A stretch of 64,000 nucleotides of DNA from Amoebophrya sp. A120. Lineage: Eukaryota; Protista; Dinoflagellata. The DNA lies in contig CAJINV010000004.1 of the NCBI GenBank assembly GCA_905178155.1, positions 5,492,734 to 5,556,733 on the forward strand, in the 5' to 3' direction. Numbering within the stretch: the stretch's first letter is position 1; each line of letters starts with the position of its first letter. The position numbers were made by a program, and so were the translations under genes. The notes under the pieces were generated by a model. The model saw only the letters and a program-made list of their open reading frames with translations, did not search any database and was not told where the DNA came from. Of the stretch, positions 1 through 64,000 are shown one piece after another.

Positions 1-54
1 ATTCAAAATTTTGCATGACAAATAAACGAGAGGGGGAGTTGTGCCAGTGTCATA
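1..54. mobile_element. Introner family B, right end only
   Basis: GGGGAGTTGTGCCAGTGTCATA matches the right TIR of 600-814, 11288-11497 and 23029-23248. Confidence 0.75.
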
Positions 55-1183
55 CGTGCGATCGGAGTGGCGCGTGGAGTTCGCGCGGCACCTGCTGCTC
101 ACCATGTTGGCCTGCTACCTCTCCCTGCTCTTTGTCGAGACGCGACCGCTGCTGAGCTTTTCGTTTCTGGGTATCGGGTTCGGGGGCAATTGGGCGATCC
201 TTCCGGCGATTTTGACGTCATGGTACGGCCGAGGGAACGTGGCGGTTGGCTTCAACGTCGCCTGTCTCGTGTTCGTCCTGCTGGGCATACGTCGGAAAAA
301 AAGCATTTTGTTAAGTGTAGTAAGGCTGCCATCCAGAAAAAGAATTATGCAAAATCACTCAAACAGTACCCACAACTTGTCATGCCAGACAACCACGAAA
401 AAATCCTCTTTTCATATAATGTTGGCACCATCTTCATGTACGAGCGCAGTGCACGATAGGTTTTGGCATCTCTGCCCTGCAGAGCAAATTTGTGATGCTG
501 TCGCGCGAAGATGACGCCTCTACATTAGCATGCCTACTTGTTTTTTCCTTGGATACTGCAACCTGTTGGCCGCGCTCTTTGTCTACGTGGATCGGGTGAT
601 ATGAGAGTGCACAACTCCCCCTTCCCCTCATTTGTAATGCAAAATACCAATGGCAATCGCAATGCCACACCTTGCCTCTAAGCACAGTTTGCATGACAAA
701 TTTTGGATCCTTCATCACTACTACAATCCGCGTGCAGATTTGTCATGCAGAAGCCACATGTCTGGCGTTGCTTGTGTTGCTGCTCATGCCATGGAGGGGT
801 TGTGCACTCTCATAGGTGAAAAGTATCGAGGCCGGCGTCGGCTTGATGCACAAGGGGTCTCTGGCCTTGGTCTACGCATTCGCAAAAGTAAAAAATATTG
901 TCGTACCAGTGTACTAGGTTGAATAAAAAATCAAAATCGAGTTTGCCAGCATGCTAAGAAAGGGAATTTGCTTAACAGAGATTAAAAACAACAAACATAC
1001 CTGTCTGGTCTAGGCATGATAGACTGTGATGAGTACGGCTGCGATGGTAGTACAACTTTTGTGGTGCATACGCTCGGCTGTTCCGCGGCCCTCGGGGCCG
1101 TTCTTGTCCGGTTGCGACCCTGCCGCACGCAGGACGGGCAAACGCTCACCACCGTGCGGGTGCCCAGCTGTGCGCGAACCTGA
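55..1183 (+). CDS. Major facilitator superfamily transporter, 3' part (spliced; 5' end outside window)
   Basis: Removing elements 288-422, 437-555, 600-814 and 873-1070 (each plus one 5-bp repeat) gives a continuous hydrophobic protein ...FLGIGFGGNWAILPAILTSWYGRGNVAVGFNVACLVFVLLGTIFNLLAALFVYVDRVK...SLALVGCSAALGAVLVRLRPC..., ending at TGA 1181-1183. The pattern fits MFS TM10-12. Confidence 0.7.
288..422. mobile_element. Degenerate introner (non-canonical intron)
   Basis: Flanked by GGGCA/TGGCA; weak TIR; contains TTGTCATGC; removing 140 nt restores the MFS frame. Confidence 0.6.
437..555. mobile_element. Degenerate introner (non-canonical intron)
   Basis: Flanked by CTTCA/CTGCA; contains TTGTGATGC; ends GGATA; removing 124 nt restores the frame (GTIF|NLLAALF). 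Confidence 0.55.
600..814. mobile_element. Introner family B
   Basis: TIR TATGAGAGTGCACAAC...GTTGTGCACTCTCATA; perfect TSD GGTGA. Confidence 0.9.
873..1070. mobile_element. Introner family F-like (degenerate)
   Basis: TACGCATTCGCAAAAGT...ACTTTTGTGGTGCATA; degraded TSD TGGTC/CGCTC; removing 203 nt restores the frame. Confidence 0.6.
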
Positions 1184-2163
1184 GGAGGCATTCGGAAACA
1201 GCTCCGAAGGTGGTGTAGTGGTGATGGGCTGTTGATATCCATGAAGACGAGCAGGTCATCAACCTTTTGTGAACGCTGGAGCGGGCGCGGCGCAGCCAGG
1301 TATTGCGGTCCTCCTGGGCGGGTCTCAACTGGATTCTGTTGCGCGATGCTGGTTGATAGACTTGAGGATTTCATTGCGCCGCCGTCCCCCACCTGTCTCC
1401 GGGACGAGGCATGTGTGTAGGTTGAGGTCTGATCAAGACGAGAATAAAGCAATTCGCTGTTGTAGAAATTGTTACGTAAATAAGGTGAATCAAACCGAAG
1501 GCACGCGAAGAGAAAGCCCTCCTCATTTGTGACACAACTCCGCATAAGTAGAGACAGAATCGAAAAGTAGATGCAGGGTAGGCACAAGAAGATGAAAGAG
1601 GCAAACAAGGGGATTTATTTTCGAAGTTTCTGTTTCGCCGTTCTTCATCTCGACGCATTGAAAGCAAAGACGTTGATTTGTGCATCAATCTCGAACGTAT
1701 TTCAAAATACGTGTCTGTTTCAAATGCAGAGGCAAATGCACAACTTCGAACCTTCACCGCGGTATAGCTCATCTTCGTGGACACCTAACATCGTCGGTTT
1801 TTTTTTGCGCCTTTTACTAAACTTGTTTTCTAATACTTCTTACTTGCTGAGAGAATACGATATCCTTCGTTCTATCTCTCTTGGTTCAAACCTATTGAGG
1901 CACGACTAGAAAAAGCTGCAAATCACAGAAGCGTTCTGCAAACCTCCAGGATCGTGGTCCACCCACAGTTTTTTACTTCCCGGAAATAGTACACCGGCCA
2001 TGCCGAATGGCTCGGTTCATGGCGATTGCGCACCTGATGCTTGTCGACGATTATTCAGGCCCAGGGTCGTCCTCCCCCGAAGGGAACTTCTAGTGCAGCC
2101 CCGGACCAGCAGTGCCACCGCCTCGCAGCAAGACACCCGTAGAGGAAATCCACCCTCAGCGAA

Positions 2164-5100
2164 ATGTTTTACCCAGACTACGCGTCGCCGACCGCGTTTT
2201 CATCCCATGCGCAGTGCCACTCACAGCCTCCAGAGTGGCAGCTCCGGGACGTGGACGGACGCCGGATTGGGCGACGGCCGGTTTTCAACAAGCACGACCC
2301 GAACACCCAGCGACGGTGGTTGGAATTGCAGCGGGGGCTGGTGAATGAACATGCTGGTGCGGAGGTCTTGCTTCCTGCCGTCGGGGGGCCTGAACGAGTG
2401 GACGCCGCAAGTGGAAGAAGATCTGTTTTTACGCAGTACGACGAGAAAGGAGGTGAGGACACTACTAGATCGGACAAGGATTCTGCTTTCGTGACAGAAA
2501 ATTACGGGACCCGCGCGACGTGTCTCAGTCGTAGTAGAGGTAAACCTCCTCCGTCTGCCGACGTACTGGAGAAAGCGGGGTTTGATACACGGCGATTTTG
2601 TTTGCGTAGAAAGCCCGACGATGATGGGCAGCTGCAGGAGGCTACCTCCGGAAATAAGAGCGTGCTGCTGGAAGAGCAGGTTGTTCCCGCTGTTCGTTCC
2701 AGTGCGGGTACGACTACACAAATCTTCGCTGACCAGCCGAAGCCGGAATTTTACGAAACGCCGGACGATGTTGGGAGTATCAAATGCAAATATGTCTGGG
2801 TCTGGAAAGTTGTAATGCTGAGCGGGGAGTAGTGAATTCTCGGCAATGCACAGCCAAGCATGAGAAATATTTGCGCTGCTTAGTATTGCCTATTGCGCTT
2901 TCCGCATGAAAAACTGCGCTTTGCATGACAAGCAGAAGGGTCCCTTCTTGGGCGCGCATCACAAACTCTACAGTCATGCCAGATAAGCATGACAAATCTT
3001 GCAATCTTCCAGACCCAAACAAATTTTTGCATTTGACAGGGAGGCCGCGGTTGCGATTCACCTCGCTCTTCGAGTCGGGCAATCTGGCTTACGCGACAGA
3101 GACGACAGAAGGGGGCTGCAGTTCACCTAGAAGTCGTCCCGCACCGACGCAGGAACAAGTGGATCTTCGGACCACAAGCAGAACCCGTGGCGCTGCAGAG
3201 CCGGACCATGGCGGGCCGCTGCGGTGCACAACGCAGCCTTTATCATCTGGGGGCACAGCTAAAAGTAGTGCTGCGAAAAGCAGCAGTAGCAGCAGCAGCA
3301 GCCCAAAGACGGGGAAAAAAGCGCGGTCAACAGGAGCACCACCAGTTGGCTCTTCTACTAGCAGTACTGACCGACAAGAAAACAATTTTCACCATGAGAA
3401 GTTGTATTCGCCACCGGCCGTCGAGGTCGACCCAGACCACGGTGGCGCGGCAGGAGCCTGCAATTATGTGGACGGACAAACAAGTGGGCAAACGCAAATT
3501 CCTCCTGATCCAGATGGTTCATTTGTAGCACGTGCGAGGACGTCTTCGCCTGTGGACCTGCAGTACGACCTCTACCTGGACTACGACCTCGGAACTAAAG
3601 GGTATACCCAGTGGTTTTACTTCGCCCTGCAGGGTGTGAACGTCAAGCGCGGGTCGAGGATTCGCCTCCGGATCCGGAACTTGACCAAGGTGTCCAAGAT
3701 GTACAGCCGGCAGGATCTTCTTCTGGATGGTAGAGACCGGCGCACCGGCCCGACGGGGCAGTCACCTCCACACGGCGTCGGACCAGCTCCTGCTGGTACT
3801 GCAAGAGGAAGTAGTGATAAAGATGCTAGCAATGTCGCTGGACGAGCAGCTTGTTCAGAGGAAAATGCAAGGGCAAGCACCCAACAACAACAGCAGAACC
3901 TCCCTTCGACTGCACCTTTTTATCGCCACCCAATGACACCGGTTACCTGGAGCTACGCGATGCCCGAGCTCGGCTGGACAAGAGGGGCTGCGAATATAGT
4001 GGTACAGCCTAGCTACGGGACCGCCACCGCTCCGAGCAGCGAAAGGGCGCGGGGTCGAAATTCTGGGGCGGGTGAAACCCCTCTGGTGGCGGTGCCGGCC
4101 GTGACTCCCTGGGTGAATCACGACGTAGCGTTGTACAACGCATACTGCAAACATCTGGACCTGCTGCAAGAGCAAGATGCAGAGTCTAATCATACGTTGA
4201 ATGCACGAGGACCTGCTCAGATGAATTATACTGTTTCAGCATCAAATGCTTTTGCTTGTTCATCAAGTACTAAGCAGAGTTCTTCCGTACCTCGCACGAC
4301 GAACCGCCAGAAGGGACGGGATCCGCGAAACTGGACCACGCTGCAGTTTGACTACCTGTTTGAAGCAGACGACGACACCGTGGCCTTTGCCTTCCACTAC
4401 CCCTATACCTACACGCAGTGCCGGGAGTGGTGCCGGGAAATCTGCAAGATCGTCAAGAAACGCGAGAAGTCTTCGTCTTCCTGTTTAGTGCGGGACGAGG
4501 ATCATTACTGTCCTGGTAGTGCCACTGCCAGCAGGTCTAGGCATGCTGCTCAAGGCCACCCCGGAGGAATAGGAAACACGAGCAGTCGTGGGGCAAGCCG
4601 GGACAAATCTGGTGCGCTGGTGACGGCGTGCAAAACGAATTTGTGTAGTAGTACGACCACACTGACAAACCACCGCGCTGCTGCGCCCGGTACTTCTACA
4701 ACTAGAAGCTTCCAGCACACAACTTCCCCAACATCCCCACCTTCGCAGAGGAAATTTACCTCATCTATTGCGGAACCACAAGTGAAGACCACGGTCAAAC
4801 TCCGGACTCTGTGTCACACGCCGAGCGGATTGCCGTGCGAGCTGTTAGAGATCAGCGACGACGTTGTTCTGGACGAGTTTGATGGAAGTAGATCTGGGAC
4901 GAGGAGTGCAGAGAGTTCTTCCGCACAGAAGGTGAAGTCCTCTGCCAGGGAACAAGACCGGAGACCGTTTATCTTCGTCAACGCTCGTTGTCATCCGGGG
5001 GAAACCAACAGCAGCTTCATGCTGCAGGGCTTCGTCTCCTGGCTGTTGGGGCTACATGTTCCAAGCGAAAATTGTGGTGATGAAGGTAGTACGGACCCCC

Positions 5101-8100
5101 GCACCCTAGGTGGTGGCTCCACCATCTCTGCAGCGGAACTGCGGCGGAAATTTCGCTGGTTCATACTGCCCATGCTGAATCCGGACGGCGTGGTCGCGGG
5201 GAACACGCGGTGTTGCCTCTCCGGCTTTGACCTCAACCGCAGCTTTGCGCACCCGCACAAGCAGCTGCAGCCGACGGTCTGGGCGCTGAAGCGCCTTTGG
5301 CGCACTTTGGTGGTGAAGGAAAAGCGCAGGTTTGCGTTTTTCTTCGATTTTCACGGCCACGCAAACAAGGAGGGCGTGTTTTTCTTTGGAAACGAGCCGT
5401 CTTGTAGTAGTTCCTTCGGGAGTGATGTTGTAGAACCTTTCAACGACGCAGGGAGTAGTTGTACCACTAGTGGTCTTTGGATGAACAACCTTATTTCACC
5501 TTCCACGGCAGCAGTTGTTGTGTCCTCTAGTTCATCTGCGGCCAACAAGCAGATTCTCGGAGGGGTTGGAGCACAGAGGCATGGTTCACCAGGAACATTT
5601 TCAAATGGCGGAGTTGCCACAACTGCTGCCTCATCTTCTCATCACTTTCGGGGAGGCTTGCGGGACCCGAGCGGAGGGCGGTTAATATGCGGAAGTACAA
5701 CAAGAAGTGGTACAAGAAATCAGCAGAAGGAGAACCATGGAAATAATAAATCCGCCTCGTCTGGCGCAGCTTCGGAGGTCGCAGCATTTTCATTATCGGC
5801 ATTCTCATCATCTTCCGCTACACCGCCATCCGCTTGCGTGTCTGCCGCACTGCTGAGCGCCCGGATCCGGCTGTTGCCGACTCTGGCAAGTTTTGCCTCG
5901 ACCGACTTCGTCGCGGGAAGCTGCGCGTTCGAAAACAAGCCGGGAACCGCGAGATTTGTGGTGGCCGCGGAGTTCGGGTGCTTTTTCAGCTACACTGTAG
6001 AAGCGTCGTTCTGGTGTATGGACGTGGCGCAGAGGCGGCTGGAGGACGAAAGAAAGGCTTTGCTTTTTTTCGGCAGTCACCGCACCGATCTTCGCGCGAG
6101 CGCCGCTGGGCGAGTCGACCAGCGAGCCTTTGATACAGGCCCTAAAACCGCGGAGCAGGGGGATGGTACAACTACCACAGAAGTCCAAGCCGCGGGCGTG
6201 GGGAGCCGGCGGGTTGCAGCTCCGGCGCCGCAAGAATCACTATGCCTTCAGGCCGGAGTGACGACGATGCGTTCAAGTTCATCTCGCGAAGATGCTAGGA
6301 GCCCGGACGGTGGTGAAAGAGGAAAAGCGACACCAAGAAAGGAATGGGCCGCTGCAGTACAAGGGCTACCTCGCGAGCAGGAAAACGAGGAAGCAGCTCC
6401 ACACAGTGTTACTGTACCTCCTTGCGGAGGAGCGCGGGCAACAGCGGCGCAAGTTGTTGCAAGTGTAGACCTATGCATTGCAAAAGTATCGTACTAGTAG
6501 AAATAGCATGACAAGTCTTGCCAAGAAAGAAAGGGGAATTTGTAATGCTGATTTACCTAAGATCGGAGATTTGTCATGCATCATTGCGATTACTATCAGT
6601 GCGATGCTTTTGCAATGCATAAGGCCCGCCGATTGATGTTGTTCCGGCAGCCGAGGTCCAGCGGCTCAAGTCCGCCAAGGCGGCGGAGCGACGGGCCCGG
6701 CTCGCGGTCCGCGAGGAGCGGGTGGAGAACATCCGCATTATGCAATTACAAAAGTAGCGTACTACGTATGAATTGCATCACAAATAATTTTTGCTGTAAA
6801 AGGAACAGGAAGTAAGAAATTTGTAATGCTGATCAGGAGATGAAAGGACAAGGAGGTTTCGTTTGTAATGTAGAACCCGAACTACGTGGGAGTACGCTTA
6901 TACTTTTGCAAACCATTCGCCTGGTGTTGCGGCAACTGCGGCTCGGGGTGCCGGTGGCCCGGTTGCCGGAGGAGGTTCCCGTCGCGGAGCTGGACACCGT
7001 GAACAAGGTGCTTCTGGAGTTGGATCGACGGGCGGTGCGAAGTTTTATGAAAGACCACCCGCAGCCGGACCGAGAACATCAACTTGTGTTTAACAAGAAC
7101 GGGCAGGATGAACAGGTGGAGCTTCTTGACATACAGATTCCAAACACGAGTGCTGCAGGAGCTCCACTCGTGGTCCGCCTGGCCGACACGCAAACGGTAT
7201 CGCCGACGGGTGGTTGTGCAACTGCAAGAACCTCTATGCAATACAAATTTCCCGTACATGTACAAGATGCATCACAAAGTTCACCACTCTGGGGCGTAAA
7301 ACTTGTCATGCCAAACTAGGATCGAAGCCAAGTTTTGTCATGCAGAGACCGCATTTGTACGTGTACAGGAAATTTACTGTGGATAACCTCTCAGTGGATC
7401 GACTTGGACACCACAACGAACTCCCCCTCGAGCGGGGCGACGATGAAAAACTCCAATCACAAGCACAGAACTACCTCCTCTGCTGCAGATAGAGATGCGG
7501 CCAGCTGCGCGACTGAGAACATCAAGCGAGACCACGACGACACTGATTTAGAAGCAACACTAGCGGGCTGCAGCGAGTGGCTCCGGTCGAAGCACGTGGA
7601 AAGTTTAGGGAAACCGACGTTGCCGCGCCCGTATTTATTGTGTGATAGGGACGACGTCGAAAGCACACCACTGGTGGGCCGCGAAGACGAGGGCTTATTT
7701 CATCTTCCGGCATTCGAAGATGCAACGGAGCAGTTAGTGAAAAGCCAAAACATCTACTTTTCGCCGCACCGGTTAGAATCTGTGGGAACAGCGTTGGGCC
7801 ACGCTCTGGCATCGTTCCTGCAATGCACGGATGTTGATCAACAGTACGAGCGAGGAACGACAAAGGAAGGGAAAAAAGTAGATGCTCCGCAGGTGCGAAT
7901 GTTGGCAGAGAAGCGGCTGGAGGAAGCGAAGTTGGTGGTTGGGGGGAGCAATAACAACGACCGAAACGACGAGAACTACGGCCATCTCGGAGTCGTACAC
8001 GACCACGATCGCAAAGTAGAAGTCGTCTCAAAAAAACACGACGTCTGGGCGAGCTGCGAGGAGAAACTGCAAGACGCGTGGAATGCTGCGCTCGAGGACT

Positions 8101-11100
8101 ACTTTCTGACTCTTCCCGCCGACCACCGAAAACGGGCACTGGCGATTGCGCGAGCAGGAACAAATTGTTCTGCAGAAGAACTTGTTCGTCCCACCGCGAT
8201 AAATCATCGATCCGTCGAAGTAGATTATATCAGAGTCGCAAACAACACTCGCGGTCGTGGTCAACAAAATCGTACATCACAGGTAGACCAAGCAACTCCC
8301 GGCAGCGTGGGCAATTCTACTATTTCCGCGCCCGGAGGAGCAGTTGTACTAGATTCCATTACACGCACGACGTCCAGCAGCGCCGCGCCGAACCAGGGCG
8401 GCAGCAGTGCGGGGCCCGGGACGGGTAGCTGTGGAACCGTTGTGTACCGCAGCAGCAGTACTAGTAGCAACCACGAGACCAGCTGCACCACGGGGCCGGT
8501 GCACGGGGCGGGGCGCCTCGTGGGGTACCGCGCCGTAGGGTCCGGGTACGGCCGCCCCGCGAGTGTCGCCTCCGCGGCGTTTATCAGATGTAAAAATGTC
8601 TGGGTCTGGAAGAATGCAGCTTGTCATGCTAATTCTGAAGCATGCAAAAATCTGTGTTGCATGATTACCAAAAGTCGTCCAGTTTTGACCAAGTCGGGAG
8701 GGAGTTTCTCATGCAGGATAGGCATGAGAGAGATCGCACAGAATCTGTCGTGCTAGGTCCTGCATTCCAGACCTCATGGGTCATGGAAAAGCTGCATGAC
8801 AAATCGCGCATTCTTTCAGACCCAGACACTTTTGCATTTGATAGCGTTGCGCGGCGCGGATGATGCGTGCTCGGTGGTGAGCGGTTATCAAATGCAAAAA
8901 TGTCTGGGTCTGGAAGATGGTCATGCTTGTCTGGCATGACAAAAAAGTTTGTGATGCGTGTCCAAGAAGAGACCTTTTTGCCTGTCATGCAAAAACGCAG
9001 TTTCTCATGCGAAAAACGCAACACAAAGAAGCGCAGATATTTCTCATGCTTGGCTGTGCATTACAGAGCATTCACTATCCCCAACACAGCACTACAAGTT
9101 TCCAGACCCAGACGTATTTGCACTTGATAGTGGTTACGCGACGACCATCGCGGGGGGCGGCGGGGGATTTCTGTTGCATCATGGGGACCACGACGAGAGG
9201 AGGTACTATCACGACACATATGTTTTCGAAGACCACGAGAATTTTTACGGAGTAGAACTGCATCAAGAAGCACAGTCTCTCTCTCAGCCGGGTGGTGACA
9301 GAGAAATGAAGCGGAAAACACCTCGTCAGGAAGGTGAGGTGCTAGTATCTTCGCACGGAAGAAACAACTTTTCTTCCACGACAACTAATCCGGTAAGCCA
9401 CGTAAACTCCAATTCGTCTGCCTCATCGGGTAATATTCAAACCTCCTCGGAGGACGAAAATGGAACAGCGTCGAGAGAGCAGAAGAGCTGCTGCCCTACT
9501 GCGGTGTTGCCACCACTCCCGCAGCCCTGGATGATCGCCTTGGCCGCGGAATACAAAACTAGTACCAGACAAGAAAATTGTAACAGCAACGGGCGGCCGC
9601 TAGATAAAGCGCAAGCGGTTTCTTGTTTGCAACGACCCCTAGAACAAGTTGAACACGGCGGAGCCCTTATCTCTTTAAACCGGCAAAGCTTCGAGAACAT
9701 AATCACGTTGGAAAATATTCTCCTGCGGCAAAATGACCTAGATTTCGAACCGCTGTACTTCTTGACGGGAAGATCATCCTTGGCGGGAACAACGACCTCG
9801 CTGCTTCGGAGTGCGGCTGTGAAAGCCTTCGTGGAGCAAGTGAACGGGAAAAATATTAAAGACGGGAGCGGTGTTTATAATTTTGCAGACCTTTTTTATT
9901 CTTCTCCAGTGGGCAGCGATGTTGCTGTTGGTCTCGGCGGAAGGAAAAGTAGCGCAACTACAAGTTCTTCTACTGAACAACGTTGTAATTATTCTTATCC
10001 GTCATCGAACAATTATCCGGGGGCGCAAATCAGATCGACCACTGCGCCGACTTTTCCGCTTGGTCGCGCCGACGTCGTCGGGCCGTTTCACAATCGAGCG
10101 GAATCGGACAGCGAGGAGGACTCTCGTGAGGACGGACAGGAGGGGTTGCGTTGTTTTGAAGACAAAGATGCAGCTCTGGGGAATTATGCTGGTGGTTACA
10201 AGTTGCATCACAACAACCTAAGCAGGAGGCCAAGGTAATTTATTCTACAAAAAATCTTATTCATCTGCTAAATTAAAAATTGAACGAAAATTTTATCAAA
10301 CTGTGACGTAGTCTCTTGCACTCTTTTTCGTTTTTTCGATCCCTTCAGCTGTCTGCACAGTCGTTCCACCAATTTTTTTCCCATGACATCAGGTCAGTGC
10401 AGCAGTTTCGCAGAAAGGCTCCGCTAATCCAACGCGAAATCTGCTTTTCGCCGCCAGATTTAGAAGAAGTGACGTCTTCAACTACTACGCAACACGGGGA
10501 AAAAATAGCGGCGACGGTGCGTAGAACTTCTTCTGCAAATGCAACCAATGATGGCTGCTCGAATGAACAGCCTGAGCAGGTCTATTGTGTGGAGAGACCA
10601 CGAGGACAGGCGCAATTATCGGGCAGTAGTGCAAGTATTCATCAAAACCCCGATATGATTTTTGCCAATCGCACGACCTCCGCGTTTGAGCCTGTGTCAC
10701 GAAAAATCCACCTGCAGCCGAAGCTCCCCGTGCAGAGAAGGCGTGGTCATGATGAAGACGACATCAAAGCAGGGGACTTCTCGCTTCAAGATTTGATGGA
10801 AACAGGAAAAGTGATTAAAGCGGTGGAGAAGAAACAAAAAGAAGCCGTGGCTGCTGGCGCACCAACATCCCGGGTGGACGACGAGGTGCAAGAACATCAA
10901 AAGCTCTGCTCCTCCTCCCGCAGAATTGTCGAAGCCGCAGCTGGTAAAAATTGGGTTCTAGATCCGAAGTCGCAGCATGTTAGTATGGTACAGAAGCAGG
11001 CACAGGAACTTCGGTCGCCTCGCTCCAAAAAAGGAGATCGTGAGAAGGGCCATCAAACAGAAAGTGGTAGTAGAAGGCGAAACAAAGGAGAAGCACGGGT

Positions 11101-14100
11101 CGTGCCAGGTGGTCATGACGAAGAAAAAAGTGGGTGGGGGCTTTATCGTCCAGAACAAGAAGTGCTAGTAGATCATGCGGCCCCGCCCGCGCCGAAGAAG
11201 CTCCATGACGTGCGCAATTTGCTGCTCCTGAAAGAGGATCTGGAGGAGCGGAAAGTTTTGTCGCGGTTGTACGACGGGCTAGCGGAATATGAAAGTGCAC
11301 AACTCCCCCTCTCCCTCATTTGTATTGCATGAACAGCAATACAAGGGTCAGCAAGAATACAGGCTTAACAAATTTGGACAGGAGTGTAGGGCTATTTGGG
11401 CTTCCAGAGCTTGTCATGCAAACAGTGCCAAAAGCCAAGGCGTAAATTAGGTATTTTGCATGACAAACGACGGGGAGGGGAGTTGTGCAGTTTTATACGG
11501 AAGCGATCGTGAATGCGGATAGGAAAACTCCGGGCATTTTTGCGACAAATAAGCAACAGCAAAATGAGTATGCGACCTCCACTGCTCTCGATCTTTCGTC
11601 GGCTCCTTGCAAGAGAAAAGAAGTAGGCAAGAGAACAACTTCTGGGACCAGAACAGCAGGAGTTCCTGCCCCGAGGATGAAATCTTCCGAAAACAGAAAC
11701 GCGGGGGTCGACGACCGTGGTGCCCACAGCGAGAGTAGTGACTTCGGGGTGGATCACGTTGACACAATCGACGAAGAAAGCTGCGAAGGTCTTGCAAGCG
11801 GTTGTTCGCACGAGGATGGCAACGCAGGTGAGGAGCAAGACAGATCACACGATCCGGACATGATCTTCAGAGATGAAGTAAAAAAAGGGCAGGACGTGCT
11901 GAACTCGTGGCTCGGGGACTTCGCGCTGCCCATCGACTATTACAATGAAAAATGCCCCCACCCCAGAACTTGGCGCATTTGTGTTGCAAACCTTTCCAAT
12001 GGAAACACTCCCTGTGTTGCATGTATCAGCATCACAAATTTTCCATGCTGAATACTAGCTCAAATTTGTGTTGCACAGGAGCCCAGCAGCAGCCAGATCT
12101 GTTATGCAAAAGCTACCGTGCGTGCCTAGATTCCACATCACAAAGGCTCCTAGTCCTTTCATGCAAGACAAAAAGCTTTCATTTGGAAACTTTGCATAAG
12201 AAACTTTTTCAAATTCCGGGGGGGCATTTTTCATTGTAATATCGACCCGCGGGCATTCGACCAGTGCCTAAAGGAGAATTTTGCGGCGCAAGTCCATCAT
12301 CAGCGCCGCGGCGCGGTGGCCAGCACTTCGGATCGTCCCGGGGCGGAGAACGCGAGGTGTTTATTTTCTGGCGCGAATCAGTACAGCCACCCGTCCAGGA
12401 ATTTGCTGCTGCTGCCCAACGTCGTGCGCATTCTGGGGCGCAACGAGCGGAAAGAAGTAGAAGTGGCTGCTGGAGCATCAAGACCTTCTTCGGCACAACG
12501 ACAGGGCGGCGCAAAGCAGGAAGTTGTAGATGAATCTGCCAATAACTACAACTTCGGCAACATCACGAGCCGTAAAACGTCGGCTTTCCCCCTGTTGCAG
12601 GAGAAGCGACAGAAGCTGCGAGACGCCTTCCTTGCCTGCGGCGGCGCGCAGCAGCGGGGAGCGGCGGTGATGCCGGCGGCAAAGCCCGGGGTGGTAAGGA
12701 GGAAAGAACCGGGTCTACGGGAAAACAAACTGTACGAAGAGTTGCGAAAAGCCGGGTCGTCGTCGTGTGTAGTGGTGGAAGGCGGAGATGATGAGACCAC
12801 AAAGGCAACATCAAACAAGGCACGCACTGGTGCACGCGTGCCAAGTACAAGAAACCAAGGAATAAGGATGAACAAAGAGAGCCGCAATTCTGCCTACAAC
12901 AGCATCCCGGTCGCCGTGGACTCTGACATCGTAGGACAGTCGTGGAGCAGTCTGACACGACCGAGGAAGACTACGCACGTAGCCGAGGCCAAGAACAGTA
13001 CCAGCTCAAAGGTTCTTCTTGGAACGAAGGGCGGGAAAAGCGAGAAGGACGCCGACGCCGTTACAAGCAGCAATAACGACTTACGCGGCGCGCCGTCGGC
13101 GCAAGACGGATCTGACGGGGCCAAGAAGCGGGAAGTAACCGAAAAGGCAGGTCACGGTGGTTGTTCGCAGGAGTTAGAACAAAGGGCAGTTCGTCCTGCA
13201 CCAAATCTGACCTCCGCGCCAAGAACTTCATCTTCGCGACCTCTTCCTCACACGATCCACCTGAATCGCGCAAGACCCTCCTCTGCGCCATCGACCTGTT
13301 GGATGCTGTGGGATGAGCACGAACCAGGGCGAAGACTAGGGCGGAAGACCTGTGAGGGTGAAAGTGCAGTAAACGAGGAAATAGATGTAGATGTGGTTGA
13401 AACTACTTCTAAAACTTCCGGTGTAAAACTCGCGGAGAGTAGAGACCTGCAGAGCCTGCTGTTCGTGCGTCGGATTCCCTTGGACGTCGACTCGGGTAAT
13501 TGTAGAAGCAGTCAAGAACACCATCACGCGGCAAGAACATCTTCTGGCCGACGTTTCCACCGAGAGAGCACCACGGGGAACAACAACATCTTCAGTAGAA
13601 AAGACAATTCGCGGCCCTCTACCGCACCGAGTGGCGGTGAAAAGCTCTTCTTGCAGGTGGATTTGTTTTCATCCACGCTCGGCGGAGGACAATCGAGTAG
13701 TTCCGGCAGGAATGATGGTGTTGAAAAAACTTCCGGCTCTTCTTGTGGTGCAACAACGTGTGATGTTCCGCATCATGATGATCGGCCAGCTGCACCTCCT
13801 CTGGTACGCCTGCTGCCCTACAAAACCTCGGTCCTCCGCGGCTTCTCGCAGTGGAATGACAAGTTGTGGACGCCTTTTTTCCCCAGCCAGAAAAGCAACC
13901 CGCTGCGACGGACGGAGGGGCTAGAAATTCGTGCGGAGGAGCGGCCCTTCGTCGTGCCGCCAAACTCGCCGCGGGGAGAGGGAGAAGAAGCATGCTTGGG
14001 AGGAGATGCAACGGCGGGTGGAGCTAGCCCCGGGAACAAGAAGGAGACAGTCGATGAGCTTGAGCAGCAGGAGAGAAAGCGGTACCCTTTGTCTCCGATC

Positions 14101-14118
14101 GTTGTTTTGTGGCAATGA
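2164..14118 (+). CDS. Cytosolic carboxypeptidase (M14D, CCP/AGBL/Nna1 family tubulin deglutamylase) with very long low-complexity insertions and C-terminal extension; ~10 exons
   Basis: Family motifs FESGNL, YTQWFYF, FAFHYPYTY, ARCHPGETNSSF (Zn ligands H..E), PMLNPDGVVAGNTRC, DLNR, DFHGH and SYTVEAS. Frame is continuous after removing 8 introners and one probable GT-AG intron (10235-10392). That intron and the start codon are less certain. Confidence 0.85.
2778..3038. mobile_element. Introner family A
   Basis: TIR TATCAAATGCAAATATGTCTGGGTCTGGAA...TTCCAGACCCAAACAAATTTTTGCATTTGACA; TSD GGGAG; opposite orientation to its relative at 8886-9129. Confidence 0.92.
6472..6621. mobile_element. Introner family F
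   Basis: TIR TATGCATTGCAAAAG...CTTTTGCAATGCATA; TSD AGACC/AGGCC; frame restored. Confidence 0.85.
6739..6917. mobile_element. Introner family F (degenerate)
   Basis: TATGCAATTACAAAAGTA...TACTTTTGCAAACCATT; TSD CGCAT/CGCCT; frame restored (ENIR|LVLRQ). Confidence 0.7.
7235..7385. mobile_element. Introner (F-like)
   Basis: Imperfect TIR TATGCAATACAAATTTCCCGTACATGTACAA...TTGTACGTGTACAGGAAATTTACTGTGGATA; TSD ACCTC. Confidence 0.85.
8582..8843. mobile_element. Introner family A
   Basis: Family A TIR; TSD GCGTT; internal sequence is the reverse complement of 22621-22881 and 62369-62629. Confidence 0.92.
8886..9129. mobile_element. Introner family A
   Basis: Family A TIR; TSD GCGGT/GTGGT; very similar to 25232-25490 and 52406-52657. 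Confidence 0.92.
11288..11497. mobile_element. Introner family B
   Basis: TATGAAAGTGCACAACTCCCC...GGGGAGTTGTGCAGTTTTATA; TSD CGGAA. Confidence 0.9.
11938..12241. mobile_element. Introner family C
   Basis: Perfect TIR TATTACAATGAAAAATGCCCC; TSD TCGAC; related to 27777-28079. Confidence 0.92.
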
Positions 14119-14984
14119 AGGGGTGACGTGATCAAGAAAGGAGACAGCACGAGGGGCGTGCGATACTAGTTTTACTTTATCTTGTAGTGGGCAAACAAAG
14201 TGAAATTGTACGATGTGATGTAAAGAGTATGTCCTGTACGAAGAAGTTTGTACATACAGCCGCATTCTTGATCATGAAGCACGGGCTAAAAGTACGAGAA
14301 TACTCAAGTAAAAGTAACATTTACCATGCGTTGTAAGATGAATTTAAGTGATGCAATCAGAATCAGTGCAATGCGTCGTTCAAGTCCCGAAGAAAGTACG
14401 AATTACCTGCCTCAAGTGAGTGCAAGCATGCAAGTGATATAACCGAGCAAAATAGAGTGTAGAATAGGCACCCACATCGCAGACTGTGTGTCGGAAAAAT
14501 GCAAATCTCGACAGAATTTCAAAAGCACGACGATGGGCTGAAAAATTGTTTTTACTTTTGTTTCGTTTCGGCACCAGATGCGCGGCTGCGGCTGCTCCGC
14601 GCAATATTATCGTATCGCACAACATGCATGCAATTATATCACAGAGGATGAAGATCTTTCGCTGTTACAGACTCCTGTCCGTCGCCAGACTTCGTTCGTA
14701 CGTACACAGGGGAGCGATAATGATAAAAACGGCTGCATGGAAATGATTCAATCGATCCGCGGCACTAAAAAGCGTGAAGAAAATGCTGAGAGAGGAGCTT
14801 GAGGAAGACGCTGCGAGCGTGCATAGATGTTCTTTCCTCCTGGGAAGAGGTAAGCGACCCTCACGATCAGGATCGATCTCGAGAAGGATCTTCTTCTAGT
14901 TTGTGCCAAAGCCCGCGCTCTTACTTACGCTAACCATATTAACCAAAAGTAGACAACGTTTTCGGATAGCGCTCGTTGCTCCTC

Positions 14985-15602
14985 ATGCAAGCGCGACGAT
15001 TTATTTGCACTGCCACTACTGTAGATTTTGCAATTATTTGTGTATTCCTAGAATACCTCCTTCATCTTTTCGTTGCGACAACTACACAAGAAGAACCCAT
15101 GCCAGTTTTTGAGTTGTTTACTGCCTTCTTGGACCAGACGGGGTCCTTCCTACTGGGAGCGCACCACCAGCACGAGGATGCAGCACAGCTGGGAACAACA
15201 ACAAGTGAACATGGGACCACGACGACGCGGGGTCATCTTCTCATGCAGGAGCTGCCATGTGGAGCTGCTGCAGCTCCGGTACAGCATCAGCACTGGCATA
15301 ATTCTTTACCAGCCCCGCCGTTCTCCCACCATATCAGTACTAGGGGTGGAGCCACGTCGTTGGCGATGCGTACAAGCTTTCTCGACCCGAAAAATGGAAG
15401 TTGCAAAGCATACGCGGAGGAAGGGGATATTCACACTTGCTACGTGAATAAAATACCGGCGGATTTTTGGGAAAAGTCGGGCCAGGGTGCGAATACGGTG
15501 GATATCGACAAGCCCGGCTGCCGGTGCCCAGATCGAGTAAAGATGTACAACGAGAATTCCGATGCGAAGGACAAACCTCTAAAATGTGTAGAGGGGAAAT
15601 AG
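14985..15602 (+). CDS. Hypothetical protein, possibly secreted or membrane-anchored, with a Cys-containing C-terminal region
   Basis: Intronless ~205-aa ORF with an N-terminal hydrophobic stretch and five Cys in the last ~70 aa; no recognised family. Confidence 0.45.
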   Translation: MQARRFICTATTVDFAIICVFLEYLLHLFVATTTQEEPMPVFELFTAFLDQTGSFLLGAHHQHEDAAQLGTTTSEHGTTTTRGHLLMQELPCGAAAAPVQHQHWHNSLPAPPFSHHISTRGGATSLAMRTSFLDPKNGSCKAYAEEGDIHTCYVNKIPADFWEKSGQGANTVDIDKPGCRCPDRVKMYNENSDAKDKPLKCVEGK

Positions 15603-16442
15603 GAGCAGGGGATAATCGATGAAATCGTGAGTAAGTCCTTCCTATCGTCCTCGAGAAGCCAATTCGAACCACCAACATTGACGAAGCAAGAACTTACGTG
15701 CAAAAATTTCGTGAAGATCAGCAACGCTTGGACAGCAACGTGAAAAACAGGTGGGGACTTCCAGACCACGCAAGAAGTGATGATGGATTAGGCAGTAGGA
15801 CCGCAGTACACGAGTAGTAAATGAGAACATGTTCCACCTCTTATCGTAAATGAGTAAATTCCAGTACTTACGATCATGTGGTCATTTGTGTCGATCAAAC
15901 CTTGGTGTGATCAGTACCAAAGTGATGAAGCTGTGGCACGGAGGAACGCTCAGATCAAGATCCCAGTTCTCGTGATGGAAGGTGTGACTGTCTAGAATTC
16001 CGAAATCCAGCACGATCGTCTCTTTGGATCTGCCGAAGAACATGATGCAACGAACGGGCGTAGCGGTGGGCATGTAAATGCGTGACCCTGCTGGACGGTT
16101 CTATTCTTCTTAGCCGTAGAGCGATTGCGTCAGAGGACTGGGCTGGCACAATTCGCAACGAGTTGCTGTATCAAAGTTTTCTCACCACTGATGCAGGCTA
16201 TCATATATTCTTATTAGTAGTAAGTGTCTCGGCTTGCGAGATAATTGACAATTTCTTCAGTACCGTATAGCTCGTCGAGCAGTTCTTTTCATTACGCTTT
16301 TATCGCGCTTTTATTGTATTTGTAGCAAGCATAAGAAGCCCCAATAGTTTTACACCCACCTTCCTCCCACTACTTTCTGCCATCCTTAGTACACCTTACT
16401 TTATCGCATCGGCGTCACCAACACAGTCACAATTACCTCACA

Positions 16443-17057
16443 ATGCCCGTCGTGAAGCAGGCGCACCCCTTGCACCTGCGCGGCCTGCAGTGCCGCACCC
16501 GCAACGCTGATGAGCTCGCGGGGAAAGGGCAGATTGGCGCCTTGGTCGGCAAGTTTTACACCGAGGACATCGCGAACGAGAAAACTACAAGCCGTGTGAA
16601 TCCCGGTGTTGTGTACTGCGTGTACACAGACTACGCGTCGGACGAAACGGGGGACTACACGTTCTTTATCGGCGAGGAAATTGCGGCGGCCAGTGTCCCC
16701 ACCAACTTTATTGCAGCCGATTCCGTGGGGGAGCACCAGGGGAAGGGGGAAGTGGAGAAAAAAGATGTTGGTCGTCGCGTGAACACCGTGCAAGAGGAAA
16801 TGAATAAAGATGGAACTACGAGTGCTGGTAAAAAGAACGTGATTGCCTACGTCACCGTGGAAGCTGGTTTGTACGAGAAGCGCGTCTCCGAAAAGGGAAA
16901 ACTGCCGGACTGCGAAGTTGCCTTGTGGAAGCAGATTTGGGGCGATGCGGAGTTGAAGGCGCGGCGCGCGTTTGGGACAGATTTCGTGGTCTACGACAAA
17001 TTGAATCCGGCGGAAGACACGGAAATTCCCATTTTCCTGCAACTGGCAGCTGAGTAA
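16443..17057 (+). CDS. GyrI-like small-molecule-binding (AraC effector-binding/Cass2-like) domain protein
   Basis: Motifs GLQCRTRNADE, IGAL..KF, YCVYTDYASDETGDYTFFIG, AGLY, LWKQIW and RAFGTDFVVYD match the bacterial stand-alone GyrI-like family. Intronless, with a ~40-aa insertion. Confidence 0.85.
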   Translation: MPVVKQAHPLHLRGLQCRTRNADELAGKGQIGALVGKFYTEDIANEKTTSRVNPGVVYCVYTDYASDETGDYTFFIGEEIAAASVPTNFIAADSVGEHQGKGEVEKKDVGRRVNTVQEEMNKDGTTSAGKKNVIAYVTVEAGLYEKRVSEKGKLPDCEVALWKQIWGDAELKARRAFGTDFVVYDKLNPAEDTEIPIFLQLAAE

Positions 17058-18218
17058 TTATCTGGGGCGTCAGTGTGAGGAGGAGAGCAGGGGTGTTGCT
17101 AGGAGTGAGGGGAAAGGAGGTGGCTGTTGGTGTTGACCACGAACTCGAGGGAGAAAATAATGTACGCAAAGAAGTACTAGTACTAACTTGAGGACACCGC
17201 GCGGCAGCACATTGCTGGAGATATTTCGGCACAGATTTCGGAGTTGGAAATGCAGAAGAATGGAAAAAGTGAACCGCTGCTGCAAAAAGATGAAATTGGA
17301 TAGTTCCAGAACCTAGGAACCTTATCTTGGCATTCGATAGAAGACCTACTTACTACGCTTGGAAACAACTGACCTCTGGAATATTATAGAAAATTACTTT
17401 ATCGGCAAGCATTGGTATCACCTGCAAAAATCCACGATGAGTGCAGTGGATTCGCAGGGTAGACCGTCACACTGTAGTTCAATATGAGTTGTAACATACA
17501 GCTTTTTTTCTTCTTGTTTTTAACATTTACTACGAGAACTGCCAGGGCACTTTGTTTCACTACACCGTTGCAAGGGCAAGCAGCGAGGGGGATAACCAAT
17601 GCGCCGCATTAGAAGCTGCTGCAAAGCCAACGCCACACGGGGTCTCACGAAGGCTTGGTGGAAGAAGGTGATCGGCTTTTCGTTTTCTATGTTTTTCTTT
17701 TGACGTTTTGACGCGACATTAACACGGCAAAGAGGCCAATATACTTGATCTGGAGGACGAGATGGAGCTGCGCGCGCTTGGGAACGAAACTGCGTTATTG
17801 AAAAACCATCAAGGCAAAAATAAAGATTCCCGTCTTCTAGACGTTCGGAATTGCATAGATTTTCTAAAGTAGCTATGGTGTTCGTCTATCTGGTCTAGAA
17901 AAGTGCACCACGGCCACGATCTTTGCTCGTCGGAGATTAAAAAAACAGGTCAGATACTTTGAAGTAGGAGCTGCGATCATCAAAAATTCCAACCACTACA
18001 TAAACGAAGATCCATCCGTTTCATTGCTAATATCGTTTAATTTTTGGTACAGCGATCGATTCACGGTAGAGATTTTATACATCGACTAAGCAAGGAGAAA
18101 CTCCGGACAGTTTTTTACTTGTACCTCTACAAAGGTGCTGAAAGCTTAGAATAAAAGGCTTTTTTTCTTTAAATTCTTGTTCCGTATAATTTACAGAAAA
18201 AGAAACAGCCGAGCGAAA

Positions 18219-18512
18219 ATGTCGCGCTTTTCATCCCTCCTGCTTTTTTCTCTGCTGCAGCTTTTCGCGCACTACAGCTTCACCGTAGCGGAGGCCGGGC
18301 CTGCAGCGGCGGTGGTGACTTATGGTGTCTGTCAGACAGGCTGCAACACGGCCTACGTGGCTTGTTGCGCAAGTGCAGGAACGGTTGCGGGCACGTTCAC
18401 CTTGGGCCTCGGCATCCCCGCGGCGATCGCTGCCTGCAGTGCGGCGCAAGGGGTGTGCATGGCGGGGTGTGCCGGAATGACGGTGGCAGCGACCGGAGCG
18501 CCGACGCCGTAG
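18219..18512 (+). CDS. Small secreted Cys/Ala-rich protein (resembles the 'zygote-specific class V'-like family of fungi, algae and oomycetes)
   Basis: Signal peptide followed by GP..YGVCQTGCN...VACCASAG...GT.T.G.GIPAAIAAC.AAQG.CMA.C...APTP, the family pattern as I recall it. Confidence 0.75.
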   Translation: MSRFSSLLLFSLLQLFAHYSFTVAEAGPAAAVVTYGVCQTGCNTAYVACCASAGTVAGTFTLGLGIPAAIAACSAAQGVCMAGCAGMTVAATGAPTP

Positions 18513-19893
18513 AGAAGAGACCCGCAGCCAAAGCTGGGACACCAGGGAGGGCTTGCGCACACAAAGAGACCCGAGATGGTCGGGGCTACATGTATTGATC
18601 AATGCTGAAGTTCTGAGTTTTTGCAAAGGCATATAAAAAGTTGGTAGTTTCAGCAGGAGTGATGTCAACATACAAGAAGGAGGAAAAGCTGTTAGCTGTA
18701 AATAGCACAAAACGCCAATCGAAACTTGACGCGTCATCCGCTTCCAGGGCGGACTCATTCTAACTTCACAACTGGCGCAGTCGCATTCTCATTCCAAATG
18801 TCAGAATTGATAGAAGATTTTCACCTATGCATCATTCGAAGTACGGAAAGACAATAGACTTTGACCGCACAGAAAGTTACAAGCGAGAACTCTATTGTGC
18901 CGCGACAGTGAGCAAACCTTCGTGCAGGTACTGTCTGTGTCTGTTCAGCCGTTCGCCACTGTCGGGGACAGCGCGAAAAAGAAACACCTCCACGTCGGTA
19001 GGCCTGAACGTGTTGATGCCCGACCTTATTTCGAATTCGACAAGGATCTCTCTTTGACATTGACTTTATAAAGGTTTGCTGTGCGAGCGCCTGTGCGGAT
19101 CTAGCTTTTAACGCCGTCAGAATTTTTTTTCTCTGATCAAAATCTTTGTACTCCTACTTGTCTAAACTATAAAACGCGCTGCGCCAAGCGTGGTTCGTCG
19201 TCGTGCATACAAGTAGATCTAGAGATTGTTTAGTGGGGGCTCACAAGTGGCTCGAGATCTCGCTTATCGCATCGAATTAGCACATTATTATAGAATTTTT
19301 TGCCTAATTTTCACTTGTTTTTGCCTTGCGTGCACGCCAATTGATTTTGCGTTTTTTCCCAATCAAATCAAAACACCCCAGTCAGAGCGAGGAATATATA
19401 TGGGCCTAAATTGGTTCTTCCCCAACTCTTGATTCTGCTTTTTCAATTATTGTCCGCAAAATCGAATTCTCGGCAACGTATGTAAAGTGCATTGTCCAGT
19501 CTGCGTTTGTTTTTTCGAACAAGTAGAACTTCAACTGAAAATAGACCTTTATTCTTTTCATTCACGACTACCGATAAAACACGAACTGCAACAGGTGCTA
19601 CAGCAAGAGTCTAGTACTCAAGCTCAACACAACGCTTGCGGTGTTTGTTATAAATTATACTAACGTGTACTATTAAAGACCTGACCAAAGTAGAAGCTTC
19701 TTCTACCTGTACCTCCTGTTTCCGTGCAATAAAAATCACACCATGACTCGCAACCCTCTAATAGAATTGATAGCCGGAAAATTTCCCCGGAGACCTTCGA
19801 GGGACCGATGCGCGATAATTTGGCAAACGAAGAGCCTCTGAAAAGTAGCTTCCGAAAAGTGCATCTGAGGTGCATCTGAGATGAAATAGTGTT

Positions 19894-20760
19894 TGAAAAG
19901 CGGAAAGTCGCTAGCGAGAAAAAATTGAAATTCTCGAAAAGTGAAAAATCAGTGATTTTTCACTCTCTGAAAATTTTCTGAAGTCGATGGAGCGTGCACT
20001 CTTTTCAGGTTGACAATTTTCGAAAAGTGGAAATCATTTAGGAGTGAAAAAGCACTGACTTTCTACTTCTCAATGATTTCCATTCTGGAAGAGTGAACAC
20101 GGCCTCGACTCCCGAAAATTTCAAAAAGTGAAAAATCACTGACTTTTCACTTTTTGAAAATTTTCACACACTCTGAGAAACGCGGCTTTGACTCCAAAGT
20201 GAAAATGTTGCAAAAGTGAAAAATCTTGCGAATTTTCTGGAGTCGAGGCTCCACAGTGAAATTGTTTCAAAAGTGAAAAATCAGTGATTTTTCACTTTTT
20301 CGCGTTCAGTCTTCTCAGAGTGAAAATTTTCAAAAAGTGAAAAATCACTGATTTTTCACTACTTTTCTCGAAGGTACCCGTGGCCACGAAGGCCTTCGTG
20401 ACAACGGGTACCTTCGAGAAAAGTAGTGAAAAATCAGTGATTTTTCACTTTTGAAAAATTTTCACTTTTGAGGCGAAGCCGCGTTTCTCAATTTTTTTCA
20501 AAAGTGAAAAGTCAATTATTTATATTTTTCACTTTTGAAAAAAATTGAAACTCACTGTGGGGCCTCGGCTCCAGAAAATTTCCAAAAAGCGAAAAGTCAC
20601 AACTGATTTTTCACTTTTTCAAATTTCTCACTCTGGAGCCGAAGCCGCGTTCACTCTTCCCAGAGCGAAAATTTTCACAAAGTAAGAAGTTAATGACTTT
20701 GCACTTTTGAAAAATTCCCACTCTGGAGCCGAAGTTGCGTTCACTCTTCCCAGAGTGAAG
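19894..20760. repeat. Large imperfect palindrome (foldback) built from self-complementary AAAAGTGAAAAATCASTGATTTTTCACTTTT units
   Basis: Centre GAAGG|CCTTC at 20392/20393; ~70-bp near-perfect inner arms; matching blocks continue ~300-400 bp outward (e.g. 20231-20280 vs 20525-20580; 20088-20112 vs 20635-20660). Confidence 0.9.
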
Positions 20761-21333
20761 CAAGGCCGTTTGGCAGGTCGGCAAGTTTGTGAAAGCGCCT
20801 CAAGCTGCTCTTCCGCGATTTCTTAATTATGATCGAGCTGTAGGACGAGGCTTTGAGTTAATTTGAGCAGCGGCTCCTGTTCATGCGATGAAGCTTCAGA
20901 TTTGCAGTGTCCCTCCGATCCTCGCATTGTTGGAAAGGCTTTCTGAGTCTCAGACGAACGAAAAAGCGCGTACAAACTATCGAACTTGCGCGATTTTTGT
21001 CCCTCGAAGTCGTTCGGAGAAGTTTTCCGGCGAAGAGGGGGGGGCTTTTGCGAGTCATGAATCACACCTTATGTCGTTTGATAACTTTATGGCCCCACTG
21101 CATCCTGCAAACGACCTGTGCTGACTTCATCCCTCCGGGCCTGTGTCGACCGATCGGAAAGAGCAGCAGAAGCAGTGTTTATTGCACTTACCTCACATAA
21201 TCTTATTTCCTTCACTTCACCTTTACGCGGACTAACACCTTCGCTACTTGCATACTGCAATTATTGCATCACCACCTTTTTGAAGCGGCAGCATCTATCT
21301 GTTCCAGGCGATCTATCTGAATATAGAAAAAGA

Positions 21334-24300
21334 ATGTCCGCCCCAGTTCCACAAAGAAACGCGGCTTTTGCCTTCACAGCCGCGTGCTGTTTTCTCAGCA
21401 GCACCGCGGTCGTCCTTGGCGGCAAAGTTGGCAGGACAGCAAGCGGGCCGACACCGCGCACGATCCGAAACCCGCGCTTGACGAAGGATGTTGCAACTAC
21501 ATCGCGGAGCACAGGAGGAGCGGCCTCTTCAGGCTCTACTGCAGTAGATCACGAGCAAGAACACCCTCTTCAGAGCAATGTCGCACCCGCCGGGCGTCGT
21601 CGCACGCAGCCCCACCAGCAGCACAAGCCGAAAAGTGCAGCAGTCTATGCGAGTTCCACCGCTGCGTCGGCGATGGCCGCAGCGGTAGAGGAGGAGAACC
21701 TTGCAGTTGGCAATTACAGCCTTAACATTATCCCTGCTTCCGCCAATTATGCTGCCACGAACGACGTCGGCGCTCCCTCGTCGGACAGCAGCGCCGCCGC
21801 AGTTCAGACGCCGCCCCAAGTAGGAGGACCGCTGCGAGGAGGAGGACGCGCGGCGAGCAACAAATGGCCTGTTGACCTACAACCTTTACCAACTACTGGA
21901 GGACAACCCGAGGACCCCGCAATGCAGATTCCGCTACAGGCACACCAACTGCCACAGCTCCTCGTCGCGCAAGATACTTCTAAACCGACGTCGGTGCACC
22001 AGCTGGACCCTCACCGGGTCGCGGCTGGACACCAAGAACACTCCTCGCCGCAGCAACACGCCTCCGCGCTGCCGGTTGTTACGAACGACCTGCGAAACAT
22101 GCGCCGGTTTTTACCAGCGCATGCGCAAACGAAACAGCAGGAGGAGCGCAAGGACCTCTCTGGCATGATGCAAGAGCTGGCGGAGCGGAGCCAGGCTTGG
22201 CTGAAGAACCCTGAAGCAAACAACTACTTCGATTATGTGCCGGTGGACGAGAGTCAACATGATGCAAAAAAATGGTACCATGAGATGACTCTGGAGTATG
22301 AGCTGTCTGAGCCCACATCTTATGGATTGTAAAAGTGTCTGGGTCTGAGAGGTTGGAACTTGTAATGCTAGCTTTCCATACCTAGAAAATCTGTATTGCA
22401 TAACCAACAAAAGTCGCAGACCCTTTTGTACATGCAAAGACGCAGCTTCTCATGCGGATTTCCTATGAGAAAGCGTTCTGGAAAGTTGTCATGCTGGGTT
22501 GCATTCGGAACTGTTTCCATCATCCACCTTTTAGCATCACAAGTTTCCAGACCCAGACATTTTTGCAATGCATACATCTTCCTTGCCAGACGAGGCTTTG
22601 GAACTGCCCCCGGCCGCCGATATCAAATGCAAAAATGTCTGGGTCTGGAAAAGTGTAGGCTTGTCATGCAGATTTTCCACTACCCTTGAGGTCTGGAATG
22701 CGGGACTTGGCATGACAGACTCTGCGAGGTCTCTGCCATGCCTATCCTGCATGAGAAACTCCCTTTCAACTTGGTCAAAAGTGTACAGCTTTTGGCACTC
22801 ATGCAACACAGATTTTTGCATGATTCAGATTTACCATGACAAGTTGCAATCTTCCAGACCCAGACATTTTTGCATTTCATAGCCGAAACCCCACTACAAC
22901 AGCAGCAGAAAAATCAAAACCAGAAGTCGCCCTCGTTTATGCCCTCGGATATGCGGTTTGACGAGCGTGGCCTCGAACCGCAGCTGGTGAACGCCCTGAG
23001 CCAGGCTTTGTCGCCGCAACACACGCCGTATCACTGTGCACAACTTCCCCTCTTCCTCATTTGTCATGCAAAAGCCCAAATCCAAATGCTTCCCTGCGGC
23101 ACTGTGTGCATGACAGATTTTTCCGGAAGCCCAAACAGTACTACACTAGGCGCATAAACTTGTCATGCACAGGCTCCACGTGTGCTGGTGTGTGTATTGC
23201 TGTTCATGCAATACAAATGAGGGGGAGGGGGGGTTGTGCACTCTCATACGCCGATGAGTCTTGGCGGGATCAGCAGGACCAGTCCGGCGGCCTCCAAATA
23301 TGCGAGTCCGGCGCAGGGACCAGTGATGTTCTGGCCCGGCGCGGGTGGTGGATTTCAGATTTCCTCGAAACATTCCAGTCCGGCGCAACGGCCAGCCCAC
23401 CTGAATACTCCGCCGCCGCCGGGGCTGCCGCCTCCGTCGCTCCGGAGTCGATTCCCCTTGTCAACGGGGTCGCCGCAATCGACAAACGCGTCACCGGCAC
23501 AAGAGTTGGCTTTTGGGGGTGGATTGGAGGACAAGGAGGAGCTCGAGTTGCTGCAGGCTTTCTCGCTGGGGGGCGCGTTTTCTCGGGCCACCAGTCAAGA
23601 GGCAGACGAAAGTGCGGAACAACCAGAACGCCAAGTCGGTGCGTATGCATTGTGAGAGTAGTTGTATATCGAAATGGCATTTTTGCAAGTGCGGTGATGC
23701 TTATGCAGGTTATCATGCCTTAAATTTTGGCAAATAAAAAATGGCGACTTGTAAAGGAAAAATATACAACTTGTTGTCAAGTAGAACGAAGTACCAGTAC
23801 GAGTGCGATTATACAACTTGTTTTGCAATGCATAGTGCAGATGTTGATCAGATGTCAATTGGCGTGCCGTCTAGTATGCAACAACACCCTGCGTGGACGA
23901 CCACGACGGGGCGAGATTTGAAAACTACTTCGGGTTTTAGCAGCTTGTGCCGCGGTGCCTCCGGTAGCTTTGACTCCACCGTCCGCTCGCCTAGTGCCGC
24001 CACGGCCAGCACTCTGACGCCCGTGCCTTCGCTGCCAAAGGTGGCGTCCTGGTGCACCACCACCAGCGACGGAGCAACGGATCAGATGTTTGCAGCATCG
24101 AGCACCAGAACTCCTGTTGGCAAGGGGAATGCCGTGCCGCACAGCCAGCGCTCCTCGCCGAAGCAGAAGCCCGCTGCTTCTAGCGGCAAAACCGCCGGGG
24201 CCTGGGGGGCGGCCTATAGTTCTACTGCTTCGTCGCAGAGTGGTCCCGTCATGACAGGATCTTCCGACACTACAATTACACCGAAGGCGCCTGCTCCGCA

Positions 24301-27300
24301 GTACCAGCCGTCCGCGGCTGCGCCATCCTCCAGAGCAGGGGCCGACGGGCTACCGGGGCGAAATGACGGCTGGGAAAACATGCACTCCAAAACGCGCATT
24401 TGTAGCTTTTGGATGAAGGGGCTGTGTTCGCGGGGCTCTGCTTGCGGGTTTGCGCATGGTCGGGCGCAACTGCGACAGCAACCGGACCTCTACAAAACCA
24501 AGCGCTGCGCGTACTTTTGTTTTATAATTTGCAGCGGAGGAGGAACATATGAAAAGCACAACTTCTAATATCGTACTCATCAACCAAAGCCTACGCCTAA
24601 ATGTTGGTTTATGAAACGCAATAGCGAATCCAATTTTTACGGTCGTAAAAAGTGAACCAATATTACAAGACTCGCTACATGGTTTCGGTTTGTAAAAGAC
24701 AACGGAACGCAGGAATGTTGCCTAGTGATATTATTTTACTGGCAAAAAACAACAGGACTTTCGACCGATATGGCCACTGCCAGGCTGGAGAAAATTGTAG
24801 ATTTGCTCACGGTGGTGACGAGCTGCGACGTATAGCTCCAAAAATTTTTCTTGGGTTCTTTATTTTTTTTTTCCCCACAGCACCGCTCTAGCGACTGCGA
24901 CGAGACCATGGAAAAACATAGTTGCTTGTGGAAGAAAAAAAAAATACTAGCGTAGAATAGAAGCTGCAAACCACGACCGCTAGGATGAGCTCGTGAACAA
25001 CCACTCAATCAATTTTCCAACGCAATAATTATGATATACAACTCACAAATCAAATCAAAATCTACAATTTAGGACCCTCCTTTCCGGGTGAAACATTTCC
25101 CCACCCGCCCGCTTCGGAGCCCGACCTGGATACCGGCTATAACACGCTTGCCAGCCCCGGCGCCAGTCCTCCGTTCACGTTCTCGGGCACAGGACCGGCC
25201 CCCTCGCATAGAAGTGCCGCGTCGTTTTATTTATGGATTGCAAATTATATTTCTGGGTCTGGAAGATTGCGAGATTTGTCATGCTTGTCTGGCATGACAA
25301 AAAAGTTTGTGATGCGTGTCCAAGAAGAGACCCTTTTGCCTGTCATGCAAAAACGCAGTTTCTCATGCGAGGAAAAAAATAACACAAAGAAGCGCAGATA
25401 TTTCTCATGCTTGGCTGTGCATTACAGAGCATTCGCTATTCCCAACACAGCATTACAAGTTTCCAGACCCAGACATTTTTGCAGTTGATATTATTCGCAG
25501 CAAGACCACCACCCGCGAGGCTTGGGGATGCGCCGCAACGCGCAGTCCGCGCCGAGCGCTTTGCACACTTGGGACGGCGGCCAAATGGGGGTCATGAACG
25601 TTATGTCACAGCAGAATTTGCAATTGCCAGCTGGTGGAGTTGTACCAGCAGCAGCATCCTCCGGGATCGGCTCCGCAGCGCAGTACAACACCCTCCAGCC
25701 GCTCTCCGGCGCGTCTAGAAGTCTTTCTCAGGATTTGCCGACTTTGCAGCACTATGTGGAACAAGCCGCGGGCAGTGCAAATAACGGTGGGGCTGCTGCT
25801 GCTACTGGTGCTGCTCCCGCGCACTCTTATCCTCGGCGCCGTTCGAATACCCTTCCGTCCTCGCCCAGCCTGATTCCGTCCTTGGTTAAAAGCCCGGCAA
25901 CTCCTCTTGGACTCCCGGTTGGGGCCGCTCCTGCGTGGGAACAACTACAACCGGCATTTTGCTGTTCTTCATCTTTCAGGGCCGCGCACGCCAAGCAGAC
26001 CGAACTGCACCTTCTCGAGAAGCATCAGCGTGTTCTCGACTGCATTCAGAATTTGGAGATGCTGCAGAAACAGTTGCTCGATCAGGAATCGGCCGCGCGC
26101 GGCGAAGCCGGAGTTGCACCGCCTTCCACAGCAGGATCTTCGCACCTTCAAGGAGATCCGCCTCAGCTGCCCAATCCATTGAGCAAGCCGCATCTGCTGC
26201 GTCGGGCGAGCATGTCCGCGCCGCACGGGCTGTGCACACTGGCCGAGGTATCGCAAGAAAAAAGTGTTACAGTTACACATTGTGTTGCAGGCCAAGCAAG
26301 ACAGACCAGCTCTGTCATGTCGGATATGCATAGGAGCTTCGTTTCATAGGCGTTTTCCCTTAGGATTTCTGCATTGCAAGTTTTCTCTCTAATCCAGAGA
26401 AATTTGTGTTGCTAAATTGACAACAAATGTGTAACACTTTTTTCGTGGGATACGAGGAAGTTGAGCCTTTCGTCGAGCAGCAGGAGCAGCACCCCTTATC
26501 CCCGGCCCTGACATCGGCACTGGCACAGTGCGCACAGCGAGCAGCGATTAGCGGCTCGCTACCCAACCAGCCACTGAAAGTGGTCACGTCTGACGGGGAT
26601 CTGCAGCGGTACCAAGTAGAGGATCCCGAGTATGGTACAGAAAAAAGCTAGCAGAGGTTGCATATTTTTTGTAAAAAGTAGTACCCAAAAATAGTTAGGT
26701 AGGTACATAATTTGTTGTTGCCTCAGTAGTTGGTTTTGCACTAGTACATCGAATGTGCTGCCCTCCTGCTAGTTTTTTTCTCTGGGACACGGAGCTGGAG
26801 CAGCTGCGGGCGGGTCTGAGAATGCTGCAGGTCAATAAAACGACGTCGACCACAAGCAGCAGTTCGTGGGAGGGGCGACAGCCGCAACAGGAGGCACAAC
26901 AGCAGCGCCAAGTTGCTCCGCACAGCGATGTTGTTGCACCAGGAGCCGGCACAACGACAACGACTCCAGTCGTGCAACATGAAAATACACGACAGCCCGC
27001 CCACCTGTCTCGCAGCGCGTCAAGCGGATCGCTTTTACAGCAGAAGAGCATGCGGCTCGACGTTGCACCCGAAGCGGGGGAGCCCCGCCCACGCGCGCGG
27101 ACGCACGATCACTTAGGTCCCATGTTGCACGACTACAGGGACTATGCAGGAGACTCAGGAACAGCAAGCACAGGGACGACTACAACAGCACGGGACAACG
27201 AGCATATATCAAGCACGCCTGGAGTTGCACAACAAGATCCACATCAGAGTCGCTTCTCCGACTTTTCCCTGAGCGAATCCCTCTCCAACGTGCTGAGTGA

Positions 27301-28156
27301 CCTAGGATGCGGCACGGCGGGCGGTCGGGCCGCAAAGTTGGGAGGAGGAGGACCTTGGGCGTCGCTGGGTGGAGCAGATGGTGCTAGTGGTATTTTGTCC
27401 GCAGCATCTCCTTGTTCCGACATCGCGAATCACATGAGCATGCTGTGCGGCTTCCAACCGCGGAAAGCACCGCAGCCCTTCGTGGGCGTCGATCCCGACG
27501 GAATCAGGAAGGGGGTAAGAGTATTATACAGAAGGATTGACTTGACAATAGTTATGAAGATTGTTTGATTATTTTGCGAGATTTTTACTACTCGTCATCT
27601 TCTCCATGGAGAACACAAACAAACAATCTTTGTGTGGTCGTCCTACGCACGAGATGACAATCGCATTTGAAAACATAATGAGTCAACATTTTTCATCCCA
27701 GCCTGTGCACAAGAACGCGCACCCGATCTACATCGTCCCGCGAGAGGGGCTCGTCGAAGAGGCCAAGAAGATCGAGTATCAAACTGAAAAATGCCCCACC
27801 CACGAACTTGGCAGCATTTGTGTTGCAAACCTTTCGAATAGAAACATTCCCCGTCTTGCATATATCAGCATCACAAATTTTCCATGCTGCATACCTAAAA
27901 TTTGTATTGCAAAGAGCCCAGCTTCAGTCGGATCTCTTATGCAAAAGATACCTTGATCGCCTAGATTCTGCATCAGAAAGAATCGTAGTCCTTCCATGCA
28001 AGACAAAAACTTTTCTTTCGGAAAGTTTGCATCAGAAACTTCTGCAAGTTCTGGGGTGGGGGCATTTTTCGTTGTAATATCCAGCAGGAGATGTTTAAGG
28101 AACTCAAGGAGCAGGGGATGTTGAAGCTCCCCGAAGCCGCACCTCCAACTCCGTAG
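21334..28156 (+). CDS. Tandem CCCH zinc-finger (TIS11/TTP-like) RNA-binding protein, mostly low-complexity; ~12 exons
   Basis: KTRICSFWMKGLCSRGSACGFAHG and, across GT-AG intron 24511-24755, YKTKRCATFDRYGHCQAGENCRFAHG. Frame is continuous after removing 8 introners and GT-AG introns 24511-24755, 24830-25072 and 27515-27701; stop TAG 28154-28156. Confidence 0.8.
22321..22574. mobile_element. Introner family A
   Basis: Family A TIR; TSD CATCT; frame restored. Confidence 0.9.
22621..22881. mobile_element. Introner family A
   Basis: Family A TIR; TSD GCCGA; close copy of 62369-62629. Confidence 0.92.
23029..23248. mobile_element. Introner family B
   Basis: TATCACTGTGCACAAC...GTTGTGCACTCTCATA; TSD CGCCG. 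Confidence 0.9.
23644..23834. mobile_element. Introner family F
   Basis: TATGCATTG...CAATGCATA; TSD GTGCG/GTGCA; frame restored. Confidence 0.85.
25232..25490. mobile_element. Introner family A
   Basis: Family A TIR; TSD TTATT. Confidence 0.9.
26249..26452. mobile_element. Introner (singleton TIR type)
   Basis: TATCGCAAGAAAAAAGTGTTACA...TGTAACACTTTTTTCGTGGGATA; TSD CGAGG. Confidence 0.88.
26631..26789. mobile_element. Introner (singleton TIR type)
   Basis: TATGGTACAGAAAAAAGCTAGCAG...CTGCTAGTTTTTTTCTCTGGGACA; TSD CCGAG/CGGAG; frame restored. Confidence 0.8.
27777..28079. mobile_element. Introner family C
   Basis: TATCAAACTGAAAAATGCCCC...GGGGCATTTTTCGTTGTAATA; TSD TCGAG/TCCAG. Confidence 0.9.
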
Positions 28157-30529
28157 CAATAGTATCTATTTTTCAGACTCACTAAGGATTACACGCAAGA
28201 AATATATCGCAATCTTGAACGCAAAGAAAAGCGCAAGTTGCAGCGAATCGCGGCCGACGCAGGACCGATTCGAGGAGCTTGGCGTGAAAGAAATGAGGCC
28301 ATAAACGAAATCCGTGAACTTATCGATAGTCAGCCCGAGTATGCTCATCTCAAAGAGCAACAGCGCCAGCGAATCGCCCAGGATTTGTTTAGTCAGGCTC
28401 AGATCGATCCCGAGGGGCCGATCGAGCAGGATGAAGAACTTAGCAACTTAGTTTATCCCTTTCTGTGTCCAGACTGGGAAAAGCATGAAGTAGCTTTTTG
28501 CTTCAAGGCTACCATCGCGTCAGCTTCTGTGAAAGATTCGGAAGTTGATAATCAGCCCGACTGGGTTGCAGCGATCGGTAAAGAAGTGCAAGCGCACTCG
28601 CACGTATTCCGAGCCGCCACCAGTGAAGAAATTCAAAACTGGATGGCTGAAGGCAATAGATTTATTCCTTGCCGCATGATTCTCAGCGTGAAACGCGACC
28701 AGAGAAAGAAATGCCGGATCGTGTGCCTGGGTTACATGGGCTATGTTTCCAGCCACGAAGGAAAATTTGCAGAAGTGCCGGACCTATGCATTTTGCGTCT
28801 GCTTGTCGCAATCTGCTGCCAGAATCCGAATATCTGCATGCTGCCCGCGGATGCCCGCAATGCATTTTTGCAGTCGCGTTGCCCTGCTTTTGTTTTAGTA
28901 GCGTTAGACGAACGATTGCAGAAACAGCTCGGATATAAGTACGCCGTTGTTTTGTATGCCCTCAATGGCTTGCGCCTCTCGCCCGTTGCTTGGTCGAGAC
29001 ATCGCGACGAAAAGTTGCTGGAAGTAGGATGGGCTCGCAACCCATGCGAGCCAACGCTTTGGCATAAGCAGGATGTAATCTTAATTGTCTTCGTTGACAA
29101 TTTTTGGTTCTTCGGCCCGCGCGCCTCCTGTGAAAAAGCCAGGCAAGACCTAGAAGTGCCTCTTCGTCTGTTTCTTGAAGAAGTTAAAGAAACAGCTACG
29201 CGCCGTATCTATGACTTGCTCAGTATTGCGCTGCTGCAGGACAAAAATACTGGCGATATTACTTTATCCCAGGATGCGTACGTGACTAAGGCTTTAGAGC
29301 GGTTCGGCGGGAATATAAATGGGAAGCCAGCACTGAGCCCCATGTCAACCGCTCCAAACCCTTCGAACGAAGAGAAGCCCGCACTTTTAAAGTTAAAGCA
29401 GGAATACTGTGGCACTTTGAACTACCTTGCCACTAGCACGCGCCTTGACATCGTAGTAGCATTGAAATTCTGTGCAAAAGCAAAAGCGAACGAAGAAACG
29501 CTGACCGCGTTGAAGCGTATCTTTCGTTACTTGCGTACGCGCCGAGTTCTTGTCTACAGGAACAAGCAAGAAATCTTGAAAGGCAAGCTCACTCTAAGCG
29601 GTCTTTTGCTCCCTGTGTACTTTGAATCTGCCTCCAACAAGTCAAACGGATTGACAAAAGTTTGCGTTGGAGTAGAGCACACAGCATTTTGCCGCATGAA
29701 TGGAATCACTGAAATGCAGTAAAAAACAACTATACTTTCAGGAACGTCGTAGCGGAAAACTGGATTTGAAGAATCTAACTCCGATGGAGTTCCGGTCTGA
29801 CGAAGACGGAACGCCGGAAAATTAAATTCCAAAACCCGAAGAGGAGAATGCACACCATCAAAAATTGGGTGATGTAGCTCCACGGGTATCAAGACCGTAA
29901 AAGCACGAGGAGAGCGGTGGATGTAGAGTCGATACGATTTGAACTGTAATCGTCTACCCTTATCTAGCATGCCACCGGGCTTCACTCGTAGCAACAAGTT
30001 CTTTCTTCTAAAAGTACACTGTCGATACACATTCTAGTACTATAATTTTGAAGAAAAGAAATCAATTGTAGATACACGAAAAAAGAGTTTATCGCTCTGT
30101 TTCCATTTTCTGAAGGACATTCTATTGGACTAGGAGCCGGGGAGGTTATTGCGCGGTAATCGCCTAGTGCTCCAAGATCCAATGTGAATGATCCAAGTAT
30201 ACGATGACACAGGATGGAAATCAGATGAGTGATCATGTGCATAAGATTACACCTAATCGTATGATGCACACAGAGACAGTATAAGAAACTGTATGAGAAA
30301 CTAAGTGGTTTGTAATGCATGTGATGCAACACAACCCTACAGAGACCAGCCTTAATGGCTAAAGAATAAGAAAATAAATTTCCGTGACACACAAGCAAAG
30401 CTACCCACACAAGGTACCAAATAGGCATTACAGATTGTTCTACTTGGATCGTTTCTTGTTTGGGTCTTGGTCTTCGCACGTTCACACTCCCCGAAGCCAC
30501 ACCTCCAACTCCGTAGCAATAGTATCTAT
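28127..30529 (+). repeat. 43-bp direct repeat (28127-28169 and 30487-30529) bracketing a 2.3-kb insertion
   Basis: CTCCCCGAAGCCRCACCTCCAACTCCGTAGCAATAGTATCTAT, one mismatch; includes the stop codon of the CCCH gene. Confidence 0.92.
28238..29722 (+). pseudogene. pol: Truncated Ty1/copia reverse transcriptase (RVT_2) fragment
   Basis: W.AA..KE, KCRIVCLGY, DARNAFLQ, ALNGLRLSP.AW, FVDN (YVDD motif altered), LSQDAYV..AL.RF, G.LNYLA..TRLDI and LKRIFRYL. No gag, integrase, RNase H or LTR recognised. Confidence 0.88.
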
Positions 30530-30841
30530 CCGTTGCAAATACAAGTCTGGGTCGGCGTTGATGCAAACTTGTGATGCGAGCTCTGCGAAGATTGTCGTAA
30601 AAATTTGTCTTGCACGAACAGCGGAATTATATGTGCGTCGATTGGTTGTCAATCTCAATCTGAGAATTATGGACGATTTCGCATGCGGAATCGGGATGTT
30701 GGGAGAGCACCGTCATGCGCGATGCCTGTGATCATGTTCATGCCAGGTTCTCCTGCATTCCTGACCTCTTGGAGCATGAACAAGCTGAATGACAAAAAAC
30801 TCTGCAGTATTTTTCCAGACCTAGACTTATTTGCATTTTTA
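30527..30841. mobile_element. Degenerate introner family A copy, downstream of the CCCH gene stop
   Basis: TATCCGTTGCAAATACAAGTCTGGGTC...TTCCAGACCTAGACTTATTTGCATTTTTA with internal TTGTGATGC; TSD not recognisable. Confidence 0.65.
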
Positions 30842-33800
30842 TTTTATAGTAAGCCACGCCTCCTCACGCCTTGGTTTTGTTCGTGTGCAGTTCCACCATA
30901 AAAGTGCAATGCCATGAGCGAACGTCTTGAATGCTACATAGCATGCCGATAATTCTATATATGATACTTTGTATTTCTCCCCAACGGGATCTGTATGTAA
31001 AAGCAACATTTTATATTTTCAACCTTTCCGCTACGCAAAAATAAGGATCGACTACTGATGCACTCTTTTTGAAAAATGAAACACGACCAGCACCAAGTGC
31101 ATCATCTCCCGTGAAGACCAGCTTGAATGAAAAACTTCCGCACATGTTGCTTTTTGCAATGTAGTTTTGCACACGTCGATACTGAATAACAACAGATCTA
31201 TGCAACAAACAGTCTTGTAACTATCCTTCTTTTATTTTCCCGTGCAACCAAAATTGTTTGACACCACGAAAGAGTGGCTAAGAGTGGTTCCGAAAAGTCG
31301 GAAACTACGAAAAAAAACAAAATTGCAACTTCTTTTGACTTCTATCTGTAATCACACCTTCTACTTAATGATGATGATCTGTATTTGTATGTGGTATTGG
31401 CGGGCCTGATTAAAAAGCGTTACAACAGAAGCTATTTTCTTGTCTTTTTAATTACTTGACGGCATTCCTATCATGCTGTCATGACCACCTTCCCAGCGGC
31501 GCCGGCGAAGCTCGACTTAGAGTTTTCGTAGCGGTTCATGTCCGTTGGAAAGACCCAGCCAAAAAAAAGTGGGGCGAAAACGAAACCGCGCGTGAGTAGA
31601 AGTTTTTGCTTGTAAGAACTACAAGGTGTGCTCTTTTTACGAGTATGTTTAAGGCGGTTCCATTTTCCTTGTTCTGCTTCGGCAACGACAAAACAAGCGA
31701 GCTACTTCTGCGAGTACTCAAGAAAGCCTTTTGAGGACTTGGTAACTAGACTGAGGTGCCGCCCATGCTGTTTGGTCTGATGGGTGTTTACGCGCGTAAG
31801 CGGTCTCGACGAATTGGTTGGACATACTGTGTGGCTCAGCCGCACTCGTTGTCGTGTCGGTTTCGACCCTCACGCGGCGACAGCTGCCTGTCTGGCAACC
31901 TGTCACCGCCTCTTCGTGGCCTTCGCCACCGGTCGTTTGTGCTCGACCCTGCCTCCTTTCGCTGTGCGACTGGGGGTGGGTCTCGGGTACAAAACGACCG
32001 TCCCACCTCGGGGGAGAGGTCAACTTCTCTTGTCCTGGATGACAAAGTTACCACCTCTTGGTACACCATCGGTTCATCTGCGATGAATCTGTGCCCGTCG
32101 GCACTGTGGCTGCGTCTTCGCGCCACGCTGCACCTCACGCAGCGCTGCACCTCACGCAGCACCGTCGCGTCGATGCGACTTTGTGTCCCTCACGACACGC
32201 GTCTGTGGTGCGCGAGCACCCCTTCGCACCCAGTGCTGCCTCTGCAGCACGCGTTCTTACGCTGCCAGCTTCCCCGAGGGGAACCGAGCAACGTGCGGTT
32301 GGACACCGCAAGGCGTGTGTGTTATGCTCCACCGGTGTACAGGCTAGAAGACCTGTGCACGCGTCGGTGTCGGCACTCACACTTCATGCCTAGGGGGCGC
32401 TGCTCTGGCAGCTGCCGCGCCCCCGCCGCCTTGCACTTCCCCGTCTGGTCCAGATAGGGTTGTGTAAGTGCATAGGCCCGTGCGTCGTGCGACCTCGTAG
32501 GTGAGGGTCGGGCGCATGGGCCTCCCGCCCGCACATCCAAGTGCGGCGCGGGTGGCGTCGTGGGTCCAGCGCACCGCTCGTGCGCCTGCGATCCTGACGT
32601 CCTCCCGGGGGGCGCGCGTAGCGCTCCCCGTCCACCTCTCGTGCCACCCGTGGCACCGGCGTGTCCCTCCACTGTGATGTGGGACGACACGCCGTCCTTC
32701 CCCCCTGCACTGCACGGTCGGGCAGCGGCGGCAACGCCTTGTTGCACTCGCACGACCCGCCCGTCCTGCCCTGCGCGACCTGCGCGTCACGCAGGCGTGC
32801 TCGCGTGGTTGCACAACCGTGTGCACACGCTCTCGACCCTGCCTCGCACGCATGCCAGCGGGCATGCGCGCGATCGCCGGCCTGCGCGCGCACGTTGGCG
32901 CACATGCGTGTGCCAGTGCGCACGGCTCGGCACAGAGGCAGCTTCACTTGTTGGCGCGCGCACACGGTCGTGCCCGCCAGCATGAGTGCAGTTGTACGTG
33001 CGGGCTCCTGCGCCCGCACGGCCAGCTCACAGTACCGCACGCGCAGATCCCACCTGCACGTCCGCGTGCGAAGGCCTGTGTGCCTTTGCACGCGGTAAAT
33101 CGAACCTGCCCCCTGGGGGTGCCGTGTGTGCACACATGCAGGTCACGGCGGCGGTGACGCCGTGTTGCAGCGAGCGGTGTCCCCCCTGGCACCACACGCC
33201 GCTCTCCCGCACTACAACGCAGTGACGGCTCGCCTGGAGCTGTGTTGCAGTGCCGCCCTGTATGGGCTGCCGGTTGTCGTTGGCTGCGAGCCACGACAAT
33301 CGGCTCTCGCCCTGCTGGTGCCGTGCAAGGCACCAGCAGGCGGTGTTTCCCCTTGTTGCATAAGCAGGACAACACCACCGACATGGACGTGACTGGCATC
33401 GTCGCATCACGCGCTGACGACCCTCGCGAACGACCTGCACCCGCCCACCGTGGACAGCGGACAGGTACAGTACTACGCTATTAGTTAATCATGCAGCAGG
33501 ACGTGTTTCTTGAGTTAGCACACTAAGCCCGACGCATAAACCACAGCACAATCATCAGGTGACACCCGCTACCGCCACTCGCCCGTGACCATCATCGACA
33601 TGCACGCAGCCACGAACGAGATTTGCAGTCAAGACACCTTGTGTAAATCGCTCCCGAACTCACTTTGTACAGCAGCACAGGAACTTATGCGCACTAGCTT
33701 ACATCTGCCGCTTCAGCTAAGCACTCGCCTCAAGGTGTGCAGGATCTTGCAAGAGGAAAAGCTTGATGTTCGCTCTTCCGTTTTTCGCACTGAGATCACG

Positions 33801-33986
33801 ATCACTTTTTTGACTTTTTGTTTGCTTTGCGCACCAGAAAGATCGCGATCTGTTCCATGCTACCACCAAGAGCACGTCGCGTGCCCGCGGTTTGGATCTC
33901 GCAGTGCAGCGTGCGCTGACAGCGATCACCCTGTCCGATGTTCTTCTACATTGTTAGCAGGATCGCCCCCTCTTTAGCATCAGAAA

Positions 33987-34247
33987 ATGCCGATTAAGGT
34001 GCACAGCGAGCACAACGCTGTAAGGATCGTGGAACTTACATGCCAGTCGACCCTATGCTGGGAAAGAATCGAAAGTGATGCGTTACGGACCGCGCACGTG
34101 GTCGCAGGCCAGCGTGTCGCGATCACGTACTACCGAACCACAGGAGCGTTGTTGTTCCAGGGTGGTGCGGCGCAAAATCATCTCTCCGAGACGGCCCAGG
34201 CCTTGATAGACACGCTCAAAAAGGCAATGCCGGCCGCCACGCTGTGA
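33987..34247 (+). CDS. Small element ORF with a motif resembling the RNase HIII N-terminal (TBP-like) domain
   Basis: VAITYYRTTGALLFQG resembles the T.Y.(S/T)GK..FQG motif; judged by eye only. Confidence 0.45.
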   Translation: MPIKVHSEHNAVRIVELTCQSTLCWERIESDALRTAHVVAGQRVAITYYRTTGALLFQGGAAQNHLSETAQALIDTLKKAMPAATL

Positions 34248-34276
34248 TCTTGTCCTTTTCTCGCTCGCTCGGCACA

Positions 34277-35184
34277 ATGAACAATCACCAGAAACATAGG
34301 AGAACTTGTGTAATGCCTTCTCATCAATTCAAGATGGACTTGTACAGTATGGCCCAGCGGCAGTACATAGTGGAGCACCACACCAGAACCGACACCAAGG
34401 AGAAGTGCGATCGGTTCATGAGCGACTTGCTCGACACCGAGTCTATCGAGGACTTCGTTGACGCCGCCGCAGAAGCTGCCCTGGGCCGAGAGTTCGGGAG
34501 CATGCCAGAAAGGTAATCTTACTGCCCTAGCCGCAAAAGAATACGGCGCGTTTGTGCGAAAAGCCCCCTCATTTGTGTGTTTTTTCAGCCCTTTCTGTGA
34601 AGCCATGTTGATGCTGTGCTCGGTATGCCAGGAAATTTTTAACAAGCAAATTGCCATTTATTTCTTGCTACAGGTACACTGCGAGTCGCCAAGCGAAGCG
34701 CAACAAGAAGTCGCCGGCGCGCTCTCCACCGTTGGCCCTGTGCAGCCAAAATTTGCGACGACTCGAGCAGCAAAATACGGGCGAGAAACAGACTCTGCAC
34801 AGAAATTCCGTCGTGGTGAGAGGACCCTCCGACAAGCCACATGCTGCCGCCCCCGAGCTAACCAGCGAGCAGAAGTGCGACTTACAGAATTGCGTCTCTG
34901 GCGCTGGCGGTTCTGGTTTTTATAACCAGCTCGACTTTGATGAGAAAGTGAATGCTTGGAGCGATCGATTTAATGAGCTCGCAGCGAGAAACTCCTTAGA
35001 GCTAGCAAGTGTGCCGCTAGAGCAGCTGAGCGAAGGCATCGAGAAGCGTGTTGCTCTGATGCATAAGGCAGGACACAGGCCCCGTTCTTGCAACATCGAA
35101 TTGGATTACTTTGGTCAGTATCGCTTTGCAGTGCGGTACGACCAAGGCGAATATAGATTCCGCCCGGCGATCACCGAGGACTAA
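34277..35184 (+). CDS. Element accessory protein, 2 exons
   Basis: GT-AG intron 34513-34673 joins ORF 34244-34516 in frame to ORF 34651-35184 (SMPE|RYTAS). Confidence 0.55.
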
Positions 35185-35590
35185 GTAATTATAGGACTTT
35201 GTAATTGTGCAGTACGTCACTGCTGCCCCTTTTTTGTGATCCACTGCTCTCGCACCCTGTTCGCCCGCAGTTCCACATTGATCAACCATGGGCCATGCGG
35301 CAACGCAGCAGCTTGCCATGCAGCCACACACCCAACAAGAAATAGATCTCATCGCGACGCAGCAGCTCGCAGAGAACAAGTTCCGCGATGATCAAACAGC
35401 GGGATCAATGATCCAGCGACTCGGCAGGATCAAGCAGCAGGATCAAGCAACAGGATTGAGTCGGTTCTTTCTTTGTTGCTTGCGTTATTGCGTGCAGGCC
35501 CGAATTACACGTAATTCACCCACCAATTAGGCTGTTTATGACGGGAAGCAAACTACTATTCACAAACTCAAAGTTAAATTATCAACAAAG

Positions 35591-36222
35591 ATGGCCAAAA
35601 ACAAAAAAAAGACCGCGACACCCAAAGCCGGCGCCGCCGGCAGACGAAAAAACAGTATGGCGCTTTCTATAGCAATTTGCTGTTGCACGCTGATCAGCGC
35701 GCGCTTGTAGAAGGAAAAAATTGTTGTAAGCAATCTGTCCTGGAATATTGATTCGCCCCTACGATCAAGCCACTTGCGTCAGAAAAAATTATCAATCTCT
35801 TTCCTTCAGGTAAAGAAGATAAGCTGCAGCTACAAGAGGAGATCCGAGTAGACGAGCCAGCACCAGCGGACCAGAAGGCCGCGCACGACCCCCCTGCCAC
35901 AACCCCCTTTGCCGAGCGCATGGCCGTATCGGACGAAGCAGCCGTGTACAGCGCCAAAATTCAGGAAAAAGCCGTGGACTACGACAAATCTCAGGAAACA
36001 GCCGTGCACACCGATGCCGCTGCTACAAGCCAGCCTGCGACCGTCGAGAAGGAAACAGCCGTGCGCACCGTGGTCGACACAGCCGTGCATCTGGCCCCCC
36101 TTCGCACCGACCCCCAACCCAACGACAAGGACGCCTTACCGCCATTAAGGAGAAGCCAGGAATTTCTGTACCAACACCACCCGCAATTCCACGCCCCAGC
36201 GACAGGCAACATTTACAAATAG
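35591..36222 (+). CDS. Element accessory protein, or the 5' part of the gag-like gene; basic N-terminus and short internal repeats (E.AV...)
   Basis: GT-AG intron 35655-35809 joins MAKNKKKT... in frame to ...KEDKLQLQEE...; four AGCCGTG-containing repeats at 35938-36090. Confidence 0.5.
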
Positions 36223-36443
36223 GGACGTAGTGCAGTGATTTGTGAGTGAGAGCTGTTTTTGTTTTTGGCGTGTCTTGTCCGCCCTGTGTTTGTGCTGTCC
36301 CGACTTAGTCTTGTCCACTACATCACGGCGTGTCGCGTCCGCCAGCTACCAACTGTTGTCGACGAACAACAGCTGATGTGAGAAACAGTGTCAAGCAACA
36401 AATCTCGTTGTCGGTCCACAGAGCGCTTGCAACGGAGAATTAA

Positions 36444-39400
36444 TTGACAGATACCCCGCTTCTCGCCCGAGACGCACCTACGCCGTCGTCACCGAAGGTG
36501 ACCAGCCTTCTCCATCTCGTACGCCCACCACCCGTATTTGACCTCCCGCTCCTGCCAAGACGCACTGTTCCAGGCACCCCTCCGCGAACGAGCGTCGCCC
36601 TCGTGCCCCCCAAGGATCTGAGCCCAGACCCGCCATCTGAGTTCAGAATCACCGAATCCGAACTTAGCCACAGCGTTCAATTTGATCCAATGGACCACGC
36701 GATGCTACAGGAAGCGATCGACAGCGAGGACGCCATAGGTAAGGAGACCGAGGACAAGAAGACAGTGAGACTCCGCATGAATCCCACTTCGCCGTCTACA
36801 GCTGGTATAAAAAATCGACTCTGTGTTAATCAAAATCGACTCTTGCATGCGAGCAAGGATGTATCGCATGGAATGAAACCCGCCTTGCCTGTCATGCAAT
36901 CCCCCCCCTCCCATGGTGGGCCCACGTGGCACCCTGCTACACGATGGTGTGATAATATCAAGCGCTTGGCTTTGCAGGTATCATAGATGAGCAGCCACCA
37001 GCTGAAACGCAAGAAACCGAGGCTGGCGTGCCCCCATTACCGCCTTCAGGCGACACCAAGAACAAGCTTCCCGCCCCGACAGAACCAGAGGCGCCGAAAC
37101 AAACCACGACCATCGGACCGCACGATCGAGAAAGGATGGACAGCATAGTGAAGAAAATCAAAGCACAGCAGGAGGAGCGTGCGCGGGAGAGAGCCAAACA
37201 GCAACAAGCTGCTTCCTCTTCTCTCTTCGGTATCAAGAGCTCGTCGGTGCCATTTGATCAGTCGCATCCCCCGGTACTAGGAAACTTCATCAACAGGGAA
37301 AAAACAGCTACGGCGCTCTTCCTCGGCCCGTCCCCAATCAAGAAATCTTCCTCGCCGCGCCGAGTCACCTCGACGCTCGCCGACTACAAGTTCGACCCAT
37401 CACAACCGAGCATATTCGATCTGGGAAAACAAATCCGGAGCGACCAAGGAACAACTCGCAATCGATGCTCCTCGTTGGCGCCGCAGGACGACGAGTTCGA
37501 CCTGTTCGGCAAACAGAGCAGCAACAAAAGCGACCACACAGCAAAGAACACAGCGACCAGCAGTACCTCCCAGCAAAAAGGCAAGGATGAGGAGGCCAAG
37601 CCAGCGACAAGCAAGGCCAATACCGAAAAGAAAACAACCGCTCGCAGCAAAAAGGCGGACACAGGAGAAAAAGCCAGCACAGGCAACAAGCGATCACGCA
37701 GCAAAAGCTCGGACCAAGAAGACGCGTCCAAAAAGTCCAGAGGACGGCCGAAGAAGCATGCGGCCCCCCCAGCGGATAAACAGCCAGCAACATCCTCTGT
37801 CTTCGCACAACCCGCGGCAGCACTCCCACCGGTGCCGAAAGCGGAGGAGCGCACAACAGCGGAGGTACTCCCGCGAGGCATCCTGAAGAACGCCATTGCA
37901 GCCGACAGACCCACGATGCAACCCTTCAAGGTCCCGCCGTTGAAAATTGACCCAGTCGGTGATCGAAGCAAGCTCAACAGGTTTCAGCTGGTCACAGCGC
38001 GTCTACGTCGACAGCCACCGCATGGACTACTGGGGCCGATTGCAAGAACGAGTACCAAAAGGAGCTGATGGCTACAGCATCACATTTAGCAGTGGACTCC
38101 CGTTCCAAGAAATAATGCGTCGATTCGAACTAGTACAAGTGCAACTTGACCGAGCACCATCGGCGTCGGCTCTCCGAGACCTGCAATCCAAATTGTTCAT
38201 CAACGTCCACAAAGACAGGTGCCCAGCGTCCCTGGACGCTGGGGACTGGGGAGTAAGATGCTATCCGAAGAATGCGGGATTAGCACTTTTGACAGGAGCG
38301 ACACGACGACCCGACTTCACCTATCCACAGCACCCAGGTGATGATGCACTTGGGCACGCGTTCACGAACAAGCATTGCAGTGACCGATACTGGAAAAGGT
38401 ATATCCCCCCCCTCCCCTCTCTCTACTCTTTGTCTGTCATGCAGATCCGTGTCATGCGAATGCCACTAATGAGAGCAGACCTCTGAGCGCACATTATTGC
38501 AATATCAACCATCACACACTAATCACAGCGTGGTACGCGGCGACATACTGAGCGACGCAGTTTGCTTATCCGCCCCGGCGAGAGACCAGACGTCACTAAC
38601 GCTAATGACGGTGATACCGAAAGACCTCAAACTCCCAGCCCACTCAGTACGATACGCCTGGTATCATGCAAAACGAGCAGGATGTGTCCCGAACTGGCTA
38701 GCAGAACACATAGAGGGACGCTTCGCGCGATATGCACAAGTGCCGATGCAAGGCGCCGTCATTGATGAACTCCACCAATTTCCGGAAAGCCCCATGCAGT
38801 TGGAACCAACTTTGTACCTGATGTACCTCGACTGGCTGGAATTCTGCCGCATCATATGGCCGCTACACAAGGATCTCAACAGCCGGACGATGAGGGAGCA
38901 CGCGAGGCACTTCCACAGGGCGGCCGTGCACCTGGGGCAGACCAACCGAAAAAGGTATTACCAGCCGAAGCATTGCAAGCCAGCAGGCGCTGAGTTCACA
39001 AAACAAAATGACCTGCTCCGGAAACTTCTGGTGGAGAATGACATGCAGGCCATGCAGCACTACGACGATCTCCATCCCATCCATCTGGACCAGCGCAAAG
39101 AAGTCCCCTTTGATCAGGTCGAAGCAACCACGTCCGAGGACGAGGACGAAGAGGATGATGGCGAGGAACTCTCGGACGACTACATCGAAGCAGAAGAAAC
39201 CAATGCCACCAGCGCAGCAGAATCTACTGCCCAATCCGAGAAAGAGGAGCCATCGGCGAAGAAACCGGTTAAGAAGCGTACATCAACAGCCGCGCGGTCC
39301 ACATCTCAGCCTCGAAAAACCGCCGCTGCTACCACACGGCGCAAAAAGACGGACCCCCCGCAGGCCTCCTCGACCACGGCAGCAGCAGTGCCCACCGTGT

Positions 39401-41317
39401 TAGAACAAACCACGGGTACGGCGCCCAACCGGCGACGCCGCGACAGCAGAGGCGACAGTCGCGGAAGACGACAACGCAGAAGAGACAGCAGAGGACGCGG
39501 AAGCAGAGCAACGGCTCCACACAGCAGACCAGTCCAACTAGCCGCCAACATCCTCCCATCTCATCGCACCTGCAGCCGATCTGTGTCGCCCGGCGACCCA
39601 GTCGATCGGTACAGGAGATCCTCCTTCTCGCCAGTACAAAGCACGACCTTGCTCCAGCAAACGAGTTCCAAAGGAGCTGGAAAAGGAGGAGGCGACCCAT
39701 TCTCATTCACCAGGGATCGGCGACCAAGACAGCGACAACGATCACCCATAAGCATATCGTCGGCATCGCAGTCACCAGCCCAGTCCCCCAGTCGGCGCCG
39801 GCGTCACGATCGCAGCCGCCAACGACGGAACAATGAGCAGGATGATCAGGATCCGATCAGCCGCCTCATCACCGCGCTTACTGGTCGCGCCGAGTCAGCT
39901 ACAGACTCGGCGCCAAGGGAGCGGTGCCGTCTCACCAACCGGAGATATTACAAAGAAGCAATCGGCATAAACTACGACCACTACAACAACAAGACCCCGC
40001 ACTTTGAAGCTGACTCCGCGCACTTCTACGTGACGGTGGGCAGTGTGACAGTGAAACTCAGCCCAGTACTGTTCTGCCACCTCATGCAAGTTGTCGACGG
40101 CCACCGCTCTTGGACCGCGGAAAAATATGCAAAGGTGAGCAACATATTCCACACATTGCACGAAGGCTCCTCTCTCATTTCCGGAGACGACAACGATGAG
40201 CGGATTCAGAAACAAGCACTAGTAGCAATCGCGACGAATCAACCGGCCCTCGACGTGCCCTACACGCGCGCACAAGCGAAAACGAAGGTAGAAGACATGT
40301 GGACTGCCCCGATTATCGGCGCCCAGCACAAAGACCAGATGATCAGCATCCTCGTCGCCCTGTCTCTCCGACAAGCGGTCAGCGGTGCTGGACTACAACC
40401 ATCGTTCTTCGGCGTCACGTATGAACTCCTCTCCACGGCCAAAAAGGAGTTCCAGGCAGCAGTGCAAGCAAGCGGCTATCTCAACGTCTCAAGTAACTGG
40501 ACAAGAAGTCGCAGATGAGCCGACATTGAAGAAAACGTTAAAAGACTTCAGTGTCGCCTCGATTGTACTGCTAACGCCTTACGTGTTCAAGCTCTGGAAC
40601 CAGGATTACGAGCAATGCCACCGCATGCGGGCGTCAATCTGCAAAATTCCCAAAGCGGGGACCTGGGTGAAGATCAACCCGGTGGTCGCATTTCACGAGG
40701 TCATCAACTTCTTGCTGCTAGAGAACCCATCGAGCAAGCCGTCCCCGGCGCAATATGTGAAGTCGTTGCAACACCTACACATTCATTGCGGCACGGGCCA
40801 CGCAGGCGGCGTCCCCCCGTCCTTCACCTCGGATTTCTCCTTCGGTACATCAGTGAGCAACACCGCAGCAGCGTCTACTACAACAACAAAAGCTGCTACG
40901 ACTACGACCACAACCACCACGGCTAAAACTAAAGCGGAGCGGCTGCGGGAGCAGAAAGCCAAGAAACAAGCCAAGAAAAAGGCGGAACAGGAGAAGAAGA
41001 AATCGTTTAAAGAACGAGGCGAAGCTCGAGCCAGCACTTTTCATGAAATTGAGAATCAGGTTATCTGTCAAATAGCTGATAGTTTTGATGGACCAGATCC
41101 AAAAGTACGGCTGCGCCAACCTGGCGTGTGCATATGCGATGTAGCTAGAGAAATGGGCTTGACACGCACAACCAAGGATGGCAGCGAGCAGTTGACTCAA
41201 TGTCGACCCAAATCTAAGCACGTCAAGGGCAAAGGCAAAGTCGCAGTTTCTCGACCATGCGAGTCACGACATAAAGAAACCAAAAAGATTGCTGCTCTGT
41301 ACAAGGTGAAGGCGTAA
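36444..41317 (+). CDS. Putative gag-like polyprotein of the DIRS-like element (spliced, two +1 frame offsets)
   Basis: ORFs 36444, 37028, 37947, 38497 and 40385 link through in-frame GT-AG introns 36805-36977 and 38399-38528 and overlapping +1 frames near 38000 and 40500. Has Arg/Ser-rich and Cys/His-rich regions and lies upstream of RT. Confidence 0.5.
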
Positions 41318-41593
41318 ATACCCCATCAGAACACAATATCGCCAGCGTCTTCGCGCGCAGCACAGTTGTTTGCAACCTCCGCCATTGGCTGTGGCTTTTT
41401 GTACAAAGACAAAGTAAGCAAGTGTTCCCAGCATTCAATCGCGTGTCGTGGTCATTCGGAAAATGCAGCTCTGTTACACGTTCGTCATCGGATCCACGAG
41501 CCCAGATCTCGTTGCACCTGTGTCGAAGCGCCAACAGTTGCAAAATAGCAGCAGCAACTCGCCATTTACGCTAGTACTTTACCCCAAAAGCAA

Positions 41594-43683
41594 ATGAAAA
41601 TGCCACGCCTCGCCCTCTCGTGTCTCGCTGCAGTCACCATGTCGCTTCTTGCCCCGACCCCGGAGGAAGTCATCGCAGACTTAGCCAAATACGCCGCGCC
41701 GTCCGATCAGGTATAAGTACAGCGCTCATGTTGGTAATCGGAAGACCTACTATGCATATCTCAGCCCCCTTCATAGGCAACGCATACTACCACCCACCAC
41801 AGGAAAAACTGGAAAGGGTGGAGCGCCTCCAGATGGCCCTGGAAGACGTCCGCAGCAACTCGGTGCGACCCGAGCAACAGGATCTCCTCGCGCAATATGA
41901 AGCAGAGCGGGCCAAGGTGCCTCATTTGCAAGCACTACACGAATTCTACGCGCGGGATCGGCCAGACATATGCAAGACCAAAACATATGTCAAGCAGCCT
42001 CTCATGTGGTGGAACCTCGCCAAACGCCACGACTACCTCCAGCACGCCATCACGATCAACAAAGTAGTACTCGATCAGCTGGCGCCGCCCGGTCCGGAAG
42101 ACGAACCACCGCTCGAAACGATGGCAGATCGGGTATATGGTCCCAAAGGTTACCTCAGCACGGGATTTCCGCACCGCGGACCGATTGAGCTATACAAAAT
42201 CTGGCACAGAGCCAAGGACATGACCCCCGACGAGACCGTCCGCTACCTAAATTGCCCCACCACGCAGGAAGCAACTGACGACGCCCTTGCCAAGCTCAAT
42301 TTCACAAGGACAACTCCGCACACCTTCGAGACGCCGGAGATGCTCCAGCGCGGCTGGGACGAGCTCCAAGGCAACATATTCAACCCAGACGACCCGAACT
42401 CTGCCCCTGTTCTCATGCGAGCCGATGCAACACCGGAGCAGATGCTAGGGAAAACAGTCATCCCCATATTCCACATCGGCCAAAGATGGGACCACGAGAA
42501 GCAGCACTTCTCCAAGATAAGAGGAATCGCCAACGAAAAACACGCGAACAAAGTGGCGTCGGCCTACGGAGAACACATGACGATGCCCCACCTCCCAGTC
42601 TGCATTGAGAGATGCCGCGCATGCCTCTGCCCTGGACGGGCCCCGCCCCTGGTCGAACTCAAGAAGCACCTCAGGGAACAATTGGAGCAGGAAAGAAAGC
42701 GATCCGGCAACTGGCAGGATTGGAAGATGGTGGACGTCAACATCAAAGGGCGCACCAAGCGAGTAGGTGGCTTCACGCCATTCATCAGCAAAATTGACAA
42801 ATGGCAGGCATATTTCCAACTCCCCAATAACAAACCCAGCGAATACTACATGGCAGCGTGGAACCCAAAGGAACAACGCTACAAATTCTTCATCAACAAC
42901 GCCATGTCCTTCGGCAATCTCCATTCGGTATACCATTACTGCGGAGCAGTCAGCGGCTACGTGGAAACAATGATAGAGCGATGCCTCGGCATCAGCTGCC
43001 TGCGCTATGTGGACGACGTCATCCTGTTCACCCCTGAATGGATGGCCCCAGCAGCGCGCCAGGCAGTCAAGCAGTTTCTCGGCCTCCTCGGACTCGCATC
43101 GGCCGACAGGAAAGACATCATAGCGCAACGGAATGTGCCCACCGATGTGCTAGGCGTCGACGCCACCAGCTCCGCCGACGACGTCTCATTCGCAATGGCA
43201 CCAGAAAAAGTCGCCAAAGCAGTGACCACAGTCACACGGATGCAGAGCGCGATCCTCGACAGATCGTGTGCCCTCCTCGACGTACAGCAAGCACTAGGAG
43301 TCACCTGCAGTCACATCTTCGCCAGAAGATGCCTAGACCACAGCCCCGCTGTGCGCCTACTAGCCAAGTACACAGCCCCGCGAGTCATCTCCAACCTCAT
43401 CACGCAGGGCACCGATTCGCACGTGCTAGCAGTAGCAGCCATGGTTGAAGAGGCGAAGCAAGCTATCAAGGAAAATAAGCCGCTATCTCTTGCGGCGCGC
43501 CTGAATGGAGCCGCGACTGTAGAAATCTTCACTGATGCAGCAGCAGAAGGCAACGATGTATATGTTGGGGGAGTCATCTTCACAGCCGACGAGCCAGTCC
43601 CTCTCTGTTTCTCGTACCACTTCACGCATGGCCCGAACGGGCCTCCAGGCAGCACCCAGCTTCCAGTTGGGCTTGCTACGTGA
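41594..43683 (+). CDS. DIRS-type reverse transcriptase and N-terminal half of RNase H
   Basis: KIDKWQAYFQLP, AMSFGNLHSV, LRYVDDVILF, LGLLG..K..LGV and IFTDAA..VGGVI; probable GT-AG intron 41711-41802 at the N-terminus. Confidence 0.88.
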
Positions 43684-44101
43684 CGAGAAGATTTTTGTGT
43701 ACGAACTGCTTGCAGTCTATCTCGCAGGAGAGTTCTGGCAAAACTACATCCGACACGCGAGAGGAATCAGCCACATCGACAATTGTGGCTCGGCATACGC
43801 TATCATTCGCGGAGCATCATCGGCTGTCGCCGGGTCAGTCCTGTCTTCGATGATCGCTCAACTATGGAGGGGGCTGGAATTTACTCCAGTCATTCACTAC
43901 ATCAACACAAAGCGCAATCCAGCGGACGCGCTGACGCGACTATCTCTGATGCAAGCATTCTTTAAGCTAACATCCGCCGATAACAGGTCCGCTGAATATG
44001 GTGAATTACTCAGGCAAGCGATCGACAATGCCGCTACTCGCATCCAAAACTTCAAGCTCAAGTACGAGGAAGCCCTCGTCAGCAAATCCACCACGGGCTA
44101 A
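43660..44101 (+). CDS. C-terminal half of DIRS-type RNase H (+1 frame relative to RT)
   Basis: IFVYELLAV, HIDN and YINTKRNPADALTR complete the D-E-D-D tetrad begun by FTDAA in the preceding frame. Confidence 0.85.
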
Positions 44102-45160
44102 AAACATAGCAAGGGACCCCGATGCACGCCTCGAGTATCAAGACCAGCTCTGGGTGTGGCCGATGGAGGCGAGCTTTCCCCATCAATCTGTCAAGCAGCG
44201 GGAAGCTCATTGGACGTCGTTCGTTAGCTGGTGGAATTCATTAACCACCACCAAACCCAGCGACCGAATCTACATCCCGAAATACGGCGAACCGATGACG
44301 CACCTCCAGTGCCCCACGTTCACCTACCTGCGAGAAATTTACAGCGTCTCGGAGTTCCTCATCGAGATGGACATGAGCCGAAGCCAGGCAAATTACACCT
44401 GCGCGGTCATCTCCAGACTAAAGCAAATAGGTGCTTTTTCTTTCTTTTCGTGGCACCTTGCGTCGCTATGTGTCTTGCATCATTCGACAACTCGTGATCA
44501 AACGCATCCTCTGAATCAACAACAGGCAAAATGGAAGTCACTGACAACATGAAGCTGCTCACCAACTCCGTCAATCGGCTACGGGAGCAATTCTCTGCCG
44601 CAAAAGCCAAACCGGTGACAGCGGCCAGGGTGAAACTACTCAACCAAATAGACAAGAACATTGCACGCTTCTGGGTTTGCTCCGGACTGCGAGCTGCCTC
44701 AATGCAGTCAATCGACATCGTCAAGCCCAACACAGACGACCCAAAGTGGGCGACCGCGTTGGTGACAACCAAGTGCAGCTCAACGGTATCGCAGGTCCAA
44801 TTTCCCTCCTACGTCCCAGCGAGACTCAGCGGCATGTCACTCCCCTACACCGCCGCCAAGCTAGCGCTAGCGGCCAAACACGCAGGAACCACAGGACATG
44901 GCCCCAGAAGAACGCTTGCGTTAGTGGTACGCAAGGCAGTGGCACGTTGCAACATCAAAGAGCTCAATCAAGTTCCAAATGAGACACAAAAGCGCATTTC
45001 TCTCCATTTTGATTGGAGCAGCAACAACTGGATGACCAGTTTTCGTGGGTACACACTCGACTACAAGGATCATCTAGACGCACCACTATTTGTGGCCAAA
45101 GAAGCCTTCAATTATCTCACAGAAGAACTTCACCAACCGATCGACAAAGATGAATATTGA
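43998..45160 (+). CDS. Tyrosine recombinase (phage-integrase fold), 2 exons
   Basis: Catalytic pattern SGLR...TKC...GHGPRR...HFDW...GY; GT-AG intron 44431-44525 joins the upstream ORF in frame (KQI|GKMEV). Confidence 0.8.
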
Positions 45161-45316
45161 TGGAAAAGAATTTTTTCAAAAACAAAGAGGTCAGTTTCTG
45201 TCGAACAGCGCCGACTTCGAGCGCGCTTTGCTTTTTCTTCCAAAAAAAAAATGCTCTGTCTTGTTCTTGAGCAGGGACCACAGCACAGCGACACATCATA
45301 GGACCACGTAGTAGCC

Positions 45317-45703
45317 ATGTTGCCCTTTAAGAAGGAAAGCAGTCCGATGACGCCAGAAGAGTTCTCTCAGGATTTTGAAAAGAGTGCCGCCATCTTCTTT
45401 TACAACTACGTCTCCATGCAGAAAATAATCTCACATGATGCGTTTGTTTGTGTCCAGGCGCAGAGCGATAAATTATGGAGAGACTCGTATCGCGAGGCTA
45501 TCTCTGCGTGCAAAGATGAGAAATTGAAGAAAGCACTCAATGAGCGCGCCAGCAAGATATTCCTCCGGAAATGCCTGTCCGAAGAGGAGTGCCTCGACAC
45601 CACGCTTGCGCGGCTCTCCGCGTCCCGTGCCCGCTACGACGATCAGGCGACCAAGCCCGACCGGCTCCCTCTACCCCTGGACCGACGGCCGGGAAGCCGT
45701 TGA
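45317..45703 (+). CDS. Hypothetical element accessory ORF
   Basis: ATG-initiated 128-aa helical-looking ORF downstream of the recombinase; no family recognised. Confidence 0.4.
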   Translation: MLPFKKESSPMTPEEFSQDFEKSAAIFFYNYVSMQKIISHDAFVCVQAQSDKLWRDSYREAISACKDEKLKKALNERASKIFLRKCLSEEECLDTTLARLSASRARYDDQATKPDRLPLPLDRRPGSR

Positions 45704-46042
45704 CTTCATTCTCTTCTGCGACGACCGTGAATCTGCCCCCTCGCCCTCGACGCCCGCGTCTTCATCCTCCTCCTCGAAGACAACTATCGGGACCAGCGAT
45801 GACACCAAGAAACAGGACACCGAGAAGAAGTATTCTTATTTTTTCTTAGGTCTTGGCCTGTTGTTGCCTGTGTTTTGGTATGCGCGCAGTCACATGCGAT
45901 GCATTCGATCAGCTCAAACTCGAAACACAGGTAATTTGGCGCCCGCCCGATCACCACCGGTACCAACGGCACAACACACACCACAAGCACCCACCCCACA
46001 CAAAAAAGGTATAGTCTCTCCCTATTTTGTGATGTCTTAGTG

Positions 46043-46420
46043 ATGATGCAGAACTTCACTTCTAGTTCCATGCCCCCCTCCATAACCATGCATAAGCGAA
46101 AGAACACTACAGGTGCCGACACACCGACCTACCGTGTAGTAGAACACTGCGTGTCGCCATGGTGCCTGGCAGCTGTGCCACCGGTGGAGGAAGATGTAAT
46201 CGGTCGTCTCCTGGAGGATGCCAAAAAACGACTGCAGTGCACGCGAGATCTACTGAAAGAACATGCGTCGAGACTCAGCAACACTGACTCGCGCGCGCTA
46301 GTAGAAGACTTTCTCGCGATCACAACGGAAATGCGCTACTTTTTAGACCTCGCTGACCACGTCTCTCTCGTGATCCAAAAGCGACAAACCCGGACCTCAG
46401 CCTGTATGTTGTGTTTCTGA
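46043..46420 (+). CDS. Hypothetical element accessory ORF or exon
   Basis: Co-oriented ORF with a coiled-coil-like segment; no family recognised. Confidence 0.3.
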   Translation: MMQNFTSSSMPPSITMHKRKNTTGADTPTYRVVEHCVSPWCLAAVPPVEEDVIGRLLEDAKKRLQCTRDLLKEHASRLSNTDSRALVEDFLAITTEMRYFLDLADHVSLVIQKRQTRTSACMLCF

Positions 46421-48321
46421 AAGTGCCGTATTGCGAACTGCCGTCAAACACGGCTCAGGTAGAAGAACCTCAGACAGACAAATCAAGCTGCTCTGTTTCT
46501 GAATTCCAAGAAATATTATCGTGGGATGAGTCCCATCGTCCAGATTCTTTTCAAAAAATATATATTTCTTCGATCGAGTACCCATTTCTCTCCCTGCATC
46601 TGATTTGAGCGATTCCTTCTAGTCTCGATCTCCATCAAATTCGAATGATGATTCGTTTCATTCTGATCCGCAGATGAGTGATGCAATTCAACATCGGTTG
46701 AAGGCACACACGCTTACCCAAATGAATGAAACCGCATGCAGCAAACCATGCGTCCCGGACGATTCCGTGGCCCCACAGTTACCACAGTGTTCTGAAAGTA
46801 TGGCACTACCATAGCCCCGCAAAGGCATCACAACTGGCGGGAGGGCGGGCCTCAGGCAGCACGATTGGGAGTATAGTCTAGCTCACATCAGAGCCGAAGG
46901 CTATGTGTGCTCTAGGGGTGAGGCCCACTGCCCGCCCCGCCACTTCTGAAGGACGCTCGCGGTGCGTTTCAGCGTTCGGGTGTGTGCTCGCGCACCACCA
47001 AACGGCGACCTTGCCCCCCTTCGGGGGCGGGGGCCGCTGTAGGCACCCATCGGTCCGTGAACGGACGAAGACCATACAGTATGGGCATTGGCACCTGCAT
47101 AATAGTTAAGATACTAAAAACAAAGTGGGGGCGCCACTAGAATCCATCGCGGTGTTTCTTGTCCTTTTTGTGAGTATTTATCGCAGAAAGGAAGCCCCCG
47201 GGTCGTGTATTTGCTTTGCCACTGCATTTTTGACAATTCTGCCCGATTACTTTTACTGCCACAAGTTCTGCACGACTGCGCCGGAGAAATAGATTGTAGC
47301 GATCCGCACTACGATTATAGTGAGTTCCGGCCAGCTTGTCGGTGATGTGTATTTTTCGCTGACAGCCAGGAGAGATGATTCTAGAAGTAGAAGCAAACAC
47401 CTGATTGTCAGTAGGAATACCAGAACAGCTGGCTGTGCAGCAGTCCTGACTAATTGAAATGAGTTTTATTGAGCAGCAATAATATGATTATAAGATATCC
47501 AGGTTGAATAAAACGAGAATACAGTAGGCGAGAAGTCAAGCTTTTGAAAAGTTTTTTTGGGTTTCCAATATTTTGGGCGAGCAAGAATTGCAGTTCATTG
47601 TGTGGTTCGCTGCTGACAACAGTCTATTTTTACTGAGAATAATTATTCTGTTATTTAAGCAAAAAATATTTCTGTAGCAGCAATGTTAGTTTTTTCGAGG
47701 AGTAAGAAACGCAAAGGTGTACAAAGGTTATTCAAAAACAGTGCATTTGATGTACTTGTGGAAATGAAATAATCGCATGACTAGGCCGATTTCCACAGGT
47801 ACACTCTAGAAGTGCACGTTCTTGGGAACGAGGAAAAATACGTAGGACATTACAACGCAGTATGTCGATACAACAGAAAAAAGAGAAAACTCAGACACGT
47901 ACGATAAGGTAATTTTACGACGCATTGAATGCCGTATCTTTCCAATTTAAAACTTATGTGTTTTATCTGGATGTGGGCGAGCAGACGAGTCCTGCATTTG
48001 GTTGAGGCGAGGTACTGAAAGAACTGATCAGGACAAGGAGAATAAAGTCATTTGTTTTGATATCACACGCGGAAAAACAAAACAACCTGCGTGGCGGTGT
48101 CTCGAAAAACATCGTATAGAAAACTTGTTGGCCGGGGCCCGTGCGCGAGCAACTCAACGAGGACCTGCACTCAATCACGTCGAAGAGGTCCTATTTTCGT
48201 GTTCAGTACAAGGGAAAAAAATCACGTGATTCTATTGCCCAAAATTGCACGACTTCAGCCCGCTCCGAGCGGATACGGCCGTAGAGTAGAATCATGCAAG
48301 TGAGTTGTACGGAAATCTGTC

Positions 48322-51300
48322 ATGCGCCGTCTCCGTCCGGTCTTTCCGTCGTTGGTATTGCTATGGAGCGCCAGATTTCTTTCACTTCCCTACCAGCACG
48401 CTGGGCCAGTGACGGAGGCCGCGCAGTTGCACGCACCGGCGGGGAAAAATAAATCCTCCACTTCCGCTGATAAAGGAGCTCCTGTTACTGCCGGGGATAA
48501 GCACAAAAAAACTGCGTTAGTGTAGGTGTCGCAAAAATCACTACTTTTTTTGATATGCAAAACTAAACAATTCTCAAGCTGCGGCGCAATGCCCGACCTG
48601 GTATGTGTTGACGTTTATGAGGCGAATTGATGTAGTCAAAACTAGCTACGGCTGCTTCGGTACATGTGAATAGTTAAGGAGGCAGGACTCCAAAAGCCCG
48701 AACGCTGAAAGTATAAGGAGGCCGAAAGTTCCAGAACCCGCGCGAGAATGGCGCTGACTGCAATTCGGGCAGGGAAAACAGAACAGTGAAAGTGTAGGCC
48801 ACATCCCGGAAAAGGGAAAACGACGAGTGTAGCAGAGAAACTCTTCTCCTTGGGGGGCTCAAAAGGACCCCCAGAAATTGCACTACACTCATTCGGATCA
48901 CTTTTCCAAGATGGCCATTTACACTGCTTCTTTTTTCTTTTTATAGGTGGGGATTAGGAAAGAGAAATTTGCGAGTGTAACATTTTCACTTTCGCGCTGG
49001 GGGGGTGGTCAGGGGGGGTCGAGAAAGCGCCTCGATTTCAACGCGACCTGAAGGCTTAGCGTTGCGCTTACACTCATAAAATTATATTTTCCGCCTTCAA
49101 CTCTTCGGACTTTTCTCTTCTCAAAATGAAAACGCAACAAGTGCCGACTTGGAGGAGTACTACGACGATGCCCATCGGGTTTCGAAGCAGAAACATGAGT
49201 CCTGCCTCCTTAACTAGCTCAGGACAATTATTACCGAGGCAACCGCTAGCTACTTGCATTCCAAGCACCACAACACAGGAAGCATTAAGAAAACCGGACG
49301 TGCCTGCTTTTAAAAAAATCTTGAACTTTCGCTATGAAAAAATATCGCACTTTCTGAAATACCTACACTAACACAGTTTTTTCTTTCAATAACCGCTGAT
49401 AAAGGAGCTCCTGTTACTGCCGGGGACAAGAACGATGAAGATGACAGCGGCAGCACAACAAGGACTTCCGTCGTGGCAGATGGGATAAAAATAGTACAAA
49501 ACGAAGCTGCTGCTGACACCGAAGCGGCCAAACAACAAGAAAGCGAAGCTGACCTCTATTCCGAGTTTTTCAAGCAGCTCGGAGCCTATGTGTCCCAGCG
49601 AAACATTGCCTTCGCGACGAAGCTGCGCACCGCGCGGCCGCAGCAGTTTTTTGACAAGGCGATTTGGGAGCGAAAGTTTTGGGAGCAGGGCCGGCGGGGA
49701 CGGGTGTGCAAGGAAGACGAGCTGCATGACGGGAAGCGGTACGCGCTGCTTTGCCACCTACCGTGGGAACTGGACGAACACGAGTCCATGTTTGCGATTG
49801 AAGTCGAGCAGCACCAGGATCCTGGGCTGCACCAGAAATTATCCAAATCGGTTAGTTGTTCTCGGACGACGAGAGAAGGAGAAAAGACGCGTTGTCGTGG
49901 TTCATCTCCCCGCATAGCGGAGCAGGGTTGTCAGGCCGGAATACCAGAAGCAGGTGATCATGGCACAGACGGTGATGGAGCTGTGAGATCTGACGACGAT
50001 TTTTCGCTGCCCTGGAGTCGTCGACGCGTTACCTCCGATCAGAAAAATGTGCGGAATTCTTGCACCGCTTGCATCCTCTGCGGCGATGGGTGCGTGGTGC
50101 GTGCGAGCACCGGAAGAGACCACGGCCGCGCCGGGGAACAAGGCCGTTCCGGAGAAATTATCGCGAAGAAAGTATCAAGCAACTACACGTCTACTTCTGA
50201 CAGTTCAGACTCTGAAGTAGATTACAGTCCCACGAGCAGTAGTACAGCAGAGGCCGATGCAGCAGCCAGTTCGGACAGTTCCGACAGTATTAATCTTCAC
50301 GATAATTTCCACAACACGGCATGGATTTCTCCTAAAACACATACCTCCTCACCTTCCAGTCCGCTCTCCTGGCACAGCCTCGCATCCCTTCGAAGCTTGC
50401 TGCACTGCTGTGGTGGGGAACAAGAGGCGCAAAATGCAACAGGTTTTTATAGCAGCAGCAATCTTTATGGGTCCTCGTCGGCTGCGTACATCAAATACAA
50501 TCACGTGCTCCACCCTCGTTCTTGGCCGAAAAACACTACTTCACAGGAACAAGATGTGGAGTATGTGCTGACCTGCGGGGGAACTACTAGCTCGCCGGAA
50601 CACGAAGTCGATCCGTTGGTTTACCAAGGGGTAGACAAGGGTCTGGCCTGGCCCAAAAGTCCAAGGATGGGGACGAGCAACGGAAGTTCTTCGAGGGCTA
50701 AGAGTGTTGACGATAGTTCAAGTAGAACATCCTCCTCCTCGACGAGTTCTAGCACAGATAAAAATTCCTCGACGGAACAAATAGATGAAGTCGCCGAGCA
50801 GATGAGTAGAAAAAAAGTCGTTACCATAACGTTTTTTCGCAGCTACGGCACCGCCGCTGGGCCGACCTCTGGTACCAACGGCCCCAGTTCGGACGAGCTG
50901 TTCCGTATCGCGCTGCAGCACTATGTGCCGGAACAGTGGTTGGCGCAACTGCGAACCGCGTCCCGCCTCGTCCTGGTCAGTAACCACGTGAATAACGGGC
51001 AGACCGTGCGGCTGTTGGCAGGGCTCCTCCTGACGGCTGCGAGGACGACAACGACGAAAGATGTTCTTGACCAAAAACAGCAACTAAAGCTCTTCAACGC
51101 ACTCTCTCAGTTGGACGGCGAGCAGGGTGGCGAGCAGGCTGTAAAAATCGGGACTGCAGATGAAATGCCGAACAATATCCTGAGTAAAAATGTCCCCACA
51201 CCAGAGTCAAGATGGGAAATCCGCTAGACAAATCCATAAGCTTTGGCTGTTTCGCATGAAAAATTTGGACGCGTAGTGTAGTGCTGTTTGAGCTAGCTAA

Positions 51301-53393
51301 GCAGCATTACAGATCTAGTATCTCATGCTGATTGGCGCATTACAGATTTCCAAACCGCATTAGAAAATGCTTCTCATGGGGCTCCGCATGAGAAACATTT
51401 TAAGCATGCAGAGTAGCATGACAACTATGGTGTGGGTGCGTTTTTACACAGGATAAGCAACAGAGAAGATCTCGTAGATGAAACCCAAAGAACTTCTACC
51501 CCCGTACTAGATGAAGTTATTTTGCCGCTCAAGGTGAAAAGAACCCGCCAACAAGTGACAAACAATAAATTTCACGAAGACGAGGTAACAAGCAAAAAAT
51601 TTCCGCGGATCGCTCGCGAAACGAGCAGCGCATCGTCAGCTGCCAGCACAAGCATCGGGTCCGAGGGGACGCTATGGATTGCAAATATGTCTGGGTTTGG
51701 AAGCATTGGAACTTGTCATGCGGATTCCAGAATAGGCAAAAATTTGTATTGCAAGAGCCCCAGTAGAAAGAAGCTTTGGCTTTGCGTTTCTTGCTACCAA
51801 AAAGGGAATTTGTCATGTGGGACAGACAATAGATAACAGGCCTGCGCAAAACCTGAAATCCTTTTGCGTGCATTAGAGACCATCTGTGTAATCCAGAAAA
51901 TGCATGACAAACATTTGCAGTCTGCCAGACCCAGACATATTTGCACTGGATAGACGCAACACGGGATCTCGTCCTCTTCGCGCTTCACCTCGGTGGAGGA
52001 CTTCTCGGATGCGTTTGCGGGGCAAGAAAGGTCTTCTAGGGGTGGAACTCTACTGCCCCCGGTCTTTTCTCATCTTGCCGCAGCCGCGGTTGCAAGTAGT
52101 AACAGCAGTGCGCGAACGAGCGGAGAAGCGCCTGGTATTGGGTCAGCACTACCTTCTTCACCAACAGCAACTACTTCTCTAGAAGCGACTCCATATTACA
52201 ATTCAAATCAAGAAGATCCTCTTCATAATGCGCTCGCAAATCAAAAGAATGTTCGCCGGCGCGTGTACGACCGCGTTGTCCGCAGTATGCCGACTACCTT
52301 CGCCCGCCAGAATGCCCTATTGCAGCTGGAAGCCGTGCTGGGTTTGCGGTTCGTGCTGCGCTTGGACGAAACAGAATTCATCTGGACCTCCGGAGCCGCG
52401 CTCGATATCAAATGCAAAAATGTGTGGGTCTGGAAGATTGCGAGATTTGTCATGCTTGTCCGGCATGACAAAAAAGTTTGTGATGCGTGTCCAAGAAGAG
52501 ACCCTTATGCCTGTCATGCAAAAACGCAGTTTCTCATGCGAAAACCGAACACAAAGAAGCGCAGATATTTCTCATGCTTGGCTGTCCATTGCAGAGCATT
52601 CACTATTCCCAACACAGCATTACAAGTTTCCAGACTCAGACATTTTTGCAGTTGATACTCGACGGCCGGAGGAGGCTCGGTTTGAAGGAGTATCTTTCGG
52701 GAAGTTCTACTCGTTATGAAATGCAAAAATGTCTGGGTCTGGAGCAGTGGAACTTGTGATGCGTGTCTTGCATTCCTGGAAAATCTGTGTTGCATGAGCA
52801 GCAAAAGTAAAAGAGGAGCTTGCTTTGTCATGCAAAAACGCAACTTGTGATGCGTGACAGGCATCAGCAGGCGTTTCTAGACTTGTCATGCCTGGCTGCC
52901 ATTGCAAGCGCTTCAATCATGCTTAATTCAGCATCACAGATTTCCAGACCCAGACATATTTGCAATCCATACTCGTAGAGCGCTGCAGGATCTTCATCCT
53001 CGTCGTTCTTGCTATAGTTGCTATAACTGCTGCGCCGCGGTGGATGCAGGCAGAAGCAGAAGGTATAGAAGTTCTTGTGTATTTCCATGCAATTCTTCAA
53101 GAAGAACATCGTCACCTGTCGTGAAACAGCTTGCTGCCGCTTTCGCCAACTGCTACCGACAAAGCTGCAACGACACTGAAAGTTATGAAGCCTGCTCGGA
53201 CGAGGACGACGAGTGTGGCAGTAGGATCGGAAGCGACGACGACGACGACGAGGGGGACACGAGTAGTTTCTCTAGTTGTGCACAAGAGCCTGCTCCAGAC
53301 TCTCTAGAACTGTGGAGCAATGAGGAGTACACGGCGTATGAAGAGTCGGATAAAATCGTCAACATCATTTTCCACGCTGACCGGGTCTGGTAG
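48322..53393 (+). CDS. Putative secreted protein of unknown function; 6 exons
   Basis: Signal-peptide-like N-terminus (MRRLRPVFPSLVLLWSARFLSL); frame continuous to TAG 53391-53393 after removing five TIR elements. Confidence 0.65.
48498..49391. mobile_element. Introner-like TIR element flanked by a 34-bp duplication and carrying a nested MITE
   Basis: TIR core AAAAAACTGYGTTAGTGTAGGT at both ends; CCGCTGATAAAGGAGCTCCTGTTACTGCCGGGGA repeated at 48464-48497 and 49393-49426. Confidence 0.8.
48678..49209. mobile_element. Non-autonomous TTAA-targeting DNA transposon (Kolobok-like MITE)
   Basis: TTAA|GGAGGCAGGACTC...GAGTCCTGCCTCC|TTAA: perfect 13-bp TIR with GG...CC termini; no coding capacity. 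Confidence 0.75.
51176..51455. mobile_element. Introner family D
   Basis: TATCCTGAGTAAAAATGTCCCCAC...GTGGGTGCGTTTTTACACAGGATA; TSD AACAA/AGCAA. Confidence 0.9.
51673..51952. mobile_element. Introner family A
   Basis: Family A TIR; TSD GACGC. Confidence 0.9.
52406..52657. mobile_element. Introner family A
   Basis: Family A TIR; TSD CTCGA. Confidence 0.92.
52715..52971. mobile_element. Introner family A
   Basis: Family A TIR; TSD CTCGT. Confidence 0.9.
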
Positions 53394-55099
53394 AGCATTC
53401 AATATGCTCATTTGCGGTTGATATTTTTAACACTAGGACTACTTCTGTAGAGTAGACTTACGCGGACAACTTTTCGTCTGTGGCGCTTGTAGCAATTTTG
53501 ATTGAAAAATGGCTCGAGTTAATTTCGTTCAAGTGTGTAGTACGTAGTTTCATTTTCTCGATGCTGAATGTGTATGAAGAAACACATGCTGGGAGGTTGA
53601 ACAATGATTTTGCTACAAATGTACCGTTTGCGTTTCGTACCATCCAATGTACTCACTTTTGCAGTTGAATATTTTCACAATTTCCATCAAAACTATACCT
53701 ACGTAAGCCCCGCGCAACATGGTAGTACTCCATAAAGTCAATGTCCGCGAAATGTAACAAATGAAGCGGAAAATGAAAAAGTTTTGTCCACAGGAGCATG
53801 TTTTTGTCTGGTAAAACACAACAAGCACCTCTACCACGCCAAAGTAATTTCAGCTCCGGGAAGAATTGTTTTTCATCCTGGGAACTTCTTTCTACCACGG
53901 GTGGTCAGCACCGAATGTTGACTAGTGCCGCTAGCGCTGCGACAGTGAGGTTGATACAGCAATGCAAATCAGTGGATGTATTGTTTCAGCACGAAGACTC
54001 TACTGCAAAGATGATGCTAGGGGGGCACTACTGGTCTTGAGGATCAAAATTGAAGATCGAGAGAAAGAATTGCGTTCAAATAGAACAGAAACTGGACAAA
54101 ACTTGCTGTACCGCCGCACCGCCTGAGTACTTGCTACGAACAGACCAATTCGGTACAATACAAATCCGATCCAATGTTGTACAGACGTGACAAAGACAAC
54201 ATTTTGATCAAGCTGAAGCGCGAAAACTTCTTCGGTCCACGACCACGTCAGTGTAGATAAGTGAGTTGAATACCCGTGGTTCGGTGGCTCCTACATGCTA
54301 GAGTACGAAATTAAAGAGTACAAGAATAACTGCACCACATCACGGGAAAAAATAGGTGCTGATCACGATCATGATGAGAGCGCGCGAGGCGATATTTTAA
54401 CGTGGAGACGACGCTTTAATTTTTCAATAGTAAGTAAGTGACTGCTTGCGCTTTTGTTCTCGGTTTGACACATGTTCTCGCTCGTAGGAGAATGACAATG
54501 AAAAAACACATGTCGCTGACAGCAGGCCCCTCCTGATTACCCTAGTTATTTGCTTACCTCACAATAATCACGGCCTTTTTATTATTTGAGCTGCTAACCA
54601 GCGATATCTCGCTGTCCCTACTGAAAGCAGCATCTACAGACACTGAAAACTGAAACGACAGGAAAAGCTACATTTGCAAAACTGACGTTGGGGTTTTACA
54701 TATTCTTGTACCTGACTACAAACTCCATTTTAATAATTCGAATTGTCATACGGAAAAAAAATAAAAAACACAAAGAGCTCCATCATGATTGTTCATAAAC
54801 CTCTGAAGATGCTGCCCTCCTCCTTGCGAGTCGTTTCGTTTGTAGAGTCAGTAGCACTCCTACTCGCTCTACAAGCTTCTTCGTTATTGATCTCCATGCC
54901 CCCCACTAGTGTTGCGAGGGTGCAGAAGATGCGTGCTACTTCTGCCACGCGGGCACTAGATTTGCAGCATTGCTTCGACCTTGCGACGGACGTGCAGTAT
55001 TATTGCCATGAAAAACCGCGGGACAATATGGATGCCGTTCTGGTCGAGTACGTGACGACAAAGAAGACGGCGAAGGTGCGATACATATGCGATACATAA

Positions 55100-55955
55100 C
55101 CAAATATTCGAAAGAAGGAAGAAATTTCTAAAATCTCCAATCTGTGATGATGAATTTCAGATTATGACTAAATCCATGCCACATCAAATATACGAAAATC
55201 ATCTTCAAGATATCGATCGAAAACAAAATTCTTTTCAGAACAGAAATAGATCTGGAAGATTTTTCCATGAAAAATCATATATCGATCGATTCATCGAGAA
55301 GAATGGAGAGAAGGAATATGTATTCGAATTATTTTTAAGATGTTCTGTGAATGTGATTCATGATAATCGAAATGAATATAAGAAATTAAGACAATGAATA
55401 TATCTTCAATGACATGTATATGGATTCATATTCCCTCTTGATTTTTTATGTGGATTCATTCTTCATGACTTTTTATTTCCTCTTGATTTTTAATCACATT
55501 GAAGAATTGAAAACGACATATGGATTTCAAGAATCAAAATTAGAATGGAAAGATTCTTCTTCTTTCGAAAGCGAATAGACATAGAATAATATTGATAGAA
55601 TATCAGAATTTCATTCTTTCGAAAATGATATATGGTCTCTGATCTCAATGGATGATCATGAATGAATCTTCTCTCTACAATCGACAATATATTTTCAATC
55701 CGATAATATCACAAATTCACTCACATTACGAATTCCGGAAAGCAACAGAACAAAAAAAATGGAAAAATTTGAATTTATTCCTATGAATCCATCAAAGAAT
55801 GACATGAATTTCAACATCAGATTTTTCGATATTTTATTTTTTCCTCCGAAGATGATATCCTTATCGATCGAGAATTGTCATAATTCGAACCCCAGAATGA
55901 AGAAGAAAAAGAAACATCTCCATTTTCGAAAGAGAATCATAAGAAAGATGGGTAG
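55100..55955. other. AT-rich island of foreign-looking composition
   Basis: Abrupt drop in GC with frequent ATCGAT/GAAT/ATTC words; only short, unrecognisable ORFs. Confidence 0.6.
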
Positions 55956-56015
55956 TGAGCATGAGACTCCGTTTCGAGTAGTATACACTGGCCCCGGGAA
56001 GTCGTGATCATGTAG

Positions 56016-59000
56016 TCATGTCTTTATCGTTGTCATTTTCTCTAAAAGTGGTGGTCTATGTTGCACAAAGGGTAAATCCACCACCTTCAGAGGCACCAAT
56101 TTTCTGTAGTTACCCCGCTTGATGCCCTGCATCAAGTGGAATTTGATCCTGAGCAAAAACGTCCCCCATACCAGAGTTGTCATGCAGATTTGCAATTACA
56201 GCAACATTTGTAACTAATGGCATTTCCAATCGTTTTTTGAAATTTGTAATGTTGTAAGCAGGATAGGAGAGTGGCTTTGTCATGTGGTTGTGCTTGCTAC
56301 CCTGTACTACAATACAGAGAAAAATTTGTCATGCGTCACCCCCAAAACTTCTGGATTTGTGATGCTGAGTTCCCAACTTGACTCTGGGGTGGGGACGTTT
56401 TTGCTCAGCATAAATTTGATCCGTTCGCCGGACATTCTCCCCGCCGGCAGGTCGAACAACACGCTGGCAAACAAGCGCTTCCCCTCCTCCGCGTATTCCG
56501 GGTGGACGTAGCCCAACGCAATCCGGGTCTTCTTATGTGGGGAGAAACAACAGCTGCCGATGTGCCCCACCATCCGTCGGATGAAGCCCCCGTCGGAGAT
56601 GAGGACGCAGCCGGGGTGCGCGAACTTGCCCGGTTGAATTTCCAACCCGACCAAACGCCACTTCGGGCCGCGCGCCAGATCGTAGAACAATCGTTGCCAC
56701 CCGAAGAGGGTGTGGTTGCGAAGCTTGTTTTGCGAGATCGTCCAGGCGAGGGAGGCTCTCACCGGGGTCACCATGCCGGGCAGCAGATCCTGGCCCATTT
56801 TGACGTGCCCGGCCTCCAGACGGAGGAGGTCAAAGGCCTGGTAGGTGCCGAGGAGCAGCTGAGGGTCGTGGCGGTCGTCGTCTGTAGTAAAAGATCCGTC
56901 AACAAACGTTTGATCACATAATTCTCGTTGTTCTGGTATTACAACTCTGGCCTGCTTCTGGGGTTCATCTAGTGCGGAGGCCCCTGTGGTCCTCAGGGCT
57001 TTCTCGTTGAAAATCCGCACCAGCCGGTCATGGCCGAAAATAACAAATCCGTCCTCGCCGGTCATCGAGACTCGGGCGATGTGGAGGTGCAGAAGCTCTT
57101 CCGGATTATAGGCGTATTGCTCTTCACAGCTACTGCTTCCACTTGATGTAGTTGGGCACGTACTATCCTCTTGTTCTGCAGAGAACAACATACTTGGACG
57201 ACTACGTCGTTCTCTCGTTCTACCCGGCGCAGCGGCGAAGGACAGACAGCTGTTTGTTGGCATGCGGGTGATTTTTTTCCGCAGGGAAGCCGCTCGACGC
57301 AAGGCTGCCGACGCCGGGCGAGCCACGACGCTGTCGTCGGTTGTTGCTGTCGTCGAAGTGCTGTTATCGGCTGTTTCATCAGGCTCCTCGTCAAGACTAG
57401 AGGACAGGAAAACGACCGGATTGATTTCATCGCCGGTACTTCTATCAGAGTCCTCGTACAGTCGCGCCACGGTCCCAGCGACCGTCACCGCGCTTGCCGG
57501 TCCTGCAATTTCCACGGATGCCGACATCTTGTGGAAGGTGGAATTGCGTATGCGCGCCGCTTTCGCGATCTCGTCGTCGAAGATGAAAGTACTATCGACT
57601 TGTCCGCATTCGGAGGAGGAAATGGTAACGTCAAGCCCAGTTTGCCGCGTGTACATGACGTAGTTCTGGAGGTAGTCGAAGGTCTGCTTCGCATCGTGGC
57701 CCTCGAGGACGAGAAAAATGTCGTTCTGCATCTTGCACACGAATCCCACATCCAGCACGCGCGCCATCGTGTCCAAGACGCAGGAGTAACACACGTCCCC
57801 GGGCTCCATCTTGGTGCGGACGTCAGTCGTGAGAAAGTGGTCGGTATCCAGTGCAAATATCCCTGGATGTGGTCTGGAAGGTGAGAACTTGTGATGCTGT
57901 CGTTGGATTCTGAACAAATCTGTATTGCAGGCCCAGCGATATTAGGAGTCCAGTCTGTGGACTCACGGCGAGGGCATTTCTCATGCAGAATGGGCATCAG
58001 GAAGCCCTCTGAAAATCTGTGATGTTGCCAGGTCATGCATTACAGGCATTATGGGTCATGCAAAATATGCATGACAAGCCTGGCAATCTTCCAGACCCAG
58101 ACATATTTGCACAATGCATAGTCGGCCACCACCGCGCGGTCCCGCCCGGAAAGCCGGAAAATCTGACGGAAAGACGTGTCGAACAAAACCGCGGAGGTAT
58201 TGTGAGGAAAAATCCCCCCTCCCCATATTACAACGAAGTTTCTGATGCTGGATTTGAGTACACAAATCAGGTTTGTCTTGCAGAAAGTGCTTGGCGGCAT
58301 TTTCTGAGCCTGTTTGGGTATGCAGAAGGCTCGCAATTACGCATGGCAAACAGGTTTGCAGTAGCCGAAAGCGGATGACAGATTGCCTTTGGAATGCGCC
58401 ACATGGCTCCTATTGCCCTATAGGCAAGACAAAGATGATTTGTGACCACAAATCAGCATCACAAATTTCCATTTTGAAATGGGGAGGGAGGATTTTTCCT
58501 CTTAATAGGAGGTTCGCGCTGCCGTCACTGTCTGTTGCGTGGACGGGAGGAATACACGACGAGTGCGGCACTCGTCGCGGTGGGGTTGTGAACAAGCAGG
58601 TTGAGGAGATTCAGATGGTGACATGAGTTTGGGTCGTTGTTGTCCCTTTTGATGATAATGCGATCTTCGTTGTTGCACAACTTCTACCTCCCCCGATGTT
58701 CTTGAGCATTCTTCATCCTCAGCTTTGCTCTCCCCTACTACAGTTCTTCTCCACGTTGGTTTGACGCTCATCGGCAGCACGCAGCGGTTCACCTCACCCC
58801 AATCGATTTCGATGTGTTCTCGATGCGCCGCCTTGCTCCACACGTCGCACAACGCCGTGCACCGGAGCTCCTTCCACGGGTTGCCTGTACTACTGCCATA
58901 TCAAATGTAAAAATGTCTGGGTCTGGAAGAATGGAAGGCTTGTCATGCTTGTCTGGCATGACCCATGATGCTTGTAATGCATGACCCAGCATCACAGATT

Positions 59001-62000
59001 TTTGGAAAGCTTCCTGATGCCATTTCCGCATGACAAATGCCCTCCTCGCGTAGCACAAATGTGGCTCCTCTTGCTGGTCATGCAATACAGATTTTTTTAG
59101 AGTCCAAAATTAGCATCACAAGTTCCAACTTTCCAGACCCAGACACTTTTACATTTGATATGCCAAAAAGGTTGGCTGTCGGTTCTGCAAAATCCTCGAT
59201 ATTACCGCTGGAGACTGACGGAGATTGGGTATGATCCGATGTTATCATATGTAAAAACGTCACCACACCAGAGTCAAGATGGGAACTTAGCGACACAAAT
59301 CCAGAAGTTTTGGGAGCCACGCATGACAAGTTGCAGTCCGTAGTGTAGTTACGCATGTTAGCAACGAGAACCACATCACAAATCCATCTGCTCATCCTGT
59401 TTACAGCATTACAAAATCCAAAACACGATTGGAAACGCCCCTCAATGAGATGCGCATTACAAATCTTCCTGTAGTCGCAAATCTGCATGACAACTCTGGG
59501 GTGGGAACATTTTTACTCAGGATAGATGTTGTTACGAGGTCCTGTCGCGTTTCTTCTCGCGGCGTACTAGCTGCCACAGCTGTTGATGTCGAAATATCAA
59601 CTCGGTCTGGACTGGTCGTAGCCGTTGCTCCTTCTACGGGTACAGAGGGCGAAGCTATTGAAAGGAAAAGTCCCCCCTCCCCATATCGAAAAGGTATGTT
59701 TCCGACAATTTGTCTTGGTGATTTGAGACCACAAACCACGTCTGTCTTGCAAGAAGACAATCCCACAGGCTCTGCCGCATTATGCAGGCGGTTTGTGATG
59801 GATGCTGTTGGGCCTACAGCATAGCCGTTTCCCACGCTAAGCGCCTAGGCCAAAACCTCTCTAATCAGGCTTGGCAGGAGCCTGCAGTCCTCTACTGCAA
59901 GACAGACCTGATTTGTATATGCAAATCCAGCATCAGAATCAGAAACTTCCGGTGGATATGGGGAGGGGGGATTTTTCCTTGTGATAAAAGCAGACGGAGT
60001 CATGCAGTTTGAGGACGACCTCTCGGCAGCCTCAGGCTGCAAACCATGGTCCTCGTGCCCGTTGGGCTGAGAGAATGAGCAGTTTTTTCCCGGCAGCGTG
60101 GTGGTATTTTCATTCTCTGCAGAAACGTGAAGATCTGACGGAGCTGCAGCAGTTGTGCTGGCTGCTACGATATGCATTGCAAATATGTCTGGGTCTGGAA
60201 GGTTGAAACTTGTGATGCGCATTTCAGAACACAGAAAAATCTCTCATGCATAGGCAGCAAAAGTTGCCCACTTTCTGTCACCAAAATCAGGGATTTGTCA
60301 TGCGGATTCGGCATTCCGAATGCTTCTCGAAACCTGTGATGCTAGAGCCTCCATGCCAGACCTTCTGTGTCATGCAAAAACAGCATGAGTCTTCCAGACC
60401 CAGACATTTTTACATTTGATATTCGATAGAAACCCTTGCGCCCTTATAATTTCCATCTACGACTACGTCACCGGAAGGTGGTGCTGCGGCCCTTCCACTG
60501 CTCATCTGCGCCGATGCTGGCAAATCAAAACCGGGCGATGTAGTTCTTGAAGAAGGTTCCTCGAGGAGCTGTTGGAGTGTAGTTTTCGAATCCCCTTGAT
60601 GTAGCTCGTCCTGCAAGGACATCTGATCACCGGGTCCGATGGCGCCGTCGTTGAGATTCTTGACCCCTCGAACCAAAAGGTCGACATGATCTTGCCGAAA
60701 GTGGTTCGAGTCGGGCATCGTGGCTTGAATTTGCTGCTTGACTTGCAACTGCTCCTCCAGTAGGGGAGCGAGGTTTATTGAGGGCTGCCGGAAGAGCGGG
60801 CTGGGCGGGAGTTTTTGTGTACTACGAGTAGAACTGGGGACGAGGAACAAATGTTGGTCCTGCGATTTGATGTTCGATGCAGGATCATTTTCTACACAAC
60901 TTCTGGTTCCGCCTCCAGTACTGCTGCTTGTGCTCTTCGCAGCATCAACAGAGGTTGAAGATTTCGTCGCGCCGAATGCAGAAAAATTTGACGGATCAAC
61001 ACCGTGAAAGGGGGTATTTAGAAGATGCTGTTGACCTCCTCCACTCTCGCCAGTAGTTGTAGTGCAGCTCCTGCTACCCACCTCCACCTCGACCTCGTTC
61101 TGCAGTCGTGCCGCGAAATAGTCGTCGATGTTTTTTTCCCGCTGCGCCAGCCACTCCTGCTGCGCACTGTTGGGTCCGGAGAGCTTGCCTAGTTCGTGCA
61201 GCCGCAACGGATTGCGCAGCCAACCCCCGTGGGTACCGCACCGGCCACTGCGTTTTATTTGGAATGACGTTTTTTTAGTAGTACTTTTGGTAGGGGTTCT
61301 ATTGCAAGGAAAAATCCCCCCTCCCCATATTGAAAACGCATCCTTCTGAAAAGCAGACTCGTGATTTGTGACCACAGAGCGGGCCTGTCTTGCTAGAAGG
61401 CAGATCCAGGCTCTCTGCCACGTTATGCAGGCGATTTGTAATGCTGTAAGGCTCACAGGGTAGTCGTCTACCATGCTAGGTGCCTACACCAAAAGACCCC
61501 CGCCTAGGCTCAGGATCTGCGTGCATTCCTCTACTGCAACACAAATTTGATTTGTGTATTCAAATCCAGCATCAGAAATTTCGTTTTGATATGGGGAGGG
61601 GGGATTTTTCCTTTTGATAGGTTCTAGTGTAGTTCTCCGCGACGTCCACTCCGGAAGATGAGGAGGACCAGGACTCTATCCTATGTAAAAACGTCCCCAC
61701 CCCAGAGCTGTCATGCAGGTAGGCATGCGAAAAATGTTTGTCATGCGGAGCCCCATGAGAAGTATTCTCTAGTCGTGTTTTGGAACTTGCAGCGCTCCAA
61801 TCAGCGTGATAGGCTAGATCTGTGATGCTGCTGAACGAACTAAGCAGGATCACACTACGAGGACAAAGCTGTCATGCGAAACAACCAGAGGTGGCTGATT
61901 TGTCTAGCGGATTTCCCAATTTGACTCTGGAGTGGGGACATTTTTACTCAGGATAGACTCTTCGATGACCGGCGCAGCATCTTCCGAGATATTTACGAAA

Positions 62001-62351
62001 CGGTTGTGCTGCTCGAGAACCTCCTCCGCGTCAGGATCCACCAGTGCAGCCCCCGGGAGGTCTTGCTCCTCTTCCGCTGCTTGCTTCTTGATCTGCAAAC
62101 TGGGGCAATTGGGGTACTGCTGCAACTATGCATTGCAAACGCATCGCTCTCGTATAAATGCATTACAAATTCCCTCAGCATGAGAAACAAAGTTTGTCAT
62201 GCGGATTTACCTTAGGAAAAAAAATTGTAATGCATGACTGCAATTACTACGAGTACGATAATTTTGCACAGGATAGCAACAGAAATTCGCTGCGCTTGCG
62301 GTGGATCGCGGCGGTCAGGCGGCCACGCCGCGTCGGAGTTTTAGTCCACAT
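56016..62351 (-). CDS. GcvT-family aminomethyltransferase-like protein with a long N-terminal extension, probably mitochondrial; 11 coding exons
   Basis: After removing 10 introners: LRCTALCD, RTSAVLFDTS..IFRLSGRD, PGDVCYSCVLD, RVSMTGEDGF, LLRLEAG, TPVRASLAW, RLVGL, FSP...IALGYV and VVDLPFV. Arg-rich N-terminus MWTKTPTRRGRLTAAIHRKR; stop at 56018-56016. Confidence 0.82.
56145..56412. mobile_element. Introner family D
   Basis: GATCCTGAGCAAAAACGTCCCC...GGGGACGTTTTTGCTCAGCATA; TSD AATTT. Confidence 0.9.
57845..58120. mobile_element. Introner family A
   Basis: Family A TIR; TSD GTCGG. Confidence 0.9.
58198..58507. mobile_element. Introner family E
   Basis: TATTGTGAGGAAAAATCCCCCCTCCCC...GGGGAGGGAGGATTTTTCCTCTTAATA; TSD GGAGG. 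Confidence 0.9.
58899..59160. mobile_element. Introner family A
   Basis: Near-perfect family A TIR; TSD TGCCA. Confidence 0.92.
59243..59524. mobile_element. Introner family D
   Basis: Family D TIR; TSD GATGT. Confidence 0.9.
59656..59986. mobile_element. Introner family E
   Basis: Family E TIR; TSD GAAGC/AAAGC. Confidence 0.9.
60171..60421. mobile_element. Introner family A
   Basis: Family A TIR; TSD TACGA/TTCGA. Confidence 0.9.
61300..61619. mobile_element. Introner family E
   Basis: Family E TIR; TSD GGTTC. Confidence 0.9.
61677..61955. mobile_element. Introner family D
   Basis: Family D TIR; TSD GACTC. Confidence 0.9.
62127..62275. mobile_element. Introner family F
   Basis: TATGCATTGCAAA...TTTTGCACAGGATA; TSD GCAAC. 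Confidence 0.85.
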
Positions 62352-62368
62352 AGGTAAAAATGTTAACC

Positions 62369-62629
62369 TATCAAATGCAAAAATGTCTGGGTCTGGAAAA
62401 GTGTAGACTTGTCATGCAGATTTTCCATGACCCATGAGGTCTGGAATGCGGGCCATAGCATGACAGACTCTGCGAGGTCTCTGCCATGCCTATCCTGCAT
62501 GAGAAACTCCCTTCCAACTTGTTCAAAAGTGTGCCGCTTTTGGCACTCATGCAACACAGATTTTTGCATGCTTCAGATTTACCATGACAAGTTGCAATCT
62601 TCCAGACCCAGACATTTTTGGAATTCATA
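62369..62629. mobile_element. Introner family A, probably in the 5' UTR of the GcvT-like gene
   Basis: Family A TIR; TSD TAACC. Excision does not put the upstream ATG (62691) in frame, so it is placed in the UTR. Confidence 0.88.
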
Positions 62630-64000
62630 TAACCACTCCGAACTACAACCCCCTTCCCGGCGGCTTGCGCCAGGGGGTACGTAGCTAGCATTATTACATC
62701 AGAAAAGGAGAAGCTGGATCTTCCCTTGTAGTTTCACAATGAAAATAAACTGGGCTTTAAAAGAACGCGTGCCTTCCGTTTTTTGCGGAAAAACACTATT
62801 GATCGCTCGGTGCACGTCCACGGCCACCAATTCAACACACTCTTACGAAAAACAACCTACGTAGAGAAAACAAAGAAATTGAATAAACCCACTGGCTTGA
62901 CAGTCGGCGGATCTTGTTCATTTTTGGGATCTGTGACTGAGATGACCGAGAAAAAGGTTGCTTAGGGTCAGCTTCCAACCTGCCACTGTGAGAGCTGCGA
63001 GAGGTTTGTGGGGCTCTAAATTTGATCCTGTACCCTAGAAAGCGATCCACTCAACGTTGTGCGAGCGAGTAAGAGTGTGAAGTCGCCCTCTGTATTCGTG
63101 ATTTGGACGAACATCTCAAGAGGTGAACAAGGATCCTGGAGGTGCCTGGGCCGCCCTGCTGGGTGGGGGCGACTTGGAGCGCACCAGCGGGCTCTAATTC
63201 TAATGTTCCTGATGGCAGCATCGATGCGCTTTCGCTACTAGCGTCGTGTTGGTTGATTCATTTACCACGGTCTTTCAATGTCAGCGACGGGCTACGAGCC
63301 CTGTGTCGCGTTCATCGCGCATCCTGCACTCTAGCGGATGCTGCTGCCTCCTCACAGGAGTGATTGATATACAAAAATACTTCGATCTTTTCAGGACGCG
63401 ACTCTTCCAGTGGCAACTGGAAAAGGAAATAAATACTGAGCACTACGCCCCGACATCACTTCATTTTGAACGATCAATCTTCCCTGGTAGAACTTCTACC
63501 AAAAGACTAGTTTGCACGATTCCGATAAACCTTTAGCCTAAAAACAGCTATGCAAAAGTAGGACTTCTGGCCTCAAAAGGTAGAAAGTCGATATTTGTCG
63601 GCACGGAAAGACGACCTTGTTTGACCGCGCAAACGTACTTGTTTGACCGCGCGATATTTGTCGGCACGTCACTTACAACTCGAAAATGATGCACCGGGAT
63701 GTGTCTGTCATTAAATATTTAAAACAAACAGCTAAAACTCTTACACAGGGCTCATCTCGTCGGTGGAAGCAAAAGGTCACAGGATCTCTACCACGTATCC
63801 TGTGAAATTCGCGAAATCCCGATGGAGAAGCAAGCTCAAGATATCTTCTTCTACTGTTAATTACGACTAGAAAAAAGCGAGGAGCGTGACAAGCGAAGCA
63901 GCTCCCAACCGGCACAATTACGGGAACTGACTAGATTCCTATAACCTTGTAGTCTATCCAGACGGGTTCCCCGGTAGTGCTTTTAGGTGAAAAGAGCGAT

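Follow-up and report, generated by a model that had tools for sequence, protein, structure and literature searches.

Small transposon-like inserts in the genes of Amoebophrya sp. A120, a parasite of algae, are likely cut from transcripts in a single register, 1 nt before the element and 4 nt after it; both bounds on this register come from two residues of one annotated protein. The inserts have been published as odd introns: they are the introner elements (IEs) of Farhat et al. 2021 (PMC7789003), who counted 29,850 in A120 and argued against their general mobilisation by a transposase. The legend to Fig. 3 of that study gives the splice sites as variable and the border position as unknown, and a single register appears to be what the present analysis adds.

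The 64,000-nt stretch of DNA analysed here (the window) holds 36 elements: 34 complete ones of 149-331 bp, with inverted ends of the form TAY-N7-AAAA and a 5-bp target-site duplication; one truncated at the start of the window (1..54, + strand; downstream copy CGTGC at 55-59); and one degenerate element outside the traced ORFs, recognised from its sequence (30527 to about 30848, strand unassigned; flanks GTATC/GTAAG). The original prediction of about 38 elements of 120-330 bp was therefore right about their existence and slightly off in number. Terminal inverted repeats matching at 13 or more of 18 positions yielded 18 hits with an exact duplication and 26 with at most one mismatch, where 20 shuffles averaged 0 and 0.1; the elements are real, above shuffle expectation. 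The duplication is five bases long, as predicted: 157 of 170 bases match at that length, and 23-35% at lengths 2-4 and 6-9. The copies are identical in only 23 of the 34 elements, with one or two mismatches in the other 11. In another assembly, where 283 pairs of ends were matched up blind to the duplication, 222 have exact 5-mers and 37 have one mismatch, and none has an exact duplication of length 6. The predicted TA...TA ends hold fully on one side: in transcript orientation, TA is present at the 5' end of 34/34 elements and missing from the 3' end of four.

Element families recur within the window, and summed DNA depth on element bins reaches 305,218 against about 50, although this figure is not a copy number. 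Families are inserted both ways (28 same, 26 opposite orientation within families). Searches with the element-end pattern gave no match in the viral contigs or prokaryote genomes searched, and the elements gave none in Rfam.

Nearly all interruptions in five genes are elements, as the original prediction held: 35 elements and four GT-AG introns, one supported by RNA and three inferred from frame or motif. A cytosolic carboxypeptidase-like gene (CCP, Peptidase_M14; 2164..14118, + strand) becomes a 3331-codon ORF once eight elements and one GT-AG intron are removed. The elements are 2778..3038 (duplication GGGAG; 3' end CA), 6472..6621 (AGACC/AGGCC), the degenerate 6739..6917 (CGCAT/CGCCT), 7235..7385 (ACCTC), 8582..8843 (GCGTT), 8886..9129 (GCGGT/GTGGT), 11288..11497 (CGGAA), and 11938..12241 (TCGAC), each supported by frame only. 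The canonical intron, 10235..10392, serves as a control, and its joint occurs in one of four runs. RNA contig coverage of this gene, with its three mismatched duplications, is almost nil.

A CCCH zinc-finger gene (21334..28156, + strand) yields 1418 codons on removal of eight elements and three inferred GT-AG introns (24511-24755, 24830-25072, and 27515-27701). Frame alone supports 22321..22574 (CATCT), 23029..23248 (CGCCG), 23644..23834 (GTGCG/GTGCA), 25232..25490 (TTATT), 26631..26789 (CCGAG/CGGAG; 3' end CA), and 27777..28079 (TCGAG/TCCAG). The other two are 22621..22881 (GCCGA), whose interior is 94% like that of the element at 62369, in opposite transcript orientation, and 26249..26452 (CGAGG). 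Across the window, frame is the sole support for 17 of the 34 elements.

Two further genes are covered by transcripts. One has about 960 codons, no assigned function, and four elements (49397..53393, + strand; transcript contig 49396-53975); a Pfam search of two of its exons gave no match. The other is a GcvT/aminomethyltransferase-like gene (56016..62351, - strand) that equals the A120 protein CAD7945942.1 once ten elements are removed. A search for further annotated A120 proteins for the window genes returned only distant CCPs, and 0/10 guessed ORFs matched.

Inserts are absent from transcript assemblies together with exactly one 5-base copy. RNA runs with exon coverage come from one sample of one study, as contigs, and their RNA status is a guess: across 54325-55776 they have no depth, against 50-81 in the DNA run; a poly(A) end appears at 1658; and one GT-AG intron is removed. 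(A raw RNA run from 2026, X9, had no exon coverage within 49001-63500.) These contigs drop the element plus 5 nt at 9/9 elements with a readable skip size. Near the window start, on the + strand, all four runs contain the joints 284 to 558 (268+5; degenerate element 288..555, GGGCA/CTGCA), 594 to 815 (a skip of 220 = 215+5; 600..814, GGTGA), and 870 to 1074 (198+5; degenerate element 873..1070, TGGTC/CGCTC), and in three of the four runs shown the contigs exit the window at position 57. Skipped forms predominate, at a depth of 14-45 versus 3.4 for the unspliced contig at 890-1043. Further skips of 285, 285, 519, and 596 equal the element plus 5, singly or as the sum of two. In the gene without assigned function, 51176..51455 (AACAA/AGCAA; 280+5) and 51673..51952 (GACGC) are each skipped by 285 in runs X3 and X5, and 52406..52657 (CTCGA) and 52715..52971 (CTCGT) by a paired 519 (257+262). 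In the GcvT-like gene, 57845..58120 (CCGAC) and 58198..58507 (CCTCC) share a paired skip of 596 (281+315) in X5.

The transcript-based record CAD7945942.1 lacks the element plus 5 nt at 10/10 junctions, as predicted; A120 gene models were made from aligned transcripts (section 25 of PMC7789003). In addition to the two just named, the junctions are those of 56145..56412 (AAATT, in transcript sense), 58899..59160 (TGGCA), 59243..59524 (ACATC), 59656..59986 (GCTTT/GCTTC), 60171..60421 (TCGAA/TCGTA), 61300..61619 (GAACC), 61677..61955 (GAGTC), and 62127..62275 (GTTGC), all on the - strand. One more, 62369..62629 (GGTTA, - strand), lies immediately 5' of the annotated start codon. The GcvT domain aligns gap-free across two element junctions, and the predicted junctions RTS/AVLFD (at 58198..58507) and, in the CCP, VG/RPRLRFTSLFESGNL are reproduced on element removal. 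Retaining any single element shortens the ORF in 31/33 cases and shifts the frame in the other two. Removal of the element and one repeat copy does restore the frame, as originally claimed, but so does removal of the element plus 2 or 8 nt; frame was therefore rejected as proof of the 5 nt, and that proof comes from the RNA contigs together with the record CAD7945942.1.

GT-AG is not needed. Only the elements with duplications GGTGA, CGAGG, and GGTTA can be read as GT-AG, just as predicted, leaving 31/34 without any such reading. Among 197 elements, G[TC]-AG is readable at any register in 13; G is at +1 in 62, and AG occurs in 13 versus 18.7 expected.

Where within the duplication does the cut fall? 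Let k be the number of nucleotides kept from the upstream copy, so that k=4 retains four upstream nucleotides and one downstream. Mismatched duplications can place the cut, a check proposed with the original prediction and the source of the new detail here. Six junctions are informative. Removing the ten elements at k=4 gives 0/1185 differences to CAD7945942.1, and no other k does so: k of 3 or less predicts V389 and k=5 predicts L449, whereas the record has E389 (60171..60421; k at least 4) and S449 (59656..59986; k at most 4). Direct RNA joints give k of at least 2 at three junctions (including 51176..51455, and one whose upstream copy lies outside the window) and at least 3 at one (873..1070); in these joints the upstream base is retained at duplication positions 1-3. 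All six informative junctions are compatible with k=4. For a register that varies by element, the chance of the observed junctions under a uniform k is about 4-6% by hand calculation.

At k=4 the predicted intron is N-UAU...AUA-NNNN, which would share U at +2 with ordinary donors. The first T at the 5' end is kept in 135/135 strictly strand-called elements versus 129/135 at the 3' end (p=0.03). The asymmetry is weaker with a relaxed strand caller (1/231 versus 6/231 changed, p=0.12), which also finds two elements with an altered A at 5' position 2. In Table S4 of PMC7789003, the top non-canonical motifs begin with NT in 9/9 cases in A120 and with TT in 9/9 in A25; 8/9 A120 motifs also end in AN, the mirror register, and these motifs may be biased by the aligner. 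Among related loci, 40 mismatches tested by codon likelihood showed no trend in k, and a single stop codon speaks for the upstream base at position 2. The polarity of mismatch mutations, scored by hand, agreed with k=4 in 15 cases and ran the other way in 8, equally so for k=1, and was dropped as a test of register.

What might cut there? We give an even chance to the proposal that the introners are non-autonomous transposons and that a modified spliceosome takes them out of pre-mRNA, its 1+4 register measured from the terminal motif. Such a spliceosome would cut 1 nt upstream and 4 nt downstream of the element, giving N/N-U-A-U...A-U-A-N-N-N-N/N (slashes, cuts). The element itself, whichever its orientation, would provide the U+2 and A+3 that ordinary donors have, and the acceptor would be fixed by distance from the terminal motif rather than by AG. 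Four upstream bases and one downstream base would remake the target 5-mer whole, and any insertion would thus be silent at the protein level. Slightly better than even, in our judgment, is the idea of a ruler-type code: the symmetric TAY-N7-AAAA motif of one TA..TA transposon superfamily would set the 1/4 cuts in either orientation, without G+1 or AG and even in elements with a decayed hairpin; of the ancestral donor, just U+2 and A+3 would be kept. As one base and four bases together equal the 5-bp duplication, each insertion would be born a perfect intron wherever it landed. (CGAGG, at 26249..26452, is the sole element that reads GT-AG in this register.) The published survey of Amoebophrya reports U2, U4, U5, U6, and most spliceosomal proteins, and does not report U1 (PMC7789003). 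An A at -7 shared with canonical introns was considered and rejected: it occurs in 9/31 candidate introns under the stricter finder, which is not an enrichment, and a first finder was too noisy.

Endonuclease/ligase splicing of the tRNA-splicing or IRE1/RtcB type offers one model, in which non-spliceosomal proteins, as suspected for the nonconventional introns of euglenids, would bind to the paired ends and cleave at set distances from them. Most elements (30/34) fold better than shuffles (z<-2) and 26/34 pair their ends, and an acceptor dinucleotide is absent. G-U pairs outnumber A-C (46 versus 25) over inverted-repeat positions 1-24 in transcript sense (p=0.017), but not significantly over positions 1-16 (28 versus 19, p=0.24). 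The unreported U1 would also fit, and Euglena introns follow spacer rules from a paired motif (PMC12501133). However, 288..555 (z +0.3) and 873..1070 (z -0.9) have no good predicted hairpin and are still precisely removed in RNA, and the register inferred here places U at +2 and A at +3 like spliceosomal donors, in both A120 and A25. We consider this explanation doubtful, if the strongest of the alternatives to a modified spliceosome.

Improbable, in turn, is a relaxed spliceosome that removes the element plus 5 nt with a cut whose place in the duplication differs between elements, k=4 being coincidence. The variable sites of the Farhat Fig. 3 legend agree with sliding, as do the mixed splice-site counts within A120 families in rows of the Gozashti et al. 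2025 Dataset (PMC12130899), and the informative junctions number only six. Yet all six fit one register, and an aligner cannot place the published positions inside a perfect repeat.

We think it very unlikely that the joints arose when reverse transcriptase switched template from one short repeat to the other across a hairpin, the elements remaining in the RNA. The geometry does match that of a known artefact (PMC2923612), and a switch would equally produce the RNA joints seen at 284, 870, and 51172. Against this, retention would disrupt every ORF in the manner described, including inside the gap-free GcvT domain; skipped forms dominate where the usable repeat is 2-3 nt and no stable hairpin exists; and E389 needs 1 nt of homology though 3 nt are available.

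TAY ends and short direct repeats recall the internal eliminated sequences of ciliates, but excision from DNA in the expressed genome is scarcely credible, since DNA contigs enter or cross elements without differences at a depth of 46.1 versus 46.8 in the flanks (51673..51952 is complete in one at flank depth), which counts against DNA elimination as the main route, and the 15 DNA joints listed, of 1598, include no skip of element plus 5, leaving room for rare excised alleles of the kind the original prediction proposed to look for.

The preferred reading, a modified spliceosome acting on transposons, also concerns where the elements came from. Their inverted ends, fixed 5-bp duplication, short length, and multiple copies mark them as likely non-autonomous, MITE-like DNA transposons with TA..TA ends, as originally proposed. 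The TA..TA ends suggest mobilisation by a putative integrase-like DDE transposase. No transposase or empty site was found in 136 related loci and five long elements; the long ones are nested insertions or a chance pair, and inspection by eye showed no transposase ORF in them. A Tc1/mariner-type duplication of TA was rejected, since the removed element takes both TA dinucleotides with it. TA..TA ends are shared with IS3EU/GingerRoot, which have a 6-bp duplication not shared here, and Ginger2 has one of 4-5 bp, as here; these groups are described as using integrase-related DDE enzymes (PMC10045372). No superfamily is assignable, because a transposase was not found.

The precedent in Amoebophrya cited by the original prediction is correct and closer than stated, being the A120 genome itself. 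The IEs of Farhat et al. have an inverted repeat of TAT, seven variable bases, and at least three A, as here, and are non-canonical introns of about 240 nt with RNA-seq support. Their direct repeat is given as 3-5 nt, or 5 bp in the Fig. S19 legend (PMC7789003), whereas here, with TAY..RTA taken as the ends, its length is strictly 5 bp. The A120 families of Gozashti et al. (PMC12130899) are likewise inverted-repeat DNA transposons of unknown superfamily, 150-330 bp, with many non-canonical sites; automated duplication calls vary from 2 to 5 in 22 rows, and those rows and the accompanying passages give no cut register. Introners of Polarella, Symbiodinium, and Aureococcus (bioRxiv 10.1101/2020.10.14.339549) also have inverted repeats and duplications, some splice both ways, and one duplication copy is lost; they are described as taking GT/GC/GA and AG from duplication or element, whereas A120 elements need neither (a G(T/C/A) donor with AG acceptor is the exception, G[TC]-AG being readable in 3/34 and 13/197). 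Euglenid nonconventional introns, as described by Nomura et al. 2025 (PMC12501133), also lack GT-AG, and in them too fixed spacers separate the exon borders from a paired terminal motif. Theirs is CAG/CTG, with spacers of N3 and N5-6 and a purine exon start; that of A120 is TAT/ATA, with inferred spacers of 1 and 4 and no base preference, and element ends here lack the N3-CDG ... CHG-N5-6 signature.

If true, a fixed 1+4 register would unite introns that seem to lack any motif, in their tens of thousands, into a single class whose ends are defined. Such a register predicts the form of the excised RNA or lariat, and it can be checked on public RNA-seq. Moreover, because splicing would restore the target exactly, whatever its sequence and orientation, a transposon could saturate coding sequence at little cost.

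When the window was scanned for TA[TC]...[AG]TA pairs that have inverted ends (TIR match at least 13/18) and are flanked by a 5-bp repeat, 18 matches had an exact repeat and 26 at most one mismatch; 20 shuffled controls gave means of 0 and 0.1. With degenerate copies added through an end profile and RNA joints, the list holds 34 complete elements of 149-331 bp, 13% of the window. An element truncated where the window begins and a further degenerate copy, at 30527-~30848, bring the total to 36, so that the original prediction was right about the existence of these elements and slightly high in its count of about 38. At their ends the consensus runs TAY, then seven variable bases, then AAAA. An internal motif, TTGTNWTGC, recurs with its complement about 32-45 nt from each end, often at about 31-nt spacing, and represents candidate transposase-binding sites. 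There are also possible decayed elements: a left end at 17416, strong but standing alone, and, at 36805-36990 and 38400-38520, two stretches that carry the elements' internal TGTCATGCA motif without paired ends.

At 5 bp, 157/170 duplication bases are identical across the 34 elements, compared with 23-35% at other lengths. Because this list was selected in part on the 5-mer itself, duplication length was retested on 136 related loci, fetched by end pattern from metagenome contigs of a single WGS set, JACKZZ01. Among 283 end pairs, paired blind to their flanks, 222 had an exact 5-mer, 37 one mismatch, nine two, and 15 three or more; every other length reached at most 33%. Both sets bear out the proposed 5-bp duplication. 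JACKZZ01 shares element families with the window (29/34 window elements matched; best identity 73-95%), and no shared flanks were found among the loci fetched (L001-L136).

An exon search returned a protein fragment whose cluster contains CAD7945942.1, labelled Amoebophrya sp. A120. Farhat et al. (2021, PMC7789003) describe in their text A120 introner ends in which TAT is followed by seven bases of lower conservation and then by three or more A; the direct repeats are of 3-5 nt, given as 5 bp in the Fig. S19 legend. Record and description together therefore identify the window elements as those published introners, in the published genome; the system was already known. In their TA..TA ends the elements resemble IS3EU/GingerRoot, whose duplications are described as 6 bp rather than 5; those of Ginger2 are 4-5 bp (PMC10045372). 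Since no transposase was found in the long elements of related loci, the likeness is drawn by ends, without a superfamily label. Several introners are lengthened by nested insertions (L043:3001-3972, L027:3315-3945, L026:571-1051, L015:3314-3770, and L068:476-2934), some carrying short duplications of their own; the insert in L068 bears an ORF, and the two ends there may be paired by chance. Mobile DNA of other kinds may find shelter inside introners.

Five window genes host elements: a membrane-protein gene (no Pfam match in the piece tested); a Peptidase_M14 carboxypeptidase (2164..14118); a CCCH zinc-finger protein (21334..28156); a gene of unrecognised function (49397..53393); and, on the minus strand, a GcvT-like gene (56016..62351). 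They also contain four GT-AG introns, one RNA-supported and three inferred. Deleting each element plus 5 nt yields long ORFs; if just one element is retained, the ORF becomes shorter in 31/33 cases and the frame shifts in the other two. Removal of element plus one repeat copy does restore the frame, as predicted; that it is exactly one copy is not proven by frame, since deleting each element plus 2 or plus 8 nt, in place of 5, works equally.

Other features accompany these genes. The element-free block at ~33500-46700 contains an RVT_1 ORF (41812-43680; E 4.9e-6, which does not reach the Pfam cut-off), RNase H-like and tyrosine-recombinase-like ORFs, and several GT-AG introns; no terminal repeats were found in it, and presumably it is a DIRS-type retroelement. 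A 2.3-kb piece (28127-30529) with a Copia-type RVT_2 ORF (28172-29719) is flanked by a pair of 43-bp copies of the CCCH gene stop region, which are 98% identical; the second extends into the degenerate element at 30527. An intergenic, AT-rich imperfect palindrome of ~720 bp (19900-20780) is made of repeated AAAAGTGAAAAATCA motifs, and 55060-55980 is AT-rich (32% GC), single-copy, and devoid of RNA contig coverage. The intronless gene at 16443-17054 encodes a Cass2/GyrI-like effector-binding protein (PF14526), a mostly bacterial family; horizontal transfer is possible.

Eleven sequencing runs were listed. None of those matching the window was recorded as RNA. Every RNA-like run that covers exons consists of contigs, all from a single sample, and its RNA status is a guess. 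The DNA run X1 covers the entire stretch at roughly 50-fold depth, and where its contigs reach into or span elements they show no differences (contig 51674-52260: depth 46.1, flank 46.8). The RNA-like runs X3 and X5 have zero depth at 54325-55776; both skip 285, 285, and 519 nt in the unrecognised gene, and X5 skips 596 nt in the GcvT gene, each length corresponding to a single element + 5 or to two of these added together. Within positions 1-14500, 4/4 runs skip 273, 220, and 203 nt, in each case the length of an element + 5; one run has a poly(A) end and one has a GT-AG intron removed. Thus, 9/9 sized skips in these putative RNA contigs agree with the predicted junctions. The carboxypeptidase gene is barely covered by RNA-like contigs, and the CCCH gene lay outside the RNA mapping; together with CAD7945942.1, transcript-derived support extends to 17/34 elements. 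The suggested check for DNA elimination found elements retained in X1 contigs and no element + 5 skip among the 15 of 1598 DNA joints listed; with so few listed, rare excision from DNA may still occur. In X9, a raw RNA run of 2026 that carries the same species name, many reads at 62545-62619 and 63236-63360 match only an element end and a repeat at about 63.2 kb, then continue into other element-like ends; X9 apparently comes from another strain, in which elements of like kind are transcribed and retained.

GT-AG can be read at some repeat position in only 3/34 window elements, as few as anticipated, and G[TC]-AG in 13/197 strand-called elements from related loci (307 found; strands called by an in-house codon model without RNA check), which show no enrichment of G at +1 or of AG. 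Near-identical interiors lie in opposite transcript orientations (22621 and 62369, for example, are 94% identical), and five families in related loci split 28 same to 26 opposite. Elements of this anatomy and duplication length thus occur in both orientations, are present in DNA, and are exactly absent from transcript assemblies. Removal at the RNA level needing no GT-AG, the interpretation first proposed, is supported.

What, then, is recognised? Predicted folding exceeds shuffles (12 each, z<-2) in 30/34 elements, with ends paired in 26. G-U pairs outnumber A-C pairs over positions 1-24 (46 vs 25, p=0.017), with no significant excess over positions 1-16 (28 vs 19). In two RNA-proven elements that lack a good predicted hairpin, both ends still carry TAY-N7-AAA, an indication that the end motif is recognised and not pairing alone. 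A modified spliceosome would measure from that motif, a reading given about an even chance from U+2/A+3 and the reported complement of U2, U4, U5, and U6 with U1 missing (text of Farhat et al. 2021, PMC7789003). A separate candidate, canonical introns sharing an A at -7, was rejected (9/31). Removal by a protein endonuclease-ligase, modelled on tRNA/IRE1-type splicing, is a minority possibility.

The cut position can be expressed as k, the number of upstream duplication-copy bases retained. RNA joints give k of at least 2 at elements 51176 and 288 (288..555), and at least 3 at 873 (873..1070); at the element ending at 54, whose upstream copy lies outside the window, the contig and the downstream copy disagree at position 2. 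The GcvT gene minus its 10 elements equals CAD7945942.1 at 1185/1185 residues only with k=4: smaller k gives V instead of E389 (element 60171..60421), and k=5 gives L instead of S449 (59656..59986). Neither junction has a canonical site able to attract annotation, and A120 gene models derive from aligned transcripts (Farhat et al. 2021, PMC7789003). A single register, k=4, thus fits all six junctions made informative by mismatched duplications, the cut test originally suggested. The intron would be 1 base + element + 4 bases, N-U-A-U...A-U-A-N-N-N-N.

Among the commonest non-canonical motifs of Farhat Table S4, 9/9 from A120 begin with NT and 9/9 from A25 with TT, counted as support for this 1+4 register; the table may reflect what the aligner prefers, and 8/9 A120 motifs also end AN (PMC7789003). 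At 5' ends the first T never varies in a strict strand set (135/135, vs 129/135 at 3' ends; p=0.03), a contrast not significant in a relaxed set (1 vs 6 of 231, p=0.12), and two indirect tests of k gave no information. A cut that slides is a less probable reading; the Farhat Fig. 3 legend calls splice sites variable and the border unknown (PMC7789003). Reverse-transcriptase template switching, an artefact of the same known geometry (PMC2923612), would account for three RNA joints just as well; it fits E389 poorly, however, cannot render genes functional, and is very improbable.

A fixed 1+4 register, drawn from few junctions, is nevertheless somewhat favoured. It is not stated in the literature searched, a scope outside which lie figures, the final Current Biology paper of Roy et al., and, for Gozashti (PMC12130899), files 13-14 and 96/118 Amoebophrya places in file 8. 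Few as the junctions behind it are, this candidate register turns an unsettled matter into one that public data can test.

What the first reader, a model, noticed from the sequence alone, without database searches (positions are those of the whole stretch)
2778..22881. The same introner works in either orientation, implying structure-defined splicing
Seen: 2778-3038 is the reverse complement of 8886-9129 within the same + strand gene. 8582-8843 is the reverse complement of 22621-22881, and both lie in + strand genes. Spliceosomal signals (donor, branch point, pyrimidine tract) are directional. Inference: the symmetric TIR stem (or a protein binding it) plus the direct repeat define the junction.
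Basis: partly seen in the sequence, partly recalled or inferred. Interest (0 to 1): 0.8.

Follow-up and report, generated by a model that had tools for sequence, protein, structure and literature searches.

The report
Two-way hairpin introns lacking splice signals
Short transposon-like inserts with mirror-image ends sit in this protist's genes forwards and backwards about equally often, lack the normal intron end letters, and are likely cut out of the RNA either way; they match a known odd intron type, and the data point to a likely cut position and a one-way signal that make its unknown removal mechanism testable.

Summary
Observation confirmed, inference only partly. Both pairs are reverse complements at family level (80% and 85% identity) and lie in + strand genes; removing element plus one 5-nt direct repeat restores 2272-aa and 845-aa frames. 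The elements match the published Amoebophrya A120-type introners. Across 263 copies (34 in the window, 229 from one related public assembly) orientation relative to the gene is random (407 same, 380 opposite pairs; 21 of 27 families both ways). GT-AG fits only 9 of 200, as on the antisense strand. But the ends are palindromic, so either orientation shows the same 5' UAU and 3' AUA: orientation cannot separate structure from sequence reading, and either-orientation introners with spliceosomal ends are published. Tests for selection on an RNA stem were null or inconclusive. One-way signals exist instead: the sense 5' UA never varies (0 versus 7 changes), and three junctions put the cut after repeat base 3 or 4. 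Best reading: hairpin-assisted but directional splicing, with a G-less donor (nUA) and a 3' cut set by distance. RNA-like contigs show exact removal of three neighbouring copies; the four named copies were not covered.

The parts
2778..3038 (.). Introner, family A, minority orientation; 5-nt direct repeat GGGAG at 2773-2777 and 3039-3043; 3' end ACA instead of ATA
   Evidence: frame restored only by the L+5 class; hairpin z -4.4
8886..9129 (.). Introner, family A, opposite orientation to 2778, same gene
   Evidence: 80.2% reverse-complement identity; z -7.2
8582..8843 (.). Introner, family B
   Evidence: z -11.9
22621..22881 (.). Introner, family B, opposite orientation to 8582
   Evidence: 84.7% reverse-complement identity; z -9.3
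62369..62629 (.). Family B copy 94.6% identical to 22621 on the + strand but at the 5' end of a minus-strand frame: the closest opposite-orientation pair in the window; the frame test does not discriminate here (L+4 ties L+5)
25232..25490 (.). Family A copy, same orientation as 8886
52406..52657 (.). Family A copy, same orientation as 8886
57845..58120 (.). Family C copy, opposite to 58899 in the same minus-strand gene; 2 extra bases in the sense 5' arm
   Evidence: 75.8%
58899..59160 (.). Family C copy
56145..56412 (.). Copy opposite to 59243 in the same minus-strand gene
   Evidence: 77.1%
59243..59524 (.). Copy opposite to 56145
288..555 (.). Introner skipped exactly (273 = L+5) in RNA-like contigs; repeat GGGCA/CTGCA, upstream bases 1-2 kept
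600..814 (.). Introner skipped exactly (220 = L+5) in RNA-like contigs
873..1070 (.). Introner skipped exactly (203 = L+5); repeat TGGTC/CGCTC, upstream bases 1-3 kept
11288..11497 (.). Distant, opposite-orientation relative of 600-814; a contig piece stops exactly at its boundary with 43 letters left over (indirect sign of splicing)
2143..10236 (+). Host gene 1: 2272-codon frame with a zinc carboxypeptidase (M14) domain, six introners (2778, 6472, 6739, 7235, 8582, 8886); may continue through a GT-AG intron to 14118
21085..24568 (+). Host gene 3, first part: 845-codon frame with CCCH zinc finger, four introners (22321, 22621, 23029, 23644)
56019..62698 (-). Host gene 5: 1212-codon frame with glycine-cleavage T domains, eleven introners

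Best explanation
These are short inverted-repeat, transposon-like copies that sit in genes in both orientations about equally, and they are likely spliced either way because their mirror-image ends give the RNA the same 5' UAU, 3' AUA and predicted hairpin in both directions. Steps: (1) shown: about 28-nt terminal inverted repeats, a 5-nt direct repeat of free sequence, random orientation; (2) inferred: DNA transposition made the repeat and the random orientation; (3) predicted: arms 8-28 pair and bring the ends together, standing in for end-finding by U1, which was not detected in Amoebophrya; (4) inferred from small counts: the machinery still reads the RNA one way, needing U-A at the 5' end and A three bases from the 3' end; (5) inferred from three junctions: the cut falls after repeat base 3 or 4, most simply base 4, so the intron would begin n-U-A-U like a GUA donor without its G and end four free bases after AUA, set by distance and not by AG; (6) shown for three copies: exactly element plus 5 nt is removed, restoring the original sequence. 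The catalyst is most likely a modified U2/U6 spliceosome (untested).
For: Random orientation: 407 same and 380 opposite pairs, 21 of 27 families both ways; 203/197 in the stricter set. Symmetric arm profiles. Repeat exactly 5 nt: 238 of 316 perfect, at most 7 of 316 for lengths 3, 4, 6-9; base composition like flanking exon. L+5 class uniquely best for 29 of 30 window copies and 98 of 122 decisive locus copies. Exact skips of 273, 220 and 203 nt; record coordinates leave exactly the 93 exon letters between the outer pieces. Directional ends among 263 copies: sense 5' arm changes at positions 1-2 / 3 = 0 / 7, sense 3' arm 7 / 1; Fisher p 0.0014, 0.0047 with two sibling copies counted once; same direction in loci alone (p 0.048) and window alone (p 0.067). 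At these three pairs 9 changes make A.C and none makes G.U (p 0.004), the reverse of what pairing alone favours. Repeat mismatches 26 at position 2 against 7 at position 4 (p 0.0013). Register: contigs keep upstream repeat bases 1-2 (288) and 1-3 (873); keeping upstream base 5 makes a stop in L054_2346. All nine predominant A120 non-canonical sites in Table S4 of PMC7789003 have T at +2, and all nine A25 sites start TT with a free 3' end. TAT positions change at about 0.4% against 5.1% in the interior. Hairpins in all four named copies; pair 12 has probability above 0.5 in 246 of 263.
Against: No sign that the transcribed strand's pairing is under selection: G.U/A.C 184:179 and 71:67 (95% interval 0.43-0.60), sense folds better in 137 of 263, so the hairpin's role is unproven. 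Positions 4-7 of the arms match less often than in within-family permutations (323 against 338). The end asymmetry rests on 15 odd copies, was noticed post hoc, and six of them come from hand-curated window copies. Repeat position 1 versus 5 shows no asymmetry (21:17), and the window alone shows none. The register rests on two RNA junctions from one sample and one stop codon in another assembly, and assumes one register for all copies; a mutation-polarity test gave nothing. No G enrichment at the proposed +1 (83 of 263). Table S4 may reflect aligner tie-breaking: 8 of its 9 A120 sites also fit an L+2 cut, which frame tests cannot tell from L+5. Of 14 locus copies with 2 or fewer repeat matches only 2 favoured L+5. 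No lariat or spliceosome evidence was obtained. X2 and X3 are only guessed to be RNA.
Confidence: 0.5

Rival explanations
1. Sequence only: proteins or snRNAs read the linear motifs UAU-N7-AAA(A) at the 5' end and (U)UUU-N7-AUA at the 3' end. Both are present in either orientation because the ends are palindromic. The hairpin is a by-product of being a transposon.
For: The positions shared by all families (1-3, 11-14) are conserved in sequence, not by covariation. Null G.U/A.C and folding tests. Directional end constraints. A U tract lies at -19 to -15 and an almost invariant A at -7 under the base-4 register. Either-orientation introners with ordinary splice ends exist.
Against: These motifs are short and carry little information for picking exact ends 150-330 nt apart. 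Arms 16-28 differ between families yet match within a copy (0.75-0.91 against 0.34-0.73 shuffled) and change less than the interior (3.2% against 5.1%), though transposition alone could explain that. Copies with 1-2 extra bases between the 5' TAT and the A run (6739, 57845) still need L+5.
Confidence: 0.23
2. Structure only: the terminal stem, or a protein binding it, is cut and ligated at fixed positions without reading sequence directionally, perhaps outside the spliceosome as suggested for euglenid nonconventional introns.
For: Strong predicted hairpins in both orientations; no GT-AG in any register beyond the antisense control (9 of 200 each); no 5-mer of 423 tested has a strand bias surviving correction (best p 0.003); 20 of 24 double changes in arms 8-28 restore pairing; U1 undetected in both Amoebophrya strains (PMC7789003).
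Against: Sense 5' UA invariant while its partners vary; A.C tolerated 9 times and G.U never seen at pairs 1-3. Compensatory excess not significant against within-family permutation (197 of 2000). Positions 4-7 next to the junction are often unpaired. The terminal pair has probability above 0.5 in only 185 of 263.
Confidence: 0.2
3. The copies are not removed from RNA: the genes are dead, or the skipped form comes from DNA of a strain with empty sites.
For: X1-X3 are only guessed to be RNA; an empty site would also look like an L+5 skip; element sequence is abundant in those runs; the four named copies have no listed exon-joining contig.
Against: Frames of 644-2272 codons stay open around 30 inserts. 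Coverage in X1-X3 is patchy by gene, the listed exon pieces have no other letters, and three inserts are missing from one contig. PMC7789003 reports tens of thousands of RNA-supported non-canonical introns of this type.
Confidence: 0.05

Closest known systems
Introner elements of Amoebophrya sp. A120 (Farhat et al. 2021, PMC7789003; sections 10-12 and 16 and supplement passages read, figures not seen)
   Same: Inverted repeat starting TAT, seven variable bases, then at least three A; short direct repeat; non-canonical ends; about 240 nt; many families; predicted hairpin.
   Different: No difference found in the elements.
Either-orientation introner-like elements of Polarella glacialis and Aureococcus anophagefferens (10.1101/2020.10.14.339549, section 5 read; Aureococcus known only through its citation)
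   Same: DNA-transposon-like elements with target-site duplication that form introns in both orientations.
   Different: Those carry or recruit GT/GC/GA and AG-type sites, need particular target sequences, and the simple classes are biased to one orientation; here the repeat is free, GT-AG is at background and orientation is near 1:1.
Euglenid nonconventional introns (PMC6221363 passages; PMC11282704 section 6)
   Same: Non-canonical ends brought together by a terminal stem, repeats at the junctions, probable MITE origin.
   Different: Their conserved pairing is at +4 to +6 with -8 to -6 and junctions tend to be pyrimidine|purine; here arm positions 4-7 are the least paired and junction bases are free. 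Circular excision products were not testable.
Fritillaria borealis non-canonical introns (only as reviewed in PMC11282704)
   Same: TIR and TSD introns with non-canonical ends, removed by an adapted U2 spliceosome according to the review.
   Different: They have preferred ends (AG-AC, AG-AT) and a preferred exon context.

Membership tests
Amoebophrya A120-type introner elements | Inverted repeat TAT + 7 variable + at least three A | tested here: met
   note that the detector used this motif, so only the window census and the frame tests are partly independent of it
Amoebophrya A120-type introner elements | Direct repeat of 3-5 nt at the borders | tested here: met
   5 nt; 238 of 316 perfect; 243 of 327 when the repeat was not used in detection
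Amoebophrya A120-type introner elements | Non-canonical splice ends | tested here: met
   GT-AG in any exact register 9 of 200
Amoebophrya A120-type introner elements | Repeated in families | tested here: met
   27 families holding 202 of 263 copies
Amoebophrya A120-type introner elements | Removal supported by RNA | tested here: inconclusive
   met for 288, 600 and 873 in contigs guessed to be RNA; the four named copies not covered
Amoebophrya A120-type introner elements | Host lacks U1 snRNA | not testable with these tools
   no whole genome held
Polarella/Aureococcus either-orientation introners | Introns in both orientations | tested here: met
Polarella/Aureococcus either-orientation introners | GT/GC/GA-AG sites carried or recruited from a constrained target duplication | tested here: not met
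   (GT-AG 9, GY-AG 13 of 200; GA donors not counted separately, but no register has a fixed AG)
Euglenid nonconventional introns | Stem joining both ends | tested here: met
   predicted only
Euglenid nonconventional introns | Conserved pairing near +4..+6 / -8..-6 and pyrimidine|purine junctions | tested here: not met
   arm positions 4-7 poorly paired; junction bases free
Euglenid nonconventional introns | Excised as circles without lariat | not testable with these tools
   needs intron-product sequencing
MITE (non-autonomous TIR transposon) | TIR, fixed-length target duplication, short, multicopy | tested here: met
MITE (non-autonomous TIR transposon) | Cognate autonomous transposase; empty-site allele | not tested
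   no orthologous locus among the 130 fetched; no genome held

The most novel reading that the evidence does not exclude
A spliceosome without U1 has taken a transposon's terminal hairpin as its intron-definition device: it cuts at a G-less donor (n|UAU read as +1 to +4), may branch at the near-invariant A seven bases from the 3' cut, and sets the 3' cut by distance with no AG. Any insertion at any coding site, in either direction, is then a perfect intron, which would explain how tens of thousands of copies are tolerated.
Probability: 0.3. Interest if true: 0.85.

Novelty: new member of a known kind. Interest (0 to 1): 0.5.

Why it matters
How Amoebophrya removes most of its introns without GT-AG ends and apparently without U1 is an open question in the papers read. 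This work shows that orientation is random and the target site free, corrects the logic that orientation proves structure, and narrows the mechanism to testable points: cut after repeat base 3 or 4, an invariant 5' UA, a near-invariant A near the 3' end, and a hairpin whose necessity is unproven. If the novel case holds, it is a splicing rule that makes any insertion of the element silent.

Tried and rejected
The pattern has no match in viral contigs. There is no RNA evidence for 14401-64000. An L+2 cut making GT..AG at 2778 was considered because all four named repeats start with G; rejected as a general rule since G at repeat base 1 is at background (0.33) and three junctions are L+5, but frames cannot exclude it for the named copies. 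Strand-biased branch words (CTAAC 9:6, CTGAC 10:9) not found. Polarising repeat mismatches by mutation spectrum or codon position gave nothing. A search for canonical introns in the loci was too noisy to give a donor consensus. Protein searches for spliced products gave one distant carboxypeptidase (P0001, no alignment across any element) and nothing for the T-domain gene. Rfam: no match. Pfam did not name the gene at 56-1180; its + strand rests on a 143-codon frame through three junctions. Paper searches (7): Amoebophrya+introner+inverted repeat, introner+either orientation (37, one hit), Amoebophrya+non-canonical introns+splicing (53), euglenid+nonconventional introns+reverse orientation (56, none), introner+both orientations+terminal inverted repeats (58, none), Fritillaria four terms (70), U1 four terms (76). 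None showed a report of orientation for Amoebophrya introners; most subscription papers, including Huff 2016, are not held, and figures and bioRxiv supplements were not seen and may bear on this. Earlier findings of the scan were absent or from other genomes and were not used.
Full report
What is there. The four stretches are real and exactly bounded. Each starts TAT, ends ATA (ACA at 3038), has about 28 nt of terminal inverted repeat and is flanked by a 5-nt direct repeat. The pairs are reverse complements at 80.2% and 84.7% identity, also without their ends (76.8%, 82.8%), far above shuffles. The window holds 34 such elements in my curated list plus a partial one at 1-54. Removing element plus one repeat copy (L+5) opens frames of 2272, 1080, 845, 644, 988 and 1212 codons; for 29 of 30 copies tested this frame class is uniquely best and for one (62369) it ties. 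2778, 8582 and 8886 share one carboxypeptidase gene; 22621 is in a CCCH-finger gene. The window has further opposite pairs inside one minus-strand gene (57845/58899, 56145/59243) and a 94.6% identical pair in genes on opposite strands (22621/62369).

What it is. The end motif, repeat and size match the introner elements described for Amoebophrya A120 (PMC7789003; abstract, sections 10-12 and 16, passages and supplement passages read; figures not seen). That paper reports hairpins, variable splice ends, undetected U1 and an unknown border position; its uses of 'orientation' concern genes.

RNA. Of four runs laid on 1-14400, two contig sets from one sample, only guessed to be RNA, skip three neighbouring elements by 273, 220 and 203 nt, each L+5; the record coordinates leave exactly 93 letters for the two inner exon pieces of 37 and 56 nt. 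Two more contig pieces stop exactly at the borders of 11288 and 11938 with 43 and 16 letters left over, which suggests splicing; the joints themselves were not listed. 600 and 11288 are distant opposite-orientation relatives. The four named copies had no listed exon-joining contig, so their splicing is inferred from frames. No RNA was examined beyond 14400.

Larger sample. A 23-base end motif fetched 130 loci from one public assembly, with copies up to 96% identical to window copies and no orthologous locus. Of 316 elements found, 238 have a perfect 5-nt repeat. Gene strand was called from frames for 184 of 291 locus elements, with 249 of 252 within-locus pairs agreeing; 107 were dropped. In 200 strand-called copies with at least 4 of 5 repeat matches or window curation, related pairs were 203 same and 197 opposite, family B split 9:12 and family A 6:2. 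A relaxed set using locus-level strand (263 copies, 229 from loci) gave 407 and 380, with 21 of 27 families in both orientations and family A at 9:2. The repeat has exon-like composition; GT-AG fits some register in 9 of 200, as on the antisense strand. In loci, L+5 was best in 98 of 122 decisive cases; 125 were unclear, and only 2 of 14 copies with poor repeats favoured it.

Does orientation imply structure? No. The two arms have the same profile, so both orientations present the same directional signals. Either-orientation introners with spliceosomal ends are published for Polarella and, by citation, Aureococcus (10.1101/2020.10.14.339549, passages and section 5); one survey searched for opposite-orientation insertions explicitly (PMC9860276, passages), while a later one required the same orientation (PMC12130899, passages). 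What is unusual here is the absence of any splice dinucleotide.

Tests of the stem. All four named copies fold strongly (z -4.4 to -11.9), as any inverted-repeat element must. If pairing of the transcript were selected, G.U should outnumber A.C on the sense strand: observed 184:179 and 71:67 among departures from family consensus in 12 families of 4 or more. The sense strand folds better in 137 of 263. Double changes in arms 8-28 restore pairing in 20 of 24 cases, but recurrent alleles explain most of it (15.4 expected; 197 of 2000 permutations as high; total matches 128 of 2000). Positions 4-7 match less than permuted arms. A long stem tolerates single mismatches, so these nulls do not show the hairpin is dispensable.

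One-way signals. Among 263 copies 15 have an altered end. The sense 5' T and A never change, while their 3' counterparts change 7 times; position 3 changes 7 times at the 5' end and once at the 3' end (Fisher p 0.0014, or 0.0047 counting two siblings once). Nine of these changes make A.C and none G.U. Repeat mismatches fall at position 2 more than 4 (26:7, or 15:5 for single mismatches) but not 1 more than 5 (21:17), and the window alone shows no bias. Detection in the loci was strand-symmetric; these tests were post hoc and small.

Register. At 288 and 873 the two repeats differ and the contigs keep upstream bases 1-2 and 1-3. At L054_2346 keeping upstream base 5 creates a stop. If all copies share one register the cut follows base 3 or 4. 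Base 4 gives an intron starting n-T-A-T, with T and A invariant at +2 and +3 as in a GTA donor (donor consensus recalled), an A at -7 in 262 of 263 and a T tract at -19 to -15. Table S4 of PMC7789003 is compatible (T at +2 in all nine top A120 sites; TT with a free 3' end in A25) but may reflect aligner choices, and 8 of 9 A120 sites also fit an L+2 cut.

Verdict. Known kind of element; orientation independence is real and, in the papers and searches listed, not reported for it. The inference to structure alone is not supported. Hairpin-assisted directional splicing 0.5, linear motifs alone 0.23, structure alone 0.2, not spliced 0.05. Euglenid and Fritillaria comparisons rest on PMC11282704 (passages, section 6) and PMC6221363 (passages); PMC8469720 was seen as abstract only. 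Interest 0.5.

Noticed in passing
all elements, window and loci: A 9-nt motif TTGT[ACG][AT]TG[CT] occurs 2.5 times per element against 0.03 in shuffles, forwards mostly in the second tenth and reversed in the ninth tenth; it may be a subterminal binding site or inner stem.
   Followed up: partly
window 25232 and 52406; arms of the GTCTGGG type: Arm positions 4-8 come as a small set of alleles (CAAAT, GGATT, GCATT, CAACT, CAAGT) that differ between near-identical copies and are not matched between the two arms (16 of 75 same, 19.3 expected), suggesting shuffling of ends.
   Followed up: partly
L031:3097-3376; L076:2085-2443: Two copies have an 8-nt rather than 5-nt direct repeat (perfect; 6 of 8). 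A 5+3 repeat would stay in frame under a fixed L+5 cut, but the frame test at L031 favoured another class.
   Followed up: partly
window 28127-30530: A segment with a Copia-type reverse transcriptase frame (RVT_2, 28163-29722) lies between two copies of a 44-nt repeat at the end of the CCCH gene; the second copy runs into a degenerate introner-like end at 30527. PMC12130899 mentions Copia-like TIR elements in A120.
   Followed up: partly
window about 31700-46900: Large retroelement-like region with an RVT_1 frame (41575-43683, below the curated cutoff) and several unnamed frames; no introner was found in it.
   Followed up: partly
window 19920-20730: Dense cluster of inverted repeats built from an AGTGAAAAATCA-type unit, including a 74-nt near-perfect palindrome at 20319-20466.
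   Followed up: no
window 16443-17057: Intronless frame with a Cass2 (integron-associated effector binding) domain, E 5e-9; possibly of bacterial origin (untested).
   Followed up: no
runs X1-X3 on window 2401-2880, 8161-9120, 11041-11520: Summed contig depth over elements is tens to hundreds while exons are at 0-45; expected from many genomic copies, but retained or stable excised introns are not excluded.
   Followed up: no
window 10235-10413: A GT-AG intron could join genes 1 and 2 into a frame of about 3340-3365 codons, so one gene would mix canonical introns and introners.
   Followed up: partly
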